Below are positions 1 through 64,000 of a stretch of 64,000 nucleotides of DNA, piece by piece; positions within the stretch are counted from its first letter, which is position 1, and the number at the start of each line of letters is the position of its first letter. The DNA is from an uncultured Ignavibacteria bacterium (GTDB taxonomy: Bacteria > Bacteroidota > Ignavibacteria > UBA10030 > UBA6906): positions 6,451-70,450 of the forward strand of contig CAWABB010000008.1 of the NCBI GenBank assembly GCA_963780165.1. Direction: 5' to 3'. The notes under the pieces are model-generated. The model searched no databases. It worked only from the letters and a program-made list of their open reading frames with translations, and had not been told where the DNA came from. The position numbers were made by a program, and so were the translations under genes.

Positions 1-114
1 CCCCGCAATACTCCGCTGGACGTGTTCCTGGAAATCGCCCCTGTCCTTGACCTTGCGCCAGAGACCGACTTTGACATGACCGGCGCCCTCGGCGCGCGGT
101 TCTTCTTCGATTAA
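1..114 (+). CDS. 3-prime end of an unidentified CDS (partial, enters from upstream of the window)
   Basis: Frame 1 is open from base 1 to a TAA at 112-114 (...LDVFLEIAPVLDLAPETDFDMTGALGARFFFD*). Third codon positions are G/C-rich like neighbouring genes. Too short for a family call. Confidence 0.3.
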   Translation, partial: PRNTPLDVFLEIAPVLDLAPETDFDMTGALGARFFFD

Positions 115-128
115 CAGCAGAGATCCCA

Positions 129-1550
129 ATGCATAGAGTCTTTGCAGTCGTGCTGCTGGCGGCCATCGGAACAAGCGCGTCCGCTCAGGTTTCCTTCTCT
201 TCCTATTTCACCGACCGAACCCTCCGTGTGGACTACTACCACACGGGGACCAAGGGCTCGGAGAGCTTCAGCGTCGACCAGGCTGTGGACGATGGCCCCT
301 GGGCCGGAAGCACGGTCAATCTCGTGGACACGCTGAATCTCGGAGAATTCATCGTCCGGGTCTATGACCTGGCGACCGGACAGTTGATCTTTTCGCGCGG
401 ATTCTCATCGATGTTCAACGAGTGGCAGACCACTGATGAGGCGGCCCGGGGGGTCTACAGGACCTTCAGCGAATCGGCGCGTATGCCCTTCCCGAGGCGA
501 CCGATTCAACTCACGGTCGCACGTCGCGACAAGCGGATGATCTTCCATGAGCTCTTTTCCATGACGATCGATCCGGCTGATCCGACACAGGTCCGGAAGG
601 AAAGGAGAACCTCGCCGTTCAAAGTCGGGAAGCTTATCGAGAACGGTCCGCCGGCGAAGAAGGTGGATGTCGTCATCCTGGGCGACGGATACGCAAAGGC
701 GGACATGGAGAAGTTCCGCGCCGACGCAAAGAAGTACAACGAGGCGATGTTCTCCACCCCGCCGTTCAAGGGGAGAAAGGACGACTTCAACGTTTGGACT
801 GTAGAGGTGGAGTCGGGCGAGAGCGGGATCGACATTCCCGACAAGAACGTCTGGAAGAACAACGCTCTCGGGACGATGTACAATACGTTCGGATCCGCCC
901 GGTACGTCCTGACGACGGACAATAAGACGCTTCGTGATGCGGCGGCTGCGGCGCCGTACGACTTCATCTGCATCCTCATCAATGATTCGCGATACGGTGG
1001 CGGCGGGATTTATAACCTGTACGCTACCACGTACACGGGCGAGACCACAAAGGGGCAGGAGTGGCAGATGGAGTACGTGTACGTCCACGAGTTCGGACAT
1101 TCGTTCGGGGGGCTGGGCGACGAGTACTACGCGTCGTCCGTTGCCTATGACGAGTTTTATCCTCAGGGCGTGGAGCCATGGGAGCCGAACCTGACCGTGC
1201 TGCTGGACAAGAAGAACGTGAAATGGAAGAGCTTCCTCGCGGAGGGGATCGAAGTGCCGACGCCGTGGGAAAAGGCGGCATTTGACAGCGTGGAATCGGA
1301 GCGCGCAAAACTTGACAGGCTGGCTCCGGATTATTACGCGAAGCGCGAGCCGCTGTACAAGCGGTCGAAGGAGATCCTCATGACGTCAGCATTTGCGGGG
1401 AAGGTTGGGGTCTTCGAAGGTGCGGGGTACGCGTCGAAAGGGATCTACCGTCCGGCGGTCGACTGCCGGATGTTCACGCTCAGCCTGATCGCGTTCGACC
1501 CGGTGTGCAGCGCGGCGATTGAGCGTGTTGTAGACTTCTACAGCAGGTAG
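129..1550 (+). CDS. Secreted zinc metallopeptidase, peptidase M64 (IgA-peptidase-like) family
   Basis: 473-aa ORF with ATG at 129. Has a signal peptide (MHRVFAVVLLAAIGTSASAQ) and an HEFGHSFGGLGDEY zinc-binding block typical of M64. Confidence 0.8.
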   Translation: MHRVFAVVLLAAIGTSASAQVSFSSYFTDRTLRVDYYHTGTKGSESFSVDQAVDDGPWAGSTVNLVDTLNLGEFIVRVYDLATGQLIFSRGFSSMFNEWQTTDEAARGVYRTFSESARMPFPRRPIQLTVARRDKRMIFHELFSMTIDPADPTQVRKERRTSPFKVGKLIENGPPAKKVDVVILGDGYAKADMEKFRADAKKYNEAMFSTPPFKGRKDDFNVWTVEVESGESGIDIPDKNVWKNNALGTMYNTFGSARYVLTTDNKTLRDAAAAAPYDFICILINDSRYGGGGIYNLYATTYTGETTKGQEWQMEYVYVHEFGHSFGGLGDEYYASSVAYDEFYPQGVEPWEPNLTVLLDKKNVKWKSFLAEGIEVPTPWEKAAFDSVESERAKLDRLAPDYYAKREPLYKRSKEILMTSAFAGKVGVFEGAGYASKGIYRPAVDCRMFTLSLIAFDPVCSAAIERVVDFYSR

Positions 1551-1644
1551 GGAAGCCGGGCCGGCAGCCGCGCCGGGATGAGAAGCGAGATCTTGTGGAT
1601 GCGGGTGGCGACGGTGGGGAGACCCATGACCCGTTGAAGAACGA

Positions 1645-1674
1645 ACGAGGGGCGGCATGCATGCCGCCCCTCGT
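1645..1674. terminator. Perfect 30-nt palindrome between convergent genes (probable bidirectional terminator hairpin)
   Basis: ACGAGGGGCGGCATG/CATGCCGCCCCTCGT is fully self-complementary. It lies between the stop of the M64 gene (1550) and the stop of the minus-strand gene (1735). There is no clear U-tract on either side. Confidence 0.55.
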
Positions 1675-1734
1675 CGCGTCTTGCCGCTGGCCGTCCGGGC
1701 GCCGGTGCGCACCCCCGGGACGGGGGGGTGCAGG

Positions 1735-2991
1735 CTATTCTTGGTCGGCTTTCCTGGCCCTGGGCTTCCTGAAGAAGAACCACCAGATTGCCACGATCAG
1801 GGCGAGGATCAACACAACGTACAGGTAGAAGTGCCCCCCCACCTGCTCGGCGTGGAGCTCGCTGACGAGCTGATCGAGCGCTGCGTACTCAGCCTTTCCG
1901 AGCATCGACTCCTTCGAGAGCACCTCGCGCCACTCCTTGTCGATACGCTCTTTCCAGACTTTGTCCACGAACACGGTCGGATCCTGGCCGGACGTCTTCA
2001 GCGTTGCAATGTATGCGCGCACGCTCTGGGAGAACGTCTTCGCATCGTTGAACGGCTGCAGCGTAATCCCGTTCGCCGAGAACTCCTTCTCGATCGAAGA
2101 CATCAGGCTTTCCTGAAGCTTCAGGTTCCACGCGTTCACAACGGAATCGACCTGTGCGCCCGGCTGGGGCGTGGCAGTCGTGACGACCGGAACGCCTTTC
2201 TTGGTCTTCGCGCTCGGGGTGGGACGGGTGGAAGGTGGCAGGGCTACCGCGACCATCTTCTCCCGCAGACCGTTCCACTTTGTCGAGAACTGCTCCTGCT
2301 GATCGATCAGGTTCGCGTAGTCCTTCGGTTGCAGCTGGGTCGACTCGAGGAAGCGGATGTTATCCGTCGCAATCTCGTTCACGCGCGTCAGGACGTTGGC
2401 CTGCCCGAGCCTCTTCCCGACAGCTTCCTTCTGCATCTCCGATGCCTGATTCAGATCCTTCCCGTACGGGAGGAAGATTGAATCGGTCATGGCAAAAATG
2501 AGCTTGTCCTTCGCATCAAGGTTGGCGGTCAGGCGCCGAACGACCTCCCGCAGCTCGGTCTGGTTCTTCTTCGACTTCTGGAGCTCAGCGAAGAGGCTGT
2601 TCTTCTCGTTCGTGAGCGTGTCGATCTGCAGACTCATCGCCGTGATCTGAGCCTCTAAATCGCTGAGCCGGATGCCCTGGGTCTGGATCAGATAGACCCG
2701 GTCGTAGGTGATGAGGTGGAGGTCTTTGAGCTCGGCAAGCGTTTGGTCGTACGTATGCGGATAGAGGGCGCGATCCAGAAACTCGCGCTTGCCGTCAAAG
2801 TCACGCTCGAGCGCGGCGATATCGCTCTTGAGCGAGTCGAGCGTCGCGACACTTGCGGCGCCGTCGATCGCCTTCCTGATCTCGGTCACGCGGTCTTCGA
2901 ACGACTGCTTCACGGCAAAATCGGACTCCTGTGCAACGGCCGCAAGCGACAGCAGCAGGAGAGCCAGCACGGGTAAGGTTTTCGTACGCAT
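1735..2991 (-). CDS. Hypothetical coiled-coil envelope protein (signal peptide plus C-terminal TM anchor)
   Basis: 418-aa ORF with ATG at 2991 preceded by GGAGG. Has an N-terminal signal peptide (LLLLSLAAVAQ), long helical/heptad-like regions and a C-terminal hydrophobic helix (FYLYVVLILALIVAIWWFFF). No family recognised. Confidence 0.6.
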   Translation of the reverse strand: MRTKTLPVLALLLLSLAAVAQESDFAVKQSFEDRVTEIRKAIDGAASVATLDSLKSDIAALERDFDGKREFLDRALYPHTYDQTLAELKDLHLITYDRVYLIQTQGIRLSDLEAQITAMSLQIDTLTNEKNSLFAELQKSKKNQTELREVVRRLTANLDAKDKLIFAMTDSIFLPYGKDLNQASEMQKEAVGKRLGQANVLTRVNEIATDNIRFLESTQLQPKDYANLIDQQEQFSTKWNGLREKMVAVALPPSTRPTPSAKTKKGVPVVTTATPQPGAQVDSVVNAWNLKLQESLMSSIEKEFSANGITLQPFNDAKTFSQSVRAYIATLKTSGQDPTVFVDKVWKERIDKEWREVLSKESMLGKAEYAALDQLVSELHAEQVGGHFYLYVVLILALIVAIWWFFFRKPRARKADQE

Positions 2992-2992
2992 G

Positions 2993-3451
2993 TTATTTCC
3001 CCTCCAGGATGCCGCTCGGGGTGAGGACCTTTTTGAACGAGTCGCCGTCCACGATCTCGATATTGGGAGCGCGATTGTTGAGCGCGGGGTCCTTCAGGCC
3101 AGTTTCTGACACCAGGATCTTGCTCTCCTGGGAGAGCGTGCCTTCGCCGGGCTCAAAGACGTACACGTTCCGGAACTTCGGCCCGGTCACGAAATAGTAA
3201 CCCTGGGCATCTCTCAGCACGCGAAGCTTGACGCCCTTGAGGGCGTCCGGGTTCTGGAATTCCTCCATGGCCAGGGCCGTCGTGGGGAAATTGATGCTGT
3301 AGCGCTTGTCCTGGGCCACGTTGTCGTCACCGACCGAAATGACGCTCTCGACCGGCCACCCGAAGTCGACGTTCTCGATCTTGAGGGAGGCACAGGACAT
3401 AAGCGTCGCGGTCGCCGCCACGGACAGGAGTCCGACGATTGGGAAACGCAT
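2993..3451 (-). CDS. Hypothetical lipoprotein
   Basis: Lipobox in MRFPIVGLLSVAATATLMSCAS. The ORF-track start at 3457 is TTG, whereas the ATG at 3451 has a GGAGA Shine-Dalgarno. The stop lies 1 nt before the start of the next gene, suggesting co-transcription. Confidence 0.6.
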   Translation of the reverse strand: MRFPIVGLLSVAATATLMSCASLKIENVDFGWPVESVISVGDDNVAQDKRYSINFPTTALAMEEFQNPDALKGVKLRVLRDAQGYYFVTGPKFRNVYVFEPGEGTLSQESKILVSETGLKDPALNNRAPNIEIVDGDSFKKVLTPSGILEGK

Positions 3452-3641
3452 CCGCAACTCTCCAATTGTTGACTGATAGGATAGAAAAACCGCACAATTA
3501 TACCGATATCCCGGACGTCCTCCTAATTAATCTTTCTTTATGCAGCGGGGGGGACAGCAGATGTTGATTTCGTACGCTCATTCGCGTATCTTCGCCTATC
3601 CGCCGCTCTCCTTCTCCGTTCTCACAACGCCAATCGACGGC

Positions 3642-4049
3642 ATGCCACGACATCTCAAACCAGGCACACGTCCTCCGGTCCTCATCGTCGAGGACAGCGT
3701 GGACTTCTCGAATCTTCTCAAGTTCATCGTCGAAGACGAGGGCTATGAAGGGCTTCAGTTTCCTCTGGGCGACGCGGACATCGTGGCCTGGGTGGAAGAG
3801 CACAAGCCTGCCGTGATCCTCATGGACCTGGCCCTGCGAAGGAAGGGGGGGGTCGAGTACATTAACGACCTGCAGGCGAACGCGGAGACGAAGAAGATAC
3901 CCATCATCATCATCTCCGGCCGCGAGCTGCTGCAAAAAGAGGTCCTCGAGTTCCAGGCGCGTGGCATCCGTTATCTCAGGAAGGGACGCGTCGAGGTTCA
4001 GGAGATCAAGGACGAAATCCGGAAGGCGACCACGGCCGCCGGCCACTGA
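3642..4049 (+). CDS. Single-domain response regulator (CheY-like receiver)
   Basis: The receiver fold begins at PVLIVEDSVDFSNLL and includes ILMDLALRRKGG and IPIIIISG. The internal ATG at 3642 is preferred over the ORF start at 3540, which would add a non-receiver leader. Confidence 0.75.
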   Translation: MPRHLKPGTRPPVLIVEDSVDFSNLLKFIVEDEGYEGLQFPLGDADIVAWVEEHKPAVILMDLALRRKGGVEYINDLQANAETKKIPIIIISGRELLQKEVLEFQARGIRYLRKGRVEVQEIKDEIRKATTAAGH

Positions 4050-4076
4050 AATCGGATTCTGGAGGGCAGCCGGGAC

Positions 4077-4550
4077 ATGACTGTTCGCTGTCCGTCAATC
4101 GACGAGAAAGGCTTCTTCCCGGTGCGGTTCGTTCGAGCCGGCACACCGGGCTCCCGCAACACGTCCCCGGCCATCGAATGGTCGGACCCGCCTGAGGGAA
4201 CGGTCTCGTTCGCCCTGACAATCATCGATCGGCATCCGATTGCGCATGATTGGGTCCACTGGTGTGTCGTCGACATCCCCGCATCTGTCCGCGCCCTGGC
4301 TGAAGGGGCATCGGGAGGGTCGATGCCGGCTGGTTCTCGTGAGCTGGGGAATACGTTCGGCCACGCTGGATACGGCGGCCCGCAACCGCCGCGTGGGTCC
4401 GGGATCCACGAGTACTACGTCACGATCCACGCGCTCCGCGCATCAGGCGTACGTGCCGATGCACGAGTAGGGCCTGACAAGATTCAGGCGGCGATCGGCT
4501 CGGCCGAGATTACGTCGTCAACCATCGTAGGACGATATGAATCCCGCTGA
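4077..4550 (+). CDS. YbhB/YbcL-type phosphatidylethanolamine-binding protein (PEBP/RKIP family)
   Basis: GYGGPQPPRGSGIHEYYVTIHAL and SPAIEWSDPPEGTVSFALTIIDRHP match the bacterial PEBP signature. GGAGGG lies 10 nt upstream of the ATG. Confidence 0.8.
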   Translation: MTVRCPSIDEKGFFPVRFVRAGTPGSRNTSPAIEWSDPPEGTVSFALTIIDRHPIAHDWVHWCVVDIPASVRALAEGASGGSMPAGSRELGNTFGHAGYGGPQPPRGSGIHEYYVTIHALRASGVRADARVGPDKIQAAIGSAEITSSTIVGRYESR

Positions 4551-5235
4551 GCCGGGGATCCGATCTCGCGCCCAGGTCCATGATCTCTCCTCATACCTGC
4601 AGACCCTGCTCGAAGAGGAGCGGAAGAGGATCGCCCGGGATATTCACGACGATCTCGGCCAGGAGCTGGCGTCGATCAAGCTTGAGATCGCTCTTGTGCT
4701 CAGGGAGCTCCCGGAGAGCACGAGAGCTGCCCGCAGCCGCCTCGAAAGCGTCGAAGCGCTGGTGGACTCCTCCATTCGATCCGTCAAGCGCATAATCACC
4801 GAACTCCGACCATACGTTCTGGACGACCTCGGCCTGACTGCTGCCATCGAATGGCAAACGGCCGAATTCCAGAAACGAACAGGGCTTCCCGTCACGGTCT
4901 CCATCTATCCGGGAGAGATTATCCTCGATGCCGAGCGGTCTACAGCTCTCTTCAGAATCCTGCAGGAGGGGCTTGCGAATGTCGCGCGGCACGCTGGGGC
5001 GACGCGAGTGTCCGTGAGCCTGACGGAGATCGATGGGGTTATCGAGTTCGAGCTCCGTGACGACGGGTGCGGTATCACGCCGGAACAAATCAATGACCCG
5101 CGCTCATTCGGCCTCATCGGCATACGGGAGAGGGTCCGGACACTGGGGGGGGGCTCTGAAATCCTCGGGGGCTGTGGTGACGGGACCCGGCTTGCTGTGA
5201 AATTCGCCGCGACTGACGATACGCTCGCGCCATGA
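4537..5235 (+). CDS. Sensor-less cytoplasmic histidine kinase (HisKA_3 + HATPase, NarL-partner type)
   Basis: H-box RIARDIHDDLGQEL, N-box LQEGLANVARHA and G-box DDGCGI are present. At 232 aa it has no TM helix or input domain. It overlaps the PEBP gene by 14 nt. Confidence 0.8.
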   Translation: MNPAEPGIRSRAQVHDLSSYLQTLLEEERKRIARDIHDDLGQELASIKLEIALVLRELPESTRAARSRLESVEALVDSSIRSVKRIITELRPYVLDDLGLTAAIEWQTAEFQKRTGLPVTVSIYPGEIILDAERSTALFRILQEGLANVARHAGATRVSVSLTEIDGVIEFELRDDGCGITPEQINDPRSFGLIGIRERVRTLGGGSEILGGCGDGTRLAVKFAATDDTLAP

Positions 5236-5864
5236 TACGCATCTGCCTTGCAGACGATCACACGATGTTTCGCGAAGGGATCAAGCAGATCCTTGCGAGC
5301 CACTCGGACATGCACATAGTTGCCGAAGCAGGAGACGGGCGCGAAACCCTTGAACTTGTCAGGAGCATCCCGATGGACGTTGTGCTCCTCGACATCAGCA
5401 TGCCAGGCCTCAGCGGGCTGGACATTCTTCAGGACATCAAGGGGGAGTTTCCGCGGGTCAAGGTGCTCGTCCTCAGCATGCATCCGGAAGACCAGTATGC
5501 CATCCGGGTTCTGAAGTCCGGGGCGGCAGGCTATCTCACGAAGGAGAGCGCTGCCGCAGAGCTTGTCTCAGCGATCCGCACGGTTGCGGGAGGCGGATCG
5601 TATGTCAGCAGCCACCTCGCACAGACGCTGGCGGCCTCATTGCGTTCTGAATGGGATCTGCTCCCTCATCACCTGCTGTCTGACCGTGAATTCCAGGTTA
5701 TGCGAATGTTGGCGCTGGGGCGGAGGGTCCGGGAAATTGCCGACGAACTCTCCCTGAGCGAGAAGACTATCACGACCTATCGTGCGCGCGTCCTCGAAAA
5801 GATGAGACTCCGCACCAACGTGGACGTTACACGGTACGCGCTCCTTCACCGGCTTATCACCTGA
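5232..5864 (+). CDS. NarL/LuxR-family response regulator (REC + HTH_LuxR)
   Basis: MIRICLADDHTMFREG..VVLLDISMPGLSG receiver followed by a C-terminal LSDREFQVMRMLALGRRVREIADELSLSEKTITTYR helix-turn-helix. ATGA overlap with the kinase gene. Confidence 0.9.
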   Translation: MIRICLADDHTMFREGIKQILASHSDMHIVAEAGDGRETLELVRSIPMDVVLLDISMPGLSGLDILQDIKGEFPRVKVLVLSMHPEDQYAIRVLKSGAAGYLTKESAAAELVSAIRTVAGGGSYVSSHLAQTLAASLRSEWDLLPHHLLSDREFQVMRMLALGRRVREIADELSLSEKTITTYRARVLEKMRLRTNVDVTRYALLHRLIT

Positions 5865-5879
5865 TCCTCTCGCGCCTAC

Positions 5880-7127
5880 CTACACCCAGCCCCTGAGCTT
5901 GCACGCTTCCGCGACGCGAGCCACACCGACAACCATCGCTCCCAGCCGCGGGTGGACTTTTTTCTCACGGACCGCTTCCTGGACGGTCCTGTAGGCGTTC
6001 GTGAGCTTCTTGTCGAGGCGCTCGTGCACACGTTCTTCTTCCCAGAAGAACGAATACTTGTCCTGCACCATTTCGAAGTATGAGACGGTAACTCCGCCTG
6101 CGCTCGCAAGGATATCCGGGATCACATGGATCCCCTTCTGGGCGAGAACAGGGTCCGCCTCGGGCGTCGTCGGCCCGTTCGCAAGCTCGCAGACAACCTT
6201 CGCCCGGATGCGGTCCACGTTTCGCTCGTTAATGGCGTTTTCGAGTGCGGCGGGGTAGAGGATGTCAACGGGAAGCTCAAGGACCGAGTCGCGATCCATC
6301 GGTTGGCCCCCGGGGAAACCCACCACCGATCCGGTTTTGAGCTTATGGGTGACGAGGTCTTTCGGGTTGAGGCCGGCCGGATTCGTAATGCCTCCCCGTG
6401 AGTCGCATGCGGCCACAAGGGTTCCCCCGCCGAGCAGTTCCTGGTGCAGCAGCGCCGCCCGCTGCCCCGCGTTTCCGAAACCCTGAATCGCGTACGTCCC
6501 CCGGGGATCTATCCGGAGGAGCCTGCACGCCTCACGGACGGTGATGACCCCTCCACGTGCGGTGGCGTCACGCCTCCCCTCCGTGCCGCCGATCTGCTGC
6601 GGCTTGTCGGTGAGGACCCCAGGCTCGTGCCGCTGGATGAGGGTCTCATATTCGTCCATCATCCAAGCCATCGTCTGAGGATTCGTGTAGACGTCGGGGG
6701 CGGGGATGTCCTTGTCCGTCCCGATCAGCGGGGCCACCGCCCGGACATACGCCCGGGAAATGTTCTCCAATTCCCGCTCGGAAAGCCGCCGTGGGTCGCA
6801 CACCACGCCTCCCTTGCCGCCGCCGAGCGGGAGGTCCACCACGGCGGTCTTCCACGTCATCCAACCTGCCAGGGCCCGAATCGTGTCCACGGTCTCATCG
6901 GGGTGAAACCGGATTCCGCCTTTCGCGGGCCCGCGGGCGTAGTTGTGTTGTATCCGCCACCCCTGAAAGATGCGAACCGTTCCGTCATCCATGCGTACAG
7001 GCATGGTGAACGAGTGTTCCCGCTGCGGCCACAGAAGGAGTTCGATGGTCGCGTCGTCAAGTCTGAGGATGCGAGCTGCCTCGCGCACCTGCTGCTGCTC
7101 GACAGAGAAGCTGTTGTAGGAAGTCAT
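5880..7127 (-). CDS. Glutamate dehydrogenase, ~415-aa Glu/Leu/Phe/Val dehydrogenase type (paralogue 3)
   Basis: GPAKGGIRFHPDET, PLGGGKGGVVCDPRRLSERELE and a C-terminal Rossmann domain (IQGFGNAG). The ATG at 7127 forms an ATGA overlap with the upstream small ORF. The longer ORF-track start at 7223 would only add a non-homologous leader. Confidence 0.85.
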   Translation of the reverse strand: MTSYNSFSVEQQQVREAARILRLDDATIELLLWPQREHSFTMPVRMDDGTVRIFQGWRIQHNYARGPAKGGIRFHPDETVDTIRALAGWMTWKTAVVDLPLGGGKGGVVCDPRRLSERELENISRAYVRAVAPLIGTDKDIPAPDVYTNPQTMAWMMDEYETLIQRHEPGVLTDKPQQIGGTEGRRDATARGGVITVREACRLLRIDPRGTYAIQGFGNAGQRAALLHQELLGGGTLVAACDSRGGITNPAGLNPKDLVTHKLKTGSVVGFPGGQPMDRDSVLELPVDILYPAALENAINERNVDRIRAKVVCELANGPTTPEADPVLAQKGIHVIPDILASAGGVTVSYFEMVQDKYSFFWEEERVHERLDKKLTNAYRTVQEAVREKKVHPRLGAMVVGVARVAEACKLRGWV

Positions 7128-7336
7128 GGGCTCTGCTCTCTTCGGTGGTCCTTGCGCGGCGATTTCCCCCCGGCTCCGGGCGGGTGAACTTCCAGCATGA
7201 TTCTGTACCAGCAGTGCTTGCACATGAGTGCCCGGTCAACATTGAGCAGGACCTTTTCCCACGGGCTCAGGGGGTGGCCGCAGTGCGGACAGGCCTCGAA
7301 CACGGGGGGGGATGTGTCGTGAGTTTCATCGGGCAT
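7124..7336 (-). CDS. Small zinc-ribbon protein (70 aa), hypothetical
   Basis: CPHCG-x22-CKHC (two CxxC pairs). The start overlaps the stop of the upstream 1004-aa gene by 11 nt and the stop overlaps the GDH start (ATGA). Third-position G/C bias is gene-like. No family recognised. Confidence 0.45.
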   Translation of the reverse strand: MPDETHDTSPPVFEACPHCGHPLSPWEKVLLNVDRALMCKHCWYRIMLEVHPPGAGGKSPRKDHRREQSP

Positions 7337-10300
7337 TTCCGGTCTCCGGTTTCAGAATCACTCCCTTGTTGAGGTGGCCGTTGATCTTGATCGTCAATGA
7401 GTGCTCGAGCCTGACCAGCCTGGTCCATTGAGCCGTCTCGAGCGCCGGCTGTTCGACCAGCCAGTTCCAGTCGAGAAACCCCAGATGCGCGTGCGCGTTC
7501 ACGGTGAAATAGCCGACCATGAACGACGTGATGTTCTGGAAGAAATGCGTCCCCTGCGAGGGCGCGACGGCGATTTCTTTGAATCCCGCTTCTACGATTG
7601 CCCGGGCGCCGGCAATGTCTTTCCATGCCACGGGGATTCCAAGCCACGGGTCGAGGGATCCCCAGCGTCCCACGCCGATCAGGAGGTAGGGGCGACCTTC
7701 CGTGATCAGGCGGTTGTTGAAGGTGGCGACCTCGCGCGCGACATCCCGGCTGCGCGAGCGATCGAACGTGTGAACGTCGACAAAAACAATATCCCGGATG
7801 TCTTCGATAAGCCCGTTCCCGAGCACCATCGTGCTCTCGCAGAGAAGCTGGGAGCGATCGGTCACATCGACCGTGAGCGCCTCAGGTTCTCGGTGGATCA
7901 CGAGGGGGCGCATCTGTAACAGTGCGAATTCCTTCGGCTCGCCTCGCGGGCGGGCGAGGTTTACTGCAAATTCGACCTCCACCGGCGTCCCCATCCCCCA
8001 CGTGCCCATATCCAGTATTAACTCCAGGATCTGAGCGAGGGGGAGGAGCTTGTGTCGCAAAACGGGATGGAAGGTGACCACGCGAATACCGGGACGGGCG
8101 ATGCCGTCGTAGATGACGTCGTTTTCCGGCGAGTAGGTCGATCCCACATACCGGAGCGTGTCGTCCTGCTCGGCGACGGTGAGCTCGTGGAGTTTGAGCA
8201 GCACGTCGTGCGTCTCGGCCCCGAAGTCGGTCGGCGCGTCCATCTCCAGCGCGAAGAACTGGCGCTGTGTGCTGTTGATGGTCTCCTCCACGGAATAGAA
8301 CTGGATGTTGTCGGTGGGATATTTCGGGCAGAACCTGACGGCGTTTCCGCCGTCGACGACCGTCTTTCCGAGGCCCAGGGCAACAGAGACGACGCCGTCC
8401 GCCGATTTTTGGGGCGGGATGGGGTAGAAATTGTACGCCTTCCCCACGCCGGCGAAGTCGGGATAGAAACGCCCGTCGTGCTGTGCCCCGACCATCTTTT
8501 GGACGATGACCGCCATCTTCTCCTCCTCCAGGCGGTAGGAAGTGACGCGAAAGTAATCCTTGGTACCCTGATAGAAGGTCGAGGCGTATACGCGCTTGAT
8601 ACTGTTCAGGAGATCGTTCAGGCGGACGAGCGGATCGGCATTCGCGTTCGGAAGCATGTACGTCTCGTAGACTCCCGCAAAGGGATGATACTGGGAATCC
8701 TCCATGAGGCTCGAAGAGCGGACGGCCAGCGGCGAGCGCACAAGATCCAGGAAGGCGACAAGATCTGCCAGGACAACGGCCGGAAACTTCGATGCCGTGA
8801 GGAATCGCCTCGTGATCTCCCGGTCGTCGGTGCACGTCATACCGAATGTGCGGAGGTTGTTCTCTTCCACGAACTGATCGAACACCTCCGTCCCGACAAC
8901 GACAGCGGGAGGGACGAGGATCTGAACACCCTCGAATCTGTCACGGACACTGTAGTCGTTCAGGAGCGTGCTGACGAACCCCAGGCCACGGGCTTTCCCG
9001 CCCAGCGAGCCTCCGCCGATTCGCGCGAAGCTTGAGTCCGGATCAAACGTCTCTTTTGTGAAATCGGCGATGATGCCGCGCTGGCGGATATTCCTGTAAT
9101 CGTGGAGCGACGCGATCAGGTGCTCGCGCAGCGCCCCGACTGAGGGATAGTCCGACACTTTGCGCGGGCGGAGCTGGTGGGCGAGCCAAAATTCCGTCCG
9201 GGCTTTCAGCCAGTTAGAGAAGTGGTTCCGCTCGGCATGATAGCGGATACTTTCCCCGGGGACCTCCCCCAGTCGCTCTTCGAGAGAGCGCAGGTCGGTG
9301 GCCCGGCCCACCTCGCGGCCATCAGGCAGCCGGAACACGAAATCGCCGAACGAAAACTGGTGGAACATAAACTCTCGGAGCTCGGTCAGCAGCAGGGGAG
9401 AGCCCTTGATGACGAATCTGCAGCCTGCCCGTCTTGCTTCGTCCTCGGCATCCGCCATCGTGGAAAGCAGCAGGATCGGCACGTCCGGCTGATCGGCTTT
9501 GATCGTGCGTGCGAGCACGATCCCTGCCCGGGAATCCTGGACCCCGTCGCGGGGGAAATCGATGTCCGACAGGATGCCCAGGACGAAATCACGATAGCGC
9601 TGGTAGTATCCGAACGCTTCCTCGTACGAGGTCGCAAGGAGGATCTTCGGCCGCGCCCGCATGCGGAGGAATTTATGCGTGAGATTGATGCCTTCGGAGA
9701 TGAGTCCCTGCGACTGCTTTAGCAGTTCCGTGTAGATGATCGGCAGAAAGGAGGAGTAGTGCTTGACGTTGTCCTCGACGACGATCACCGTCTGCACGCC
9801 GACCATCCGCGTGTCGTGATCGACGTTCATCCTGTCCTCGAGGTACTTGATGATCGCGATAATGATCCGGAAATCCCCCTGCCAGATGAAGACGCGATCG
9901 AAGACCGAGGTGTCGGTGTTCAGGAGGAGGTGCTTCAGCTCCAGGTTGTCATGTGCCAGAAGCACGACGGGGATGTCGATGCCGGAGGCGCGCGCCATGC
10001 GTGCAAAGTCGACGGCGTGCATGTCGTCGATGTGGAGCGTCGTGATGATGAGATCGAAGCGGCGCTCCTCGCGGGCGAGACGGATGGCATCGCGGCCGCT
10101 GGAGACGCGCGTCAGCTCGGGGCTGTGACTGAGGTTGAAACCCTGGTATTCGTTGCGGATAAGTTCGTAGAGGCGACCGTCTTCCTCGAAGAGGTACAGA
10201 TCGTAGAGGCTTGAGACCAGGAGGATGTCCCTGATCCTTAGCCGCATGAGATTCTGGAACCCCTGAAAGCGGTTCCCGTAGCCATGCTCGACGAGCAACG

Positions 10301-10340
10301 TATCGAGCATGCCGGAGACATCATCGGGCGGGCCTGTCAT
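7326..10340 (-). CDS. Degenerate receiver + canonical receiver + PEP/pyruvate-binding (PPDK_N ATP-grasp) protein, paralogue 1
   Basis: 1004 aa. REC-like 1 lacks the acceptor Asp (FDLIITTLHIDDM), while REC 2 is canonical (VIVVEDN, GILSDIDF, ILLLST, VIKGSP). PPDK_N motifs GGKARGLGF and AVRSSSLMEDS..PFAGVYETY are present. Confidence 0.8.
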   Translation of the reverse strand: MTGPPDDVSGMLDTLLVEHGYGNRFQGFQNLMRLRIRDILLVSSLYDLYLFEEDGRLYELIRNEYQGFNLSHSPELTRVSSGRDAIRLAREERRFDLIITTLHIDDMHAVDFARMARASGIDIPVVLLAHDNLELKHLLLNTDTSVFDRVFIWQGDFRIIIAIIKYLEDRMNVDHDTRMVGVQTVIVVEDNVKHYSSFLPIIYTELLKQSQGLISEGINLTHKFLRMRARPKILLATSYEEAFGYYQRYRDFVLGILSDIDFPRDGVQDSRAGIVLARTIKADQPDVPILLLSTMADAEDEARRAGCRFVIKGSPLLLTELREFMFHQFSFGDFVFRLPDGREVGRATDLRSLEERLGEVPGESIRYHAERNHFSNWLKARTEFWLAHQLRPRKVSDYPSVGALREHLIASLHDYRNIRQRGIIADFTKETFDPDSSFARIGGGSLGGKARGLGFVSTLLNDYSVRDRFEGVQILVPPAVVVGTEVFDQFVEENNLRTFGMTCTDDREITRRFLTASKFPAVVLADLVAFLDLVRSPLAVRSSSLMEDSQYHPFAGVYETYMLPNANADPLVRLNDLLNSIKRVYASTFYQGTKDYFRVTSYRLEEEKMAVIVQKMVGAQHDGRFYPDFAGVGKAYNFYPIPPQKSADGVVSVALGLGKTVVDGGNAVRFCPKYPTDNIQFYSVEETINSTQRQFFALEMDAPTDFGAETHDVLLKLHELTVAEQDDTLRYVGSTYSPENDVIYDGIARPGIRVVTFHPVLRHKLLPLAQILELILDMGTWGMGTPVEVEFAVNLARPRGEPKEFALLQMRPLVIHREPEALTVDVTDRSQLLCESTMVLGNGLIEDIRDIVFVDVHTFDRSRSRDVAREVATFNNRLITEGRPYLLIGVGRWGSLDPWLGIPVAWKDIAGARAIVEAGFKEIAVAPSQGTHFFQNITSFMVGYFTVNAHAHLGFLDWNWLVEQPALETAQWTRLVRLEHSLTIKINGHLNKGVILKPETGNAR

Positions 10341-10357
10341 TGCAGTGTCCTCCCGGA

Positions 10358-10386
10358 AAGATAGGGAATCCCGGGCTGTGGTGAAA
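10358..10386 (-). promoter_or_regulatory. Candidate sigma-70-type promoter for paralogue 1 (TTTCAC-N17-TATCTT)
   Basis: The minus strand reads TTTCAC cacagcccgggattccc TATCTT about 20 nt upstream of the ATG at 10340. The -10 sits inside the recurring TTCCCTATC motif, but the -35 is weak. Confidence 0.3.
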
Positions 10387-10402
10387 GTCCGCCTACATAT
10401 CG

Positions 10403-10431
10403 GAGAGAGACGGGGGAAACCCGTCTCTCTC
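10403..10431 (-). terminator. 12-bp GC-rich hairpin downstream of gdhA paralogue 1
   Basis: GAGAGAGACGGG-ggaaa-CCCGTCTCTCTC starts 22 nt after the stop at 10453. It has no U-tract, so it could act as a terminator, attenuator or RNA-stability element. Confidence 0.4.
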
Positions 10432-10452
10432 GCGCGCGGCGAAGTGCCGGAC

Positions 10453-11814
10453 CTAGACGATTCCCTGGTCCATCATTGCGTCTGCGACCTTCAAGAACCC
10501 GCCGATATTAGCGCCGTTGACGTAGTTCCCGGGAGTCCCGAACCGATCGGCCATTTCGACGCACGTGCGGTGGATGCTCCTCATGATCTGACGGAGGCGC
10601 AGGTCGACCTCGTCTTTCGGCCACGGGAGGCGCATGCTGTTCTGGGCCATCTCCAGCCCAGAGACCGCGACGCCACCGGCATTCGCTGCCTTGCCCGGCC
10701 CGTAGAGGATTCCGGCATCCAGAAAAGTCTTGACTCCGTCTGGCGTCGTGGGCATGTTAGCACCCTCGGACACGCACGCCACGCCGTTGCGGACCAGGTT
10801 CGCCGCGTCTCTGCCGTTAATCTCGTTTTGCGTCGCGCTCGGGAACGCGCAGTCGGCCTTGTGGTCCCACAGTGGGTTATGGTCCATCGAGCCATCGAGC
10901 GCGGCGTACGTCGCCGAACGGTATTTTGTTGTGTACTCCTGAATCCTTCCGCGGCGGACATTCTTGAGTTCCATCACGTATGCCAGCTTTTCCGCCGAGA
11001 TTCCTTCTGCGTCGTAGATGTATCCGTTCGAGTCGGAGAGCGTGACGGCCTTCCCGCCGAGCTGGTTGATCTTCTCGACGGTGTACTGCGCAACGTTGCC
11101 GCTACCGGAAACGAGGCAGATCTTCCCGTCGAGCGTCTTCCCTTTTGTCGCGAGCATCTCTGCCGCGAAATACACCGCCCCATAGCCGGTGGCCTCAGGC
11201 CGGATCAGCGAGCCGCCCCAATTCAGCCCCTTGCCCGTGAGGACCCCGGTGAATTCGTTCCTGAGTTTCTTATACTGTCCGAACAGGTACCCGATCTCCC
11301 TTCCGCCCACACCGATATCGCCTGCGGGGACGTCCGTGTCGGCCCCGATGTGCCTGAAGAGTTCGCTCATGAAGGCCTGGCAGAACCGCATGATCTTCAG
11401 ATCGCTCTTTCCCTTCGGATCGAAATCTGACCCGCCCTTTCCGCCCCCCATCGGAAGCGTCGTCAGGCTGTTCTTGAACACCTGTTCAAAGGCCAGGAAC
11501 TTCAGGATGCCCTGCGTGACCGACGGGTGAAACCGGAGTCCTCCCTTGTACGGGCCGATCGCGCTATTCATCTCAATCCTGTATCCCCGGTTCACGTGGA
11601 TTTCTCCCTGTTCGTCGACCCAGGGGACCCGGAACGTGATGATCCTTTCAGGCTCGACGATGCGCTCGAGAACCTTTGCAGCCTGGTACTCCGGGTGCCG
11701 CTCGAACACGAGCGTGAGCGATTCCGCGACTTCCTGGACTGCTTGATGGAACTCCCCTTCCGCCGGGTTCTTCGCCTTGACCTCCGCCATAAGGTCGCGT
11801 ACGTAGTCTGACAT
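10453..11814 (-). CDS. gdhA: NADP-type glutamate dehydrogenase (E. coli GdhA-like hexameric class), paralogue 1
   Basis: GPYKGGLRFHPSVTQGILKFLAFEQVFKNSLTTLPMGGGKGGSDFDPKGKSD and DTDVPAGDIGVGGREIGYLFGQYKKL closely match the GdhA family throughout. GGAGG lies upstream of the ATG at 11814. Confidence 0.95.
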   Translation of the reverse strand: MSDYVRDLMAEVKAKNPAEGEFHQAVQEVAESLTLVFERHPEYQAAKVLERIVEPERIITFRVPWVDEQGEIHVNRGYRIEMNSAIGPYKGGLRFHPSVTQGILKFLAFEQVFKNSLTTLPMGGGKGGSDFDPKGKSDLKIMRFCQAFMSELFRHIGADTDVPAGDIGVGGREIGYLFGQYKKLRNEFTGVLTGKGLNWGGSLIRPEATGYGAVYFAAEMLATKGKTLDGKICLVSGSGNVAQYTVEKINQLGGKAVTLSDSNGYIYDAEGISAEKLAYVMELKNVRRGRIQEYTTKYRSATYAALDGSMDHNPLWDHKADCAFPSATQNEINGRDAANLVRNGVACVSEGANMPTTPDGVKTFLDAGILYGPGKAANAGGVAVSGLEMAQNSMRLPWPKDEVDLRLRQIMRSIHRTCVEMADRFGTPGNYVNGANIGGFLKVADAMMDQGIV

Positions 11815-11878
11815 TGTGCCTCCAAACGTGGTGAGTGTGGTCCCTGCACGGCCGACGCGTTGGTCGGGTTGCAGGTGG

Positions 11879-11907
11879 AGGATAGGGAACTGTCGGATTG
11901 CGGTGTA
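11879..11907 (-). promoter_or_regulatory. Candidate promoter for gdhA paralogue 1 (TACACC-N17-TATCCT)
   Basis: The minus strand reads TACACC gcaatccgacagttccc TATCCT about 65 nt upstream of the ATG. It contains the recurring TTCCCTATC motif, but the -35 is weak. Confidence 0.3.
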
Positions 11908-11964
11908 TCGGCGGGACGCGCGAAAGGATGTGGGGAAATCCCTACAGGGCCAACGGGGACGTTC

Positions 11965-14943
11965 TCAGACGCCCGGCTTCGTGATCACTCCGAGATTCTG
12001 CTGGCCGCTGATATGAACGCTGAACGGCTGGCCGAAACGAAGGTGCCGCGTGGATCCGATTTCCTCCGTCGCGGGCTGCTGAAGCAGCCACTCCCAGTCA
12101 ACGAAGCCGACGTCCGCGGACTGGTTCACCGTGAAGTAGCCAACGCGGAAGCTGGTGATGTTCTGGAAGAAATGAGAGCCCTGGGATGGGGTGACGCTGA
12201 AATCCCTGAACCCGCATTCGACGATTGCGCATGCGCCTGCAATCTGATCCCATGTCACGGGGACCCCCAGCCAGTGATCAAGGCTTCCCCAGCGCCCCAC
12301 CCCGATGAGCACGTACGGCCGCTTCTGGTCGACGAGCTTCGCGTTCAGCCGGCTCACCTCCTCGGCGGTTTCGCGGCTGCGACCACGGTCGAACTTGTGG
12401 ATGTCCACCATGATGATGTCGTACAGGTCGTTGTAGGCGCCATTCCCGAGCACCTGGGTGCTCCGGCAAATCAGGCCTTCGTCGGGGACGTCCTCTGTGC
12501 GAAGCTGCTCGGGTTCATAGCTCATCACGAGCGGCCGGATCTGCAGGAACGCAAACTCCTTCGGCGCGTTGGCCGGGACCAGCAAATTGACTGCGAATTC
12601 GATTTCGACTGCCGTGCCCATCCCCCACGAGCCCATTTCAAGCACGAGGTCCAGGATTTCCGGAAGAGGGAACACCTTGTGTTTCAGGATGGGGGCGAAC
12701 GTGACCACGCGCCTCCCGCTTCGGGATGTCCCATCGTACACGCTTTCGTTCTCGGGCGAGTATGTTGACCCGACGTGAAAGAGCGTCCCGTCGGATTCGG
12801 CGGCGGTCAGAGGGAACCGAACCATGAACCCCGCAGGATCATCCATTCCGTCCGTCAGGGCGCGCCCAAGGTCCAGGGCATAGAAATCCTGCTGGGCGTT
12901 CCGGATCGTCTCGAGCGTAGAGAAAAACTGCAGGAGATGACGTGGATACTTCGGACAGAACCGGACGGTGTTCCCGCCCTCGACAACCGTCTTGCCGAGC
13001 CCCAACGCCACGAGCACAATGCCGTCATCTGATTTCTGCGGGGGTACCGGGTAGAAGTTGTATGATTTCCCGACGCCGGCGAAATCGGGATAGAATCTTC
13101 CGTGGCGCTCGGCACCCACCATCCTCTGAATAATGACCGCCATCTTCTCCTCCTCGAGGCGGTATGAGGTCGCCTTCATATAGTCTTTCGCCTTCCGGGA
13201 GAAGGCCGATGCGTAGACGAGCTTCACCGTATAGAGGAGCTGTTGCAGCCGGGCCTCATGACTCGGGTGGTTGTTCGGGATCATGTAGGTCTCGTACACG
13301 CCGGCGAACGGCTGGTACTGCGAGTCCTCAAGGAGGCTCGACGAACGCACGGCGAGCGGTTCGCGGATGAGGTCGAGGAAATCCGAGAGCCGATAGAGGA
13401 TGTCTCCCGGGAACTTCTCCGCCGAGACGAACCGTCGCTGAATCTCCGCGTCGTCGGAAGTCTGCAGCGCCCACGCGAACAGGTTGTTCTCCTCCAGGTA
13501 TCGGTCGAAGACGTCTGTTGCGATCACCACGGCTGACGGGACGGAGATTTCGACGCCAGGGAACCGGTCGTGGATGCCGTACGTGTTGATCAGCGTATTG
13601 ATAAACCCCAGGCCGCGAGCCTTTCCGCCGAGGGATCCGCTCCCGATGCGTGCGAAGCTGTTCTTCGGGTCGAACGACTCCCTGCTGAAGTCGGAGATCA
13701 CGCCCCGTTGCCGCATCCCGCGGTACTCGCGCAGCGAGGAGATGAGCTCCTCGCGGAGGTCGGCGACGCTCGCGAAATCGGTGACCTTGTGAGGCCTGAG
13801 GCGATCGGCCAACCAGAATTCGGTCCTCGCCTTCAGCCAGTTGGAGAAATGGTTTCGCGACGCGTGGAAGACGATGCATTCGTCCGGCACCGACATCAGC
13901 TGGGCTTCGAGCGTGAGAAGATTGTGCGCGCGGCCGACCTCTGAGCCGGAGGCGTCCCGGAACACGAAATCGCCGAAGCCGAAATTGTCCAGCATGAATT
14001 GCCGGAGCTCGTGATGGAGCCGCGGCGACTGCTTCAGCAGGAAGGACACGCCGAGCGCGCGGGCGCGCAACTCCATATCCGGGCTGCTGGACTGCAGCAG
14101 AATCGGGATGTCCGTGTATTCGCGCTTCACCATTTCAGCGAACCGGAGCCCGCCCTCCGGGTCCTTTACGCCATTGCGCTTGAAGTTGATGTCAGAGATG
14201 ATGCCGAGGAGCGTCTCCTGGTATTTCTCGAAATAAGCCCACGCCTCCTCATATGTCGCGCAGAGAAGGATCTTGGGCCGGGCGCGCATGCGGAGGAAAC
14301 GGTGGCTGAGATTGACGCCCTCGGAGATCAGACGCTGCGACTGGTTCAGGATCTCCGTGTAGATGATGGGGAGGTATGATGAGTAGAACTTGACGTCGTC
14401 TTCCAGGAGGATGATGGACTGGACGCCGACCGCCTTTGTATCGCTGTCGACGTTGAGCCGGTCCTCGAGCGATTTGATGATGGCGATGATCAGCCGGTAG
14501 TCTCCCTGCCAGATGAAGATGCGGTCGAAGACTGTCGTGTCGTAGTGCGTCACGATCTCCTTCCGCTCGCGGTTGTCATAGGCCAGGAGGACGATCGGAG
14601 TGTCCAGGCCGCTTTCGCGCACGCGCTGTGCGAACCTGACCGCGTTCATGTCCTCGATGTGCAGGGTCGTAATGATCAGGTCGAACGGGCCTTCCTGGTC
14701 GAGAACCTCCATCGCCTCCGCGCTGGTCGTGACGTGCGTAAGTTCGGGCGGGTGGCTCAGGTTGAGCCCCTGGAACTCCTGGCGGATCAGCTCGTACAAC
14801 CGGCCGTCTTCCTCGAACAGGTACTGGTCGTAGAGGCTGGCGACCAGAAGGATGTCACGGACTTTGAAGCGCATCAGCTTCCGGAAGCTCTTGATGCGTG
14901 ATCCTTCGATGTCTTCGATGTTCAGATGGTGGGGTGCGGCCAT
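11965..14943 (-). CDS. Degenerate receiver + canonical receiver + PPDK_N ATP-grasp protein, paralogue 2
   Basis: 992 aa, collinear with the 1004-aa paralogue over its full length. Motifs: FDLIITTLHIEDM, IILLEDD, GIISDINF, GGKARGLGF and AVRSSSLLEDSQYQPFAGVYETY. Confidence 0.8.
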   Translation of the reverse strand: MAAPHHLNIEDIEGSRIKSFRKLMRFKVRDILLVASLYDQYLFEEDGRLYELIRQEFQGLNLSHPPELTHVTTSAEAMEVLDQEGPFDLIITTLHIEDMNAVRFAQRVRESGLDTPIVLLAYDNRERKEIVTHYDTTVFDRIFIWQGDYRLIIAIIKSLEDRLNVDSDTKAVGVQSIILLEDDVKFYSSYLPIIYTEILNQSQRLISEGVNLSHRFLRMRARPKILLCATYEEAWAYFEKYQETLLGIISDINFKRNGVKDPEGGLRFAEMVKREYTDIPILLQSSSPDMELRARALGVSFLLKQSPRLHHELRQFMLDNFGFGDFVFRDASGSEVGRAHNLLTLEAQLMSVPDECIVFHASRNHFSNWLKARTEFWLADRLRPHKVTDFASVADLREELISSLREYRGMRQRGVISDFSRESFDPKNSFARIGSGSLGGKARGLGFINTLINTYGIHDRFPGVEISVPSAVVIATDVFDRYLEENNLFAWALQTSDDAEIQRRFVSAEKFPGDILYRLSDFLDLIREPLAVRSSSLLEDSQYQPFAGVYETYMIPNNHPSHEARLQQLLYTVKLVYASAFSRKAKDYMKATSYRLEEEKMAVIIQRMVGAERHGRFYPDFAGVGKSYNFYPVPPQKSDDGIVLVALGLGKTVVEGGNTVRFCPKYPRHLLQFFSTLETIRNAQQDFYALDLGRALTDGMDDPAGFMVRFPLTAAESDGTLFHVGSTYSPENESVYDGTSRSGRRVVTFAPILKHKVFPLPEILDLVLEMGSWGMGTAVEIEFAVNLLVPANAPKEFAFLQIRPLVMSYEPEQLRTEDVPDEGLICRSTQVLGNGAYNDLYDIIMVDIHKFDRGRSRETAEEVSRLNAKLVDQKRPYVLIGVGRWGSLDHWLGVPVTWDQIAGACAIVECGFRDFSVTPSQGSHFFQNITSFRVGYFTVNQSADVGFVDWEWLLQQPATEEIGSTRHLRFGQPFSVHISGQQNLGVITKPGV

Positions 14944-14969
14944 GGACTGTCGTTGCTCCGTATTCGACT

Positions 14970-14998
14970 ATGATACGGGATTGGCGTCAGACGGTCAA
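14970..14998 (-). promoter_or_regulatory. Candidate sigma-70-type promoter for paralogue 2 (TTGACC-N17-TATCAT)
   Basis: The minus strand reads TTGACC gtctgacgccaatcccg TATCAT with 17-nt spacing, 26 nt upstream of the ATG at 14943 and directly after the hairpin at 15008-15027. Confidence 0.5.
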
Positions 14999-15007
14999 GA
15001 ACGCGAA

Positions 15008-15027
15008 AGCCTCCCGGTCGGGAGGCT
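15008..15027 (-). terminator. Intrinsic-terminator-like hairpin after gdhA paralogue 2
   Basis: AGCCTCCC-ggtc-GGGAGGCT. On the minus-strand RNA it is followed by UUCGCGUUCUU. It lies 28 nt after the stop at 15056. Confidence 0.5.
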
Positions 15028-15055
15028 CTCTGCGGTACGGGGAGGGGGGGATAGC

Positions 15056-16396
15056 TCAGACGAGGCCCTGGTCCATCATGGCGTCGGCGACTTTGAGGAA
15101 GCCGGCGATGTTGGCCCCGACCACGTAGTTTCCAGGCGCGCCGAACTTCTCGGCGGTCGTCAGGCATGTGCTGTGGATGTTTCGCATGATCTGGTGGAGG
15201 CGCTGGTCCACCTCTTCTTTCGGCCACGGCAGGCGCATGCTGTTCTGGCTCATTTCGAGGCCGGAGGTCGCCACACCGCCCGCGTTGGAAGCCTTGCCGG
15301 GCGAGAAGAGGACCTTCGCGTCCTGCAGCACTTTGACGCCGCCGAGGGTCGTCGGCATGTTGGCGCCTTCGCACACGCAGACGCAGCCGTTGTTCACCAG
15401 CTCACGGGCGTCGTTCTCGTCCAGCTCGTTCTGCGTCGCGCAGGGGAGGGCCACATCTGCCTTCACGACCCATGGACGCTTTCCCGGGTGGAATGGAACC
15501 TTGAACTTGTCAGCGTAGTCCTGGACGCGGTCATGGCTGCTGGAGCGCATCTCCAGCATGTATTCGATCTTCTCGCCGCGCACGCCCGCTTCGTCGTACA
15601 CGAAGCCGTCGGGGCCGGAGAGCGTCACGACGCGCGCGCCGAGCTGGGTCGCTTTCTGCGCGGCGCCCCACGCGACGTTGCCGAATCCCGACACGGCGAC
15701 GACTTTCCCTTCGAACGTTTGCCCGCGGGTCTTCAGCATCTCTTCCGCGAAATAGACGACGCCGTAGCCGGTGGCTTCGGGACGGACGAGCGATCCGCCC
15801 CAGTTCAGCCCCTTGCCCGTGAGCACGCCCGAGAACTCGCGCGTGAGGCGTTTGTACTGCCCGAACAGATAGCCGATCTCTCGCGTGCCGACGCCGATGT
15901 CGCCCGCCGGGACGTCCGTGTCCGGTCCGATGTGACGGAACAGCTCGGTCATGAAGCTCTGGCAGAACCGCATGATTTCGTGGTCACTCTTCCCTTTCGG
16001 ATCGAAATCAGATCCGCCCTTGCCGCCGCCCATCGGGAGGGAGGTGAGGCTGTTCTTGAAGACCTGTTCGAACGCCAGGAACTTCAGGATGCCGAGCGTG
16101 ACCGACGCGTGGAACCGGAGGCCCCCCTTGTACGGCCCGATTGCGCTGTTCATCTGGATGCGGAAGCCGCGGTTGATATGGACGTCGCCCTGGTCGTCGG
16201 TCCAGGGGACGCGGAACATGATGACCCGCTCCGGCTCAACCATGCGCTCGAGGATCTTCGCGCTGCGGTACTCCGGGTGACGCTGGAGCACCAGGTCCAG
16301 CGACTCCAGAACCTCCGTTACGGCCTGATGGAACTCGGGCTCTGCGGGGTTCTTTGCCTTCACCTGTGCTATGAGATTCTGAACGTATTGGGACAT
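15056..16396 (-). CDS. gdhA: NADP-type glutamate dehydrogenase (GdhA-like), paralogue 2
   Basis: MSQYVQNLIAQVKAKNPAEPEFHQAV aligns with the N-terminus of paralogue 1 and the same catalytic motifs are present. The ATG at 16396 is preferred to the ORF-track start at 16462. Confidence 0.95.
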   Translation of the reverse strand: MSQYVQNLIAQVKAKNPAEPEFHQAVTEVLESLDLVLQRHPEYRSAKILERMVEPERVIMFRVPWTDDQGDVHINRGFRIQMNSAIGPYKGGLRFHASVTLGILKFLAFEQVFKNSLTSLPMGGGKGGSDFDPKGKSDHEIMRFCQSFMTELFRHIGPDTDVPAGDIGVGTREIGYLFGQYKRLTREFSGVLTGKGLNWGGSLVRPEATGYGVVYFAEEMLKTRGQTFEGKVVAVSGFGNVAWGAAQKATQLGARVVTLSGPDGFVYDEAGVRGEKIEYMLEMRSSSHDRVQDYADKFKVPFHPGKRPWVVKADVALPCATQNELDENDARELVNNGCVCVCEGANMPTTLGGVKVLQDAKVLFSPGKASNAGGVATSGLEMSQNSMRLPWPKEEVDQRLHQIMRNIHSTCLTTAEKFGAPGNYVVGANIAGFLKVADAMMDQGLV

Positions 16397-16427
16397 TGTG
16401 ACTCCGCTCTGTTGTGATATCGCTTGT

Positions 16428-16446
16428 TCCGCCGGCCTTCGGCGGA
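16428..16446 (-). other. 7-bp hairpin in the 62-nt spacer upstream of gdhA paralogue 2
   Basis: TCCGCCG-gcctt-CGGCGGA lies between the stop at 16459 and the ATG at 16396, with no U-tract. It could be an RNA processing or attenuation structure. Confidence 0.25.
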
Positions 16447-16458
16447 CTGGGCCGGCCG

Positions 16459-17622
16459 TCACCTGCCAAAGAAGGCCGACACGATTTCCTCGTAGTCGCG
16501 GTCGACGAAATCCTGAAGCTCGCCCGCGTACATTTCATCCGCACCGGCGAGGTCGCTCCCCTCGGGAAGGGTGCGCGTCAGTTTCCTGGTCAGCGTCCGG
16601 AAGCGCTCCAGCTCCTCCTGATAGAACGCGACTGCCGCGTTGCCGATCTTCAGGTCCGGAAGCTCCGCGTCGAGCTTGTCGGCGTCGATGATACAGACCC
16701 AGTTGTTCTCGTACGGAGTCTTGTCGAGCGCCTCGGCTGAGCCCGAGAGCCTGCTGTTCACGTTCACCACTTTGCCGCTCACGGGGGAGCGGAACGTCAC
16801 GCGGCGCTTCCCGCGGCGGACGCTGAAGAGCGGCTGCCCTTTCGCTGCGATCATCCCGAGGTTGGGGAGCATCACTTCGTCCACCTTGCCGATGAGCTTT
16901 TTCGCGAAATCGTCGATCCCGACGCGGGTCTCGCCGTCTTCGTCAACGGCCGCCCAGGTGTGGCCGGAGGCGATGAACACGCCGCCGGGGATAGCGAACT
17001 CGTTCGCCCGGGTGCTCTCCGCGCCCGAGAGGTGCGTGATGCGCACGGTGGGCTTGAGCAGCTTCTGAATCCGATCCTGCCGGCGAATGAGCGACTTCTT
17101 CACGAAGGCGAGCAGTTCGTCCTCGGTGAACGGCTTCTGGACGTAGTCCATCGCGCCGTGCTTCATCGTTTCGACGGCGGTCTCGACGGTCGCATAGCCG
17201 GTGATGATGACGACGTCGATGTCGGGTCGGAGATGCTTCACGGCCTTTGTGACCTCGACCCCGTCCATCGCCGGCATCTTGAGGTCGGTGAAGACGAAAT
17301 CGTAATGGTGCGTCCGGATCAGCCCGAGCGCCTCCTGGCCAGTCTCCACCGTGTCGACGGCGTAGCCGTCGAGCACCAGGATCTTCCGGAAGCTGCCGAG
17401 AATGACCTCCTCGTCGTCCACGCACAGGATGCGCGCCTTCGGACTCTGGACCTCAGCCCGTTTGAGCGTCTTCGCTTCGCGGGTGAAGTCCAGGCGCAGG
17501 CTCTCGGAGAGCGCTGCCTCCCGCTCCGCCCGCGCTTTCTTCGCCCCGACACGGCGCGAGACCGCCCTGATCGCAATGTCTGCAATGATGAAGAGGATGA
17601 CGGCGACGATGAACGGAAGCAT
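16459..17622 (-). CDS. Membrane-anchored receiver (REC) - glycine-cleavage-H-like (GcvH-like) fusion protein
   Basis: N-terminal TM helix (LPFIVAVILFIIADIAI), receiver (ILCVDDEEV..FVFTDLKMPAMDG..VVIITGY..YVQKPF), then an H-protein-like barrel (HTWAAVDEDGETRVGIDDFA..VMLPNLG..SPVSGKVVNVN..PYENNWV). GAGGAG Shine-Dalgarno. Confidence 0.75.
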   Translation of the reverse strand: MLPFIVAVILFIIADIAIRAVSRRVGAKKARAEREAALSESLRLDFTREAKTLKRAEVQSPKARILCVDDEEVILGSFRKILVLDGYAVDTVETGQEALGLIRTHHYDFVFTDLKMPAMDGVEVTKAVKHLRPDIDVVIITGYATVETAVETMKHGAMDYVQKPFTEDELLAFVKKSLIRRQDRIQKLLKPTVRITHLSGAESTRANEFAIPGGVFIASGHTWAAVDEDGETRVGIDDFAKKLIGKVDEVMLPNLGMIAAKGQPLFSVRRGKRRVTFRSPVSGKVVNVNSRLSGSAEALDKTPYENNWVCIIDADKLDAELPDLKIGNAAVAFYQEELERFRTLTRKLTRTLPEGSDLAGADEMYAGELQDFVDRDYEEIVSAFFGR

Positions 17623-17634
17623 GGGCGACTCTCC

Positions 17635-18441
17635 TCAGATGGTATCCGATCCGCAAGGGGTCAGGTGGGACAATTCATATTCGGGATTTGACGGGATGAT
17701 TCTGTACAGCCAACCGGCGAAGTACGGGTCTTTCTCGACAATGTGAGGGTCCGCGCCAAGGTCGGGGTTGCGCGCGATGACCTTGCCGCTGAGCGGGGAG
17801 AGGATGGCGTGCGTGAGCCCCTCGGCCGTCTCGATGCTCGCGCACCGGATGCCCTGGACAATATCTTCCTGTTCCTCCATGAAATCAAGGCGGCTGATCC
17901 GGTCCACCGTGCGCGCGAAGGCATGCGACACGCCGATAAGGGCAGTGCCGTCGCTGTCGAGCGTCGTCCAGCTCATGTAGCCCAGGCGGTAGTATCTGGG
18001 CGGGCAGGGGACGGTGAACAGCGGCGCGTCTTCCGGGGGACCGGTCCGTACGCTGCGGAGCGACACAAGATCGCGGTACCGCAGCCCCCGCTTCAGCGTC
18101 GACAGCAACTCGTCGGCGGTGAACGGCTTTGGGACGAAGTCGATGGCGCCCGCATACAGCGAGCGCACAGCGTTTTCGACGGTGGAGTAGCCGGTCGAAA
18201 TGATCACCGGCGTCTCAGCCGAGCGACGCTGCACCTGGGCGAGCACTTCGAATCCGTCCATCTCCGGCATCATGATGTCGCACATTACCAGACGGTAGTG
18301 GTGCGCCTCCAGCGCGCGCAATGCCGAGGCGCCGTCCCGGGCGGTCTCCACGGTAAGGCCTTCCGCCGTGCAAATGTGGCGGACCGCCTCGAGCACGACG
18401 TCTTCGTCGTCGATGACAAGGATGTCGGTCTCGCTGGCCAT
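17635..18441 (-). CDS. Soluble receiver (REC) - GcvH-like fusion protein
   Basis: Receiver (ILVIDDEDV..LVMCDIMMPEMDG..VIISTGY..FVPKPF) followed by an H-protein-like domain (GYMSWTTLDSDGTALIGVSHFA-type, SPLSGKVIARN, DPYFAGWLYRI). Confidence 0.75.
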   Translation of the reverse strand: MASETDILVIDDEDVVLEAVRHICTAEGLTVETARDGASALRALEAHHYRLVMCDIMMPEMDGFEVLAQVQRRSAETPVIISTGYSTVENAVRSLYAGAIDFVPKPFTADELLSTLKRGLRYRDLVSLRSVRTGPPEDAPLFTVPCPPRYYRLGYMSWTTLDSDGTALIGVSHAFARTVDRISRLDFMEEQEDIVQGIRCASIETAEGLTHAILSPLSGKVIARNPDLGADPHIVEKDPYFAGWLYRIIPSNPEYELSHLTPCGSDTI

Positions 18442-18445
18442 GGGC

Positions 18446-20314
18446 TCACCTCGCCTGCCGGACCGGAATCCGGATTGTGAATCGCGTCCCCTCGCCGATC
18501 CGGCTGTCGACGGAAATCGATCCGTTGTGGTTGTCGACGATCCCCCAGATCACCGAGAGTCCGAGGCCGGTCCCCTTCTGCCCCTTCGTGGTGTAGAAGG
18601 GCTCGAATATCCTGGGGAGATCCTCCGCGGCGATCCCCGAACCCGTGTCGGCCACTGTGATCTCGACGTAGTCGCTCAATCCTCCCGCGTCCACCGCTTC
18701 CCACCGCTCGTACTCGCACCCGCGACGGCTGCAGATCTCGAGCCGCCCCTGTCCAGGCACGTCGAGCATGCACACCCGCGCGGAGCAGACCGGGCACTTT
18801 GCTGTGGCGTCGAGCAATGTGGCCTGGCATTCCGGGCAGGAGAGCTGAAGGTCGGTGCCCGCCGGCGCGCTGAGCCCAAACTGGTGATTGTGCCTGCCGT
18901 AGACGGGGTCGAGATACGCGAAGCCTTCGTCGGTCCCCGCGAGCGCCCGCACCCGAACGGAAGGGAGGCCGCCGATCCGGACTTCATCGTGAATCAGCGA
19001 ATGCCGTTTGGGACACTGGGCCTTGCGTATCTGGGTGATGCCCCGGGGAGAGAGCTGGAGGAGCGAGCTCCCGATCGTGATCGTGCCGCCCCGCGGCCCG
19101 ATGGCGTCGGCGGCGTTCACGATGAGGTTCAGGAAGACCTGCTGGATCTGATTGGCGTCGACGGTGAGCTTCGGGAGATCGTCCGCCGTTTCCCTGACGA
19201 GCTTGATGTGGTGGAGCGTGAGTTGGTTGCTTGCAACGTGGATCGCGCGGTCGATGATCTCGTTCAGCGAGGCTTCCGTCTTCTTGGGAACAGACTGCCG
19301 CGCGAAGTCCAGCAAACTCTTGACGATTTCCCTGCACCGGATCGTTTCCCGAACCACCACTTTCAGGTCTTCCTGGATCTCGGGCCGGTCCTGCGTGCGG
19401 CGCATCAGAAAGCTGCTGTATGTCAGGACGCCGGTCAGGGGGTTGTTGATTTCGTGGGCGACCCCCGCAGCCAGCCGGCCGAGGGACGCGAGCTTGTCGG
19501 ACTGGAAGAGCTGGACGCGCGCGTCGGCGAGCTTGCGGGTCATGTTATTGAACGACCCGGCCAGCACGCCCAGTTCGTCCGCCCGTCGCTCCTTGATGGT
19601 GTAGCTCAGGTTCCCGTCTGCCACCGCCTGCGTGGCGCGGACGAGCTCTTTCACGGGCTTATCCACCCAGCGGCGGACGAAGAGGCCGATGATCAGGCTG
19701 ATCCCGAGGAACGACGCAAGTGCCGAAAGGATCAGCTCGAGCTGGATTCCCGCAAGCGTCTTGTCTGCCTCCCGCAACGGGAGGGCAACGTCAAGCACGC
19801 CGAGGACGGTCTTGTCTTTTGGGTGCGCGTGACACTCCGCAGTCCAGCACGACTGCTCGTTCTGGATGGGCGTGATGATCCCGAGGTAGCGTGAGGAGTC
19901 GGGGTGGACCTGGAAGATCCGCGTCCGTTCCTTCATCGGCAGACGCTCCAGCGGCCGGTCCGCTGAATGGCAGCTGTAGCAGCTCTCCGCGTCCTTGTCC
20001 ACCATGGTGCCGACGTCGGCCTCGACGGACGAGTAGATGATCTCTCCCGTCTTGTTCATGATGCGCACCTTGCCGATCCCGGGCTGCTCGCCGATGCCGC
20101 GCACGATCTGTCGGATGTGATCGCGCTCGTTCAACAGCATCTCGTACCGCGTGCTTGCTCTGACCGTTTCGCTCAGCTGGTTCGCGTGTCGCTCTACCTC
20201 AGCGAGCATCCCGGCGTTCATCGATTGCAGGCTCAGGTACGCGAACAGGGCGATGATCGTGACGGCGGTGACGCCGACGAGGAGGATGAGTTTTGTGCCG
20301 ATACGTTTCAGCAT
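18446..20314 (-). CDS. Sensor histidine kinase: periplasmic domain with c-haem motifs, HAMP, HisKA, and a HATPase split by a Cys-rich insert
   Basis: Two TM helices flank a ~165-aa domain carrying CYSCH and CWTAECH. H-box VAHEINNPL, N-box NLIVNAADA and G-box DTGSGI are present, with ~130 extra residues between the N and G1 boxes. The start lies 3 nt after the cytochrome stop. Confidence 0.85.
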   Translation of the reverse strand: MLKRIGTKLILLVGVTAVTIIALFAYLSLQSMNAGMLAEVERHANQLSETVRASTRYEMLLNERDHIRQIVRGIGEQPGIGKVRIMNKTGEIIYSSVEADVGTMVDKDAESCYSCHSADRPLERLPMKERTRIFQVHPDSSRYLGIITPIQNEQSCWTAECHAHPKDKTVLGVLDVALPLREADKTLAGIQLELILSALASFLGISLIIGLFVRRWVDKPVKELVRATQAVADGNLSYTIKERRADELGVLAGSFNNMTRKLADARVQLFQSDKLASLGRLAAGVAHEINNPLTGVLTYSSFLMRRTQDRPEIQEDLKVVVRETIRCREIVKSLLDFARQSVPKKTEASLNEIIDRAIHVASNQLTLHHIKLVRETADDLPKLTVDANQIQQVFLNLIVNAADAIGPRGGTITIGSSLLQLSPRGITQIRKAQCPKRHSLIHDEVRIGGLPSVRVRALAGTDEGFAYLDPVYGRHNHQFGLSAPAGTDLQLSCPECQATLLDATAKCPVCSARVCMLDVPGQGRLEICSRRGCEYERWEAVDAGGLSDYVEITVADTGSGIAAEDLPRIFEPFYTTKGQKGTGLGLSVIWGIVDNHNGSISVDSRIGEGTRFTIRIPVRQAR

Positions 20315-20317
20315 CTG

Positions 20318-21505
20318 CTACTTGGTGACGAGTTTCCCGGGCTTGAACTGAGGGAATGCCTTGTCCGGATGGCATCCGGCGCAGTTCGGGGACTTGCTGA
20401 AGTCTTTCCCTTCGTGACAATCGGCGCAATCGAGCGCCTCATGGATCTCGTCGAGCTTCAGGCCCGTGACCGCGTGCGTGAACGAGCCGGCGTTCCATTT
20501 CTTGTGGCACATGGCGCAATCGCGCTTGAGACCCGTAAATGCCTTCCCGTCGCCGTGGCAGCGTGAGCACTCGAGGGACGCGTGGTACGACTTCAGTGTC
20601 CACCCGGACCGGCGGGCATGGTTGAACGGACCAGGGTCGGACTTCGCGTGGCAGGTTTCGCACGACTGCTCCGCGTGGCACGATGCACATCGTGCGTGGA
20701 TGGATTCGAAATCCCGTTGCCTTTCCGCCGCAACCTGCTGGCGCATCTTCTCGGGGCGCTTGTCATGACAGCTGATGCACCCCTCCTGACGGTGGCAGTC
20801 CGCGCACTTGATGCCAAAACGGTCAGCGTGGTCCGTGTGGTAGAATGCTACGACGGTTCCGTCCTGCTCTTTGGTCGCAAATACCTTCCTGGTCGGTGCC
20901 TGGACGGGAGGGTGGTCCTTCCGGCCGCGGGTGTATCCCTGCAGGATTTGCGCGTCTGTCTTCCCTTCGGTCTTCTCCATGTGGCACGATGCGCACTCGG
21001 GGGCGCCCGTCCACTGCCGGTGGCAGTCCAGGCACTGCCGGTGATACGCGCCTTTCAGGTCGGGCACGTTGACATCCTCCCGCTTCCGGTCCGCCGGATG
21101 GCACGACCGGCACGAGAGGATATTGAGCGCCGTGTCATTGTAGTGGTGGCATCCATAGCACCCGCCCGACATCTCGGTCATCTGTGCGTGCGTCTTGTGG
21201 CTGAACACCACGGGGCCGTACTGGCCGGATTTCGAATCCATCAGGACCAGGCCGGGACCGTCCGCGGGAGTGTGGACGCCGGTGGACTCTTTCACGCGCG
21301 GACACACGATGAGGCAGGGGTCCGACTTGGTGGGCGTCGTGCATGTGTGACACATGACGCACCTGTTTCGCAACTCCGTCGGCAGCGCGTGCGGCGCTTC
21401 CTTCGTGGACTGCGCGCGTCCAACATGGGTCGCGAAGGATGCGACCATCAGACATGCTGCCGCGGCACATGCCGCCGCGGTGGAAATCCGTGCGAGGGTC
21501 TTCAC
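20318..21505 (-). CDS. Periplasmic multihaem cytochrome c (13 CxxCH motifs, cytochrome c3/c7-like repeats)
   Basis: A GTG start at 21505 (GTGA overlap with the nrfD-like stop) gives the signal peptide VKTLARISTAAACAAAACLMVASFA. I counted 13 CxxCH motifs, mostly in pairs preceded by FxHxxH-type distal His. The rest of the 787-aa ORF-track entry overlaps nrfD in another frame. Confidence 0.85.
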   Translation of the reverse strand: MKTLARISTAAACAAAACLMVASFATHVGRAQSTKEAPHALPTELRNRCVMCHTCTTPTKSDPCLIVCPRVKESTGVHTPADGPGLVLMDSKSGQYGPVVFSHKTHAQMTEMSGGCYGCHHYNDTALNILSCRSCHPADRKREDVNVPDLKGAYHRQCLDCHRQWTGAPECASCHMEKTEGKTDAQILQGYTRGRKDHPPVQAPTRKVFATKEQDGTVVAFYHTDHADRFGIKCADCHRQEGCISCHDKRPEKMRQQVAAERQRDFESIHARCASCHAEQSCETCHAKSDPGPFNHARRSGWTLKSYHASLECSRCHGDGKAFTGLKRDCAMCHKKWNAGSFTHAVTGLKLDEIHEALDCADCHEGKDFSKSPNCAGCHPDKAFPQFKPGKLVTK

Positions 21506-22746
21506 GATCCGGCCCTCCTGAGTGTGTACTTCACGCGCGGCGCGGGAGCACCCTCTTCGGAGCTGATCACGGGGAAGTTGATCACCATGAACCGGTAGGC
21601 CAGCATCAGGAGGGCGACGAAGCCGACCGTCACCGAGATCTCTCCGAAGCTGGGGAAGTACGGGTGTGTGGAGTACGGCGGATTGTACGCCGTAATAAAG
21701 GTGTTGATGCGGGAGAGCAGGACGCCCAGGACGACCAGCAGTGCGGCCGTGAATAGCAGGGGGGGCGACTTGCGGACCGTCGGTGACAGCAGCATCCGCA
21801 GGGGGATAACCACGCCCCCCACGACCTCCAGAGCGAACATGATGCTGACGGTGTTCAGTTCGGTAAGGTACACGAATGATTCCCTGATGACCATGTCGCC
21901 GATCTTGAACCCGAGATAGATCCCGAGGAGCGGCGGAATCAAGCGGGCGAGATCGGACAGCACCGGCATCTCCGGCGGCATCTTGAACGAGCGGGACGCC
22001 AGCATCGACTCGACGATCACCATAGGGAATCCGACGGAGATCGCGGAAAGAAGGAAGAGGAGCGGTGACACCGGGCTGTACCAGAGCGGGTGCATCTTGG
22101 AGGCCGAGATGACCATCAGCGTTCCGAGAGAAGACTGGTGCAGTGTCGACAGGACGACGCCCGCGATGATGAAGATGAACATGAACCGCTCGAGGGATCG
22201 GTCGAGGAGACGGAGCACCGCTTCGACGCCGCGGTTGAACTTTTCGAGGAAGCCGGGAAGGTTGACGTGCCCGATGAACCGCTCGCACACGATCGGCAGG
22301 AACTCGATGTAGAGCACGCTCATATAGATCATGACGCACATGCCGACCTCGAAGAGCGCCGAGGAGCCGTTCCACATGATCAACGGATGCCAGATGTAAT
22401 ACCAGCGTCCTATATCGGAGAAGACGCCGACGGCGACGAACGTATATCCGAGCATGGCGGTGAGGAGCGCCGGCCTGATGATGACGTGGAACTCTTCGCG
22501 GCGCATGACGTGCCCGAGCGCGGCGGTGGTAAACCCGCCGGCCGCGAGGGCCACTCCCGCGGCCACGTCGACCGCGATCCAGAGGCCCCACGGGTACTGG
22601 TTGTTCAGATTCGTGACGGCTGCAAACCCGAACAGGAACCGGCCTGCGAGGAACACCAGCCCGTTCAGGGCCACCAGGCAAAGAACAATGACCCCCGGGG
22701 TGAAGAAGGGTCGCTTCAATGGACTCGGGGAACCGTGATCCTGCAT
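21502..22746 (-). CDS. NrfD/PsrC/HybB-family integral membrane quinone-interacting subunit
   Basis: 414 aa, polytopic, with NQYPWGLWIAVDVAAGVALAAGGF typical of the NrfD family. It sits between the FeS and cytochrome genes with a 3-nt gap and a 4-nt overlap. Confidence 0.8.
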   Translation of the reverse strand: MQDHGSPSPLKRPFFTPGVIVLCLVALNGLVFLAGRFLFGFAAVTNLNNQYPWGLWIAVDVAAGVALAAGGFTTAALGHVMRREEFHVIIRPALLTAMLGYTFVAVGVFSDIGRWYYIWHPLIMWNGSSALFEVGMCVMIYMSVLYIEFLPIVCERFIGHVNLPGFLEKFNRGVEAVLRLLDRSLERFMFIFIIAGVVLSTLHQSSLGTLMVISASKMHPLWYSPVSPLLFLLSAISVGFPMVIVESMLASRSFKMPPEMPVLSDLARLIPPLLGIYLGFKIGDMVIRESFVYLTELNTVSIMFALEVVGGVVIPLRMLLSPTVRKSPPLLFTAALLVVLGVLLSRINTFITAYNPPYSTHPYFPSFGEISVTVGFVALLMLAYRFMVINFPVISSEEGAPAPRVKYTLRRAGS

Positions 22747-22749
22747 GGC

Positions 22750-23649
22750 TTATTCACTTTCGGGTGATTTGTCTTTCGAGAGCCACATGATGGAACCGAG
22801 GAGCGCATAGAGAGCGACGGGGGGGACGAAGTAGGAGAAGATGCCGTGCTGGATCGCCTCGGAAGTCCCTGGTGCCGGTGCGGTGCCCACCGTGGGCAGC
22901 CCCAGCTCGGTGAACTCCCGTCCCGCAAGGTACATCCACGACGTGCCGCCCACCTCCAGCTCGCCGTACACGTGGTCGACGTACCGTTCCGGCGACCGGC
23001 GGATGCGCTGCTTGGCGACGTACACGAGCTCCTCTCGCGGCCCGAACGTCAACGCCTCGACGGGGCAGATCTCCACGCAGGCCGGCAGCTCACCTTTGGC
23101 CTGACGGTTCACGCAGAAGTCGCACTTCCGGATCTCCGGGTTGATGGCCTTGTGGTACTCGAAGGCCGGGACCTGGAACGGGCACGCGACCATGCAATAC
23201 CTGCAGCCGATGCACATGTCCCCGTCCCACACCACTGCCCCGCTCTCGTGCTTCGAGAACGCGCCGACGATGCACGCCGAGAGGCAGGCGGGACGATCGC
23301 AGTGCATGCACTGCACTTTCACATCGTACGGCAACGCGACGTTCTCAGGGTTCGCGAATTCGTTGACGACGGTGAGCGCCGTATCGTCGGGCCTCCTCAT
23401 CGTCGCGAAGACGCTGCGGTCCTTGTACGCCTCGAGAGGCTCCGCGGGAAGATCGTGCGCAGTCTGGCACGCCCACTCGCAGTTCCGGCAGCCCACGCAG
23501 ACGGTCGTGTCGACCAGAACCCCGTTGCGCTTCGGGGACAGCGTGTTCTCCGGGCCGGCGCGGGCGACGGCGGGGGTGGTGAGGGCGGTTCCGGTACCTG
23601 CTGCAACGAGGGTCTTCAGAAAGACCCTACGGTCACGGGGGGTTGTCAT
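22750..23649 (-). CDS. TAT-exported 4Fe-4S ferredoxin-type subunit (HybA/NrfC/HmcB-like) with C-terminal TM anchor
   Basis: Twin-arginine signal (RDRRVFLKTLVAAGTG), several CxxCxxCxxxC(P) cluster motifs (CVGCRNCEWAC, CIGCRYCMVACP, CMHCDRPAC) and a C-terminal helix (YFVPPVALYALLGSIMWL). Confidence 0.85.
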   Translation of the reverse strand: MTTPRDRRVFLKTLVAAGTGTALTTPAVARAGPENTLSPKRNGVLVDTTVCVGCRNCEWACQTAHDLPAEPLEAYKDRSVFATMRRPDDTALTVVNEFANPENVALPYDVKVQCMHCDRPACLSACIVGAFSKHESGAVVWDGDMCIGCRYCMVACPFQVPAFEYHKAINPEIRKCDFCVNRQAKGELPACVEICPVEALTFGPREELVYVAKQRIRRSPERYVDHVYGELEVGGTSWMYLAGREFTELGLPTVGTAPAPGTSEAIQHGIFSYFVPPVALYALLGSIMWLSKDKSPESE

Positions 23650-23716
23650 AGGTGTGCTCGTCTGAGGGTGCGAATGATTCGAACGTAATTATGGTCAACA
23701 AGTGAGCCATTCTCCC

Positions 23717-23732
23717 TGCCGGATTTTAGCCA
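23717..23732 (-). promoter_or_regulatory. Candidate sigma-54 (-24/-12) promoter for the FeS/NrfD/cytochrome operon
   Basis: The minus strand reads TGGCTA-aaatc-CGGCA, giving correct GG-N10-GC spacing, about 70 nt upstream of the ATG at 23649. An NtrC-type activator is encoded 2 kb away. The -12 is CGGCA rather than TTGCA, so the call is tentative. Confidence 0.3.
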
Positions 23733-23809
23733 ACTATTCGCAACTGACGCCGATTTTTGCCGGAGGTTGAAGCGGCTTTTCCAAAGAATTGGAAATAGAG
23801 TGTTGGCAT

Positions 23810-23823
23810 TCTCACCGGTGAGA
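23810..23823. promoter_or_regulatory. 14-bp perfect palindrome TCTCACCGGTGAGA in the divergent control region (possible activator/UAS site)
   Basis: Perfect dyad about 90 nt upstream of the sigma-54-like element and about 175 nt upstream of the plus-strand kinase start. This geometry is typical of bacterial enhancer-binding-protein sites. Confidence 0.35.
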
Positions 23824-23996
23824 TTGTTCAGTTTTGCAACACTTGCTTCCTACCTCTGCGAAAGCAGGGGGTGCCTCTGTGATTCTGATGCCTTCCGCCC
23901 CGGATTTCGACACCGTTTGGCCCGCGAGACGTGAGTGGTGGTGGCATGATTTGTGACGAATGGGGGCGAACCCGTGGGGTCTCGTTTCGGAGCAGG

Positions 23997-25646
23997 ATGA
24001 AACGGATCGCGCATACCCTCGCATTTAGACTCTTCCTTCTGATCGCCTCCCTCCAGACGGTCATCCTCGTCTCGTTGGCGGTTGCGATGATCCACGTCCA
24101 GCGGGGAAGTTTGATGGAGAGCGTCATGCAGAGTGCCGAACGGGTGAGCGAAGTCATCATCCGCTCGACCCGGTACAGCATGCTCCTGAACCGCAAGGAA
24201 GACGTCCACCACATCGTGTCGGCCGTGGGGAGTGAACCGGGCTTTGAAGGCGTACGGGTCTACAACAAACAGGGCCGGGTGGTGTTCGGCACCGGTGCGG
24301 AAGATCAGCAGTCGATCGTGGACATGCAGGCTGAGGCGTGTGTGACATGTCATTCCAGCGCGGCCCCGCTGGATCCACCTCCGCCGCAGCAGGACCTCGC
24401 GAGGATCTTCAGCAAGCCGTCGGGCGAGCGCGTCCTCGGGTTGATCACTCCGATCCGCAACGAACCGCAGTGCGCCGGCGCCGGGTGCCATGCGCAGCCA
24501 TCCGAGAAGTCCATCCTCGGCGTCCTTGACGTGAAAATGTCGCTCGCCCAGGTCGATCATGCGGTCCATGAAAACGTCGTGCGGATGGCATCGTTCGCGT
24601 TTGCCGCCATGGTCCTGATCGGTGCCGTCGCCGGCGGGTTCCTCTGGTTCTTCATCAGGCGACCCGTCAGAACGCTGACGGACGGAATGCAGGTCGTCGC
24701 GGCGGGGAATCTCCAACACCGCGTCCAGGTCTCAGGAAACGACGAACTGGGGCGGCTCGCCCAGGCGTTCAACGGGATGGCGGGCGAGCTTGACAGGGCG
24801 CGACGCGAAATCACCGACTGGTCGCACACGCTCGAGCACCGGGTCCAGGAGAAGACCGCCGATCTCGAGCGCGCTCATCGCCGGATGCTGACCGCGCAAA
24901 AGATGGCGTCCATCGGCACGCTGGCATCGAGCGTCGCACACGAGTTGAACAATCCGATGGCGGGGATTCTCACCTACTCAAAGCTGCTGCTCAAGCGGGT
25001 CGACCGTCTGGGCCTCGATCCGGCGGAGGCGGACAGCTGGCGACAGGAGCTTCAACTTATCGCCGACGAATCCCAGCGATGCGGAACAATCGTGCAGAAC
25101 CTCCTGACGTTCTCACGGCAGCGCGGAGTCTCGATCCGGGTAGCCCGCATGAGCGAGATCCTGCGCAGGTGCGAGATGCTCATGAGCCATCATGCGATCG
25201 CGAACAACGTCGCGATCGAAACGTCGTGCGATGAGGACGATGTCCTGGAATGCGACCCGGGGCAGGTTCAACAAGTGCTGGTCACGCTGATGAGCAATTC
25301 CATCGAAGCGATGGCGGGCATGGGTGGAGCGGCGGGGTCGGGGCGGCTGACGGTGGCTGTCCGGCGCCCCGGCCCGGACGCGCTTCGGGTGACCGTGGTT
25401 GATACGGGGCCCGGGATGGACGACGACGTGAAGTCGCGCATTTTCGAGCCTTTTTTCACCACGAAACTGGATGGGAAGGGAGTCGGGCTGGGCCTCTCGA
25501 TTGCCTACGGGATCATCGAACACCATCACGGGTCGATCGAGGTCGAAACGTCGCCGGGGGCAGGGGCGTGCTTCATCATCACGCTGCCTGTAAGGCACAA
25601 CGGCAACGGGCGTGCGGCGTCGGCAGATACGGGAACCGGTGCATGA
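23997..25646 (+). CDS. Sensor histidine kinase with a periplasmic c-haem-motif domain (paralogue of 18446-20314, without the insert)
   Basis: MKRIAHTLAFRLFLL TM helix, CVTCH and CAGAGCH in a sensor domain collinear with the other kinase, HAMP, H-box VAHELNNPM and DTGPGM. The ATG at 23997 is preferred by alignment with the paralogue N-terminus. Confidence 0.85.
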   Translation: MKRIAHTLAFRLFLLIASLQTVILVSLAVAMIHVQRGSLMESVMQSAERVSEVIIRSTRYSMLLNRKEDVHHIVSAVGSEPGFEGVRVYNKQGRVVFGTGAEDQQSIVDMQAEACVTCHSSAAPLDPPPPQQDLARIFSKPSGERVLGLITPIRNEPQCAGAGCHAQPSEKSILGVLDVKMSLAQVDHAVHENVVRMASFAFAAMVLIGAVAGGFLWFFIRRPVRTLTDGMQVVAAGNLQHRVQVSGNDELGRLAQAFNGMAGELDRARREITDWSHTLEHRVQEKTADLERAHRRMLTAQKMASIGTLASSVAHELNNPMAGILTYSKLLLKRVDRLGLDPAEADSWRQELQLIADESQRCGTIVQNLLTFSRQRGVSIRVARMSEILRRCEMLMSHHAIANNVAIETSCDEDDVLECDPGQVQQVLVTLMSNSIEAMAGMGGAAGSGRLTVAVRRPGPDALRVTVVDTGPGMDDDVKSRIFEPFFTTKLDGKGVGLGLSIAYGIIEHHHGSIEVETSPGAGACFIITLPVRHNGNGRAASADTGTGA

Positions 25647-26983
25647 ACAAGAACCAGACGGGAATACTGATTGTTGACGACGAGCTCATCGTCCGCGATC
25701 CGCTGACAAAGTGGTTCAAGGAAGAGGGATATCGTGCCGATTCGGCCGAGAACGCTGCCGCTGCGCTCAAGAAGCTGCAGGAGGCATCGTGGGACCTGTT
25801 GCTGGTAGATATCCGAATGCCCGGCATGGACGGTCTCGAGCTGCTCAGGCGCGTGAGGGAAGCGAACAGGGATGTCACGGTCATCATCATGACCGCGTTC
25901 GCATCCGTTGACACAGCCGTGATGGCTCTGAAGGACGGGGCGTATGACTACATCACCAAGCCGATCGATCCGGAATACCTGAACCACCTGGTGAACAAGG
26001 CGCTCAACGAGCAGGAGCTGCAGCGCGAGAACCGTCGGCTCAAGGAGACCGTGAACAACCTCCACGGCCCCGTCGACATCGTCGGCGAGTCGCCCGAGAT
26101 GCACCGGGTGATCGAGCTCATTCGCACGGTGGCCCAGACCGACACCACCGTCATGATCCGTGGCGAGAGCGGGACCGGGAAAGAGCTCGTGGCCCGCGCG
26201 ATCCATGCCGAAAGCTCCAGACGGTATTCGCAGATCGTGACCGTGAATTGCGGCGCGATGACGGAGACGCTGCTCGAGAGCGAGTTGTTCGGCCACGAGC
26301 GCGGGGCGTTTACCGGCGCGCAGTACAGGCGCAAGGGAAAGATCGAACTGGCGGACGGCGGGACCCTTTTCCTCGATGAAGTCGGCAACATCGACATGAA
26401 AACGCAGATGGACCTCCTCCGCGTCATCGAGACGCACGAGTTCACGCGCGTGGGTGGGACCGAGCCGCTCCATTCCGACTTCCGCGTCATCTGTGCGACC
26501 AACAGGGACCTGGAGGAGGCGGTCAGGGAGGGAGCCTTCCGCGAGGATCTGTACTATCGCCTGAATGTGTTCGCTCTCGAGATCCCGCCGCTCCGGGGTC
26601 GGCGCGGAGATGTCGCGAGGCTCGCTCACCACTTCCTCCAGAAGTTCGCCCGGCACATGAACAAGCCGGTGACGAGCTTCAGCATCGACGCCATGAATAC
26701 CCTCAGGACGTACGATTGGCCCGGAAACGTGCGGGAGCTTGAGAACGCCATCGAGCGCGCGATGGTCGTGGTGCGGCGCACGGTCATCGAGCGCGACGAT
26801 CTGCCGTTGCAGACTCTGACCGCCTCACGCATCGCCGGAAAGCGGTTGGAGGAAGTCGAGTCACGCCATATCGAGCAGGTCCTCAAGGAATCCGCCTGGA
26901 ACATCAGCCGCGCGGCGGCGATTCTGGATATTGACAGAGTCACTCTCTATCATAAGATCGAGCGGTACGGCCTCAAACGCTGA
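25643..26983 (+). CDS. NtrC-family sigma-54-dependent response regulator (REC + AAA+ + Fis-type HTH)
   Basis: ILIVDDELIV..LLLVDIRMPGMDG receiver, Walker A GESGTGKE, the GAFTGA motif (ERGAFTGAQ) and a C-terminal HTH (AAAILDIDRVTLYHKIERYGL). ATGA overlap with the kinase gene. Confidence 0.95.
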   Translation: MNKNQTGILIVDDELIVRDPLTKWFKEEGYRADSAENAAAALKKLQEASWDLLLVDIRMPGMDGLELLRRVREANRDVTVIIMTAFASVDTAVMALKDGAYDYITKPIDPEYLNHLVNKALNEQELQRENRRLKETVNNLHGPVDIVGESPEMHRVIELIRTVAQTDTTVMIRGESGTGKELVARAIHAESSRRYSQIVTVNCGAMTETLLESELFGHERGAFTGAQYRRKGKIELADGGTLFLDEVGNIDMKTQMDLLRVIETHEFTRVGGTEPLHSDFRVICATNRDLEEAVREGAFREDLYYRLNVFALEIPPLRGRRGDVARLAHHFLQKFARHMNKPVTSFSIDAMNTLRTYDWPGNVRELENAIERAMVVVRRTVIERDDLPLQTLTASRIAGKRLEEVESRHIEQVLKESAWNISRAAAILDIDRVTLYHKIERYGLKR

Positions 26984-27083
26984 GTTCTCACCGGCCTTTG
27001 ATTTCTCGCCGGCGTTTTGTACACTTCCCCCGTTCCGCTCCTCGCTCAGGTTCGTTCCGAAGTCGTCCACTCGGGAGTCCTGG

Positions 27084-29567
27084 ATGGAAGTCCTCTCTCG
27101 CCGGAAAATTCCGTTCGTCGCGGCGGATGTCCTCCTGATTCTCCTCTGTTGTCTCCACCTCCCCGCCCTTCTTTCGCGCGCCCGTGCCCCGTTTCTTGCG
27201 GAGACGGAGGGCGACCATGCCCGGATCTTCCGCCTTCTTGATGTGGACGCGGCACCCGGCGTGGACGTCGGCATGGAACTCGTCAGTGTCGAGGCACACC
27301 CCGTCAGCCAGCCCGAAGTGCTCGACTACATCGCAGATGGGCGCCGAATAGGCGACACACTGATCGTTGGTGTCAGGCGCTCGGGAATCGCGTTCGGCGC
27401 CCCGGCCCGGCTGATCCCGTACTACCATCCCGGCGAAATCATCGTCTTCTTCATCGTCGGGTTTGCCACCTGGCTTGTCGGCCTGTTCGTCCTCCTCAAC
27501 GGCCCGCCCGGAACCACCACCGCAGTGCTGCACGGGGCGATGATGAGCATGGCGGCTGTCGTCATGCTCGCCTGGGAAGGGTTCACGCCGGATGGGCTGC
27601 TTCCCTGGACGCTGATGGACGTCCTCTTCTTCCTGAGCTACGCGATGGTCGCGGCCTGTTTCTTCCACTTCACCAGGCTCTTTCCCGCACGGCTCCGGCC
27701 TCAGGGCGACCCAGCCATCGTTCTGGTGTACCTTCTCGCACTCCTGTCTGTCGCCGCCGCGGTCATGACCCACTGGCGAGCCTATCAGGCGCTGTCAGTG
27801 GAGGCGTACCTGACCTACAGTCTCTGGTTCGATCTCTTTCACATCGTCGTCTTCCTGATCATCCTCGCAGGCATCGCGAACTTCGTGATGCAGTATCGCC
27901 GGGCGGGCGAATGGACGGAACGGCGGAAACTTCAATGGCTTCTCCTTGGCCTTCTGCTTGGGCCGACGCCGTTCTTTTTCCTGACGGTCCTGCCCGGTAT
28001 GTTCGCCCCGACCCTTGCTGTCCCCGAGCATCTATCCCTGATTTCGCTCGTCGTCATTCCCGTCGCCTTCGCGGTCTCGTTTATCCGGTATCGCATCCTT
28101 GACATCTCGCTCGTGCTGAACCGGACAACGGTGTACGTTGTCGCGGTCGGGTTGGTCCTTCTCGTGTACGCGGGCCTTGTCGCGGCGGTGACAAGCGTTG
28201 TCGGATACTACGTTCCGTGGGCCGCGGCGGCTGCGGCCGTGCTCGTGGCGCTCCTGTTCGAGCCGGCCAGACGCCGGGTGCAGTCGTTCGTGGACAGACG
28301 ATTCTTCCGCGTGGAGTACGATTTCCGCAAGGCCGAGCGGGCGCTCGTGGACAGCATCAAAAACCGCCCAAGTGTCCAGATCCTTGCCGACGCGCTCGTT
28401 CGCGAGACGGAGTCGCTGATCCCCGTCCGGCGGATCGGATTCTTCACCTTGAATCAATCCTCCGGCAGACTGCGCTGTGCTGCGCACAGGAATTTCGATC
28501 TCCTGGAGCGCCGCGGACTCAGGTTCGAACCGGAAAACCTCAAGACGCGCCTGACGGTTCCGGTTGCCCTGGACGACCGCGTCGAGCCCGGGGTACGGTA
28601 CGAGCCGGCGGACCGGACGGTCTTCGCACGGTGGGGGATGGAGATCGTCTTCCCGATCCTCTCGGATGCCGGCGGGTTTCTCGGATTCCTGGTACTTGGC
28701 GGGAAACGGTCCGATGCGAGGTTCACGGTGGAAGACGTGGACCTGCTCAGCAATATCTGCACACATGCCGGGCTCGAGATCCAGCGCGTCACGCTTCAGC
28801 ACGATCTGGTCCAAAAGGAGGCCGAAGCCCGGCAGCTGGCGGAACTCAACGAGCTGAAGTCCGATTTTGTATCGTACGTCTCGCACGAATTCCGCAGCCC
28901 GCTCACGTCAATTAAGATGTTCGCCGAGTTGCTGCAGTCGCCGAAGCAACGCCTGTCGGGGAAAAAGCGCGAGTTCGTCGAGGTCATCCAGGGCGAGGCG
29001 GAGCGGCTGGAACGCATGGTCTCCACCGTGCTCGACTCCGCGAAGATCGAGTCCGGCGTCCAGATCTACACCCCGGAGCGGATGGACCTCCGCGCCGCGG
29101 TGAGGGAATCGCTCCTGGCCATGGACTACCAGCTGAAGAAGCACGAATTCACCGTGGTGACCAGAATCGGGAGGGGCAGAGCGTTCATCGACGCGGATCG
29201 GGCGGCGGTGGGCCAGGCGATCCGCAATCTCCTCTCCAACGCGATCAAGTACCACGGGTCGCGGAAGCACGTGACCGTCAGCGTCGCACGGAAAGGCGAG
29301 TGGTACGTCTGCGAGGTGAAGGATAGAGGGCTGGGCATCGCAGAAGAATCCCTGCCGCATCTGTTTGAAAAGTTCTATCGTGAGCACCCGACCGGCAACA
29401 AGATCCAGGGAGTCGGGCTCGGCCTTCCGCTGGTGAAGCACATCATGGAGGCGCACGGGGGACGGGTGGAAGTCACAAGTACCAGGGATGTCGGGTCGGC
29501 CTTCCGACTGGTATTCCCCGCGAGGAGCAATGGCGCGCGAACGAAGACCGGCGATACTGATCGTTGA
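27084..29567 (+). CDS. Multi-pass membrane sensor histidine kinase (N-terminal extracytoplasmic module, ~8 TM, GAF-like, HisKA, HATPase)
   Basis: The ATG at 27084 has a GGGAG Shine-Dalgarno. A long hydrophobic block is followed by H-box SHEFRSPLTSI, N-box LLSNAIKY, DRGLGI and GVGLGL. Confidence 0.85.
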   Translation: MEVLSRRKIPFVAADVLLILLCCLHLPALLSRARAPFLAETEGDHARIFRLLDVDAAPGVDVGMELVSVEAHPVSQPEVLDYIADGRRIGDTLIVGVRRSGIAFGAPARLIPYYHPGEIIVFFIVGFATWLVGLFVLLNGPPGTTTAVLHGAMMSMAAVVMLAWEGFTPDGLLPWTLMDVLFFLSYAMVAACFFHFTRLFPARLRPQGDPAIVLVYLLALLSVAAAVMTHWRAYQALSVEAYLTYSLWFDLFHIVVFLIILAGIANFVMQYRRAGEWTERRKLQWLLLGLLLGPTPFFFLTVLPGMFAPTLAVPEHLSLISLVVIPVAFAVSFIRYRILDISLVLNRTTVYVVAVGLVLLVYAGLVAAVTSVVGYYVPWAAAAAAVLVALLFEPARRRVQSFVDRRFFRVEYDFRKAERALVDSIKNRPSVQILADALVRETESLIPVRRIGFFTLNQSSGRLRCAAHRNFDLLERRGLRFEPENLKTRLTVPVALDDRVEPGVRYEPADRTVFARWGMEIVFPILSDAGGFLGFLVLGGKRSDARFTVEDVDLLSNICTHAGLEIQRVTLQHDLVQKEAEARQLAELNELKSDFVSYVSHEFRSPLTSIKMFAELLQSPKQRLSGKKREFVEVIQGEAERLERMVSTVLDSAKIESGVQIYTPERMDLRAAVRESLLAMDYQLKKHEFTVVTRIGRGRAFIDADRAAVGQAIRNLLSNAIKYHGSRKHVTVSVARKGEWYVCEVKDRGLGIAEESLPHLFEKFYREHPTGNKIQGVGLGLPLVKHIMEAHGGRVEVTSTRDVGSAFRLVFPARSNGARTKTGDTDR

Positions 29568-30486
29568 GGACGACGCAACCATTGCGCGGGGGCTGGCAGA
29601 GCTCCTCGCCAGCGATGGGTACAGAGTGTCCTCAGCGTCTACGGGAGAAGAAGGCCTCCGGCGGTTCGGGGCTATTCGCCCTGATGTGGTCCTCCTTGAC
29701 ATCAACCTCCCTGGCATCACAGGACTGGACGTCTGCCGCAGCCTCAGGTCTGAAGGATACCGGCTGCCGGTGATCTTTCTGACTGCACGGGGCGACCCTG
29801 TCGATCGCGTCATCGGCCTTGACGCCGGGGCCGACGACTATATCGCGAAGCCGTTTGACGGGCATGAGGCGCTCGCGCGGATCCGCGCCCACCTGCGAGC
29901 GGCGCATGTCGCGGGGGACGCGCAGGCTCCCGCGCCGCGGCCACGGACAAAGGACAGGCGTTTGCTCGCCGTCATGTTCACCGATATGAAGAGCTTCTCG
30001 CGTCGCATGAACAGGGACGAAACCAAAGGCCTGAAGGCCCTGACTGCCCACAATCAGCGGATCACGCGAGCTGTGAGGAAGACAGAGGGACGGATCATCG
30101 AAACGGCCGGCGACTCGTTCCTCGTCAGTTTTGAGAGCGCGTTGCGCGCGGTCCAATGCGCCTCGGCGATTCAGATCTCGCTTGCCCGGTACAACGCATC
30201 CCGCCGGCAATCGGACCGTATCATGGTCCGTATCGGGATCCACCTCGGAGATGTCATCGAAATGAACGGCAGGCTGCGAGGCGATGCGGTGAACGTCGCT
30301 GCCCGCATCCAGCAGGTGACGCCTCCGGGCGAGACCCGCTGCTCGGATGCAGTGTATGGAGCCGTCGAAGGGAAAACCGACCTGGAGATCCGGCGCGTTG
30401 GCCGCCGGTCACTGAAGAATATCCGCCAGCCAGTCACGCTCTACACCGTTCAGCCACAATCACGCAAGGGGCGCCCGAGACCATGA
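29530..30486 (+). CDS. Response regulator with class III adenylate/guanylate cyclase output domain
   Basis: ILIVEDDATI..VVLLDINLPGITG..VIFLTAR receiver, then LAVMFTDMKSFS, ETAGDSFLVSF, RIGIHLGDV and GDAVNVAARI (class III cyclase core). GAGGAG Shine-Dalgarno. Overlaps the kinase 3-prime end by 38 nt. Confidence 0.8.
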   Translation: MARERRPAILIVEDDATIARGLAELLASDGYRVSSASTGEEGLRRFGAIRPDVVLLDINLPGITGLDVCRSLRSEGYRLPVIFLTARGDPVDRVIGLDAGADDYIAKPFDGHEALARIRAHLRAAHVAGDAQAPAPRPRTKDRRLLAVMFTDMKSFSRRMNRDETKGLKALTAHNQRITRAVRKTEGRIIETAGDSFLVSFESALRAVQCASAIQISLARYNASRRQSDRIMVRIGIHLGDVIEMNGRLRGDAVNVAARIQQVTPPGETRCSDAVYGAVEGKTDLEIRRVGRRSLKNIRQPVTLYTVQPQSRKGRPRP

Positions 30487-31163
30487 ATACCATTCTGATC
30501 ATCGAGGATGATCCCGCGATCGTGCGCGGCCTTCGCGAGACGCTGGCCGCGGAGCACTTCTCGGTGCTCTCGGCATCCACGGCGCAGGAAGGCCTGGACC
30601 GGGCGCACAAGGAGGCGGTCGACCTGATCGTCCTCGACCTGAGGTTGCCCGACAGGGACGGTTCAGAGGTGTGCAGGGAACTCCGCCGGGAGAAGATCGG
30701 CACGCCTATCCTCGTGCTGAGCGCGAAGAAAAGCGAGACTGACAAAGTCGTCCTGCTGGAGATTGGCGCGGATGACTACCTGACGAAGCCCTTCAGTCCG
30801 CGAGAGCTGGTCGCCCGTATCAGGGCGCTCCTGCGCCGGCCGCCAACGCTCAACGACGGCCTCACGGAGTACAGGTTCGGGGATGTGTATGTCGACTTCC
30901 GGAAGCATGAAGTGACCAAGTCGGGCGAGAAAGCCATCCTCACCGCGCGCGAGCTGCATCTCCTCCAGTTCTTCGCCCAGCGGGAGGGGAAGGTGGTCAC
31001 GCGGGATGAGATCCTCAATGAGGTGTGGGGATACGAGAGCTTCCCGACGACGCGGACAGTGGACAACTATATACTCGCGCTGCGGAAGAAGCTCGAGGAC
31101 GACCCGGCCAACCCCAGACATTTCCTGACGGTGTACACGTCCGGATACAAGTTCGTGAAGTAG
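30483..31163 (+). CDS. OmpR/PhoB-family response regulator
   Basis: ILIIEDDPAI..LIVLDLRLPDRDG..ILVLSAK receiver plus a winged-helix C-terminus (LTARELHLLQFFAQREGKVVTRDEILNEVWG). ATGA overlap with the preceding gene. Confidence 0.9.
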   Translation: MNTILIIEDDPAIVRGLRETLAAEHFSVLSASTAQEGLDRAHKEAVDLIVLDLRLPDRDGSEVCRELRREKIGTPILVLSAKKSETDKVVLLEIGADDYLTKPFSPRELVARIRALLRRPPTLNDGLTEYRFGDVYVDFRKHEVTKSGEKAILTARELHLLQFFAQREGKVVTRDEILNEVWGYESFPTTRTVDNYILALRKKLEDDPANPRHFLTVYTSGYKFVK

Positions 31164-31178
31164 TCCCGCGCGGATGCA

Positions 31179-32633
31179 TCACGCCGCTTCTGTTGCAGGA
31201 GACAGGGTCTGTGCGACCGGCCCCCCATCATACCGGGCCGCCCCGTTCCCGCTGCGCTCCCGCCGTGCCTTCGCCGAGCGTCCGAAAACGCGCTCCCGCG
31301 CATGATGCCACTGGAAGAACGAAAGCTCGAGGTAGATGACAAAGCCAAGCGCGAGGCGGAAGGCCAGCGAGCGAAGCGATGTCCAGTGCCGCTGCGCTGA
31401 TGCGAAAGCCACCCACCTGCGAAGGATGTTGACCGGCCTGTAGAATTCCCTCGTAACCCCCTCGAACGCTTGCCGGACCTCGGCCTCGCTGAGAAGAGGA
31501 TGCCTGAATACCAGGTGGTCGCCTTCGTAGTGCGACAGGTCGGTGTCGGTCAACCTGCCTTCGGCGACGACCTGCCTGTACCAGGGCGTTCCGTAGATCG
31601 GGATCGAGATCGAGGGGAGGATCACCATGGTCCCCACCTCCCTGAGTTTCGCCGCGAGCATGCTGTAGTAGTCGGCCGTGTCCTCCTCCAGCGCAAACAT
31701 GAGCCCCGTGAACGTGAGGATTCCCCGTTCATGCAGGGCGCGAAACGCCTCCCTGTATTCCTCGACGCGATTCTGCCGCTTCTGCACCCCTCTCAGGCTG
31801 TGCTGGTTCAGTGACTCCATCCCGATGAAGGCCATCCGGCAGTTGGCCGCGTCCAGCAGCTCGATGAACTCGGGATCCCGCAGGCACTCAATGCTGAACT
31901 GAACGCCGACCCCCCAGAACTTCAACTTCGCAACCTCTCGCAAGACCGCCTTCGCATGCTGGATGTCCCCTCCGAGGTTGTTGTCGAGGATCATGGCAAC
32001 CTTTCGCTTCCACCAGGGAAGGCCTGCGGTTGCTGTCAGGTCGCGGACGACATCCTTCACGGGCCTGGGTCGAAATGGCTGCCTCCGGATGTTGAGCTGG
32101 CAATACGTGCACGGGTGAGGGCATCCGCGGGACGTCTCTGTGACGATCGGGACCGTGAAGCTTCGCTCCACGAGGTCGTACCGCGGCGGGGGGATATCGG
32201 CCAGGGACGGTGTCGGGGGCGCATCGTACCTGGCCTTCAGCCGTCCCGCGACAAGATCGTGCACCATGACCGGCCAGACCCCTTGCGCTTCACCCACCAG
32301 GACGGAGTCGAAGTGCTCTTGTGCCTCTTCCGGGAATGCGGAGATGTACTTGCCTCCGCCGATCACAGTCTTTCCGAGAGATCTGAATCGGTGCGCGACA
32401 TCGAACGCGTGAGGTGCGAGGTAATCCATGAAGCTGAGCGCGATGGCATCCGCGTCCGTGTCGTACCGGATCGCCCGGGCCATTTCGTGAACGACCTCCA
32501 CGTCGACGACGGGAGGGGTCATTCCGGCCAGGAGGATCCCGGGGAGGGGAGGAGCGGGGCTCTTGGCGTAGTACGGGGTTTCTTCCGCGAGGTTCTGAAA
32601 GAGAACGATGATCTGAATCTTCAGGCGACGCAT
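31179..32633 (-). CDS. B12-binding-domain radical SAM enzyme
   Basis: N-terminal cobalamin-binding-like Rossmann segment (IALSFMDYLAPHAF..VIGGGKYISAFPEE) and the radical SAM cluster motif SRGCPHPCTYCQ. The ATG at 32633 has GGAGGG upstream. Confidence 0.8.
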   Translation of the reverse strand: MRRLKIQIIVLFQNLAEETPYYAKSPAPPLPGILLAGMTPPVVDVEVVHEMARAIRYDTDADAIALSFMDYLAPHAFDVAHRFRSLGKTVIGGGKYISAFPEEAQEHFDSVLVGEAQGVWPVMVHDLVAGRLKARYDAPPTPSLADIPPPRYDLVERSFTVPIVTETSRGCPHPCTYCQLNIRRQPFRPRPVKDVVRDLTATAGLPWWKRKVAMILDNNLGGDIQHAKAVLREVAKLKFWGVGVQFSIECLRDPEFIELLDAANCRMAFIGMESLNQHSLRGVQKRQNRVEEYREAFRALHERGILTFTGLMFALEEDTADYYSMLAAKLREVGTMVILPSISIPIYGTPWYRQVVAEGRLTDTDLSHYEGDHLVFRHPLLSEAEVRQAFEGVTREFYRPVNILRRWVAFASAQRHWTSLRSLAFRLALGFVIYLELSFFQWHHARERVFGRSAKARRERSGNGAARYDGGPVAQTLSPATEAA

Positions 32634-32670
32634 ATTCCCTCCGATTGTTCCGGGGCGCAAGGTCCGTAGC

Positions 32671-33987
32671 TCAGACGGCCACGGCGTGTGCAACGGTGGC
32701 CTGCGACCAGATCTGCTCGACGGTGCGGGCGAGCCTGTCAATGTCCTCGCGCGTGTGAGACGCCATGATGCTGATCCGGAACCGCTGCTGGTTCGCGGGA
32801 ACAGCGGGATACTCGATCGAGTTCACGAAAATACCCTGCGCATGAAACTCGCGGGCCGCGCTCCTGATATCCATGTCCGACGGCACGCGGAGCGGCAGGA
32901 TGGGTGTCTCGCCGCCGATCTCAAACCCGAGGCTGCGGAGCGCCTCAGCCGCATAGGCGACATTCCAGTGGAGCTGCTCGACGCGGTCGGGCTCGCATTC
33001 AAGAACGTCAAGGCCGGCCAGGACGCTGGCGACGACCGGCGGCGGCAGCGAGGCGGAAAACATGTACGAGCGCGAGAAGAACCGCAGGTAGTCCACCAAC
33101 GGGCGGGAGGCGGCGACAAAACCACCCGTTACCGCGAATGTCTTGCTGAACGTCCCCATCACGACCGGGATGCTCCCCTTGAGTCCGAAATGTTCGGGCG
33201 TGCCGTGTCCGCTGGGTCCCATCGCTCCGGTGCCGTGAGCGTCATCCAGGAGCAGAATGGCACCGCGGGAGTTGCACAGATTCAGAATGGTGCGGAGCGG
33301 GGGGAGGTCTCCGTCCATCGAATAGACCCCTTCGATGCCGACGTAGAGATCGCCCGTGCAGGTCTGGCGTTCACGATCCAGCAGGGCGCGGAGCGCTTCA
33401 ACGTCATTGTGCGGGAAGTGGAAGGACGGTACGCCCGCCATCGTGATGCCGTCGATGAACGAGGCATGGCTGTACGCGTCGTAGATGACGCGGTCGCCTG
33501 CGTGCGCGAGCCCCGAGATCAGGCCGACGTTGGCCGCGTAGCCGCTGGAGAACAGCATCGCATCCTCGGCACCCTTCAGGTCTGCGAGGCGCTCTTCGAG
33601 CGCGCGGTGCAGGGTCGTGTATCCGTTGAGCAGGGGCGGCCCGCCGACGCCGGTGCCGAACTCCTGCACCGCCGCGGTCATCCGGGCTTTCACATAGGGA
33701 TGGTTGGCCAGGCCGAGATAGTTGTTCGAGCCGAACATCAGCATCCGCCTGGTCTCTCCGGTTTCCGGGTCCAGCACCGTGACCTCGCGATCCGCGGCAG
33801 AGCCAATCACGCGCATGCAGCCCATCTCGTTCCGCTGCTTGAGGTCGTGAAGGAAATGCTGGAAGAACTCCGCGCGTTCGTGAATGCGCTGCTTCCGCCC
33901 GTGCAGGAGGATCTTGCGGAGGTCGAAATTCTCGCCTCCCTGGTATGCTATCTTCTCGTTCATCGCTCCGTCTTTCATTGTGGTCAC
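32671..33987 (-). CDS. PLP-dependent alpha-oxoamine synthase family enzyme (BioF/Kbl/serine-palmitoyltransferase-like)
   Basis: GSNNYLGL, SGYAANVG, HASFIDG, DDAHGTG and the Schiff-base lysine in GTFSKTF. The start is either GTG at 33987 (GTGA overlap with the upstream stop) or ATG at 33978. Confidence 0.85.
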   Translation of the reverse strand: MTTMKDGAMNEKIAYQGGENFDLRKILLHGRKQRIHERAEFFQHFLHDLKQRNEMGCMRVIGSAADREVTVLDPETGETRRMLMFGSNNYLGLANHPYVKARMTAAVQEFGTGVGGPPLLNGYTTLHRALEERLADLKGAEDAMLFSSGYAANVGLISGLAHAGDRVIYDAYSHASFIDGITMAGVPSFHFPHNDVEALRALLDRERQTCTGDLYVGIEGVYSMDGDLPPLRTILNLCNSRGAILLLDDAHGTGAMGPSGHGTPEHFGLKGSIPVVMGTFSKTFAVTGGFVAASRPLVDYLRFFSRSYMFSASLPPPVVASVLAGLDVLECEPDRVEQLHWNVAYAAEALRSLGFEIGGETPILPLRVPSDMDIRSAAREFHAQGIFVNSIEYPAVPANQQRFRISIMASHTREDIDRLARTVEQIWSQATVAHAVAV

Positions 33988-35099
33988 AATGCAATATCGC
34001 CTTGCGGGAGCGGCACGCTGTCACGGTTTTGCCCGGATTCTGTCAATATTCTGTCATGAATGGCCTGCAGGCCCCGAATACAGGCACGGGGGTCTGTGCG
34101 TGCGAGGCCCACAGCCTCCATGATGGCGGGTAGATCCAGCGTGACGGTCATTCCAGCGACGTTGGCCCGCAGGCCCGGCTCGGCCACGGCCGTCCCGAGC
34201 CGAACTGGCGCTCTGCCGGTGGTCCGTGACAGCTCCTCGAGCCGGACGATCGCATCCGGCGGGAGGGCAAACACCAGCTCGTACTCGCCGTGCTCTCCGG
34301 CAAGCATGCACCAGGGAGGGAGTCCGTGGGCGGACGCGATGCTCGCTGTCGTGTCGTCGAGGCAGGCCTCCCACCCGGCGTCCAGGTCGATGCCGATGCC
34401 GTTGAGCCGCATCAACTCGCAGAGCGTTGTGAAGAGTCCGTCGCTGCTGTCCATGCATGCCGACGCGAAACCCGAGAGGATTTTCCCCTCCGCGAGCCGC
34501 GCGATTGGGCGAAATGACAGCGAAGCTGTCCGGTCGCCAAGCAGCCTGAGAAGCGCGAAGGCATTTCCCGCCCCCAGCGGCCCTGTGGAATAGACAATAT
34601 CGCCGGGAGACATGCCGACGCGGCGCAGCGGTTTGCTCCCGGCAATCCCTACGGCGCACCCGGTCAGCCGGAGCTCCCGGCCTGTATTGGTGTCGCCCCC
34701 CAGCAAGAACGTTCCGGCCTCGCGAAGGGCGTCGCGTATCCCTTCCTGCAGCCGGCGGAGGTCGGCCTCGGAGGAGTCCGGAGGAAGCGTCTCCGACATG
34801 AGGAGACCCAGGGGCGACGCACCCGTCGCCGCAAGGTCGCTGAGGCTTGCCATGCACGCCACCCATCCGATCATGTACGGGTCGCTGTACAGGCCTGACG
34901 CGATCTCCTCTTCGATCGAGTCAACTGTCACGGCGAGGACGGGCCCTGAGGTGTCGGCAGACCCGGAGGGCGTGCCGGCACGGTCCAGGCGGACCAGCTC
35001 CGCGTCGCTTTCATGGGTCGCGTTGATCTGCAGGGGGGATCGCGAAAAGCCCGCGACGAGAAGATCGATCAGCGCGTTTTCAGAACGGATCGCAGTCAT
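33984..35099 (-). CDS. AIR-synthase-related protein (PurM/ThiL/HypE/SelD ATP-utilising superfamily)
   Basis: DAELV..AVTVDSIEEEI..DPYMIGWVACMASLSDLAATGASPLGLL..GGDTN motifs match the PurM-like fold. The ATG at 35099 forms an ATGA overlap with the upstream gene. Confidence 0.7.
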   Translation of the reverse strand: MTAIRSENALIDLLVAGFSRSPLQINATHESDAELVRLDRAGTPSGSADTSGPVLAVTVDSIEEEIASGLYSDPYMIGWVACMASLSDLAATGASPLGLLMSETLPPDSSEADLRRLQEGIRDALREAGTFLLGGDTNTGRELRLTGCAVGIAGSKPLRRVGMSPGDIVYSTGPLGAGNAFALLRLLGDRTASLSFRPIARLAEGKILSGFASACMDSSDGLFTTLCELMRLNGIGIDLDAGWEACLDDTTASIASAHGLPPWCMLAGEHGEYELVFALPPDAIVRLEELSRTTGRAPVRLGTAVAEPGLRANVAGMTVTLDLPAIMEAVGLARTDPRACIRGLQAIHDRILTESGQNRDSVPLPQGDIAL

Positions 35100-36040
35100 G
35101 AGCACACCCTGAGGAAGTCTCTGTGGACGTTGAATGCGAAGCGGCTGCCACGGACGATTTCACCGTCGATTTCCAGCGCCACCGGTGTCGCGGAGGTGAC
35201 GGTGAGCGTGGGGGTGAGGAAGTGCGTGCAGTGGGAGGATGGGACGCACCGTCCGCGCAGGAGATCCGCAAGGAAGCGCACGAGGTGTGCGTGGCGTGCG
35301 CGGGACAGCAAGACCACGCCCATCATGCCGGGAGCGGTCCATGTGTCAGGGAACGAAAGCGAGCCCGATACCCACGGACTCTTCAGCACAGAAAGGTTTG
35401 TGACCGAATGTGAAGCCGCCTCCCCATTCACCAACATCACGGAGAGGCGCAGGTCGCTCAGGCTGAGGAGCGTCCGTACGATCGCGACGAGAATTGCCGC
35501 GGGAGTTGAGAGCCGTTTCAGGATTCGCAGCAGCGCACCGCCCCCATTGAATCGCGTGTTGGCAGCGGCGGTAACGCCGAACCCGCCGTTGAGCAGGAAC
35601 CATCGGGTCCGCGTCTCTTCGTTCTCGGTGATATCGACCGAAACGGCATCGCGCGGGAGTGTCCTGGAGGCATCGATGGCCACCGGGGTCCCGCGTATGG
35701 TCCGGCGCAGGCGGCGCGGTTTGTGAAAGTCGTTGCTCGAGCCGAGGCCCACCGCTCCGACAGAGACATGTTCGAGCGTGGCCGGGTTCGCAGGTCCCGC
35801 GGCCCCGGAGCGCTCCACGAGCGTGTTGACCATGCTGTTCACCGTGCCGTCACCGCCGGCCGCGATGAACGTCCGCTCGCCGCGTGCGTATCGCATACGC
35901 ACCAGCTCCAGAAGCTCCGGCATCGTGCGGTTGAGAAACGCCGTTCCGCCCATCGCTGCCGCGTCCATCTCCGCCCGCACCGGGGCCCATCGCCTGGATG
36001 CCCGGCCGCCGCCTGCGTTCGTGTTGACGATGATGATCAT
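35096..36040 (-). CDS. Diacylglycerol-kinase-catalytic-domain lipid kinase (YegS/BmrU/LCB5-like)
   Basis: MIIIVNTNAGGGRA N-terminus, the AAGGDGTVN nucleotide-binding motif and a size of 314 aa. Confidence 0.75.
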   Translation of the reverse strand: MIIIVNTNAGGGRASRRWAPVRAEMDAAAMGGTAFLNRTMPELLELVRMRYARGERTFIAAGGDGTVNSMVNTLVERSGAAGPANPATLEHVSVGAVGLGSSNDFHKPRRLRRTIRGTPVAIDASRTLPRDAVSVDITENEETRTRWFLLNGGFGVTAAANTRFNGGGALLRILKRLSTPAAILVAIVRTLLSLSDLRLSVMLVNGEAASHSVTNLSVLKSPWVSGSLSFPDTWTAPGMMGVVLLSRARHAHLVRFLADLLRGRCVPSSHCTHFLTPTLTVTSATPVALEIDGEIVRGSRFAFNVHRDFLRVCS

Positions 36041-36049
36041 GGCGTCCGC

Positions 36050-37009
36050 TCAGATCTGTGACTGCGATGGCCTGCGCATCAGTGTTGCGACGAAGGCGCC
36101 GTAGAGCACGAGGAGAGGCAACAGCCACTCCGGCCGGGCGCTCACCGAGATTGCCGTCAGGCCGAGCAGGTAGACGTGGACGGTGAGTCCGATCGGGCCG
36201 TGGGCTTCCTGGTCCGTTCTGACGCGATGCAATTGAAACTGGGCCGCAATGCTGAGCATGACGGCGAGTGTCAGGAGCGCCATCGCCGGGAGTGCGACCT
36301 TCCGGGCTGCCATGAACGCGGCGGCCAGGAACAAACCGGCGAGAAGGTCGCTGACTATGGAAGCGGCGCGTCTGCCGAACACGACGGGGAACGTGCGGTA
36401 CGCCGTCACCGCGTCGGCGGAAATATCCTTGAAGTAGCCCGCGAGGACGAAGTTGGCGTATCCGAAGAAGACCGCGCCCGCGGCCGCGGGGATGCAGGGC
36501 CGCTGGACGAACGCGATGGAGCCATCGGCGCTGCTTCCCGCCATGACGAAGAGGATGACGACGATCAGCGCGTTGTACGCCGGGCCTCCCCACCAGCGGC
36601 GCTTGAACCATGTGTACGTGGCCAGACCGATGACGCCAAGGATGCCCGGAGCGATGGTATGGGGAGACATGGAAACGAAGACCGTGACGCATGTGACCTG
36701 ACCCAGAAGGCTGACAATCATGACATCCCTGGTCCGCACCTCGCCGCGTGTCAGCGGCCTGTACGGCGCCGAGATGGCGTCGGTGTCCACCTGGAAACAG
36801 TCCGTGAGCGCCTGGCCGAACCCGTACGTCAGAAACGAGGCGGCGGCGATGGCCAGGCCCCGCAGCGGATCGATCTCCCGGGCCAGCGAAAGTGCGACCA
36901 CACCCGTGATTCCCGAGACAAACAGCAGATAGGGACGCATGGTGACCCCGTATGCCGCGGCGAAGCGGAAGCTGAGAATCGGCGCCGGCGTGAACGCAAA
37001 TGATTTCAT
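36050..37009 (-). CDS. UbiA-family aromatic/lipid prenyltransferase (integral membrane)
   Basis: First Asp-rich motif in QALTDCFQVDTDAISAPYRPLTRG and second in FKDISADAVTAYRTFPVVFG, with ~8 hydrophobic helices. ATG at 37009 with an AAGGGA Shine-Dalgarno; the ORF-track start at 37078 is GTG. Confidence 0.75.
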   Translation of the reverse strand: MKSFAFTPAPILSFRFAAAYGVTMRPYLLFVSGITGVVALSLAREIDPLRGLAIAAASFLTYGFGQALTDCFQVDTDAISAPYRPLTRGEVRTRDVMIVSLLGQVTCVTVFVSMSPHTIAPGILGVIGLATYTWFKRRWWGGPAYNALIVVILFVMAGSSADGSIAFVQRPCIPAAAGAVFFGYANFVLAGYFKDISADAVTAYRTFPVVFGRRAASIVSDLLAGLFLAAAFMAARKVALPAMALLTLAVMLSIAAQFQLHRVRTDQEAHGPIGLTVHVYLLGLTAISVSARPEWLLPLLVLYGAFVATLMRRPSQSQI

Positions 37010-37101
37010 CGAATGTCCCTTCAGTGTCCACCACCATGATAGGGAACGGGGAGGGGGAAGATGTCGGGGATTTGTCACGATCCTGTCAGGGGTCGCCGGC
37101 C

Positions 37102-37129
37102 TTGATTTTCATCCGCCGGACGTTATCTT
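37102..37129 (+). promoter_or_regulatory. Candidate promoter for the M14 peptidase gene (TTGATT-N16-TATCTT)
   Basis: TTGATT ttcatccgccggacgt TATCTT lies about 95 nt upstream of the ATG at 37224. It uses the same TATCNT -10 type as other candidate promoters in the window. Confidence 0.4.
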
Positions 37130-37223
37130 GCAGGTGATATGCCTTCGCGCGCAACCCCAGGCTGTCCCCGCAGCGCTCGCCGACCCCATCGCGAACCCTT
37201 TCACCATTAACGGCACCGGAGCC

Positions 37224-39635
37224 ATGCACAGACGAACGATCCTCGCACTGCTCGTTGTGCTCGCCTCGCAGGTCCTTTCAGTCCCGGCCTCCGCCGGCGG
37301 GAACAAGTGGATGTCCGTAGAGATTCCTGTCCCCCGCGCGGGCGACCTGACCGCCTTGATCGCTGCCGGCATCGATCCTGAGGGTGCGCTGGGGAAGCCC
37401 GGCGGTCCGATGAGATTTGTGGTCGACGAGCGGACGCTCGGGAAGCTGTCGGCTTCCGGCGTCAGTGTGCGCGTGGTCGACGGCGACCTCGTAGCGTCGT
37501 ATGCGAGCCGCTTGAAGGGGCCGGCGGATGCCCTCGGCCGGGGCATCGGCAGCATGGGCGGGTACTACACGCTCGAAGAAGTCATCAAACAGCTCGACTC
37601 TCTTCACCTTCTCTTTCCGAATGTCATCGGGGTTCGCGAGAGCATCGGCGTGTCGTTGCAGGGCAGGGCCATCTGGGCCGTGCGCGTCACGGGCGATCCC
37701 GCAACCGCTCCTGCCCGCCCGCGCGTGTTCTTCAACGGCCTTACTCATGCCCGCGAGCCCATGGGGATGATGACGATCCTGCATCTCCTCTGGTACGTGG
37801 GCGAGCGGTATGACGTCGATCCGGAGGTCACGCACCTCCTCGGGACCCGCGAGCTCTGGGTCGTCCCGGTCGTCAATCCCGACGGCTACGAGGCGAACCG
37901 GCGCTTTGCCCCGAACGGAGGCGGGATGCGTCGGAAGAACATGCGGAACGCGGTGACCGACGATGACACCCGCGGCGTCGACCTGAACCGGAACTACGGG
38001 TTTCAATGGGGCTACGACGACTTCGGATCAACCCCTTACCCTGAGGACCTGGCGTACAGGGGATCCGCCCCGTTCAGCGAGCCCGAGACGCAGGTCATCC
38101 GGAACTTCTGCATCGACAGGCAGTTCCTCCTCGCGCTCAACTATCATTCGTACAGCAACGTGCTGATCTACCCGTGGGGATATCTCGATGAGGAGACGGA
38201 GGATTCCCTCATCTACCGGGAGTATGCCTCAGCGATGACCCGGCACAACGGGTACGCGTACGGAACGGGTGACCAGGTGATCGGGTATCCGACGAATGGC
38301 GACGCCGACGACTGGATGTACGGCGAGAGGAGCGTGAAACCGAAAGTCCTGTCGATGACGCCAGAAGTCGGGACCGGCACCGACGGCTTCTGGCCCGAAC
38401 CGGACCGGATCCTTCCTCTAGCCGAGGCGAATGTGCGCCCGAACCTCATCATGCTCTGGGCCGCGGGAGGATACCCGCGCCTCCGGTCGGCGGAAGTGGT
38501 GGACTCTTCGGGCGACGGTTTCCTGGAACGGGGAGAGCCGTTCACGATTCACGCGACCGTTGCGAATGCGGGACTGAGCGGTCTGGACAATCTGAGCGTC
38601 TCGGTTGCGGCAGGCTCGCCCGCCGTCGAACTTGACAGGAAAGACACGACGCTGACCGACATCCTCTCTCGAACGACCCGCGATTGCACGTTCACCGGAA
38701 GAGCGGGATGGACTGCGGTGGACGGCGCGGAGGAGGACATCATCGTCTCGTTCGGCGTTGGCGGAGAGCCCGTGCTCTTCGATTCGATGCACGTGACGTT
38801 CGGCAAGGCACAGGTCGTGTTCCAGGACGGAGCGGAGTCGGACCTTGGCGCCTGGAGACCGTCAAGCAGCTGGGGCAAAAGCTCCGCGTCGCACAGCGGG
38901 GATTGGTCGCTCAGCGACAGCCCGATCGGCGCGTATCAAAACAGCGCTTCTTCTGAGCTGCGGCTCTCCTCTCCGGTGCGGATTCCGGCCGGTGCGACGG
39001 CCGCGGAACTCGTGTTCTGGACGCGGTGGGAGATCGAAACCCTCTATGATTTCGGTCAGGTGCAGGCGTCCACGAATGGCGGGACAACGTGGAGGCCGCT
39101 CGCGGGGAGGTACACGAAGGCGGGTTCGGGCCTCGGCGTGCAGGCGCCCGGTGAACCCGGGTACGACTCACGCCAGATCGAATGGTTGGAAGAGAGGATT
39201 GACCTGAGCGGCTTCAGGGGCGATTCTCTGTTGATCAGATTCGTCCTGAGCAGCGACGAGTATCTGGCGATGGACGGATGGTACGTCGATGACATCCAGG
39301 TCCGCGTCTTCGGCGACGGAGTCTCGTCCGCCGGCGATCCCGCGAGGCAACCCCGGGCGTTCGGGCTGGCCCAGAACTTCCCGAATCCGTTCAACCCCGA
39401 GACCATCATCGAATACACGGTCGGCGAGTGGGAGTCCTCGGGCGAGGGGAGAGGGGTCGAGCTGGTGGTCTATGATCTGCTCGGGCGGAAGCTGCTGACG
39501 CTGGTGAACGAGGCCAAGCGGCCGGGGAAGTACCGCGTCCGGGTGGATGGACGGGGACTTTCGAGCGGAACCTACTTTTATAGAATGCGGGCCGGCGAGT
39601 TCGTCGAGACGCGGACGCTGACGGTCATCCGATAG
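37224..39635 (+). CDS. Secreted M14-family zinc carboxypeptidase with T9SS C-terminal sorting domain
   Basis: Signal peptide MHRRTILALLVVLASQVLSVPASA, M14 zinc motif GLTHAREPMG, and C-terminal LAQNFPNPFNPETIIEYTV...YFYRMRAGEFVETRTLTVIR (T9SS type A CTD). Confidence 0.85.
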   Translation: MHRRTILALLVVLASQVLSVPASAGGNKWMSVEIPVPRAGDLTALIAAGIDPEGALGKPGGPMRFVVDERTLGKLSASGVSVRVVDGDLVASYASRLKGPADALGRGIGSMGGYYTLEEVIKQLDSLHLLFPNVIGVRESIGVSLQGRAIWAVRVTGDPATAPARPRVFFNGLTHAREPMGMMTILHLLWYVGERYDVDPEVTHLLGTRELWVVPVVNPDGYEANRRFAPNGGGMRRKNMRNAVTDDDTRGVDLNRNYGFQWGYDDFGSTPYPEDLAYRGSAPFSEPETQVIRNFCIDRQFLLALNYHSYSNVLIYPWGYLDEETEDSLIYREYASAMTRHNGYAYGTGDQVIGYPTNGDADDWMYGERSVKPKVLSMTPEVGTGTDGFWPEPDRILPLAEANVRPNLIMLWAAGGYPRLRSAEVVDSSGDGFLERGEPFTIHATVANAGLSGLDNLSVSVAAGSPAVELDRKDTTLTDILSRTTRDCTFTGRAGWTAVDGAEEDIIVSFGVGGEPVLFDSMHVTFGKAQVVFQDGAESDLGAWRPSSSWGKSSASHSGDWSLSDSPIGAYQNSASSELRLSSPVRIPAGATAAELVFWTRWEIETLYDFGQVQASTNGGTTWRPLAGRYTKAGSGLGVQAPGEPGYDSRQIEWLEERIDLSGFRGDSLLIRFVLSSDEYLAMDGWYVDDIQVRVFGDGVSSAGDPARQPRAFGLAQNFPNPFNPETIIEYTVGEWESSGEGRGVELVVYDLLGRKLLTLVNEAKRPGKYRVRVDGRGLSSGTYFYRMRAGEFVETRTLTVIR

Positions 39636-39672
39636 TCCACCACCCGCCGTATCCGGGTGAGACGAGCCTGCG

Positions 39673-40635
39673 CTACCGCAAGAAATGCCGGGGGAGGTAT
39701 CCGCGTATCCGGACTCCCGCCGCATCGATGAGCACGGAATCCGGACTCACCCGGATGACGCGGGCGCCTGCGAGCCGGTCCTTGCCTTGACCGAGAACGC
39801 CGGCGGGAACCGCAATGATCACCGAATCTCCCCGGACCCTGACCGCGAAGCGAATCGTGTCCGCAGCGCCCGCTGCGAATTCCGCCGTCGCAGCCAGCCT
39901 GCCGTCGGGCGCGATCTCTACGCGATAGTGATGCGCGTCGATCTCCGAAGCTTCCGCCTCTCCCGGTGACTCCTTTTTCGCGAGCGCCTGATCCGGCCGG
40001 GCCGCAGCATCACCCTTCATGCGGCTCTCTCGCGTCCGACCAGATGCTGCCTCGCTCACCACGATCCCCCCGCTGTCGTACGTTCGCTCGAAGGCCCCGC
40101 CGGCTGCCGGCTGAGGCGTCGCCTTTTTCGCCTCCGGACTCGCCTGAGGCGCTGACGCGCCTACGCCAGGTGCCGCGTGCCTCTCATCCCGAGCCCCGGC
40201 TTTGTCCACCTCATTCGACCGTGGGGCGGAAGGGGTGCGGTCAGCGATGTCCGGCCCGGCGTCTGCTGGTTCCACGGGGGTCTCCGCGGCCGTTGGCGTA
40301 ACAGAGGGCGCGGGGAAGAACCAGCGTTGCCAGAGCGCAATGCCGGTGACGATCATGATCGCTGCCGCGAGCGCCGCGATTCTCCCCCACGGCACGCCCG
40401 GGCCCGGAGCCATCAGGGTGGCTGCGGCGATCCGCCGCTTCAGTTCCTGGCGGCCGGCCAGGCGGACGCCGTCCAGGATTTCCCGTTCCTGTCGGAAGGC
40501 CTCCCTGAGGTCGGAGTCCGTCGCCAGGCGGGCTTCGAACGCGACCCGCTCGGCCGGCGACATCCGGCCGAGAACGAACCGCTCGAGCAGCTCCTCCCGT
40601 TCCCGGTCGCGGGACGATTCACTGTGGTCGTTCAT
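39673..40635 (-). CDS. Putative anti-sigma factor (single-pass membrane protein)
   Basis: Overlaps the 3-prime end of the ECF sigma gene by 17 nt. Short cytoplasmic helical N-domain, one TM helix (IAALAAAIMIVTGIALW) and an Ala/Pro-rich periplasmic part. No zf-HC2 motif seen. Confidence 0.5.
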   Translation of the reverse strand: MNDHSESSRDREREELLERFVLGRMSPAERVAFEARLATDSDLREAFRQEREILDGVRLAGRQELKRRIAAATLMAPGPGVPWGRIAALAAAIMIVTGIALWQRWFFPAPSVTPTAAETPVEPADAGPDIADRTPSAPRSNEVDKAGARDERHAAPGVGASAPQASPEAKKATPQPAAGGAFERTYDSGGIVVSEAASGRTRESRMKGDAAARPDQALAKKESPGEAEASEIDAHHYRVEIAPDGRLAATAEFAAGAADTIRFAVRVRGDSVIIAVPAGVLGQGKDRLAGARVIRVSPDSVLIDAAGVRIRGYLPRHFLR

Positions 40636-41194
40636 AGGCGTTGAGAATCTGCTGAAGCGATTTCTTACATTGGTATTTCCGGGCCTTGGCCGTCTCGGCG
40701 TTGGCGAAACCGAGTCGGTTCGCAATCTCTTCCATGGTCGCCTGCTCCCAGTAGAACAGGAGCAGGATGGCACGGCAGGGCTCTCCGATCTTCTGCAGGG
40801 CGTCGTGGACAGTGCGGGTCCGTTCGACGTCGATCATGGTGTCCAGCGGCGAATCGCCCGGGTCGGCCGTCATATCGATCGTTCCATGGGAAGGGGATTC
40901 CCTGCGCGCGCGGGCGAGACGCCTGAGCCAGAGGTTTCGCACGGTTCCCACGACGAATGTGGACAGCCTGGCGGTGTATTCAAACCGGCCGTCCCGCACC
41001 CGTTCCCAGAGGATCACCAGCGCCTCCTGGAGCATGTCGTCGGCGTCATCCTGAGTTCCGTTATTGGCGGTGACGTACCGCCGGACAGGGCCGTCGCAGA
41101 GACGGTAGAGCATCACCAGTGTCTCTTCGTCACCGCGGCGTATCCCGTCAAGGAGGCGCGCGTCGTCATGCAGAAACAGGGTGGAGCGGGCCAT
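40619..41194 (-). CDS. ECF-type RNA polymerase sigma-70 family factor
   Basis: Region 2 (DDADDMLQEALVILWERV..FSTFVVGTVRNLWLRRL-like) and region 4 (AILLLFYWEQATMEEIANRLGFANAETAKARKYQCKKSL). Confidence 0.85.
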   Translation of the reverse strand: MARSTLFLHDDARLLDGIRRGDEETLVMLYRLCDGPVRRYVTANNGTQDDADDMLQEALVILWERVRDGRFEYTARLSTFVVGTVRNLWLRRLARARRESPSHGTIDMTADPGDSPLDTMIDVERTRTVHDALQKIGEPCRAILLLFYWEQATMEEIANRLGFANAETAKARKYQCKKSLQQILNAYERPQ

Positions 41195-41242
41195 TTACCT
41201 TTCACTCATGAATGACATACAGAGTCGGAAGGTGAACAGGCG

Positions 41243-41270
41243 ATGATACGAAGTATGTTCACGAGATCAA
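41243..41270 (-). promoter_or_regulatory. Candidate promoter for the ECF sigma operon (TTGATC-N16-TATCAT)
   Basis: The minus strand reads TTGATC tcgtgaacatacttcg TATCAT about 48 nt upstream of the ATG at 41194. It overlaps the GTGAACA/TGTTCAC inverted repeat. Confidence 0.35.
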
Positions 41271-41289
41271 ACACCAGGAGGGATGTCCG

Positions 41290-42789
41290 ATGAAAGCACT
41301 GTTGTGGGGAATCTGCAGCCTCGCCGCGATCTCCGCGGCCGCGGCCCAGCCACGGGAGTCCGCGACGGCCAGCGAGCGGTCGGAGGTGAGCCTCACCATC
41401 TATAACCAGAACCTGTCGCTCATCCGGGAGGAGCGCACTCTCGTGCTGCCCCGCGGCACCGGCGCCGTCATCGTCCCCGACATCCCTGCCACTATCGACG
41501 GGACCTCGCTTCATTTCCGGAGCGTCACTGCGCCCGATGCGGTGAAGGTTCTGGAGCAGAGTTATCAGTACGACCTGGTCCACCAGGCGAAGCTCCTCGA
41601 GAAATATGTCGGAAAACAGATCGAGCTGGTCCGCGTGGACCTGTCGACGGAGAAGGAATACAGCGTGCCGGCCGTGCTTCTCTCCACCGGCTTCTCCTCG
41701 CAACAGGGGTATCCGGGCGGGTATGCCGCACTGGGAGGCATGATCGTCGAGATCAACGGCAAGATCGAGGTGAATCCGGGCGGACGCGTCGTGCTTCCGA
41801 GCCTGACCGAAGGTCTCATCCTGAAGCCGCGACTGGAATGGCTCGTCGCCAGCAACAGGGAAGGAAAGCATGACGTCGAAATCAGCTACCTCGCCGGCGG
41901 GCTCTCCTGGGTCTGCAACTACGTCGCGCTGCTCGACAAGAACGACACGAAACTCGACCTCACCGGATGGGTGACGATCACCAACAACTCCGGGACCACG
42001 TTCAAGGACGCGGGGCTGAAGCTCGTCGCAGGCGATGTCAACCTGGTGAAAGATCAGTTTGCCGGCCAGATGAAGGCCATGCGGGCACAGGTTGCGGAGT
42101 TCGACGCGGCCGCACCTCAGTTCAAGCAGGCGGACCTGTTCGAGTACAAGCTGTATTCGTTGCAGCGGCGGACGAACATCAACGCGAGCGAGACGCGGCA
42201 GATCGAGCTGACCTCCGGGCGCGACGTCGCGGCCAGGAAGGTGTTCCTGTATGACGGGCTTGCGGACCAGTGGCACTACTGGAGGAACAACTACTCGTAT
42301 CGTTCGCAGGGGAGCTTCGGGCAGGAGTCGAACCCCAAGGTCGGCGTCTATATGACGTTCAAGAACGTGGAAGCGGGAGGGCTGGGCATTCCGCTGCCGA
42401 AGGGGACCGTGCGCGTCTACAAGCGCGATGACGACGGACGCGAGCAGTTTATCGGCGAAGATCAGATCGACCACACGCCGAAAGACGAGGAAGTGCGGCT
42501 CTATCTCGGCAACGCGTTCGATCTCGTCGGGGAGCGGGCGCAGAAAGACTTCAAGTCGTACGCAAACGGACGCGTGGTCGAGGAGACGATCGAAGTGAAG
42601 GTGCGGAACCACAAAAAGGAGAGCGCCGAGGTGCTCGTCTACGAACACCCGTGGCGATGGAGCCAGTGGGAAATCGTGAACAGCTCAACGAGCTGGACAA
42701 AGGTCGACCAGTCGACGCTGAAGTTCCCGGTGAAGGTGGCGAAGGACGGCGAGGTCACCGTCCGCTATACCATCCGGTACTCCTGGTAG
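41290..42789 (+). CDS. Secreted DUF4139-like (MuiA-type) conserved hypothetical protein
   Basis: Signal peptide, with LTIYNQNLSLIREER and LKLVAGDVNLV motifs recalled from the DUF4139/DUF4140 family. AGGAGG Shine-Dalgarno. Confidence 0.6.
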   Translation: MKALLWGICSLAAISAAAAQPRESATASERSEVSLTIYNQNLSLIREERTLVLPRGTGAVIVPDIPATIDGTSLHFRSVTAPDAVKVLEQSYQYDLVHQAKLLEKYVGKQIELVRVDLSTEKEYSVPAVLLSTGFSSQQGYPGGYAALGGMIVEINGKIEVNPGGRVVLPSLTEGLILKPRLEWLVASNREGKHDVEISYLAGGLSWVCNYVALLDKNDTKLDLTGWVTITNNSGTTFKDAGLKLVAGDVNLVKDQFAGQMKAMRAQVAEFDAAAPQFKQADLFEYKLYSLQRRTNINASETRQIELTSGRDVAARKVFLYDGLADQWHYWRNNYSYRSQGSFGQESNPKVGVYMTFKNVEAGGLGIPLPKGTVRVYKRDDDGREQFIGEDQIDHTPKDEEVRLYLGNAFDLVGERAQKDFKSYANGRVVEETIEVKVRNHKKESAEVLVYEHPWRWSQWEIVNSSTSWTKVDQSTLKFPVKVAKDGEVTVRYTIRYSW

Positions 42790-42793
42790 AGGA

Positions 42794-45175
42794 CTATCGA
42801 CCGACCCTGAACGGGATCGACAGGTAGGTCGTTGTCCGTCCGTCTGCCGACACGCCCGGAGTGAACTCCGAGGCCATGACCGCCTCGGTGAACAGTACGT
42901 TGAGTGCCGGAAGCGTGCTGCGCGTAACGCGCGATGAAATGGGCTTCCCCTCGGAGTCGATTTCGACGAGCACCGTAACATCGCCGGTCATGCCGGACCG
43001 GAGAATGGCGTCGGGGATCAGAGGCTGCTGCAGCCTTTTGACCCCCGGCGCCTTCGCCGTTTGTGCGGGTCCGGGAGCCGGGGTCGAGGGCTGCTGTTGC
43101 CTGAGAGCCGCCGACTGCACGTCAAGTTTGCTGAGGCCGACGGGAGGATCGGCAGGCTGTTCCACCGGCGGTTCCTTGGCGGCTTCCACCGTCCCCTTGT
43201 CTGGTGCGGCCTCTCCCACCGGCCCGTCTGATACCGGCTCCTCCCTGCGGAGCTTGGCGGGAGTCGCAGCCTTCTTCGAGCCTGCGCTCGCGGGCTGATC
43301 GTCGGGGAGAATCTGCGGCTCGCTGAGCGTTACAGGCGTTGAAGGAGGCTCCCGGGTCTCCGCCTGTTCCGTCGTTTCAGGTTCATGAGCCTTCGTGTCC
43401 GGACGGTCGGGCTTCGTCCCGCTGGGGGAGGAGATCAGGAATACGGCAGCCACGAGTATGAGGGCCCCGACTCCGCCGCCGTACATCACGGGACGATGGC
43501 GATACCAGGCGACGGTGGCGTCGGATTCGCCCGCTTCCGAAGGTGGGGGAGCTGTCTCCCTTGAGCTCAGGTCGTCAAACGCCATGACCGGCGGCGTGAC
43601 CGCATCTCCCAGGGTCATGCCCGCGAAGGTTGAACGGCCACTTCCCGACTGCGATCCGTCTGTGTGTTTGCGCGATCCGAGGGTGTGGGCAAGGGACCCC
43701 TGGTACTCCACAAACGCCGCCTGAATGACGCGCTCGCACTCCTGGACGGCAGGGTGGAGCGGGTCGACTGCATATGCTCGCGCGATCGAGTCGAAGGCCT
43801 TCGCGAAATCGCGGGTGGCGGCATGCTCCCGTGCGGTGTCAAGATGCGCTGCGATGCTGCCAGGGGTTTCCACTGATGCCCCGGTGGCGGGCTTCTGAAC
43901 TGGCGGTACCTCCGGCTCGGATTCCTGGGCACGCAGAATTTCCTGTTCGAGGGCGCGCGTCGGCTCGCTGAATGGATCGATCACGAACGCGAGCGCGACT
44001 TCGGCGAGCGCCGCTTCGAACTGGCTGCGCGTGAGGAACGCGCGGGCGCGATCGAGATGTTTCTCGATCTCCTCCTGTGTGGTCTTGCGCCTGCTCTCGG
44101 CGTCGACTTCCCGCTGGCGAAGAAGCGCCTGCCGTTCTTCCTCCGCTTTCCTGCGGAGGCTCTCCATCTGCTGCTGTTCCTGTTCGCGGCGCTTTGCGAG
44201 CTGTTCCTGCCGCTCGCGGCCGATCGCCTCGTCGCGGGCTGCGGTGATCTCCGCCTCCGCCGCCTGCAGAAGGGAGCTCGTTGGATCCAGCACATACGCC
44301 CTGATGATGATATCCAGCGCCTCGCCGAACGCTCCCTGCGAGGCGGCGGCCTGAGCCTGGTCGGCGGCCGCCTGGACGCCGGCCCGGAGCTCCTCCGCTG
44401 CCCGCGCCCGCTCTTCCTCCTCCTGCTTCTTTCGCTGCAGTTCGGCGCGCGCGGCCAGGTCCTGCGCCCGTGCGATTTCCTGCTCCAGTTGCCGTGCCGC
44501 ATGATTGTTCGGATCCAGCACGAGCGCAAACGCGAGCTCGTTCTGGGCTTCCTTCAGCCGTCCGGAGGACAGGAGTGTGCGGCAGCGCGAGAGCGATTCG
44601 TTCAGCTTCAGTTCGTGCGCAACCCGGCGTGCCTGCTCCTCCTGCGTTCTCCGCACATCGTCCTCGCGGCGGAGGTTCTCCATCTCATTGTGATGGATTT
44701 CTTCCTGCTCCCTGGTCATGCGCTCCCGCTCGGTCTCCGCGAACCGCTCCGCATCCTGGCGGGCTTCGCGGACGCGTTGCTCGAGTCCGATGATGTCGGG
44801 GTTGTCCCCGTCCAGCAGCCGTGCACGGCCCACCTCTTCGAGGGCGCGCTGGAAATCCCCCGTACCGAGATACTCATTCGCCTTCGAGAGGATTGCGGCG
44901 ACCTTGGAAAGGATGGCGACGCGCCGTTGATCAGCGCTCAGCGCGGAGGGAGTGCCCGGGTGCGGCGAGGGAGAGGGTGTGATACCCGGGGCGCGGCCGG
45001 ATTCCGTTGACTCGCTCGGCGGGCGCTGCGGCTGTTCCATGAGGACCCTGATGCGCGCTTCATACGCCCTGACGTACGGGTTCTTGGGGTCCTCGTCCGA
45101 CGCGCGAGCGAGAATGCGCAACGCCTCGGCGTAGTTCCCCTCCTTGACGAGGCGATCGACAAGCTTCAATAGCAT
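42794..45175 (-). CDS. TonB-C-terminal-domain protein with a large cytoplasmic repeat/coiled-coil N-domain
   Basis: Six copies of a ~36-aa TPR-like unit separated by E/R/Q-rich helices, one TM helix (GGGVGALILVAAVFLISS), a Pro/Glu/Ala-rich linker and a TonB_C-like end (GDVTVLVEIDSEGKPISSRVTRS..SIPFRVGR). The start is uncertain (45175, or 45259 as in the ORF track). Confidence 0.6.
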   Translation of the reverse strand: MLLKLVDRLVKEGNYAEALRILARASDEDPKNPYVRAYEARIRVLMEQPQRPPSESTESGRAPGITPSPSPHPGTPSALSADQRRVAILSKVAAILSKANEYLGTGDFQRALEEVGRARLLDGDNPDIIGLEQRVREARQDAERFAETERERMTREQEEIHHNEMENLRREDDVRRTQEEQARRVAHELKLNESLSRCRTLLSSGRLKEAQNELAFALVLDPNNHAARQLEQEIARAQDLAARAELQRKKQEEEERARAAEELRAGVQAAADQAQAAASQGAFGEALDIIIRAYVLDPTSSLLQAAEAEITAARDEAIGRERQEQLAKRREQEQQQMESLRRKAEEERQALLRQREVDAESRRKTTQEEIEKHLDRARAFLTRSQFEAALAEVALAFVIDPFSEPTRALEQEILRAQESEPEVPPVQKPATGASVETPGSIAAHLDTAREHAATRDFAKAFDSIARAYAVDPLHPAVQECERVIQAAFVEYQGSLAHTLGSRKHTDGSQSGSGRSTFAGMTLGDAVTPPVMAFDDLSSRETAPPPSEAGESDATVAWYRHRPVMYGGGVGALILVAAVFLISSPSGTKPDRPDTKAHEPETTEQAETREPPSTPVTLSEPQILPDDQPASAGSKKAATPAKLRREEPVSDGPVGEAAPDKGTVEAAKEPPVEQPADPPVGLSKLDVQSAALRQQQPSTPAPGPAQTAKAPGVKRLQQPLIPDAILRSGMTGDVTVLVEIDSEGKPISSRVTRSTLPALNVLFTEAVMASEFTPGVSADGRTTTYLSIPFRVGR

Positions 45176-45544
45176 AGTGCCCGGCAATGGAGTCCTCTCG
45201 GTGCCTGAGTGTGTATGTGCCTGTAAGTCCATCTGATGAAAAGGCAAAGGGCATGCCATGCGGATATGAGGGCTTCCCCCGCGTATTCCTCAAGATGGCT
45301 GTGATTCCCGGGCGTGGGAGCCAGAAAAAAGGAGAATCTACAGTGATGTGCACTCATGAGAAACTGAAGCGGCACCGATGAAGTCTCAGGCGAGCGCGGG
45401 ATGAGAAAAGTGTTGGTGACGAACGCGGTGGATGCCGGAGCGAGAGCGAACGGGGCGTCGTCAGTCCTCAAGCTGTGGCACGAAAGTCACGAAGGTGTGG
45501 GGGACGCCTGCGGACGGCGAGCAGAACACGACGCGCCGAGGCAC

Positions 45545-46423
45545 CTACTCGATGTACGACGAGTCGGGCGCAACCTGTGTCGAGTCGGCCCGCGGAGCGG
45601 CCTGCTCCGGAGCGTAAAGCTCGCGCTGAGGCGGAGGGACGGCCGACCGGGGAGTGGGAGTCGAGGGCGATTCCAGCTTCTTGATCAGGAAGACTGTGGC
45701 GAAGGCCAGGAGCGCGAGCGCAAGAAAGAGAAGGATGATCGATAACGGCGACAGCTTCTTTCGACCGGCGGGAGGCGTGTTGCCGTTTGTGCGCGGCTTT
45801 GCCGCTGCCTCTTCCGGCGCGCGCGGCTTCGCCGCCGGCCGGGTTGATTGCGGGCCGGGTTTCGGCGTGGGCGTGCCCGAGGCCGCTTGCGCGGACGCCG
45901 ATTCCCTGCTGATGCGTGAGAGCTCCCCGATCTGGGCTTCGAAATCGCGGGCGATGGTGTTCTCGGGATCGATGATGAACACGCGGCGAATTTCGGCCAG
46001 CGCGTGGTCGTACTCGCCCTTCTTGACGTAATCGTGGGCGTGCTGGAAATACTGGTTCTTGAGCCACTCGTGAGCCGCGGCTCGTTCGGCCCGGGCGCGC
46101 TCGGCCGCCGCCGCGTCCGGCGCGGGTGCGGAAGGCATCGCGCGTTCGCCCGAGCCTGCCAGCGCACGATCCATGATGCCCGGGATCGATTCGAGAATGT
46201 CGCTGCGCTCATCGTCGCCGAGCTTGCCCGCCAGGCTCAACTCGATGAGCTGTTCGACCTGTCGCTCAAAGGCGAGGACGTACACGTTGCGGGGGCTCAG
46301 CTTCTTCGCCTCTCTGACTGACGCGAGGGCGTCGTGATACGAGCCCGCTTCCGTGAGATCCCGTCCCTTCGCGAGGAGGCCGGCGAGTTCTTCAGATGAG
46401 AGAGGCTGCTGATGCTCAGTCAT
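45545..46423 (-). CDS. Hypothetical membrane-anchored protein with two copies of the same TPR-like unit
   Basis: The units GSYHDALASVREAKKLSPRNVYVLAFERQVEQL and GEYDHALAEIRRVFIIDPENTIARDFEAQIGEL match the repeat of the neighbouring 793-aa protein. C-terminal TM helix (SIILLFLALALLAFATVFLI). Confidence 0.55.
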   Translation of the reverse strand: MTEHQQPLSSEELAGLLAKGRDLTEAGSYHDALASVREAKKLSPRNVYVLAFERQVEQLIELSLAGKLGDDERSDILESIPGIMDRALAGSGERAMPSAPAPDAAAAERARAERAAAHEWLKNQYFQHAHDYVKKGEYDHALAEIRRVFIIDPENTIARDFEAQIGELSRISRESASAQAASGTPTPKPGPQSTRPAAKPRAPEEAAAKPRTNGNTPPAGRKKLSPLSIILLFLALALLAFATVFLIKKLESPSTPTPRSAVPPPQRELYAPEQAAPRADSTQVAPDSSYIE

Positions 46424-46435
46424 GGTCCGATGCGC

Positions 46436-47533
46436 TCAGAGCGACTTCTCTGTCTCTCGATCGAAGAAGTGAAGCTTGGTGGTGTCGACCAGAAGCGTGT
46501 ACGCGCGGCCAACCTCCGGGGGACGGTCGGCGGCGAATCGCGCCACGTACTGCGATGCCGTCCCGGTCGTGAAGTAGACGAAGATCTCGTTGCCGACGGG
46601 CTCGACCACCTCGACGTTCGCGGTGATGGGTGCCATATGCTCGCCGCCGTCCTGCTGCTGGGCGAAGATATGCTCGGGGCGGATCCCCAGGACGATCGAC
46701 GTCGAGCCTTTGAGGCGCTCCTTGTACGAGGTCGGGAGCGTGATGCTGAGCGGCGAGCCTTCCTGCGCGAACTGCGCCGTTCCGTTCGCTCGAATGGTCC
46801 CGGAGAGGAAGTTCATCGTCGGGCTTCCGATGAAGCCCGCAACGAACTTGTTCGCGGGATGATGATAAATGTTGAGCGGCGTGTCCACCTGCTGCACGAT
46901 CCCGTCCTTGAGGACCACGATCCGGTCGCCCATCGACATCGCCTCGATCTGATCGTGCGTCACGTAGATCATGGTCGTCTGCAGGCGGTGGTGGAGTCGT
47001 GAGATTTCTGTGCGCATCTGGACGCGGAGGTTGGCGTCGAGGTTGCTCAGCGGCTCGTCGAAGAGGAAGACCTTGGGGTTCCGGACAATCGCCCTGCCGA
47101 GCGCGACGCGCTGGCGTTGACCGCCTGAGAGCGCCTTTGGCTTCCGATCGAGATAGGCGTCGATGCCCAGGATTTTGGCGGCGTTCTGTACGCGGCGGTC
47201 GATCTCGTCCTTCGGAGTTTTCCGGAGTTTCAGCCCGAACGCGAGGTTTTCGTACACCGTCATGTGCGGGTAGAGGGCGTAGTTCTGAAACACCATCGCG
47301 ATGTCCCGGTCCTTCGGGGGAACTTCGTTGACAACCTTGCCGTCGATCGAAATGGTGCCTGTCGAAATCTCCTCAAGTCCCGCGATCATGCGCAAAACAG
47401 TTGACTTTCCGCACCCCGAGGGGCCGACCAGGACTACGAACTCTCTGTCCTTGATTGTGACGGAGACATCACGGACTGCGGTGACCTTTCCGTCGTAGAT
47501 CTTATGAACGCCTTCAAGCTTGACTTCTGCCAT
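46436..47533 (-). CDS. Sugar-type ABC transporter ATP-binding protein (MalK/UgpC/MsmX-like), no cognate permease nearby
   Basis: Walker A GPSGCGKST, signature LSGGQRQRVALGRA, Walker B FLFDEPLSNLD and a C-terminal TOBE-like regulatory domain. ATG at 47533 (MAEVKLEGV). Confidence 0.9.
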   Translation of the reverse strand: MAEVKLEGVHKIYDGKVTAVRDVSVTIKDREFVVLVGPSGCGKSTVLRMIAGLEEISTGTISIDGKVVNEVPPKDRDIAMVFQNYALYPHMTVYENLAFGLKLRKTPKDEIDRRVQNAAKILGIDAYLDRKPKALSGGQRQRVALGRAIVRNPKVFLFDEPLSNLDANLRVQMRTEISRLHHRLQTTMIYVTHDQIEAMSMGDRIVVLKDGIVQQVDTPLNIYHHPANKFVAGFIGSPTMNFLSGTIRANGTAQFAQEGSPLSITLPTSYKERLKGSTSIVLGIRPEHIFAQQQDGGEHMAPITANVEVVEPVGNEIFVYFTTGTASQYVARFAADRPPEVGRAYTLLVDTTKLHFFDRETEKSL

Positions 47534-47646
47534 GCGGGGTCCGGAAGGTGTGGTGATGGGCTCAACAATATACCGACGCACGAAGCAAAACACAACCCCG
47601 GTTCGCCCGATCGGGAGCCGACATTACTTCGAAGGGAAAAAAACTC

Positions 47647-47676
47647 TTGACAGGAGGGGGGAGCGTCTCGTATCTT
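47647..47676 (+). promoter_or_regulatory. Candidate promoter for the LacI/TonB-dependent-receptor operon (TTGACA-N18-TATCTT)
   Basis: TTGACA at 47647-47652 and TATCTT at 47671-47676, lying 60 nt upstream of the LacI ATG. Confidence 0.45.
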
Positions 47677-47679
47677 CGG

Positions 47680-47693
47680 TGGAAGCGCTTCCA
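47680..47693. promoter_or_regulatory. LacI-family operator: perfect 14-bp palindrome TGGAAGCGCTTCCA
   Basis: Fits the LacI/GalR operator pattern TGnAAnCGnTTnCA with a central CG. It sits 4 nt downstream of the -10 element, between the divergent ABC ATPase and LacI genes. Confidence 0.6.
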
Positions 47694-47736
47694 GACCATC
47701 CTCCACCAACGCGTCCACAGATCCCCCTCGATCTTC

Positions 47737-48846
47737 ATGCGCGTCACGATCTACGACCTTGCGAGAGAGGCCGGTGTCGGCATCGGAACAGTATCCCGAT
47801 GCCTGAACAACCATCCGAACGTCTCCGCGCCGACCAGGGCTCGCGTTCTGGACGCAGCGCGGCGGCTGAGCTACCAGCCCCACGCGCACGCACAAGGCCT
47901 CGCCTCCCAGCGCACCAATACGATCGCCGCCATCATCCCCTACTTCACCAACTACTTCTTCCAGCAGGTCCTGCAGGGCATTCAGGACAAGGCGGGGGAA
48001 TCGGGGTTCGACCTCATCCTGTACGGTGTCAACCATCCGGAGCAGGTGCAGGACTATCTTCACCGCTCGCTCCAGCGGGGCAAGGTGGACGGCGTGATGT
48101 TCTTCTCTATGAAGTTTCCGGAGAACTATGCCGAGAAGTTCCAACAGATGCTGCTCCCGCTCGTCCTCGTCGATGGCTCGCATCCGGACTTCGACTCGAT
48201 TCGCGTGGAGAATCGGGAGGGCGCCTTCCTTGCCGTGCGGCACCTGATCCGCCTCGGGCATACGCGCATCGCGATGATCAACGCGAGCATGGATACGCTG
48301 CCCGCGCGCGAACGGTACCAGGGATATGTCCAGGCGCTGGCGGAGCACGACATCCCGCTGTCGACCGACAGGGTCTTCCCGAGCGACACCCCCTGGCAGG
48401 ACGGGTTCACGAGGGAAGCGGGGCGCGAGGGGATGCGGCGGCTGCTGGCCCGGCGCAGGGCGGGAGATGGGATCACGGCGGCGCTCGTGGCCAGCGACAT
48501 CCAGGCGATGGGGGCTCTGGAAGCGGCCCGTGAGGCGCACGTCAGGATCCCGGAGGAGCTTGCGATCGTCGGGTTCGACGACATCGAGCTTGCGAAGTAC
48601 CTGCAGCTGACCACGATGCGCCAGCCGATGTACGAAATGGGCGTGCTCGCGATGGAGCGCCTGGTCGCGCGGATCCGCACCCCCGACTTGGTTCCGACGC
48701 TGACCACCTTTGTTCCCGAGCTGGTCGTCCGCGGGACCTGCGGAGCTGCATCGCGCGAGAGCGGGCTCGTCCGCCCGGCCGCCACGCTGTCTGAACAGAA
48801 TCTGATTCGACAACACCCGGCGAATCACGCCGGAGTCACCAGCTGA
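47737..48846 (+). CDS. LacI-family transcriptional regulator
   Basis: N-terminal HTH MRVTIYDLAREAGVGIGTVSRCLN followed by a periplasmic-binding-protein-like sugar-binding core. Confidence 0.9.
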   Translation: MRVTIYDLAREAGVGIGTVSRCLNNHPNVSAPTRARVLDAARRLSYQPHAHAQGLASQRTNTIAAIIPYFTNYFFQQVLQGIQDKAGESGFDLILYGVNHPEQVQDYLHRSLQRGKVDGVMFFSMKFPENYAEKFQQMLLPLVLVDGSHPDFDSIRVENREGAFLAVRHLIRLGHTRIAMINASMDTLPARERYQGYVQALAEHDIPLSTDRVFPSDTPWQDGFTREAGREGMRRLLARRRAGDGITAALVASDIQAMGALEAAREAHVRIPEELAIVGFDDIELAKYLQLTTMRQPMYEMGVLAMERLVARIRTPDLVPTLTTFVPELVVRGTCGAASRESGLVRPAATLSEQNLIRQHPANHAGVTS

Positions 48847-48876
48847 ACCACCAGCAACCTGGAGGAGTCAACAGGC

Positions 48877-51711
48877 ATGGGACGGATACTCTGTACGGTT
48901 GTTCCGATCCTCCTCCTCGCCGCATCGGTGTCCCTCGCGGGGAACACCGGAAAAATCACGGGCGAGGTCAAAGACGGGGCGACTGGCGAAGCCCTCGTGG
49001 GTGCGAACATCGTCATCCAGGGGACGACCCAGGGGTCGGCCACGAACATCGACGGGTACTATGTCATTCTCAACATACCCCCCGGGACCTACACGCTGGT
49101 CGCCTCGGCGGTGGGCTTCAACCGGAAAACGATCACCAACGTCAACGTCTCCATCGACCTTACAACGACCATCGATATCTCGATGCAGTCCGCCGTCGTC
49201 GAAATGGGTGAAGAGGTTGTGGTGACCGCGGTGCGGCCGATGGTCCAGGCCGACCAGACCGCCAAGACCGCCGTCGTGGGAGGCGATGCGATCCAGGCCC
49301 TGCCGGTGACCGAGGTGTCGGAGGTGATCGACCTCCAGGCAGGGTTCGTCGGCGGAAGCCTCCGCGGCGGGCGAAGCGGGGAGGTCGCGTACTGGATCGA
49401 CGGCGTCCCGGTGACCGACGTATTCAACGGAACGCAGGTGGTGGAAGTGAACCGGCAACTCGTGCAAGAGCTGCAGCTCGTCTCGGGCGCGTTTAACGCC
49501 GAGTACGGCCAGGCCATGTCCGGCATCGTGAACATCGCCACGCGCGAGGGGGGACCAAAGTTCTCCGGAGGCATCGGGACGTACATCGGCCAGTACTGGA
49601 CGAACGGGAAGGCGAGTGCGGTGAACGGAGAGAAGCTGGCGTTCCCCGGTCTCGACGAGTTCGACCCGACTGCCATCCACAACTTTGAAGCGAACCTGAG
49701 CGGACCGATCCTGGGGGAAGACCTCACGTTCTTCGTCAATGGCCGCTACATCTACTTCGACGGCTGGCTGAAAGGGTACAGCCGGTACAACCCGCAGAAC
49801 ATCTCCTACACCGACCCCCTGACGCGCGAGTTCATCATGTATCGCGATGCAGAAGGGCGCGGTGACAGCGCGCTCACGTCCATGGACGAGAGCCGGCGGT
49901 GGTACGGCCAGGGGAAACTCACGTGGAAGGCCTCGCCGACGATGAAATTGAACGCGAACTACATTTACGACGACACCAAAGCCAACCGGTATAATCGAAG
50001 CTTCTACTATGACCCCGCCGGAATGGGGGATGAACTGAACACCAGCAACACGGTCATTCTCCAGTTCAGCCACACGCTGTCCGAGAGGACGTTCTATACC
50101 GTCGGTGCGTCCTGGTTCCAGCGTGACGTGGGGTACCGCCTCTACGATTTTGACTACGTTCCCGACCCATCCGGGACGGGCGACCTGATTCAGGTCGAGC
50201 AGCCCGGCGGACCGAGCTACGTGCATCCCAAACTCTTCCTCACGCCCGATTCATACAGCTACTTCACGGGCGGGACGGATATGAATGTATTCGATCGCCG
50301 GACGATCACCAAGTTGATCAAATTCGATCTGTCAAGCCAGCTGGACCAGGTCAACCTCATCAAGGTGGGCGCCGAGTACAGATCCCACAACGTGTTCTTC
50401 GAGAATATCACGCTTCAGCCGATCGCGACTCAGACCGACATCGACCTGGCGACGGACAGCCCCTACATCCAGACCCGCATCCTGCCCACATCGTCAAACT
50501 CACACGACGTGTACGACCGCCGGCCCCATGAGTTCGCGGCGTACGTGCAGGACAAGCTCGAGTTCAAGAACTTCATCCTGAATATCGGCGTGCGGTTCGA
50601 CTATTTCGAGCCTGACGGGTACGTCCTCAACGACGACCTGTCGAACGGGGGCATCTATTATACTGTGGATGATCCGAATATCTACGCCCCTATCAAGCCC
50701 TCGAATCAGGCGAAGACCCTTGAAGAGCGTAGGACGTACTGGTACAAGCCCGCGAAGGCGAAATCGCAGTTCAGTCCCCGCATCGGGGCATCGTTCCCGA
50801 TCACTGCGCGGGGCATCGTGTACTTCTCCTACGGCCATTTCTTCCAGGTGCCACGGTTCGAGCGCCTGTACCAGAATCCTGATTTCAAAATCGGATTCGG
50901 AACAGGAAACCAGGGAGTCGTCGGGAACACGGACCTGAGTCCCGAGCAGACTATCAACGCTGAGATCGGCGTGCAGCAGCAGCTCACCGACGACATCGCG
51001 GTCGACCTCACCGCCTACCTGAGGGACGTTCGCGGGCTGACGGGCACGCGTTCGCAGGAGATCGTCGTGTTCGGCGGCGCCTCCAAATACAGCCGGTTCA
51101 CCAACAGCGACTTCGGCCTCATTAAGGGAATCATCATCACGCTGAGAAAGCAGTTCGGCATGGGCTTCTCCGCCACCGTGGACTACACGTACTCGGTTGC
51201 GAAGGGGAGCGCCTCCGATCCGGAACAGGCCCGCAATGCACTCGCCGGCGGGTCGCTGCCGGAAGTGCAGCTGACACCGCTCCCCTGGGACCAGCGCCAC
51301 ACGCTGAACGTGACGGCGAACTACAGTAAGGAGTCCTGGGGCGTCAGCGCCATCGGTCAGTTCGGAAGCGGGTTCCCCTATACGCCGAGGAGCTCAGCCG
51401 ACATCACCTCGCTCCTCACCAACAGCCAGCTCAAGCCGTCGTCCACAAATCTCGACCTCCGCGCGTTCTACAACTTCCCGATCGGGGATTTCCGCCTCGT
51501 GGCGTTCGCGCGCGTGTTCAACGTGCTCGATACCAGAAACGAAGTGGAGGTGTGGAACGACACCGGCCGGGCTGGATATACGACGTACGAGGAACAGGCC
51601 CGCCAGACGAATCCCTCTGAAGCCATCAACACGCTATCGCAGTGGTACACGCAACCCACGTACTACTCGGAGCCCCGGCGGATCGAACTTGGATTGAACC
51701 TGGAGTTCTAA
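48877..51711 (+). CDS. TonB-dependent outer-membrane receptor with N-terminal carboxypeptidase-regulatory-like domain
   Basis: Signal peptide, CarboxypepD_reg-like segment (GKITGEVKDGATGEALVGANIVIQGT..DGYYVILNIPPGTY), plug, a long beta-barrel and terminal ...GLNLEF. GGAGGAG Shine-Dalgarno. Confidence 0.85.
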   Translation: MGRILCTVVPILLLAASVSLAGNTGKITGEVKDGATGEALVGANIVIQGTTQGSATNIDGYYVILNIPPGTYTLVASAVGFNRKTITNVNVSIDLTTTIDISMQSAVVEMGEEVVVTAVRPMVQADQTAKTAVVGGDAIQALPVTEVSEVIDLQAGFVGGSLRGGRSGEVAYWIDGVPVTDVFNGTQVVEVNRQLVQELQLVSGAFNAEYGQAMSGIVNIATREGGPKFSGGIGTYIGQYWTNGKASAVNGEKLAFPGLDEFDPTAIHNFEANLSGPILGEDLTFFVNGRYIYFDGWLKGYSRYNPQNISYTDPLTREFIMYRDAEGRGDSALTSMDESRRWYGQGKLTWKASPTMKLNANYIYDDTKANRYNRSFYYDPAGMGDELNTSNTVILQFSHTLSERTFYTVGASWFQRDVGYRLYDFDYVPDPSGTGDLIQVEQPGGPSYVHPKLFLTPDSYSYFTGGTDMNVFDRRTITKLIKFDLSSQLDQVNLIKVGAEYRSHNVFFENITLQPIATQTDIDLATDSPYIQTRILPTSSNSHDVYDRRPHEFAAYVQDKLEFKNFILNIGVRFDYFEPDGYVLNDDLSNGGIYYTVDDPNIYAPIKPSNQAKTLEERRTYWYKPAKAKSQFSPRIGASFPITARGIVYFSYGHFFQVPRFERLYQNPDFKIGFGTGNQGVVGNTDLSPEQTINAEIGVQQQLTDDIAVDLTAYLRDVRGLTGTRSQEIVVFGGASKYSRFTNSDFGLIKGIIITLRKQFGMGFSATVDYTYSVAKGSASDPEQARNALAGGSLPEVQLTPLPWDQRHTLNVTANYSKESWGVSAIGQFGSGFPYTPRSSADITSLLTNSQLKPSSTNLDLRAFYNFPIGDFRLVAFARVFNVLDTRNEVEVWNDTGRAGYTTYEEQARQTNPSEAINTLSQWYTQPTYYSEPRRIELGLNLEF

Positions 51712-54700
51712 TGAAAACAACCAGCATATGCAGCCTCGCCATTCTGTTCACCGTCCTGACCGTCGGTGACGCAGCCGGCCAGAGCGGACGCGCGTACCGC
51801 CGGTCGGCGGTCATGAATGGCAATCAGGTGAGAACGGTGTTCGGCAACTGGGGCGTCATCGGACAACCATCCGACACCCGCCCGCGCGGAGCCTGGAGGA
51901 ACGACAACAACGGCTACCTCGGAGACGTGAGCCCGTTTGTCGGTGCCGAGGTACGGTGGGCCGACACGACGTTCAGGTCCGTGGTGACCTCTCCTGTCGA
52001 CCGGCCCACGGGACAACGAGACGAAAGTCCCGAGGGAGCCCCCTGGACCATGGAACCTGTCAACGGCTACTTCGGGCCGCCCCCCAATCAGAGCATCGCG
52101 CTCAGCAACGACAAGGCAACCTGGCCCGCCGAATGGCCCGACAAGATGTCGGACCCGAGCGATGCCGGGTGGAAAGGCTCGTGGAACGGCTACTTCGGCA
52201 AGAGGATCAGCGCCGACCTCGAGACGTACTTCGTGATGGACGACAACAACGACCTGCGTTTCAACGCTCGCGAACAACAATCCCCGGAGGATCGAGTTTC
52301 ATCCGGATTCCGTGAACCCGACGCGCAACGGACTCGGGCTGACCATCCGCGTGCGCGGTCTGCAGTGGGCGCAGTTCCTCGCGCAGGACAATATCTTCTG
52401 GCTGTATGAAATCGAAAACACGGGCACAACGATCTACGATCGCGTGGTGTTCGGCATGCTCGTCGGAACCTATGTGGGCGTCACAGGCAGCCAGGACGCC
52501 GCCCAGGAGTACAACGACGACTGGTCGTTCTACGATGTGAACGAAAACATCACCTACACCGGCGACTACGGCAAGAACACGGCCGGCAATCCCCGGTGGA
52601 ACCAGGACTTCCCGGTGGGCATGGTGGGGTATGCATTCCTCGAAAGCCCCGGCAACCCGTTCGATGGCATCGACAACGACGCGGACGGCGATTCTTCCTC
52701 CGTGGGGCAAACCTTTCCCGCAGTTCGCGGCGACGAGCTTCGACTCGTCAGTGATCACGCGCGGCCAGAGGATCGTCCTCATCCAGAACGACTTCACCCG
52801 GGTCTCCTACACGGTGCCTTCCCAGGATTCGGTGAAGATCTACACGCGCGGGATGAAGGACTCCATCTGGATCTACCCGGGGCGCACAAAGGTCGTCGAG
52901 GGGAACATCGTCCTGGATCAACTCGGCAACCAGGTGGTGAACAGGAACTCGTATGACGGCTTCGACAACGACTTCGATGGGCTCATTGACGAAAACCAGT
53001 TCCTTCACTATCGACAGTATAAGGTGAACAGGAACCCACCGCACCAGGTGCTGATCGACATCCTGCGGCCGGTGCGGTACATAGATCGGGTCTTCCCTCC
53101 TCCCGGCATCAACCCCACGGCGATGATCGACGAGCGCCGCGACGACGGCGTGGATAACGACGGTGACTGGAGCCTCGAGTTCGACGACGTCGGGCGCGAC
53201 GGCATCGGACCTACGGCGGTGAACTACCCGGGTCCGGATTTCGGCGAGTCTGACGGGGTCCCTACGTCCGGGTACGACCTCCTGGGGAACGACACCGGAC
53301 TGCCCGGCGAGCCGAACATCGACAAGACCGATGTCAACGAGTCGGACCAGATCGGGCTCTCCAGCTTCTACTACTTCACACCCGCGAACGTCGTGCGCCT
53401 CGGCGACGACGAAGAGCTCTGGAAGAATCTGGCGCCCGGTTTCTTTGACGTGCCGACGTCGATTTCCAACAACCGCCCCGTTGCGGGGGAGGACGGCGAC
53501 TTCATCTACGGGTCGGGCTATTTCCCGCTTCGTGCGAAATCGATCGAGCGGTTCTCGCTGGCGCTCGTCTACGGCGGCGGCAAGGGCGGCTCGGTCGATG
53601 AGGATATCGCCGACCTCCTGAAGAACAAGAAGACGGTGCAGCGGATCTACGACGCCAACTACCAGTTCCCGACGCCGCCGGAGAAGCCGACGCTGACGGC
53701 CGTTCCTGGAGACGGGCGGGTGACACTCTACTGGGACCGCGTCGCCGAAGAATCGGTGGATCCGGTGCTGCGCGTGAAGGACTTCGAAGGGTACAAGCTC
53801 TACAAGTCCACCGACCCCGACTTCAGCGACATCTTCACGATTACGGATGGAGCGGGGAACCCTCGCGGATACCGTCCGCTGGGTCAGTACGACATCAAGG
53901 ACGAGATCACGGGGTACTTCCGGCCATCGCAGGAGTTGTTCGAGGCGGCGCAGGGCTATTCGTTCTTCCTCGGCGATGACACGGGTCTGCAGCACACGTT
54001 CGTGGACAGCAATGTGGACAACGGGCGACGGTACTACTACGCAGTGGTCGCCTACGACCGCGGAGACGAAGAAACCGGGATCTTCCCCGGGGAGAACACG
54101 AAGCAGGTGAGCGTGCTCTCGACGGGCGAGGTGGTGGCCGACATCAATGTCGCGGTCGTCGTGCCGAACGCTCCCGTCGCAGGCTACGTCCCGCCGAAGG
54201 ATGCGATGCCGCTCTCGCACGTGGCAGGGCCTGCCACCGGCGATGCCACCTACAGCATCATCGATCAGACGCGTCTCACGGCCCACACGTACAGGGTGAC
54301 GTTCCTGGATTCGCAGATCGACGGGAAGGACAACAATGGGAATGGGCGTGCGGATGCCGCTGACACGCTGGAGTGGAATCGCCTCACGACCGCGTATTCG
54401 GTCCTCGATGAGACGCCGGTGAGCGAGGATTTCACCGGCGCGGACACGGCTCTTGTGACGCTCCAACGGAAGAACATCGTCCCGGGCAGCGAGGTCCTGA
54501 AGAATGCGGGCGGCGCAGTTGTGCCGGCCACGTCCTTTGCCATCAATTATGAGCGGGGCACGATTCAGGGGACCTCCGCCGGGAGCCTTCCCGCGGGGAC
54601 ATATACCCTGACGTACGTCTATTATCCGGTCTATCAGAGCCCCAACGTCCAGGGTTCCCCGTTCCTCGTCGAGAACACCGAGTCGGACATCTTCGACGGA

Positions 54701-55591
54701 GTATCGGTGAACTTCCGGAACTACTGGTACGTGAAAGATACGCTGTACACCGATGGCAGGCCTTCGGGCTGGGTCGGGCCAAACGCATACGTCATGAACT
54801 GGGGAGCGGCGAATTTCACGCTGGTGGCGCCGCCGCTGGTCGGCTATGCCCGGCCGGCCGATTATCAGATTCAATTCGCCGACGGGATCGTGGATACGTC
54901 GATCGCCGAGGGCCTCGACCCGTTCTACTTCCCGGGCCCGGTCCCCGTGAACTATCGCATCTTCAACACCACCGAACAGCGGTATGTCAAGTTCGCCCTC
55001 TTCGAGAACATCTTCGCTGATCCGCCCGCGACCCTCGGCAAGCTCTCTCCCGGAGATAATCTCATTCTCTTCGAAGAGGATCCCCGAGGTGTCCCGGCGC
55101 CGACCTGGCAGGTGTATGTCATCAACAAGGTGGGGGAGCCGGCGGATACGTTGTATACGCTGGGCGACGGGGACTTCTACATCCGTCAGACCACCAAGGC
55201 GTTCGCGGTCGGAGACACGTTGCGGCTCACGACCGGCCTGGCGGCCACTGATGCTGCGGTGGCACAGACGTCCCTGAACGACATCCGCGTTGTGCCAAAC
55301 CCGTACGTCACCGCGGCCTCGTTCGAGCAGCCGCTCCCGCCCGGCGTCACAAGCGGCAGGGGCGAGCGGAAGGTGGACTTCACCAACGTGCCGGCCGGCT
55401 CGACCATCAGGGTGTTCACGTCACGCGGCGACCATGTCGTCACCCTCCGGCACGATGGCGGGATCGAAAACGGGACGGTCTCCTGGAATCTCAGGACAAC
55501 CGAAAACCTGGACATCGCGTTCGGGGTCTACTTCTACGTCGTCGAATCCCCGGCGGGAACGAAGACCGGCAAACTAGCGATTATCAAGTAG
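51711..55591 (+). pseudogene. ~1290-aa secreted Ca-binding-repeat protein with T9SS-like C-terminus, interrupted by two +1 frame changes (pseudogene or sequence errors)
   Basis: Three consecutive ORFs (51711-52409, 52312-52956, 52631-55591) read as one protein if the frame is shifted near 52263-52290 and 52690-52705. Only the first has a start with a signal peptide (MKTTSICSLAILFTVLTVGDAAGQ). DNDxDG-type motifs are present (GIDNDADGD, GFDNDFDGLIDEN, GVDNDGDWS). C-terminus is VVPNPYV...YFYVVESPAGTKTGKLAIIK. Confidence 0.6.
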
Positions 55592-55600
55592 GAGCCAGCC

Positions 55601-56635
55601 ATGAAGACACTGAGCACTGTGAACATTGTCCGCCGGCTCTTGAGCGTCCTGATGATTCTCGCCGTGCCGGCAATCGGGGCCGCCCAGTCCAAAGTGGCGA
55701 CCACGGCAGGTCAATTCCTCGGCATCTCGGTCGGGCCGCGCGCCATCGCGATGGGAAGCGCCTATGTCGCCTCCAACGAGGACGCGACGTCGCTCTACTG
55801 GAATCCCGGAGCGTTTCAGAAAAACGCGCAGTCACAGGTTGTATTCTCCACCACGGGCTGGCTGGTCGACACCGATTTCCGGTGGGCCGGATTCCAGTAT
55901 TCACTCGATGCGGAAAACGCGATCGGCCTCAGCCTGACCCAGCTCGACTACGGCGAGGACGAGGTCACGACCGTGGCGAATCCGAACGGGACGGGTGAGC
56001 GCTGGTCGGCGCAGGATTTGTCTGTCGGCCTGAGCTATTGCAGGCGGCTGACGGACCGGTTCTCGATGGGCGGGACGCTGAAGTGGATCGAGCAGCGTGT
56101 GTATAACGAGAGCGCAAGCGCGGTGGCGTTCGATCTCGGCCTCCTCTTCATCACGGACTTCAACGACCTCCGTCTTGGCGTGGCGATGACGAATTTCGGC
56201 GGCGATCTGAAGATGGACGGACGGGATCTCCTTACCCCGGTTGATATCGATCCTGCAAACTCGGGATCGAACAAGTCCCTCGTGGGGTCGCTCAAGACCG
56301 ATGCCTGGCCACTTCCATTGGCGTTCAGGGTTGGCGTTGCCATGGACGCGTATCAGGACAACCAGTTCCGGGTCACGGTCGCGGCGGACGCCATCCTCCC
56401 GAACGACAATGAAGCGGGCGTCAACGCGGGAGCCGAGGTGGGATGGAGCGACCTCCTCTTCCTGCGCGGCGGCTACAAGTCGATCGTCGGGGGCGAGACC
56501 GAGGAGACCTTCTCCCTGGGGGCGGGGCTGAAGTATCGCGTTGAAGGATTCGCGACCCTGCAGGTGGACTATGCGTTCACCGAGTTCGGGGTCTTTGGAA
56601 ACCTGAACACATTCGCGCTTTCCATTGGATTCTGA
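55601..56635 (+). CDS. PorV/PorQ-like outer-membrane beta-barrel protein
   Basis: Signal peptide, an N-terminal motif FLGISVGPRAIAMGSAYVASNEDATSLYWNPGA resembling PorV/LptO family proteins, alternating beta-strand pattern and a terminal aromatic residue (..LSIGF). AGGAG Shine-Dalgarno. Confidence 0.55.
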   Translation: MKTLSTVNIVRRLLSVLMILAVPAIGAAQSKVATTAGQFLGISVGPRAIAMGSAYVASNEDATSLYWNPGAFQKNAQSQVVFSTTGWLVDTDFRWAGFQYSLDAENAIGLSLTQLDYGEDEVTTVANPNGTGERWSAQDLSVGLSYCRRLTDRFSMGGTLKWIEQRVYNESASAVAFDLGLLFITDFNDLRLGVAMTNFGGDLKMDGRDLLTPVDIDPANSGSNKSLVGSLKTDAWPLPLAFRVGVAMDAYQDNQFRVTVAADAILPNDNEAGVNAGAEVGWSDLLFLRGGYKSIVGGETEETFSLGAGLKYRVEGFATLQVDYAFTEFGVFGNLNTFALSIGF

Positions 56636-56752
56636 GGAAGGGGGTTTAGGCCGATCACCGAACCAGAACAGTAGAGAGGGGGGAGCGGGCACAGACTAAC
56701 ATGGTATAGCCAAAGACGTTACACGTCCTCCGCCGAAGGGGCTGGGGGGGGC

Positions 56753-56781
56753 TTGCATTGACGGCAGGATTTTCGTATGTA
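56753..56781 (+). promoter_or_regulatory. Candidate promoter for the BNR/CBM-like gene (TTGCAT-N17-TATGTA)
   Basis: TTGCAT at 56753-56758 and TATGTA at 56776-56781, in a 215-nt lower-GC spacer 70 nt upstream of the ATG at 56851. Confidence 0.35.
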
Positions 56782-56850
56782 TTGAGGTTAGCCTGACCTT
56801 CCTGCAATTCGCTTCACATTTCACATCAATCAATACAAACGGGGTACCAT

Positions 56851-59800
56851 ATGCGCAAATTGCTTCTGGGCATGCTGTTCCTCGTCCTTGCCGGCGGGCT
56901 CGTTTTTGCCGCCGATCGGGTCGAGAAGCCTAAGGCCACTGCACCCGCGCTCGCGCAATCGGCTGCACCCAATGCCACCGGGCCGGGCTGGTACAAGCTT
57001 CCCGCGCTCCTGAACGGGACGCAAAACTGGCTCAAAGTGCAGTACGATGCCGACGCACTGTGGATTTACGGGTATCGCGGCAGCTCTCCCCGCGAGCCCA
57101 AGCTGTGGAGATCCACAGACAACGGATACAACTGGACCAGCTCGACTCCAAGCACGGTCCGGGGGATTTTCTCTGCCGCCAACAAGGACGTCGCGCTGTA
57201 CGCGACATTCGACGGCAAGATACTCAAGAGCACCGACAGTGGCGCGACCTTCACCCAGACCTATGTGTACGGCGACGGCTCGGGGTTCTTTGATGCGATG
57301 TCGTTCATCGATCAGACCACAGCTGTTGCAATCGGCGATGCGGTGCAGGATATTAACGGCAACTGGACTGGTCCTCATATCATCCGCAGCACCGACGCAG
57401 GCGACACATGGACCGTGATCGATCCTCCCGCCCTGACTGCCGGCGGCGAGTGGTACGCGACGGCTTCGTACGGTGGCCACATTATGGCCGTGGTCGGAAA
57501 CGAGATCTGGGCCGACCTGTATCCGGGCTCGGGACAGTCTGTCATCGTCCACAGTACTGATGCCGGTGCCACATGGGATGCGTGGACGGTGGAAATCCCT
57601 GGTGCAGTTGATCAGGCCAACGACTTCCGCTCGCTCTTCTTCGCGGATGCCCTTGTGGGGTACGGGACCGACTTTTCCCCCGACGGCGTCGAGACGAACT
57701 ACTGGTACAAGACCACCGATGGCGGACACACATGGACAGGCCCGCTGAAGATCGACGACGCGGCTCCCCAGGCTGACCAGCAGGTCTACTCCGTTCGTCC
57801 GATTAGCGGCACGAACATCCTCGTTGCCACCGGCGAGAACCCGACTGCAGGGAAGGGAGCTTCCTGGTGGTCGACTGACAATGGCACCTCCTGGACTCCG
57901 CTCCGGACTCCCGGCGGCCGCCTCTACAACTCGCACTTCAAGTCCGAAACGGAAGGCTTCGCGGTTGGTGTTTCGAACGCCGTTCGCTTCACGCTGAAGG
58001 GCGCATCTGCGGTGACGTTCACGGTCAACTCTGCGACGGTTCCCGACACGCTTCCGGTGGCGGGGCAGACGATGCAGATCCGCGGCGGCACGGGCGGTAC
58101 CGATGATGGCATTTCTCCCATCACGTGGGGCAATGACCTTCAGAACAACATGACCCGCGTCGGCGGCGATTACTGGTCCAAGACCCTCGATGTCCAGGTT
58201 GGCGACACGCTCCGCTACAAGTATGTCGTCGCCTATCCCACCGGCACCGGTTGGGAGCAGGGCGTCGATCCGGAAGGTCACAGTGACGGTCCGAACAGCA
58301 ACCGGTTCGTCGTCGCGACCGAAGCCGACACGACGGTTGCCGTCGAGTTCTGGAACAACGGCGCGAATGATCGTGCGCAGTTCTTCCGTCCGTGGGATCC
58401 GGTGGCTGACAACTTCATGAACGTCTATTTCCGCGTCAGCATGAGCGGCCCGATGAGCACCGGGGCGCACGGCTTCAATCCGGATGTCGACGGCGTCGGC
58501 ATTCGCGGCGGATACACGCCGACCGGCTGGGATGCGACGTACTTCCTGACTCGCGAATCGCCGGCCACGAACGGTGACGGTTACACCATTGCCGCCAACA
58601 CGTTCTGGTCAGGCCGCCTCGCGCTCGACAAGAGCACGATCACGGAAGGGCAGAATATCCAGTACAAGTTCCTCATCGGCGACGCATGGGGCCGGGACGA
58701 AACCGATCTCGGGGGCAACCGTTCGTTCAACGTCCCCGCCGGCTTCAAGGACACGACGCTGGCGTGGGTGTTCTTCAACAACGAACGCCCGACGGGTCGT
58801 GCCAATAGCGATACGATGATCGTCACCTTCCGCGCCAACCTGGCGAAGGCGGCATCCAGCGGCGGATTCACCGTCGGCGTGGACACCCTCCAGGTCCAGA
58901 CGGGCTGGTTCGGAACATCCACGCAGGTGGGCCGTGCAAAGAACATGCAGCAGGTTATCGGCTCGATTTACCAGGTCACGGATACCATCGTGACCTCGAA
59001 GGGCCAGCTGCTGGACTACCAGTACTACGTCTATCGCAACGGTCAGACCGTCCGCGAGTCGTACTACAACTACAGCTGGGCCGGTTCGATCCAGAGCGAA
59101 GCGGAGCGGCGCCAGACTCTGGTTCCCGCGACGGGGACCGCATTCACCGTCCTCGACACCGCCACGAGCGTGACGCAGGATAGGCGCCAGCCTCAGTTCG
59201 CGAACAGCCGCCGCCTTGCGCAGAACGTGCTCGTGACGTGGACTGTGGACCTCCGTCCGGCGATCTACCAGGTGCTCAAGGGCGACACGCTGAACGATAT
59301 CCAGGGTGATTTCGACATCACGCCGGCGGATGTGAATTCGCTCCTCGGCTGGGGCGTCTGGATCAACGGCCCCGCAACCGGCGGCTGGACGACCTGGGGT
59401 TCAACGCTGAACACGACTGATGATAAGAAGATGTATGACGACGGAACCAATGGCGACCTTGTTGCCGGCGACTCCATCTTCACACGTCAGATCCTCGCAT
59501 CGCCTGACAGCGTCCTTATCGGCGATAAGAGCGTCGTCGGCCAGACCTTCAAGTATGGCATCCGCGGCGGCGACAACGAGGGCGGCAGTGGTGGATTCGG
59601 GAACAACCACACCGAGAACATCATTGACACCGCGCCCACGTATACGCTCGAGACGCAGTTCGGGAGCATCAACCCGGCGTTCTACGATGCCTGGGACTAC
59701 GACACTGGCACCCCGATCACAGGCGTGATCGACGAGAACCAGCCGCTGGTGTTCTCGCTGGCTCAGAACTACCCGAACCCCTTCAACCCCTCGACCCGGA

Positions 59801-60009
59801 TCGAGTATTCGATTCCGAACCAGTCGAAGGTCGTGCTGAAGGTGTACAACCTGGTCGGTCAGGAAGTCGCGACGCTCGTGAACGACGTGCTTCCGGCCGG
59901 CATACATAGCGTCCGCTTTGACGCGAACAAGCTCGCCACCGGCTTCTATGTGTACCGTCTGTCGGCAGGCGACTTCACCAGCGTCAAGAAGATGTTGCTC
60001 CTGAAGTAA
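56851..60009 (+). CDS. Secreted BNR/Asp-box beta-propeller protein with four CBM-like beta-sandwich modules and a T9SS C-terminal sorting domain
   Basis: Six Asp-box motifs (STDNGYNWT, STDSGATFT, STDAGDTWT, STDAGATWD, TTDGGHTWT, STDNGTSWT), repeated modules ending in YKY/YKF/YQYY-type strands, and C-terminal LAQNYPNPFNPSTRIEYSIP...FYVYRLSAGDFTSVKKMLLLK. Confidence 0.8.
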   Translation: MRKLLLGMLFLVLAGGLVFAADRVEKPKATAPALAQSAAPNATGPGWYKLPALLNGTQNWLKVQYDADALWIYGYRGSSPREPKLWRSTDNGYNWTSSTPSTVRGIFSAANKDVALYATFDGKILKSTDSGATFTQTYVYGDGSGFFDAMSFIDQTTAVAIGDAVQDINGNWTGPHIIRSTDAGDTWTVIDPPALTAGGEWYATASYGGHIMAVVGNEIWADLYPGSGQSVIVHSTDAGATWDAWTVEIPGAVDQANDFRSLFFADALVGYGTDFSPDGVETNYWYKTTDGGHTWTGPLKIDDAAPQADQQVYSVRPISGTNILVATGENPTAGKGASWWSTDNGTSWTPLRTPGGRLYNSHFKSETEGFAVGVSNAVRFTLKGASAVTFTVNSATVPDTLPVAGQTMQIRGGTGGTDDGISPITWGNDLQNNMTRVGGDYWSKTLDVQVGDTLRYKYVVAYPTGTGWEQGVDPEGHSDGPNSNRFVVATEADTTVAVEFWNNGANDRAQFFRPWDPVADNFMNVYFRVSMSGPMSTGAHGFNPDVDGVGIRGGYTPTGWDATYFLTRESPATNGDGYTIAANTFWSGRLALDKSTITEGQNIQYKFLIGDAWGRDETDLGGNRSFNVPAGFKDTTLAWVFFNNERPTGRANSDTMIVTFRANLAKAASSGGFTVGVDTLQVQTGWFGTSTQVGRAKNMQQVIGSIYQVTDTIVTSKGQLLDYQYYVYRNGQTVRESYYNYSWAGSIQSEAERRQTLVPATGTAFTVLDTATSVTQDRRQPQFANSRRLAQNVLVTWTVDLRPAIYQVLKGDTLNDIQGDFDITPADVNSLLGWGVWINGPATGGWTTWGSTLNTTDDKKMYDDGTNGDLVAGDSIFTRQILASPDSVLIGDKSVVGQTFKYGIRGGDNEGGSGGFGNNHTENIIDTAPTYTLETQFGSINPAFYDAWDYDTGTPITGVIDENQPLVFSLAQNYPNPFNPSTRIEYSIPNQSKVVLKVYNLVGQEVATLVNDVLPAGIHSVRFDANKLATGFYVYRLSAGDFTSVKKMLLLK

Positions 60010-60034
60010 GGCGACATCATCATCTGGTACTCAT

Positions 60035-60061
60035 GGCGGTCCCGGCTTCGCCGGGACCGCC
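60035..60061 (+). terminator. Rho-independent-type terminator hairpin after the BNR/CBM-like gene
   Basis: GGCGGTCCCGG-cttcg-CCGGGACCGCC (11-bp GC-rich stem) lies 25 nt after the stop and is followed by GTGCGTTTA. Confidence 0.6.
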
Positions 60062-60087
60062 GTGCGTTTATCCCCATCAGTACCTCT

Positions 60088-61923
60088 ATGCGCTTCGACA
60101 TTCGCCGATTCCGTACGCTGCTTCTTGCCCTCGCGCTCTGTGGGGTCTTCGCCAGGGCGGCCGATCAGGAGGAACCCATCCTCGGCCGCGCCGGCGAGGC
60201 GCCGATCACCGAACGGGCATTCCGGGAACGGTTCGAGCTTACGCCGGGACTCTACCGGCAACGGGGGGCCCGGCTTGAGACCGACAAGCAGGAAGTCCTG
60301 TATTCAATGATTGCCGAGAAGCTGCTCGCAGAGGAAGCCCTCGCGCGGCGTCTCGACGCGGATTCGTTGTATCAACGGGCGATCTCAGAGGTCACCAAGC
60401 TGCTGGCGCGAGACGCCCTCTATCGCCGTGAAGTGTCCGACAAGGTTGTCATCACCGACGCTGAGCTGCAGCGAGGCATTCGCCGCGCCCGGAAAGAGCT
60501 GCGGGTCAGATTTCTCTTCCTCGAGGATTCCTCGGACGCGGCATTCATCAGATCCCGTATGGCCTCCGCGTCCGACTTCGACAGGGTCTCCCTCGACTCC
60601 ACGATCAGCGCCTACCGTGACACGGCCACCATCCTGTGGGGTGACGCAGACACGACAATCGAGGAATCGGCGTACTCCCTTGCCAGGGGTGCCGTCTCGA
60701 AGCCACTGGCTGCGGGTCAGGGCTACTACATCATGACCATCGAGCAGTCTTCGCCGAATCCGCGGTTTGCGTCGTTGGACGCGGCGACGCAGCGTGCGCA
60801 GGTGCTTTCAGTCCTGCGCAGGAGAAAAGAGCAGGTCCGGACGGCCGAGTACCTGCGGACGACGCTGAGGGAAGGGTCCGCATACTCGCCGCCTTCGACG
60901 TTCAGCACGTTCGCACGCCAGGTGGGAGAAGTGTTCGCGGAGAAGGGGAGCAGCGATCCGAAGGGAGCGCAGCTGACCACCGAGATGGGCGAGCAGGTGC
61001 GGCTGCGCTGCTCGACGATTCTTGCCGATACCATCCTCGTCGCCGGATCGACGGCGTGGAACGTGAACCAGGTGACGGATCTTCTCGTGCAAAGAGGGTT
61101 TGTTATCGCCGGCGACGCGAAACGCCGTGCCGCCCGCCGCCTCTATGACGTCTTCTGGGAGTGGTCGTCCCAGGAGCTTCTTGCACAGGAAGCCCTGAGG
61201 AGGGGACTGGACAGGTCGCCCGAGGTGCAACGCGATCTGGCTCCCTGGAAGGACCACTACCTCGCGGCCATGATGAAGGCGCGGGCGGTGGCAGGAACCG
61301 ACGTCACCGACGAAGAGGTCTATCGCTACCTGGCGGGCAGGGATACCGCTGCGCCGATGCCGCGGGTCAAAGTGCGCGAGCTGCGCACGGCCACGCTCGA
61401 TGCCATGAGCGAGGCGCTGTCCGCACTCGAGGAGGGTATGCCGTTCGAAGCGGTAGTGCAGCGATGGACGTCCGATTCCGAAGCCCGGGCGGCAAGGGGA
61501 GTGACGCCGTTCTTCGCGATCACTGATCGCCAGCCGGTCGGGATGCTGGCCGCACGACTCCAGGTCGGAGAACGCTACGGACCTGTCCGGGATTCGACGG
61601 GCTATGTGTACTTCGAACTGTTGGAGAAAAGGAACTCGGCCGATCCGGGCGACACGACCGCCGCGGCGAAATTCCGGGATGCCCGCGCTGAGCTGATGTC
61701 TCTCAAGGCGCGGCGCCAGGTGTCGCTCTTTCTCGCGAAAGCAGGACAGGAGCGCGGCTTCGAAGCGTATACCGACCGGTTGAGTCAGGTGAAGGTCAGC
61801 AACGTTCCGATGCTCACATACAGGTTCCTCGGGTTCGGAGGCAGAATGTTCGCCGTTCCATTCGTTGATCCGCAGGTTGAGTGGCTCACGCTCGAGGCCC
61901 CGTCCGACCTTGTCGTCCCCTGA
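60088..61923 (+). CDS. Putative periplasmic SurA/PpiD-like chaperone (degenerate parvulin-type domain)
   Basis: Signal peptide (LLLALALCGVFARA), a SurA-N-like helical region (ITERAFRERFELTPG..VLYSMIAEKLLAEEA) and two parvulin-like segments. No clear catalytic motif recognised. Confidence 0.4.
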   Translation: MRFDIRRFRTLLLALALCGVFARAADQEEPILGRAGEAPITERAFRERFELTPGLYRQRGARLETDKQEVLYSMIAEKLLAEEALARRLDADSLYQRAISEVTKLLARDALYRREVSDKVVITDAELQRGIRRARKELRVRFLFLEDSSDAAFIRSRMASASDFDRVSLDSTISAYRDTATILWGDADTTIEESAYSLARGAVSKPLAAGQGYYIMTIEQSSPNPRFASLDAATQRAQVLSVLRRRKEQVRTAEYLRTTLREGSAYSPPSTFSTFARQVGEVFAEKGSSDPKGAQLTTEMGEQVRLRCSTILADTILVAGSTAWNVNQVTDLLVQRGFVIAGDAKRRAARRLYDVFWEWSSQELLAQEALRRGLDRSPEVQRDLAPWKDHYLAAMMKARAVAGTDVTDEEVYRYLAGRDTAAPMPRVKVRELRTATLDAMSEALSALEEGMPFEAVVQRWTSDSEARAARGVTPFFAITDRQPVGMLAARLQVGERYGPVRDSTGYVYFELLEKRNSADPGDTTAAAKFRDARAELMSLKARRQVSLFLAKAGQERGFEAYTDRLSQVKVSNVPMLTYRFLGFGGRMFAVPFVDPQVEWLTLEAPSDLVVP

Positions 61924-61930
61924 TCCCGCC

Positions 61931-63886
61931 ATGCCGCCCACCCTTTCGCGCGGAAAGCGGATCGTCTTCAGCATCGTCCCGGTCGCCGTGCTGCTCCTGG
62001 CGCTGGTGACGGCAGAGCTTGTTGTGCGGCGCACGTCTCCCTCCGCAAGCTCGCCCCTCGTCGTCACCGGGACCTACGACGGCATCGAGTGGTACATCGT
62101 CAACCGGGCCCACCTGAAGAAGTACTTTCCCTCGTCAAGCCCTCTGATCCCTGAGCTGAAACCGTCGCTGTTCCGTGCCAGGAAGCTCCCCGGCGCCCTT
62201 CGGGTCTTCTGCATCGGGAGCTCGTCGATGTACGGGACACCCTACGACATGACTGCGAACATCCCCGGGATCGTGCGCAAACAGCTGAGGCATCTGGCGC
62301 CCGACCGCGAGATCGAGGTCGTGAATTTCGGGGCATCGGCGATCAACAGCAACGTGATCGCCGACCTCGCTCACGAGATGGTCGAATATCAGCCGGACGT
62401 CGTCCTCGTCTACATGGGACACAACGAGTTCTACGGGCCGGATGGAGTGGGGGCGTCGTGGCTCGAAAAGAACTTCCCTTTCCTGACGGAGTGGAAGTAC
62501 GAGCTTCGGGGGCTCAGGCTTGTTGAGCTCCTGCAGGACTGGCTCAGGACGACGAGGACGCAGGACGCATCCGACCGGAACTTGATGCGCGAGGTGTCGC
62601 AGGGCAGCCTGGTTGGGCTGGATTCCCCGGACGCACGCCGTGTGTTTGACATGTACGAGCGCAACCTGCGCGACATCACCCGGACGTTCAGGGAGCGCGG
62701 TGTCCCGGTCATCCTCAGCGAGATCAGCTCGAATCTGACGTTCCCACCGTTCGTGTCGGACAGCGTGACGTCAATTCCGGCCTGGTCGGCGTTCAGAGAT
62801 TCGGTGGAGTCGCTCCTGGCCGGGGAGAAGTTCCGGGATGTGCTCGCCCGCGTCGAAGCCCTCGGCGTCTCTGGCCGGGGATGCGCCATCGTCCACTACT
62901 GGAAAGGAATCGCGCTTCAGGGGCTTGGCAGGAACTCGGAAGCGAAGATCGAACTCGAGTCGGCCCGGGATCTCGATCTGCTGAAGTTCCGCGCCCCGGG
63001 AGAGATCAACGTGCGCCTCCGGGAGATTGCTCTGGCCGACGGGATCCCGGTGATTGCGAGCGATTCCCTGCTGGCGTCCATCAGTCCCGGTGGAATCCCG
63101 GGGGACAATGTCTTCTGGGAACACCTCCATCCAAACGCATTCGGATACTACGAGATTGCCGGCATGTTTGTCGGGGAGATCGGAGCGATGGGACTTCTCG
63201 GGCCGGGCGCGGCGTCTCCGTCGTTGCTGCCCTTCGTTCCTGATACGCTCGGCATATGCTGGCTCGACCTTGCGTATGCCGATCTTGCCATTCAGCACCT
63301 GACCGGCCGCTGGCCGTTCGAGCACTATCGTCGTGAGCCGGTTGTCCTGAAATCATCCGACCAGGTGCTGGTGAAGATAGCGCGGGACGTGTACGCACGG
63401 ACCATGCGGTGGGACGACGGCGCATACAAGACCGCATCGTATTTCTGGTCGCAGGGGAAATTCCGGGAAGCGCGCACAACGTACCAGGCGCTGCTTGACG
63501 AGTACCCGTACAATTTCTATCCGAACTACCTGATGGGCAGCCTGCTGAATCAGCGGGGAGACAGGCAGGGGGCCCTGCAGTTCTACCGGCGATCGATCGC
63601 TTCGAACCCGGGCTTCCCTCGATCCCGGCTGGACCTGGGGCTGATCATGGTGAACGAGGGGAAGTCCCAGGATGCGGTGAACGACCTGAATGCGGTTCTC
63701 GCAATGCCGGATGTTGCAGGAATGAAGGACGTTCGGGCAATGGCGCACTACGGGCTGGCGGCTGCGAAGGCCAACATGGGGGATTTGCCGTCGGCGCTGA
63801 CGGAAGTCGAACGTTCGCTCGCGCTCGCCCCCCGATCTGCGGATGCACTCGCGTTGCGATCGAAGCTTCAGAGCGCGTTAAGGTAA
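61931..63886 (+). CDS. Membrane-anchored SGNH/GDSL-type hydrolase domain fused to C-terminal TPR repeats
   Basis: N-terminal TM helix (IVFSIVPVAVLLLALVTAELV), block I FCIGSSSMYG, GHNEFYG, block V WEHLHPN, then TPR-like repeats (YFWSQGKFREARTTYQALLDEYP...). Confidence 0.6.
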   Translation: MPPTLSRGKRIVFSIVPVAVLLLALVTAELVVRRTSPSASSPLVVTGTYDGIEWYIVNRAHLKKYFPSSSPLIPELKPSLFRARKLPGALRVFCIGSSSMYGTPYDMTANIPGIVRKQLRHLAPDREIEVVNFGASAINSNVIADLAHEMVEYQPDVVLVYMGHNEFYGPDGVGASWLEKNFPFLTEWKYELRGLRLVELLQDWLRTTRTQDASDRNLMREVSQGSLVGLDSPDARRVFDMYERNLRDITRTFRERGVPVILSEISSNLTFPPFVSDSVTSIPAWSAFRDSVESLLAGEKFRDVLARVEALGVSGRGCAIVHYWKGIALQGLGRNSEAKIELESARDLDLLKFRAPGEINVRLREIALADGIPVIASDSLLASISPGGIPGDNVFWEHLHPNAFGYYEIAGMFVGEIGAMGLLGPGAASPSLLPFVPDTLGICWLDLAYADLAIQHLTGRWPFEHYRREPVVLKSSDQVLVKIARDVYARTMRWDDGAYKTASYFWSQGKFREARTTYQALLDEYPYNFYPNYLMGSLLNQRGDRQGALQFYRRSIASNPGFPRSRLDLGLIMVNEGKSQDAVNDLNAVLAMPDVAGMKDVRAMAHYGLAAAKANMGDLPSALTEVERSLALAPRSADALALRSKLQSALR

Positions 63887-64000
63887 ACCCGCATCACCCG
63901 GCGTGGCGAGGACGATTTCGCCGTTGAACGCCTGTGCGTGAATTCCCCCTGCTCCGGCCTGCCGGGGGGCCAGGCGCTGCGCACCTTCTTCCCCGGGGAA
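63878..64000 (-). CDS. 3-prime end of an unidentified minus-strand CDS (partial, enters from downstream)
   Basis: The minus-strand frame is open from 64000 to a TAA at 63878-63880 (...GGIHAQAFNGEIVLATPGDAGLP*). It would overlap the convergent gene end by 9 nt. Weak support only. Confidence 0.25.
   Translation of the reverse strand, partial: FPGEEGAQRLAPRQAGAGGIHAQAFNGEIVLATPGDAGLP

Follow-up and report, generated by a model that had tools for sequence, protein, structure and literature searches.

A recurrent glutamate dehydrogenase cassette carrying PPDK_N-type response regulators adjoins a multihaem cytochrome module in an Ignavibacteria bacterium

Enzymes of nitrogen assimilation have dedicated post-translational controllers, among them GlnE, which acts on glutamine synthetase, GarA/OdhI, which act on glutamate dehydrogenase (GDH) and ODH in actinobacteria, and the GdhA-GdhB-APRTh complex of Thermus. 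Among membrane-associated redox systems, the Hmc, Nhc and Tmc complexes of sulfate reducers and the HybA-HybB pair of hydrogenase 2 are the closest described counterparts of the electron-transfer genes considered here. Both kinds of function come together in a 17.8-kb array of twelve co-directional minus-strand CDS, which lies in a 64,000-nucleotide stretch of DNA (the window) from an uncultured Ignavibacteria bacterium. A check of the ORFs and Pfam searches bore out the twelve genes of the original prediction with their coordinates and domains, the 13 haem motifs of the cytochrome and every junction distance (from 23649 to 5880, in order: 3, -4, 3, 4, 12, 62, 112, 150, 112, -11 and -4 nt, negative values being overlaps); its shorter start choices likewise agree with the lengths of the orthologues (415 aa for GDH3 and 446 aa for gdhA2).

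The array consists of two separately conserved gene modules that are joined in the window's lineage. Module A (23649 to 16459) comprises genes for an FeS protein, an NrfD protein, a 13-haem cytochrome, a dihaem sensor kinase and two REC-GcvH-like regulators, and module B (16396 to 5880) comprises gdhA2, REC-PPDK_N-2, gdhA1, REC-PPDK_N-1, a zinc ribbon and GDH3; the operon boundaries within the array are predicted ones. Because the arrangement is conserved across genomes of 33% to 64% GC, it lies far beyond what chance would produce.

Module A and its putative sigma-54 arm

The first three genes of module A would specify an Hmc-like electron-transfer complex of the periplasm and membrane. The first encodes a TAT-exported 4Fe-4S protein resembling HmcB and HybA (22750..23649, minus strand; Pfam Fer4_11, E 7.6e-20), with a twin-arginine N-terminus (RDRRVFLK), NCBIfam scores of 325 bits for HmcB (cut-off 420) and 243 bits for HybA, and orthologues at 63-78% identity in all module-A loci. 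It is followed by an NrfD-type integral membrane subunit of the HybB/HmcC kind (21502..22746, minus strand; Pfam NrfD, E 2.3e-21), which is predicted to interact with quinone and which scores 344 bits for HybB and 272 bits for HmcC, each below its cut-off. Its gene overlaps by GTGA with that of a periplasmic cytochrome c (20318..21505, minus strand; Pfam Cytochrom_CIII and Cytochrome_C7) with exactly 13 CXXCH motifs, a number also found in each of five orthologues. The likeness to the Hmc, Nhc, Tmc and HybA-HybB systems thus lies in the FeS and membrane proteins, along with c3-type multihaem domains in the cytochrome that resemble fragments of HmcA. However, no module-A score reaches its NCBIfam cut-off, the genes run B-C-A, the haems number 13, both cytoplasmic HmcE/F-type subunits and a hydrogenase are absent, and the genes share what would be a single transcription unit with those of a haem kinase and a pair of REC-GcvH regulators.

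This kinase (18446..20314, minus strand; Pfam HAMP, HisKA and HATPase_c) carries two c-haem motifs, CYSCH and CWTAECH, in its periplasmic domain and a Cys-rich insert in its ATPase domain; the patterns CY[SA]CH and CWxAxCH and the insert are kept in the window and all five orthologues. The two regulators are a 268-aa protein (17635..18441, minus strand; Pfam Response_reg 2.5e-30, GCV_H 1.2e-15) with 1539 homologues, and a membrane-anchored 387-aa paralogue (16459..17622, minus strand; Response_reg 2.9e-30, GCV_H 1.9e-18) with the hydrophobic N-terminus MLPFIVAVILFIIADIAI, whose gene is always 3' of the former in the module-A loci compared. Their output domains match Pfam GCV_H (E 1e-15 to 2e-18), as do glycine cleavage protein H and the lipoate-binding GcvH-like proteins. 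Unlike in those proteins, the domain forms one chain with a receiver, and E, P, T, D or R stands at the lipoyl-lysine position, which should preclude lipoylation; three Cys are conserved in the 268-aa family.

A divergently encoded pair, a sigma-54 activator and a second haem kinase paralogous to the first, probably activates module A through a sigma-54-like promoter. The promoter element (ATGGCTCACTTGTTGAC; 23694..23710, minus strand) lies ~60 nt 5' of the start codon of the FeS gene. Between the otherwise diverged upstream regions of the window and of loci L083, L089, L090 and L091, no other block is conserved. The element is present in all five loci with a nearby sigma-54 activator and absent from L086 and L092, both of which are without one; its assignment to sigma-54 is a putative one because the -12 element has TTGA in place of TTGC. 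The kinase and activator are encoded on the plus strand (23931..26983; Pfam), the kinase having the haem motifs CVTCH and CAGAGCH and 32% identity over 437 aa to its in-operon paralogue. The same pair adjoins module A in L083, L089 and L090, and in L091 the activator stands upstream of the module by itself, with no partner kinase called. The pair probably serves module A as its transcriptional arm.

The junction between the modules

The original prediction took the 17.8 kb to be one circuit, in which the haem kinase senses the redox state of the periplasm or quinone pool and controls the three GDHs through the REC proteins, including the REC-PPDK_N receivers, for instance in amino-acid-fuelled respiration. 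Within the window, the shared direction of the twelve genes agrees with this, as do the short spacer (just 62 nt, with no significant hairpin) from the last REC-GcvH gene to gdhA2 and several encoded peptidases (M64, M14), which would fit amino-acid catabolism. Elsewhere, a seven-gene unit of module A plus gdhA2 is found in three of the six informative contexts (the window, L083 and the distant L091), and a second, different GcvH-like/FeS/NrfD module lies divergent to gdhA2 in three of 80 REC-PPDK_N loci (L004, L018, L021).

However, module A recurs intact in every other context examined, with no GDH at all in L086, L089 and L092, and one MAG has the two modules on a single contig with about 200 kb between them (L007 versus L087). 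The expected recurrence of cytochrome neighbours held for the REC-GcvH-like homologues, which are always accompanied by the FeS, NrfD, 13-haem cytochrome and kinase genes, but failed for REC-PPDK_N, with cytochrome, kinase and REC-GcvH genes in 0/80 loci. Additionally, the in-operon kinase comes with two cognate regulators of its own, module B's own kinase, where present, is of the HisKA_3 type, and gdhA2 is split from REC-PPDK_N-2 by a strong hairpin and a promoter-like site. A single circuit spanning the whole array is accordingly a reading we consider unlikely.

The intergenic structure of module B follows the earlier description in part. A hairpin and/or a promoter-like element had been proposed for each long spacer, and G+C-rich hairpins 3' of gdhA2 (15002..15034, minus strand; spacer fold -37 kcal/mol, z -3.35, 0/200 shuffles as stable) and of gdhA1 (10401..10434, minus strand; -49.9 kcal/mol, z -3.41, 1/200) do surpass shuffled controls, but the 150-nt spacer after REC-PPDK_N-2 has no structure better than its controls (z -0.38). 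A sigma-70-like match (TTGACC-17-TATCAT, 10/12 positions; 14970-14998) lies 3' of the gdhA2 hairpin and is the one such match in the 19 kb scanned, below the 3.5 that chance alone would give.

The A-B junction is confined to the window's lineage, in which the module-A operon appears to have captured gdhA2 at its 3' end; in L091, too, gdhA2 comes after module A, with no REC-PPDK_N gene behind it. Hence redox sensing in the periplasm may act on transcription of gdhA2, and not on the rest of module B. The redox-to-GDH circuit is, at best, such a lineage-specific, transcriptional link to gdhA2.

Module B as a recurrent GDH cassette

The three GDHs of module B, all matching Pfam ELFV_dehydrog_N and ELFV_dehydrog, appear to differ in kind, judging by their nearest solved relatives and class-specific dinucleotide motifs. 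The hinge gene gdhA2 (15056..16396, minus strand) encodes an NAD-type enzyme, closest to the NAD-specific GDH of Clostridium symbiosum (1bgv/1hrd, E 6e-183), with a GFGNVAWG motif common to the NAD-type GDHs of other loci. The product of gdhA1 (10453..11814, minus strand) is of the NADP type known from Corynebacterium glutamicum and E. coli (best solved relatives 5ijz, 5gud, 4fcc and 3sbo); it shares its GSGNVAQY motif with 64 of 66 orthologues and is conserved at 71-86% identity across loci. The 415-aa GDH3 (5880..7127, minus strand) is of the archaeal/Thermotoga type, with Thermococcus, Pyrococcus and Thermotoga GDHs (1euz, 1bvu, 1gtm, 2tmg) as best solved relatives and an NCBIfam GdhA_Arch score of 536 bits.

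In 79 of 80 Ignavibacteriota/Bacteroidota loci, REC-PPDK_N has a GDH gene as its neighbour, in keeping with the enrichment that had been anticipated, and no other neighbour exceeds 21/80. Three GDHs tied to signalling proteins, held earlier to be no standard arrangement, are therefore no oddity of the window's genome, and in this group module B is a standard cassette, if an unstudied one. About 30 of the 80 loci have the full set of six genes ordered as in the window, with the triad of REC-PPDK_N-1, zinc ribbon and GDH3 as the minimal conserved core, and REC-PPDK_N-2 is directly 3' of gdhA2 wherever the latter sits in the cassette. The cassette proteins retain 65-86% identity across loci of 33-64% GC, suggesting unusually strong constraint. 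The zinc-ribbon protein (70 aa; 7124..7336, minus strand), whose gene overlaps its two neighbours by 11 nt and by ATGA, has the core CPHCGxxLSPWxxVLLxVDRAxxCKxCWYRI; a homologue is found between REC-PPDK_N-1 and GDH3 in 77/80 loci, and in L063 it is fused in frame with REC-PPDK_N-1.

Among more distant REC-PPDK_N relatives (35-48% identity), GDH is the only recurrent neighbour (32/80 loci), and when those with at least 1.8 kb on both sides are considered, it is adjacent in 17/41, in all orientations, leaving about 59% without an adjacent GDH. These figures suggest that the link between REC-PPDK_N and GDH is ancient. That the adjacency is coincidental or the outcome of recent gene shuffling, devoid of functional meaning, might be argued from the lineage-specific A-B junction. 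However, the gene order is conserved, the genes overlap and, as there are few GDH genes per genome, adjacency in 79/80 and 17/41 loci across deeply diverged genomes is not chance; for module B coincidence is already contradicted, and we accord it a negligible probability. The relatives in the human-gut Bacteroidales Phocaeicola plebeius and Bacteroides caecicola, which adjoin gdh, recall the Bacteroides thetaiotaomicron gdhA locus (Baggio and Morrison 1996, J Bacteriol 178:7212, as cited in PMC4539542). The tie of the family to that report is unproven, since the gut Bacteroidales gene is divergent from gdh and not downstream of it.

A candidate cognate two-component system of module B is found in the convergent operon beside it (3540..5864, plus strand; Pfam), which encodes a REC-only protein, a PEBP, a sensor-less HisKA_3 kinase and a NarL/GerE response regulator. 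Of the 80 loci, 15-20 have a homologous kinase-regulator pair within the cassette or next to it, such a pair also lies downstream of GDH3 in L081/L082, and the window's NarL regulator is 70% identical to that of L015; about 75% of the cassette loci are without a nearby kinase.

The REC-PPDK_N proteins and their proposed control of GDH

REC-PPDK_N-2 (992 aa; 11965..14943, minus strand; Pfam PPDK_N 3.1e-36 and Response_reg) is 61% identical to the 1004-aa REC-PPDK_N-1 (7326..10340, minus strand; Response_reg and PPDK_N). In both, ~1000 aa are laid out as a pseudo-receiver followed by a true receiver, an ATP-grasp of the PEP-synthase type and a C-terminal domain that falls in no known class and has a near-invariant His. 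Homologues of REC-PPDK_N-1 number at least 7994, with the top 120 at 69-84% identity; the mean column identity of the 1004-aa protein is 78-80%. Across 102 diverse representatives, K449, R541, E547, D548 and Q809 of the ATP-grasp are 100% conserved, E790 and R811 of the ATP-grasp and the C-terminal H932 98-99%, the C-terminal R892 and E917 98-100%, and the receiver residues D259 and K312 about 90%. With their ATP-grasp motifs intact, the proteins look enzymatically competent. Foldseek places the N-terminal 320 aa closest to PleD and related REC-REC-GGDEF proteins (E 5e-7), supporting a tandem receiver; its PPDK match for REC-PPDK_N-1 is weak (E 1e-3, TM 0.23), and the structure models are only moderate (pLDDT 68 and 73). 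The C-terminal domain has no Pfam match even at E 10 and no PDB sequence relative, and is not recognisable as a phosphohistidine swivel domain (hhalign probability 0.2 against that of PtsI). Public databases name the family 'PEP/pyruvate-binding domain-containing protein' or 'phosphoenolpyruvate synthase'. Identity as a PEP synthase is rejected; the PEP-utilizers swivel domain and the PEP/pyruvate (PEP-utilizers_C) TIM barrel are both absent. The family appears instead to be an uncharacterised, very widespread one of ATP-using response-regulator proteins.

The REC-PPDK_N proteins are most likely phosphorylation-switched enzymes that control the neighbouring GDH isoenzymes. Module B would then be a GDH control cassette, with three isoenzyme classes interleaved with two ~1000-aa response-regulator enzymes and a zinc ribbon. 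Phosphorylation of the true receiver at Asp259, possibly by a kinase of the HisKA_3 type such as that at 4537-5235, would turn on the ATP-grasp, which together with the C-terminal domain and its near-invariant His932 would spend ATP to modify or engage the neighbouring GDH. The outcome would be a choice between the assimilatory NADPH-linked and the catabolic NADH-linked isoenzyme, which might also block the futile NADPH-to-NADH cycle that would arise from both running together. We infer the GDH protein as target, the chemistry and the identity of the kinase, with GDH as substrate or partner suggested through guilt by association. The proposal as a whole, of two independent modules side by side with REC-PPDK_N switching the GDHs next to it, is one we favour tentatively, at somewhat less than an even chance.

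Alternatively, these proteins might be metabolic enzymes of the dikinase or ligase type, phosphorylating or activating a small molecule of the glutamate/2-oxoglutarate node in a short pathway with GDH, with phosphorylation of the receiver as its gate. Their nearest ATP-grasp relatives (PEP synthase, the prodigiosin ligases PigC/RedH and rifamycin phosphotransferase) are all small-molecule enzymes, every nucleotide-binding motif is invariant, and pathway partners typically adjoin enzyme genes. However, any recognisable substrate-binding domain is wanting, further pathway genes are not conserved nearby in the close or distant loci, and two paralogues, each with a different GDH isoenzyme of one reaction, better fit isoenzyme-specific control; we consider this alternative rather improbable.

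A further thought is suggested by the GDH of Thermus thermophilus, which undergoes AMP-dependent activation via an adenine phosphoribosyltransferase homologue: by analogy, REC-PPDK_N could be a non-catalytic nucleotide sensor that binds GDH hexamers and relays energy charge allosterically. Conservation is very high along the full 1000 residues, which points to extensive protein-protein surfaces, and the translationally coupled zinc ribbon could serve as an adaptor. That catalytic, and not merely binding, residues of the ATP-grasp and the near-invariant His are kept over about 1000 clusters at 50% identity, and that a phosphorylatable receiver is already available as input, makes this very unlikely.

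As the putative GDH-controlling enzymes, the REC-PPDK_N proteins have in common with PEP synthase, pyruvate phosphate dikinase, rifampicin phosphotransferase and PigC/RedH the PPDK_N ATP-grasp (Pfam E 1e-35), including an invariant GGKARG, VRSSxxxED, the EFA acidic pair and LQxRP. They differ from these PEP-synthase-like phosphotransferases in their two N-terminal receivers, in a C-terminal 185 aa that match no known family, in NCBIfam scores far under the cut-offs (62 versus 883 bits and similar) and in being tied to GDH genes. Like the PleD-type response regulators, they pair one phosphorylatable receiver with one adaptor; unlike in PleD, the pseudo-receiver comes first, with Thr101 or Met where the acceptor Asp would be, and the output is an ATP-grasp enzyme and not a diguanylate cyclase. 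GlnE, GarA/OdhI and the Thermus GdhA-GdhB-APRTh complex are proteins unrelated to REC-PPDK_N. The likeness to them would be one of functional analogy only: a regulator encoded with, or acting on, an ammonium-assimilating enzyme, and a rapid switch between assimilation and catabolism.

Organization of the array and its three glutamate dehydrogenases

The twelve minus-strand open reading frames (ORFs) delineated in the original prediction (5880-23649) were all confirmed with their coordinates, and all eleven junction distances between them match exactly. In the first half of the array (module A, 23649 to 16459), Pfam searches recovered Fer4_11 behind a twin-arginine N-terminus in the FeS protein (22750-23649), NrfD (21502-22746), class III/c7 cytochrome domains (20318-21505), a HAMP-HisKA-HATPase_c sensor kinase (18446-20314), and Response_reg coupled to GCV_H in the two successive REC-GcvH proteins (268 aa, 17635-18441; 387 aa, 16459-17622). 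The remainder (module B, 16396 to 5880) consists of gdhA2, REC-PPDK_N-2 (992 aa), gdhA1, REC-PPDK_N-1 (1004 aa), a 70-aa zinc-ribbon ORF and GDH3; the three glutamate dehydrogenases (GDHs) carry ELFV_dehydrog_N and ELFV_dehydrog domains, and the 992-aa and 1004-aa proteins combine Response_reg with PPDK_N. The haem motifs claimed for module A, namely 13 CXXCH in the cytochrome and CYSCH and CWTAECH in the kinase, are likewise present, and the shorter starts chosen for GDH3 (415 aa) and gdhA2 (446 aa) are backed by orthologue lengths. The array is real, as had been proposed, and non-random. The further claim of a hairpin and/or promoter-like element in each of the long spacers held for those after gdhA2 and gdhA1, whose hairpins have z-scores of -3.35 and -3.41 against shuffled controls, and failed for the 150-nt spacer, in which no hairpin exceeds such controls (z -0.38). 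The sole sigma-70-like match in the scanned region lies at 14970-14998, just past the gdhA2 hairpin; in the sigma-70 and terminator scans, site counts stayed below the chance expectation. Neither Rfam families nor tRNAs were recognized in the window.

All three GDH translations retain the GGGKGG catalytic lysine motif and both ELFV domains at full length, and their closest solved relatives are bona fide GDHs (E 1e-143 to 1e-183). The gdhA1 product is nearest to the NADP-specific GDHs of C. glutamicum and E. coli (motif GSGNVAQY), that of gdhA2 to the NAD-specific C. symbiosum enzyme (GFGNVAWG), and GDH3 to the Thermococcus, Pyrococcus and Thermotoga GDHs; identity is 69% between the first two and about 30% between either of them and GDH3. 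The dinucleotide motifs are class-consistent across loci and, with the nearest relatives, are what the predicted cofactor preferences are drawn from. NADPH- and NADH-linked GDHs acting together would constitute a futile transhydrogenase cycle, which would provide a rationale for isoenzyme-specific control.

Elsewhere in the window, genes for an M64 peptidase (129-1550), an M14 carboxypeptidase (36939-39635), a TonB-dependent receptor with a CarboxypepD_reg domain (48877-51711) and a Por_Secre_tail (type IX secretion) protein (56851-60009) fit a proteolytic organism of the Bacteroidota/Ignavibacteriota type, although the window has a GC content of 62%. Two-component genes are unusually dense around 29488-31163, where a response regulator fused to an adenylate/guanylate cyclase domain (29488-30486, +) is followed by an OmpR-type regulator (30156-31163), and a 986-aa ORF at 52631-55591 (+) has no Pfam match at E <= 1e-5.

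A conserved GDH cassette and its response-regulator family

Homologues of the 1004-aa protein number at least 7994, and the best 120 are 69-84% identical over their full length. Scanning one genome per species (GTDB representative genomes, outside which the window's organism falls and among which its best match is 74% identical) yielded at least 496 loci; the best 80, from MAGs of Ignavibacteriota, Bacteroidota and Calditrichia, were analysed for neighbours by tblastn with the window's twelve proteins as queries. Among these best 80 of at least 496 loci, a GDH gene lies beside the REC-PPDK_N gene in 79 and the zinc-ribbon ORF in 77. The arrangement had been regarded as non-standard, which proved wrong: all six module-B genes recur in the order and orientation of the window in about 30 of the 80 loci, and the minimal core, comprising REC-PPDK_N-1, the zinc ribbon and GDH3, extends more widely, being kept even where all else is missing. 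When all flanking ORFs were clustered, no other cluster was found in more than 21 of the 80 loci. The module-B proteins are 65-86% identical although the loci span 33% to 64% GC, a pattern better explained by prolonged residence under strong constraint than by recent transfer.

Several accompaniments of the cassette were observed in subsets of these loci. Upstream of gdhA2, the opposite strand encodes an M24 metallopeptidase in 21 of the 80 (L006, L007, L012, L014 and 17 others), and a Na+/H+ exchanger with TrkA domains is found downstream of the cassette in 15. A fourth match to the ELFV dehydrogenases, spanning about 330-380 aa with 37-44% identity to GDH3 and possibly of the Leu/Val type, flanks the cassette in 20 (L019, L025, L032, L034, L038, L040-L043, L049, L050, L052, L053, L055, L057, L059, L061, L077, L078 and L080). 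At a single locus (L063, 9956-13165, +), REC-PPDK_N-1 continues in-frame at its C-terminus into the zinc-ribbon ORF, which is either a true fusion or an assembly error.

Additionally, 15-20 of the 80 loci encode a PAS/HisKA_3 kinase and a NarL/GerE regulator, either beside the cassette or inside it, where REC-PPDK_N-2 and gdhA1 flank them. In the window, the homologous pair (kinase 4537-5235, regulator 5232-5864, both +) closes a four-gene operon convergent to GDH3 (3540-5864, +), which encodes a REC-only protein, a PEBP-family protein, the 232-aa sensor-less HisKA_3 kinase and the NarL regulator, the last being 70% identical to its counterpart in L015. The window's nearest relative (L081/L082, 84% identical) carries this pair downstream as well. 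This HisKA_3 kinase is the best candidate, though only a candidate, for the cognate kinase of module B. Its counterpart in L081 is 634 aa long, with dCache and HAMP domains, and a PEBP gene adjoining a REC-only gene is also seen in L083, a module-A locus.

Beyond the close relatives, a HMMER search with residues 330-1004 against 1.8 billion cluster representatives recovered 3801 clusters, 967 of them at E <= 1e-30, and most clusters of the family consist of proteins of about 1000 aa with the same architecture. A metagenome scan from 28 distant representatives provided a distant set of 80 loci, encoding proteins with 35-48% identity to the seed. A GDH gene is present in 32 of these 80 and immediately adjacent in 17 of the 41 with at least 1.8 kb on each side, in all four orientations; given the handful of GDH genes per genome, we estimate chance adjacency at well under 1%. 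Every non-GDH gene family occurs in at most four distant loci. The distant set includes Phocaeicola plebeius, in which the REC-PPDK_N gene is divergent from a gdhA-type gene, and the Bacteroides caecicola gene, whose product is 90% identical to that of P. plebeius, is likewise divergent from a gdhA-type gene. These data show that GDH is the one consistent genomic partner of the REC-PPDK_N family, and the proposed functional tie between the GDHs and the large signalling proteins is upheld by their adjacency in both locus sets. None of the REC-PPDK_N, zinc-ribbon and REC-GcvH families is covered by an NCBIfam model, and our literature searches found no paper on either the REC-PPDK_N or the REC-GcvH family. 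The one lead they gave comes from a title, Baggio and Morrison (1996), whereby trans-acting gene(s) near the B. thetaiotaomicron gdhA reportedly affect GDH activity. The genes BT1970-1973 were also considered as the B. thetaiotaomicron gdh locus; our literature searches tied none of the four to GDH, and BT1971 is a catalase.

In domain architectural terms, the REC-PPDK_N proteins (residue numbers from REC-PPDK_N-1) begin with two receivers. The first (residues ~35-160) has Thr101 at the acceptor position and is hence a pseudo-receiver; the second (~183-320) contains E189/D190, D259, S293 and K312, which are invariant in the GDH-cassette subfamily and 84-91% conserved family-wide. A short DUF5752-like region connects the latter to the PPDK_N ATP-grasp domain (Pfam E 1.4e-35 and 3.1e-36 in the two proteins), followed by a C-terminal domain of 185 aa with no Pfam family. 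Across 102 diverse full-length representatives, K449, R541, E547, D548, E790, Q809 and R811 of the ATP-grasp domain and R892, E917 and H932 of the C-terminal domain are 98-100% conserved, with H932, in a G-[ST]-H context, being the sole near-invariant histidine. By sequence, these proteins resemble active enzymes that use ATP and are governed by their receivers.

Databases name members of the family "PEP/pyruvate-binding" or "phosphoenolpyruvate synthase", and a sequence search of solved structures returned only rifampicin-phosphotransferase-type "PEP synthase" entries (E ~1e-3). Foldseek with the full-length structure model recognized PleD-type tandem receivers at the N-terminus and nothing else, and with a model of residues 330-1004 gave a weak pyruvate phosphate dikinase match (E 1e-3) while leaving the C-terminal domain unclassified (mean pLDDT of the two models, 68 and 73). 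Against a PEP synthase or pyruvate phosphate dikinase (PPDK) identity, the C-terminal 185 aa have no Pfam match even at E 10, including to PEP-utilizers (PF00391), no relative in a profile search of PDB sequences, and no detectable similarity to the PtsI swivel domain (hhalign probability 0.2). Further, the PEP/pyruvate TIM barrel (PEP-utilizers_C, PF02896) is absent from both the 992-aa and 1004-aa proteins, and the NCBIfam PEP_synth score is 44.6 bits against a cut-off of 739.75. As both the swivel and TIM-barrel domains are absent, the REC-PPDK_N proteins are not PEP synthases despite some of their database names.

The redox module and its relation to the cassette

The 268-aa REC-GcvH protein has 1539 homologues, and the same six genes occur in the same order in every context inspected (identities: L083-L085, 72-74%; L089, 72%; L090, 67-68%; L091, 51-52%; L086-L088, 52%; L092, 50%). 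The cytochrome has 13 haem motifs in all five orthologues checked (L083, L086, L089, L090 and L092), and the window and the same five loci keep the kinase motifs CY[SA]CH and CWxAxCH. A Cys-rich insert of about 100 aa with CPxC pairs lies within the kinase HATPase_c domain (residues ~430-540) in the window and all five orthologues. A second, divergent dihaem kinase (23931-25646, +; CVTCH and CAGAGCH) is 32% identical over 437 aa to that at 18446-20314, with which it has a dihaem-type periplasmic domain in common, and both may be regarded as putative haem-c-binding sensor kinases. Two paralogous dihaem kinases flank the Hmc-like genes, one accompanied by a sigma-54 activator and the other by the two REC-GcvH regulators.

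The pair of divergent kinase and sigma-54 activator adjoins module A in the window, L083, L089 and L090; in L091 the activator only was called upstream of it. A 16-nt island, ATGGCTCACTTGTTGAC (23694-23710, -), about 60 nt upstream of the FeS gene, is the sole conserved intergenic block in exactly these five loci and is missing in the two loci without the activator. It is read as a putative sigma-54-like promoter with a -12 element of TTGA, not TTGC. Only comparative alignment revealed it; a canonical sigma-54 consensus scan of the window, with 40 matches against 51 expected, is uninformative alone.

Response_reg is matched over its full length in each REC-GcvH protein (E 1e-30). In an alignment of their output domains with E. 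coli GcvH, both proteins and 20 homologues have E, P, T, D or R at the site of its lipoyl-lysine (K64, ESVKAAS). Lacking the lipoylatable lysine of the glycine cleavage H protein, these domains were rejected as lipoyl carriers. The 268-aa family has three conserved cysteines (VPCP, QGxxC and PC[GS]SD), which together with the absent lysine suggests a metal- or redox-sensitive output domain. The window's FeS, NrfD and cytochrome proteins are related to HmcB, HmcC and HmcA of the Hmc-type complex, yet score below the family thresholds (HmcB 325 bits, cut-off 420; HmcC 272, cut-off 550; HmcA 53, cut-off 400). Genes for the cytoplasmic and membrane subunits HmcD/E/F are absent from the operon, their place being taken by a kinase and two response regulators in all orthologous loci alike.

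The original prediction placed the cytochrome/NrfD module and the GDH genes in one conserved circuit. For the most part this did not stand: the in-operon kinase, both REC-GcvH proteins and the cytochrome are found by tblastn in none of the 80 REC-PPDK_N loci, so that a single conserved twelve-gene unit is rejected, and FeS and NrfD homologues occur in three of the 80, on the opposite strand. In one MAG, modules A and B lie about 200 kb apart on one contig (L007 and L087), and unrelated genes follow module A in L086, L089 and L092. What survives is the link to gdhA2, which directly follows module A in three contexts: the window, L083 (where REC-PPDK_N-2 and then a TPR gene come next) and the distant L091 (where a gdhA2-type gene is frameshifted and a REC-PPDK_N gene is lacking). 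Frameshifts split three genes of L091, on a 1-Mb contig, namely those for the cytochrome, the kinase and the gdhA2-type GDH (6858-9996 and 12055-13424), and may be sequencing or assembly errors rather than marks of pseudogenes. A second redox module, comprising a stand-alone GcvH-like protein (223 aa), FeS, NrfD, a 239-aa protein without known family and a kinase, is divergent to module A in L086 (467-3835, -) and to gdhA2 in L004, L018 and L021. The repeated adjacency of gdhA2 to redox modules implies a recurrent mutual attraction between such modules and the NAD-type GDH. In the window, the 62-nt spacer before gdhA2 has no significant hairpin and the spacer after it has a strong one, which suggests that gdhA2 is the final gene of the module-A transcript; the other five module-B genes have no such tie. 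We regard the separation of the array into modules A and B as close to certain.

Proposed function and parallels with known systems

Carbon and nitrogen metabolism meet at GDH, and to our knowledge the switching between assimilatory and catabolic GDH isoenzymes in the Bacteroidota group is poorly understood. In the model that we find best supported, and to which we give chances just short of even, the receivers of the REC-PPDK_N proteins would switch the ATP-grasp enzyme, which would in turn control its neighbouring GDH isoenzyme, with both target and chemistry conjectural. A fuller version of this proposal, which we hold to be distinctly more doubtful, is that the ~1000-aa proteins constitute an unrecognised class of response-regulator enzymes, which would covalently modify GDH, isoenzyme by isoenzyme, through ATP-dependent phosphoryl or nucleotidyl transfer via His932, with the zinc ribbon as an adaptor for the archaeal-type GDH, in Ignavibacteriota, in Bacteroidota (human-gut Bacteroidales among them) and in many further bacteria. 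If true, such covalent modification could also account for early observations of trans-acting control over Bacteroides GDH.

The REC-PPDK_N family is very large and uncharacterised, with at least 8000 sequences and about 970 clusters at 50% identity (E <= 1e-30). Its occurrence in cultivable, genetically tractable gut species makes the hypothesis directly testable. Should these proteins regulate GDH, two-component systems would gain a new output, and nitrogen control an added layer, in bacteria abundant in the environment and the gut. A second unexplored system is module A, in which two paralogous kinases with predicted haem binding, a sigma-54 arm and two non-lipoylatable GcvH-like regulators surround an Hmc-like complex. 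With PEP synthase and PPDK, the REC-PPDK_N proteins have in common the ATP-grasp domain and its catalytic Lys/Arg/Glu/Asp/Gln residues, but miss the phosphohistidine swivel and the TIM barrel, two of the three defining domains of those enzymes. In the fuller proposal of covalent modification, the switch would be comparable to GlnE, with the difference that GlnE acts on glutamine synthetase and the REC-PPDK_N proteins would act on GDH.

Follow-up and report, generated by a model that had tools for sequence, protein, structure and literature searches.

Two paralogous genes of an uncultured Ignavibacteria bacterium, to which we gave the working names PprA and PprB, were assigned to a large and so far uncharacterised family whose core consists of a PPDK_N-type ATP-grasp domain and a new domain of about 180 aa. 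The domain architecture, the lack of a detectable phosphohistidine swivel domain, the conservation of residues and the genomic linkage to glutamate dehydrogenase (GDH) genes are observations. We give roughly even chances to the proposal that the core works with GDH as an ATP-dependent, receiver-gated post-translational regulator, in which the GDH protein as target, the use of ATP and the gating by a receiver are inferred.

PprA, PprB and the neighbouring GDH genes

The stretch of DNA that was analysed, hereafter the window, comprises 64,000 nucleotides. Both PprA and PprB are intact open reading frames; each was placed beside a GDH gene in the initial annotation and is indeed flanked by GDH genes, all on the minus strand (Table 1); two units, GDH3-PprB and GDH2-PprA-GDH1, can be distinguished. 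The end-to-end collinearity of the two proteins proposed there was borne out by an identity of 61% over 985 collinear residues with 2 gaps, and all the motifs quoted were found in the PprA and PprB sequences. Full-length homologues of PprA were found at 84-70% identity. The domain order in both proteins is pseudo-receiver, receiver, linker, PPDK_N ATP-grasp and C-terminal domain. The linker is strongly conserved, with invariant columns in the alignment (FGDF.FR...HA.RNHFS.WLKARTEF), and weakly resembles DUF5752 (PF19027, E 1e-4, 22.1 bits against a cut-off of 23).

Table 1. Features of the PprA/PprB region, in window positions.
Feature	Position	Strand	Description
GDH1	5880..7223	-	Glu/Leu/Phe/Val-dehydrogenase; closest to archaeal-type GdhA
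PprA	7326..10340	-	1004 aa, intact ORF
PprA C-terminal domain	7341..7865	-	residues ~826-1000; H932 codon 7545-7547
PprA PPDK_N-type ATP-grasp	7881..9008	-	residues 445-820
PprA linker domain	9021..9350	-	residues ~331-440
PprA receiver 2	9357..9794	-	residues ~183-328; D259 codon 9564-9566
PprA pseudo-receiver (predicted)	9801..10235	-	residues ~36-180
GDH2	10453..11814	-	NADP-GdhA type; between PprB and PprA
PprB	11965..14943	-	992 aa, intact ORF; paralogue of PprA with the same architecture
PprB C-terminal domain	11968-12492	-	H924, equivalent to PprA H932
PprB PPDK_N	12511-13635	-	
PprB receiver 2	13984-14421	-	D251, equivalent to PprA D259
PprB pseudo-receiver (predicted)	14428-14862	-	
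GDH3	15056..16462	-	NADP-GdhA type; upstream of PprB

All three GDH products contain the Pfam domains ELFV_dehydrog_N and ELFV_dehydrog. GDH2 and GDH3 scored 746 and 756 bits, respectively, against the NADP-GdhA equivalog NF006929, above its cut-off of 536. The score of GDH1 against the NCBIfam model GdhA_Arch was 535 bits, under the cut-off of 750, and its substrate is therefore less certain. Judging from the sequence, the true start of GDH1 is probably M33 at position 7127, which gives 415 aa, the length annotated for its relatives, and that of GDH3 is probably M23 at position 16396.

Members of the family are named "PEP/pyruvate-binding domain-containing protein", "histidine kinase" or "CheY-like" in the databases. 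The PADLOC anti-phage models gave no match for PprA, PprB or the stand-alone core; a weak match to a candidate model was limited to P0255, in its nucleotidyltransferase tail.

Receiver, ATP-grasp and C-terminal domains

The first receiver-like domain was reported initially to have Thr at the acceptor position (FDLIITTLHI[D/E]DM) and to lack the acidic pair (ILLVSSLYD / ILLVASLYD). Both features were confirmed: the acceptor position is occupied by Thr101 in PprA and Thr93 in PprB, and in PprA S43-S44 stand in place of the acidic pair and the Lys is missing. Among 44 diverse relatives (34-60% identical), the acceptor position was M, T or F and never Asp. Because all hallmark residues are missing, receiver 1 is classified on its sequence as a pseudo-receiver. 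The hallmarks described for receiver 2 are present in PprA (E189-D190, D259, S293 and K312) and in PprB (E181-D182, D251, S285 and K304), and they are conserved in the same relatives (E189 in 42/44, D190 in 35/44, D259 in 39/44, S/T293 in 41/44 and K312 in 40/44). In the AF2 model they are located at the predicted ends of strands beta1, beta3, beta4 and beta5.

Pfam searches with the full proteins detected Response_reg only weakly, and PF00072 gave 19-20 bits on each receiver alone, under the gathering score of 30.2; the assignment of both receiver folds therefore rests on the AF2 model, which predicts (beta-alpha)5 secondary structure at PprA residues 36-180 and 183-328, and on Foldseek, in which the top matches were the tandem receivers of PleD (E 3e-7), with LuxO, PhoP, DivK and others also found. 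As in PleD-type regulators, two successive receiver folds with one phospho-acceptor precede an enzyme domain. Unlike in PleD, the pseudo-receiver is the first of the two, an ATP-grasp takes the place of GGDEF as output domain, and PF00072 remains sub-threshold. Since the hallmarks of receiver 2 are kept across the family, it is plausible that its phosphorylation gates the activity; gating and phosphorylation are both inferred, without biochemistry. The initial annotation suggested the kinase encoded at 18446-20314 as the phosphate donor, and this finds no support in conservation: the kinase is missing from that place in relatives, its own pair of REC-GcvH regulators follows it (Pfam), and no conserved cognate kinase was found beside PprA/PprB-type genes in the relatives' loci.

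The PPDK_N family PF01326 matched PprA (E 1.4e-35) and PprB (E 3.1e-36) over profile positions 3-316 of 328, and the motifs GGKARGLGF and AVRSSS..EDS..PFAGVYETY are present in both proteins as described; the ATP-grasp motifs of PprA are GGKARG, AVRSSS.EDS..FAG and MAVIVQ. In structure, this domain matched rifampin phosphotransferase (5hv2/5hv6, Foldseek, E ~1e-6), and 5hv6 was also retrieved by phmmer. In profile searches of the kind proposed in the initial annotation, PF01326 was thus significant, PF00391 undetected and PF00072 weak. The failure to see a phosphocarrier-His motif was reproduced in four separate tests. Neither the swivel domain PF00391 nor PF02896 was found in the full proteins (Pfam, E<=0.01), and PF00391 was not detected in the C-terminus at E up to 10; no PEP-utilising chain, and no match at all, was returned by a PDB-sequence profile search with the C-terminal domain; hhalign against the swivel domains of E. 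coli PpsA and PtsI gave probabilities <=2%; and a phosphohistidine domain was absent among 540 Foldseek matches of the pLDDT-87 model to the PDB. A normal swivel with a conserved His, which would have refuted the first reading of these proteins, was not encountered.

Moreover, Pfam revealed neither a PEP/pyruvate TIM barrel (PF02896) nor a rifampin-binding domain, and NCBIfam equivalogs covered the ATP-grasp segment alone, with scores of 15-62 bits where the cut-offs lie at 456-1700 (in one case 62 against 883). PpsA, PPDK, RPH and PigC/RedH share the homologous PPDK_N ATP-grasp with its GGK, RSS.ED and FAG motifs. PpsA, PPDK and RPH, however, own a PF00391 swivel with the G-G-x-T-S-H His and a substrate domain, whereas PprA and PprB have neither; they end instead in the new C-terminal domain, begin with two receiver-like domains and are encoded next to a conserved GDH gene. 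Because neither the swivel nor a PEP/pyruvate domain could be detected, we rejected the identification of PprA and PprB as PpsA-like dikinases. The suggestion that they are PEP/pyruvate sensors is likewise unsupported, as PPDK_N serves for nucleotide binding and a domain that binds PEP or pyruvate is missing.

The C-terminal module, considered non-canonical from the start, shows no swivel in structure prediction or searches, and the last 190 aa of the proteins were without a match in Pfam even when E values up to 10 were admitted. Its conserved block (GVGRWGSLD.WLG[IV]PV ... SQG[TS]HFFQNITSF) is present in both proteins. In 44 diverse sequences the residues G889, R892, W893, G894, S/T895, D897, L900, G901, P903, E917, S928, G930, H932, F933 and F934 are invariant, with N936 in 43/44; the invariant motifs can be written GRWG[ST]xD, E917 and SxG[ST]HFF. 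The AF2 model of the domain is confident (pLDDT 87, pTM 0.86), the loop with His932 being the least confident region in both models, and Foldseek found no fold match in the PDB or BFVD at E<=1e-3. The domain family comprises at least 1,553 clusters at 50% identity, and the domain was always behind PPDK_N (10/10 architecture variants scanned). Neither the ATP-grasp motifs nor the conserved C-terminal residues vary across relatives of 34-60% identity, and the motifs and invariant polar residues are kept down to paralogues that are 26-30% identical. Both modules therefore appear to be under selection for activity, the activity itself being inferred.

Conservation of the GDH linkage

The GDH3-PprB-GDH2-PprA-GDH1 array or its sub-units were conserved in 80 related loci of Ignavibacteriota/Bacteroidota, and GDH1 was behind PprA in all those reaching beyond the PprA gene (78/78). 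Additionally, we analysed 120 public-genome loci selected by motif, without regard to neighbours or overall similarity. A GDH gene was present within the 8-kb windows of 50 of these 120 loci and was directly adjacent in 21 of the 35 with both flanks evaluable; the GDH3-PprB unit was also found at one locus of this sample, L148. The median gap between adjacent family and GDH genes is 139 bp, and 30 of the 38 pairs share a strand. By a rough estimate, chance adjacency would be expected in about 0.1% of loci.

Adjacent GDH genes span more than 12 bacterial phyla and two archaeal lineages, and were found in Alistipes, Prevotella, Phocaeicola, Gillisia, Polaribacter, Acidobacteriota, Myxococcota, Gemmatimonadota, Desulfobacterota, Chloroflexota, Actinomycetota, Eisenbacteria, Cloacimonadota, Caldisericota, Spirochaetia, Hermodarchaeota and Thermoplasmatales; the receiver-PPDK_N architecture itself was also found in Hermodarchaeota, Thermoplasmata and Thalassarchaeaceae. 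When 256 neighbouring ORFs were clustered, the GDH cluster had 40 members from 39 loci, all of them immediate neighbours, and the next-largest cluster had 5. GDH is the only strongly recurrent neighbour gene of the family, and no other recurrent pathway gene was found beside the family-GDH pair among these ORFs. Proteins that lack receivers and consist of PPDK_N and the C-terminal domain also adjoin GDH (L091, L098, L141, L194 and L196); since such cores adjoin GDH and the C-terminal domain always follows PPDK_N, it is the core that would be the partner of GDH.

The pair is present in cultured strains from the gut and the environment, namely Phocaeicola vulgatus ATCC 8482, Alistipes montrealensis and Gillisia sp. 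Q332 and in Parabacteroides, and in P. paurosaccharolyticus the family gene is located between two GDH genes. It is important to mention that the linkage does not hold for all members of the family and is largely absent in Muribaculaceae: a Muribaculaceae-centred set had GDH within 10 kb in just 13 of 79 loci, the commonest immediate neighbour (about half of the loci) being an uncharacterised coiled-coil protein. No GDH gene was found within 10 kb of the family gene in B. timonensis and Bacteroides sp. GD17. At a few Bacteroidales loci, subunits of 2-oxoacid:ferredoxin oxidoreductase were neighbours.

The neighbourhood analysis recommended in the initial annotation thus revealed an adjacency that recurs in bacteria and archaea, and across phyla and domains of life these neighbourhoods, without any biochemistry, strongly favour its suggestion of an action on the adjacent GDHs or on what they use as substrates. 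The adjacency is equally compatible with a metabolic role or a regulation that the two share at the 2-oxoglutarate/glutamate node. Direct evidence for interaction with, or modification of, GDH is lacking; the case rests on linkage alone.

Proposed function and significance

A protein regulator is favoured over a metabolic step because there is one regulator per GDH unit and no pathway gene recurs. In the proposed mechanism, the core would regulate the adjacent GDH(s) post-translationally at the expense of ATP, possibly by covalent modification, most simply phosphorylation, or alternatively by ATP-dependent remodelling or inhibition. The C-terminal domain, with His932, Ser/Thr895, Asp897 and Glu917, would stand in for the swivel-His and substrate domains of the dikinases as a catalytic or target-docking module. 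In the 1000-aa forms, the PleD-like receiver pair may put the activity under the phosphorylation of Asp259 by an unidentified histidine kinase, and PprA, placed between two GDH classes, might control the assimilatory and the catabolic enzyme in opposite directions. A stronger version, which we regard as possible but doubtful, is the first prokaryotic dedicated covalent GDH switch, in which a dikinase-type ATP-grasp would pass phosphate through the newly recognised His/Ser-bearing domain onto GDH under two-component control, with opposite control of assimilatory and catabolic enzymes where a regulator stands between two GDH classes; the family is conserved from gut Bacteroidales to Asgard and Thermoplasmata archaea. 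We know of no protein kinase based on a PPDK_N ATP-grasp described so far.

AceK (isocitrate dehydrogenase kinase/phosphatase) and GlnE (glutamine synthetase adenylyltransferase) are dedicated covalent switches of one enzyme each. PprA and PprB may resemble them in working only, as large dedicated regulators; no kinship in sequence or fold was detected, and Pfam finds just PPDK_N and REC. GDH is known to be controlled at the protein level by GarA/FHA in mycobacteria, an APRT homologue in Thermus and GltC-RocG in Bacillus, and the proposed regulator would be alike in this respect; GarA, the APRT homologue and GltC, however, are unrelated small proteins without ATP use, PPDK_N or receivers.

The regulator model contains a sub-case, differing in chemistry alone, in which the C-terminal domain would act as a phosphocarrier that has diverged extremely or arisen by convergence. 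As in PpsA, PPDK and rifampin phosphotransferase, the ATP-grasp would (pyro)phosphorylate it, here at His932 (or Ser/Thr895), and the phosphate would move on to GDH or a small molecule. We consider this rather unlikely. The invariant G-[ST]-H in a flexible loop and a layout that resembles the swivel consensus by eye (YLLIG.GRWGS ... AIVE ... SQG[ST]HFF ... IKINGxxxxGVILKP) are in its favour, as are weak Foldseek matches (E 0.02-0.8) to LD-carboxypeptidase 1zl0, the carbamoyl-phosphate synthetase small subunit 1jdb_C, the PA domain 7f2d and GroEL, all of which presumably have "swivelling beta/beta/alpha" domains (SCOP c.8), the fold class of the phosphohistidine domain. Every one of these fold hints, however, has E>0.01 and TM<0.4, and the Pfam, PDB-profile and hhalign searches and, despite a confident model, Foldseek all failed to detect a swivel.

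An enzyme of the 2-oxoglutarate/glutamate node that phosphorylates or ligates a GDH-linked small molecule (glutamate, 2-oxoglutarate, ammonium-derived compounds or NAD(P)) and whose flux is controlled by a two-component system appears improbable. To our knowledge, all characterised PPDK_N enzymes (PpsA, PPDK, RPH, PigC/RedH and glucan water dikinase) act on small molecules or glucans, the best partial NCBIfam matches are to enzymes of this type, and the oxidoreductase genes mentioned above are paired with the family at some loci. Yet the absence of any other recurrent pathway gene would leave its product without a visible downstream step. Every GDH unit is also accompanied by a separate paralogue, substrate-binding domains of known type are lacking and the scores are far under every equivalog cut-off.

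A non-catalytic sensor or scaffold, whose ATP-grasp would merely bind adenine nucleotides and so read energy charge while the protein binds, sequesters or allosterically controls unmodified GDH, is consistent with the linkage data and with the control of other GDHs by protein partners (GarA and the Thermus adenine phosphoribosyltransferase homologue). It is nevertheless very improbable, for the full ATP-grasp catalytic motifs and the invariant R892, S/T895, D897, E917, S928 and H932 (N936 in 43/44) form a pattern typical of an active site. Finally, an ordinary PpsA-, PPDK- or rifampin-phosphotransferase-like enzyme fused to receivers and beside GDH by coincidence or lineage-specific synteny, as the database name and the significant PPDK_N match might suggest, is scarcely tenable and is refuted as far as computational tests allow, given the missing swivel, PEP/pyruvate and rifampin-binding domains and a GDH adjacency in more than 12 phyla and archaea against the chance estimate given above.

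The REC-PPDK combination was recorded in an earlier census in Heimdallarchaeota and, implicitly, Bacteroides, almost certainly with the architecture of PprA and PprB; the census contains the domain combination only, with nothing on function, the missing swivel or the GDH link, and we found no described function or GDH link for this architecture in the literature. The current database names carry the risk that these proteins are misread as PEP synthases in metabolic reconstructions, which the domain tests contradict.

GDH stands at the junction of carbon and nitrogen metabolism, and Bacteroidales of the gut and rumen assimilate ammonia mainly through it. The family occurs in Phocaeicola, Prevotella, Alistipes and Parabacteroides and in many environmental phyla and archaea, and the hypothesis is directly testable in cultured, genetically tractable strains. 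If true, response regulators would gain a new class of output and PPDK_N a new partner domain, and a widespread receiver-gated GDH regulator would supply a missing layer of control. The recurrence of the GDH pairing in organisms as distant as gut Bacteroidales and archaea suggests that a switch for this central enzyme of nitrogen metabolism has so far gone undescribed.

Domain composition of the Ppr family

PprA and PprB, the working names of the two paralogous PPDK_N proteins, are 61% identical across 985 collinear residues. All the motifs quoted in the initial annotation were present at the places where it had read them, and its observation of two such proteins beside GDH (Glu/Leu/Phe/Val-dehydrogenase-family) genes was confirmed. 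The Pfam analysis detected PPDK_N at residues 445-820 (E 1e-35; residue numbers refer to PprA) and a weak Response_reg, and neither the swivel domain PF00391 nor the PEP/pyruvate domain PF02896 was among the Pfam matches. The NCBIfam equivalogs of PpsA, RPH and PigC matched only the ATP-grasp segment, far under their cut-offs. The AF2 model of the whole protein, which is of moderate quality (pLDDT 68.7, pTM 0.45) and whose inter-domain geometry was left out of the analysis, contains two (beta-alpha)5 units followed by a linker made of helices, the ATP-grasp and a C-terminal domain of the alpha/beta type. Foldseek matched the N-terminus (E 3e-7) to the PleD tandem receivers and the middle part (E ~1e-6) to the rifampin phosphotransferase ATP-grasp.

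Residue conservation was analyzed in an alignment of 44 family members with 34-60% identity to PprA. The acceptor position of receiver 1 is occupied by M, T or F and never by Asp, and since the acidic pair and the Lys are also missing, this domain is regarded as a pseudo-receiver. In receiver 2, the residues E189, D190, D259, S/T293 and K312 are kept in 35-42 of the 44 members. By fold and residues, the Ppr proteins are response regulators of the tandem-receiver type. Strong conservation was also seen in the linker (331-440), which has only a weak likeness to DUF5752. In the C-terminal domain, G889, R892, W893, G894, S/T895, D897, L900, G901, P903, E917, S928, G930, H932, F933 and F934 are invariant, and N936 is kept in 43 of the 44 sequences. 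These invariant residues persist in paralogues of only 26-30% identity, e.g. in the second module of the tandem protein P0248, and judging from the alignment the conservation pattern looks like that of an active site.

A search with the C-terminal domain yielded 1,553 clusters at 50% identity (E<=1e-3), 351 of them with E<=1e-30. Besides the complete form of ~1000 aa (pseudo-receiver, receiver, linker, PPDK_N and C-terminal domain), there are variants of ~730-880 aa, some of which are probably N-terminally truncated gene calls, a stand-alone PPDK_N with the C-terminal domain (~586 aa; termed here the core), and a form of 1523-1654 aa in which this pair occurs twice and to which a C-terminal nucleotidyltransferase may be added. 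PPDK_N precedes the C-terminal domain in every architecture scanned, which indicates that the ATP-grasp and the new domain constitute the conserved functional unit, and that the receivers are an add-on. The members are named in databases as 'PEP/pyruvate-binding domain-containing protein', 'histidine kinase' or 'CheY-like', and no PADLOC match to the family, which would point to anti-phage defence, was found. The central region of the tandem proteins P0248, P0255 and P0268 remained unassigned; a C-terminal NTP_transf_2 nucleotidyltransferase was detected in P0255 by domain scan and in P0268 by eye. An unfused version of the tandem form, with the order distant core, core and GDH1-like gene, can be observed in the loci L091, L098, L194 and L196.

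Gene array and its association with GDH genes

Eight genes of the window, from position 20314 down to 5880, are arranged head to tail on the minus strand and include PprA, PprB and three GDH genes interleaved with them (see the table below). The scores of GDH2 and GDH3 exceed the cut-off of the NCBIfam equivalog for NADP-GdhA. GDH1, a member of the same superfamily, comes nearest to archaeal GdhA, with a score below the cut-off of that model. For GDH1 and GDH3, the true starts probably lie downstream of the listed GTG codons, since relatives are called as 415 aa and the internal Met33 and Met23, respectively, fit the family models.

Features of the gene array and its surroundings (window positions)
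Feature	Position	Strand	Remarks
M64 (IgA-peptidase-like) protease	129-1550	+	
Stand-alone receiver	3540-4049	+	convergent with GDH1
PEBP-family protein	4077-4550	+	convergent with GDH1
Short HisKA_3-HATPase kinase	4537-5235	+	no sensor domain; convergent with GDH1
GerE-type response regulator	5232-5864	+	convergent with GDH1
GDH1	5880-7223	-	
PprA	7326-10340	-	1004 aa
G+C-rich hairpin	~10400-10425	-	just past GDH2 stop
GDH2	10453-11814	-	
PprB	11965-14943	-	992 aa
G+C-rich hairpin	~14990-15010	-	just past GDH3 stop
GDH3	15056-16462	-	
Response regulator, GcvH-like output	16459-17622	-	PF01597
Response regulator, GcvH-like output	17635-18441	-	PF01597; directly downstream of kinase
HAMP-HisKA-HATPase kinase	18446-20314	-	
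Multihaem cytochrome, probable true gene	~20318-21450	-	
Listed 787-aa ORF	20318-22681	-	overlaps NrfD ORF
NrfD	21502-22746	-	
Fer4	22750-23649	-	

Promoter-like and terminator-like sites in the array were not commoner than in shuffled sequence, and no motif common to its four intergenic regions was found. The two hairpins, GAGAGACGGG...CCCGTCTCTC and GCCTCCCG-ACC-GGGAGGC, each located between a GDH gene and the next Ppr gene, lack a T-run and were not flagged by the terminator scan; they could reduce read-through into the regulator gene. In the GcvH-like outputs, the lipoyl-lysine position was read by eye as Lys in the first regulator (..SVRRGKRRVTFRSPVSGKV..) and as Glu in the second. Upstream of the kinase lies a Fer4, NrfD and multihaem cytochrome c cluster (20318-23649), where the cytochrome-family match is confined to the last ~300 aa of the listed ORF. 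The true gene is probably shorter; the related locus L285 has a gene of 377 aa for comparison. In L285, a stand-alone GCV_H protein is encoded beside Fer4-NrfD-multihaem cytochrome genes, divergently from GDH3. The M64 protease gene is also near the array of L285, which indicates local synteny with Ignavibacteriota-like genomes despite the G+C content of 62% in the window. In the closest relatives, the place of the short kinase at 4537-5235 is taken by a 634-aa dCache-HAMP form. The HAMP-HisKA-HATPase kinase, from which the initial annotation had suggested testing phosphotransfer, received no support from synteny as the cognate partner.

Conservation of the array, or of its GDH3-PprB and GDH2-PprA-GDH1 units, was observed in 80 Ignavibacteriota/Bacteroidota loci, and GDH1 follows PprA in all 78 of those that reach beyond the PprA gene. 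Just beyond GDH1, Ignavibacteriota loci (L012, L022, L024, L026, L030, L040, L044, L047 and others) often carry on the opposite strand a further ELFV-dehydrogenase-like gene, the fourth, which is more distant (37-44% identity to GDH1) and has no counterpart in the window.

In order to escape shared ancestry, we used a neighbour-blind sample, for which one genome per GTDB species was scanned with a degenerate DNA pattern for the invariant motif WG[ST]xD..LG[IV]P ... HFF. The sample comprises the first 120 matches in the order of the file, without selection by similarity or neighbours. A GDH gene was present in 50 of the 120 8-kb windows, and directly adjacent in 21 of the 35 loci in which both flanks could be judged. 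By our own estimate, which was not computed, chance adjacency would be of the order of 0.1%, given one to few GDH genes among thousands per genome. The Ppr and GDH genes are separated by a median gap of 139 bp; of 38 pairs, 30 are on the same strand, with the GDH gene on either side. When the 256 nearest ORFs were clustered, GDH was dominant, with 40 ORFs in 39 loci, each of them an immediate neighbour, and the second-largest cluster had 5 members. The linked bacteria comprise Bacteroidales, Flavobacteriales, Ignavibacteriota, Acidobacteriota, Myxococcota, Gemmatimonadota, Desulfobacterota, Chloroflexota, Actinomycetota, Eisenbacteria, Neomarinimicrobiota, Cloacimonadota, Caldisericota, Spirochaetia and Gammaproteobacteria; the archaea include Hermodarchaeota and Thermoplasmatales. 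Receiver-less cores adjoin GDH genes too, as in the GDH-core order of the Dehalococcoidia contig L141 and in the four loci with the unfused tandem form. In a Bacteroidaceae set, the pair was found in 53 of 80 loci, including that of Phocaeicola vulgatus ATCC 8482 (L208), and in P. paurosaccharolyticus (L235) the family gene lies between two GDH genes. The pair is also present in cultured Alistipes montrealensis (L182), Gillisia sp. Q332 (L108) and Parabacteroides (L358, L362).

The linkage has its limits: in a Muribaculaceae-centred set, a GDH gene lies within 10 kb in only 13 of 79 loci, and none was found within 10 kb of the family gene of Bacteroides timonensis. There, the most frequent immediate neighbour, present in about half of the set, encodes a coiled-coil protein without known domains. 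In 38 of the 79 loci (L286-L364; Muribaculaceae and related Bacteroidales), this gene directly follows the family member, and its product of 450-570 aa (e.g. L326:2156-3532, L107:5448-7166) has no Pfam match and only spurious SMC-like matches; in 16 loci a DPP-IV peptidase gene comes next. In L111, L176 and L163 (Bacteroidales/Rikenellaceae), two family paralogues are in tandem and the neighbours tend to be subunits of 2-oxoacid:ferredoxin oxidoreductase (POR/POR_N, TPP_enzyme_C). The B. thetaiotaomicron tags BT1970-1973, considered for the locus, could not be corroborated, and BT1971 is a catalase.

Proposed function and relation to known systems

We interpret the Ppr family as a proposed regulator that is dedicated to the GDH protein and depends on ATP, and in which the receiver pair would act as a gate under phosphorylation control. 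The proposal is based on the linkage, which crosses phyla and domains of life and tracks the core rather than the receivers, and on the presence of one regulator per GDH unit with no other pathway gene along. The GDH protein as target, the consumption of ATP and the gating by phosphorylation of Asp259 are all inferred, and the chemistry might be a direct transfer, a phosphorylation via His932 or Ser/Thr895, some other modification or a remodelling driven by ATP. PprA lies between GDHs of the GdhA type and the archaeal type, and the Phocaeicola and Parabacteroides genes lie between two GDH genes, which suggests a coordinated, possibly opposite, control of two isoenzymes. The interpretation in the initial annotation, which had seen phosphorylation-gated ATP-grasp proteins with a non-canonical C-terminal module, is supported in its main line.

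Three less favoured rival explanations remain, namely a small-molecule enzyme at the 2-oxoglutarate/glutamate node, a non-catalytic nucleotide sensor and a cryptic dikinase. 2-Oxoacid:ferredoxin oxidoreductase is another enzyme of the 2-oxoacid node, and its genes adjoin the family in a few Bacteroidales loci.

No Pfam family matched the last ~180 residues, even when E values up to 10 were admitted, and a profile search of PDB sequences retrieved no relevant chain. Modelled alone (pLDDT 87.1, pTM 0.86), the domain gave nothing at E<=1e-3 in Foldseek against PDB or BFVD, and the phosphohistidine domains of PPDK, PpsA, enzyme I and RPH were not among the matches; the best PDB match, LD-carboxypeptidase 1zl0 (E 0.018, TM 0.35), was rejected as too weak. 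When the 44-sequence profile was compared by hhalign with the PpsA and PtsI swivels of E. coli, the probability was <=2%. A hidden swivel, with YLLIG.GRWGS...AIVE...SQG[ST]HFF...IKING....GVILKP as a degenerate PEP-utiliser mobile domain, was supported by none of these four approaches, and the cryptic dikinase is kept only as a rival of low probability. The order of the C-terminal elements is by eye reminiscent of a swivel domain, and several weak fold matches contain 'swivelling beta/beta/alpha' domains in the sense of SCOP. The absence of a visible phosphohistidine swivel, claimed initially, thus held in every test applied, and a normal swivel with a conserved His, which would have refuted it, was met by neither profile nor structure comparison.

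The Ppr proteins share the ATP-grasp with PpsA, PPDK, RPH and PigC, but have neither the swivel domain with its histidine nor the substrate domain, two defining features of that family, and are therefore not classed with it. For the regulator proposed here, the direct observations are the domain architecture, the failure to detect a swivel or a substrate domain, the residue conservation and the GDH linkage; the mechanism is not established.

Yamamoto and co-workers reportedly described in 1987 a reversible in-vivo inactivation of B. fragilis GDH; a connection of the older Bacteroides GDH reports with the Ppr family is only a hypothesis. The REC-PPDK domain combination has already been noticed in the literature, without a function or a GDH link. 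No paper tying PPDK_N proteins, REC-PPDK proteins or the family to GDH was found, and a recent pseudo-receiver review does not mention the architecture. The Ppr response regulators form a family that is widespread and uncharacterised and has a new C-terminal domain; its strong genomic tie to GDH is, as far as we could find, unreported so far. Its significance lies in the proposed control of a central nitrogen enzyme, a hypothesis that is directly testable in cultured gut bacteria.
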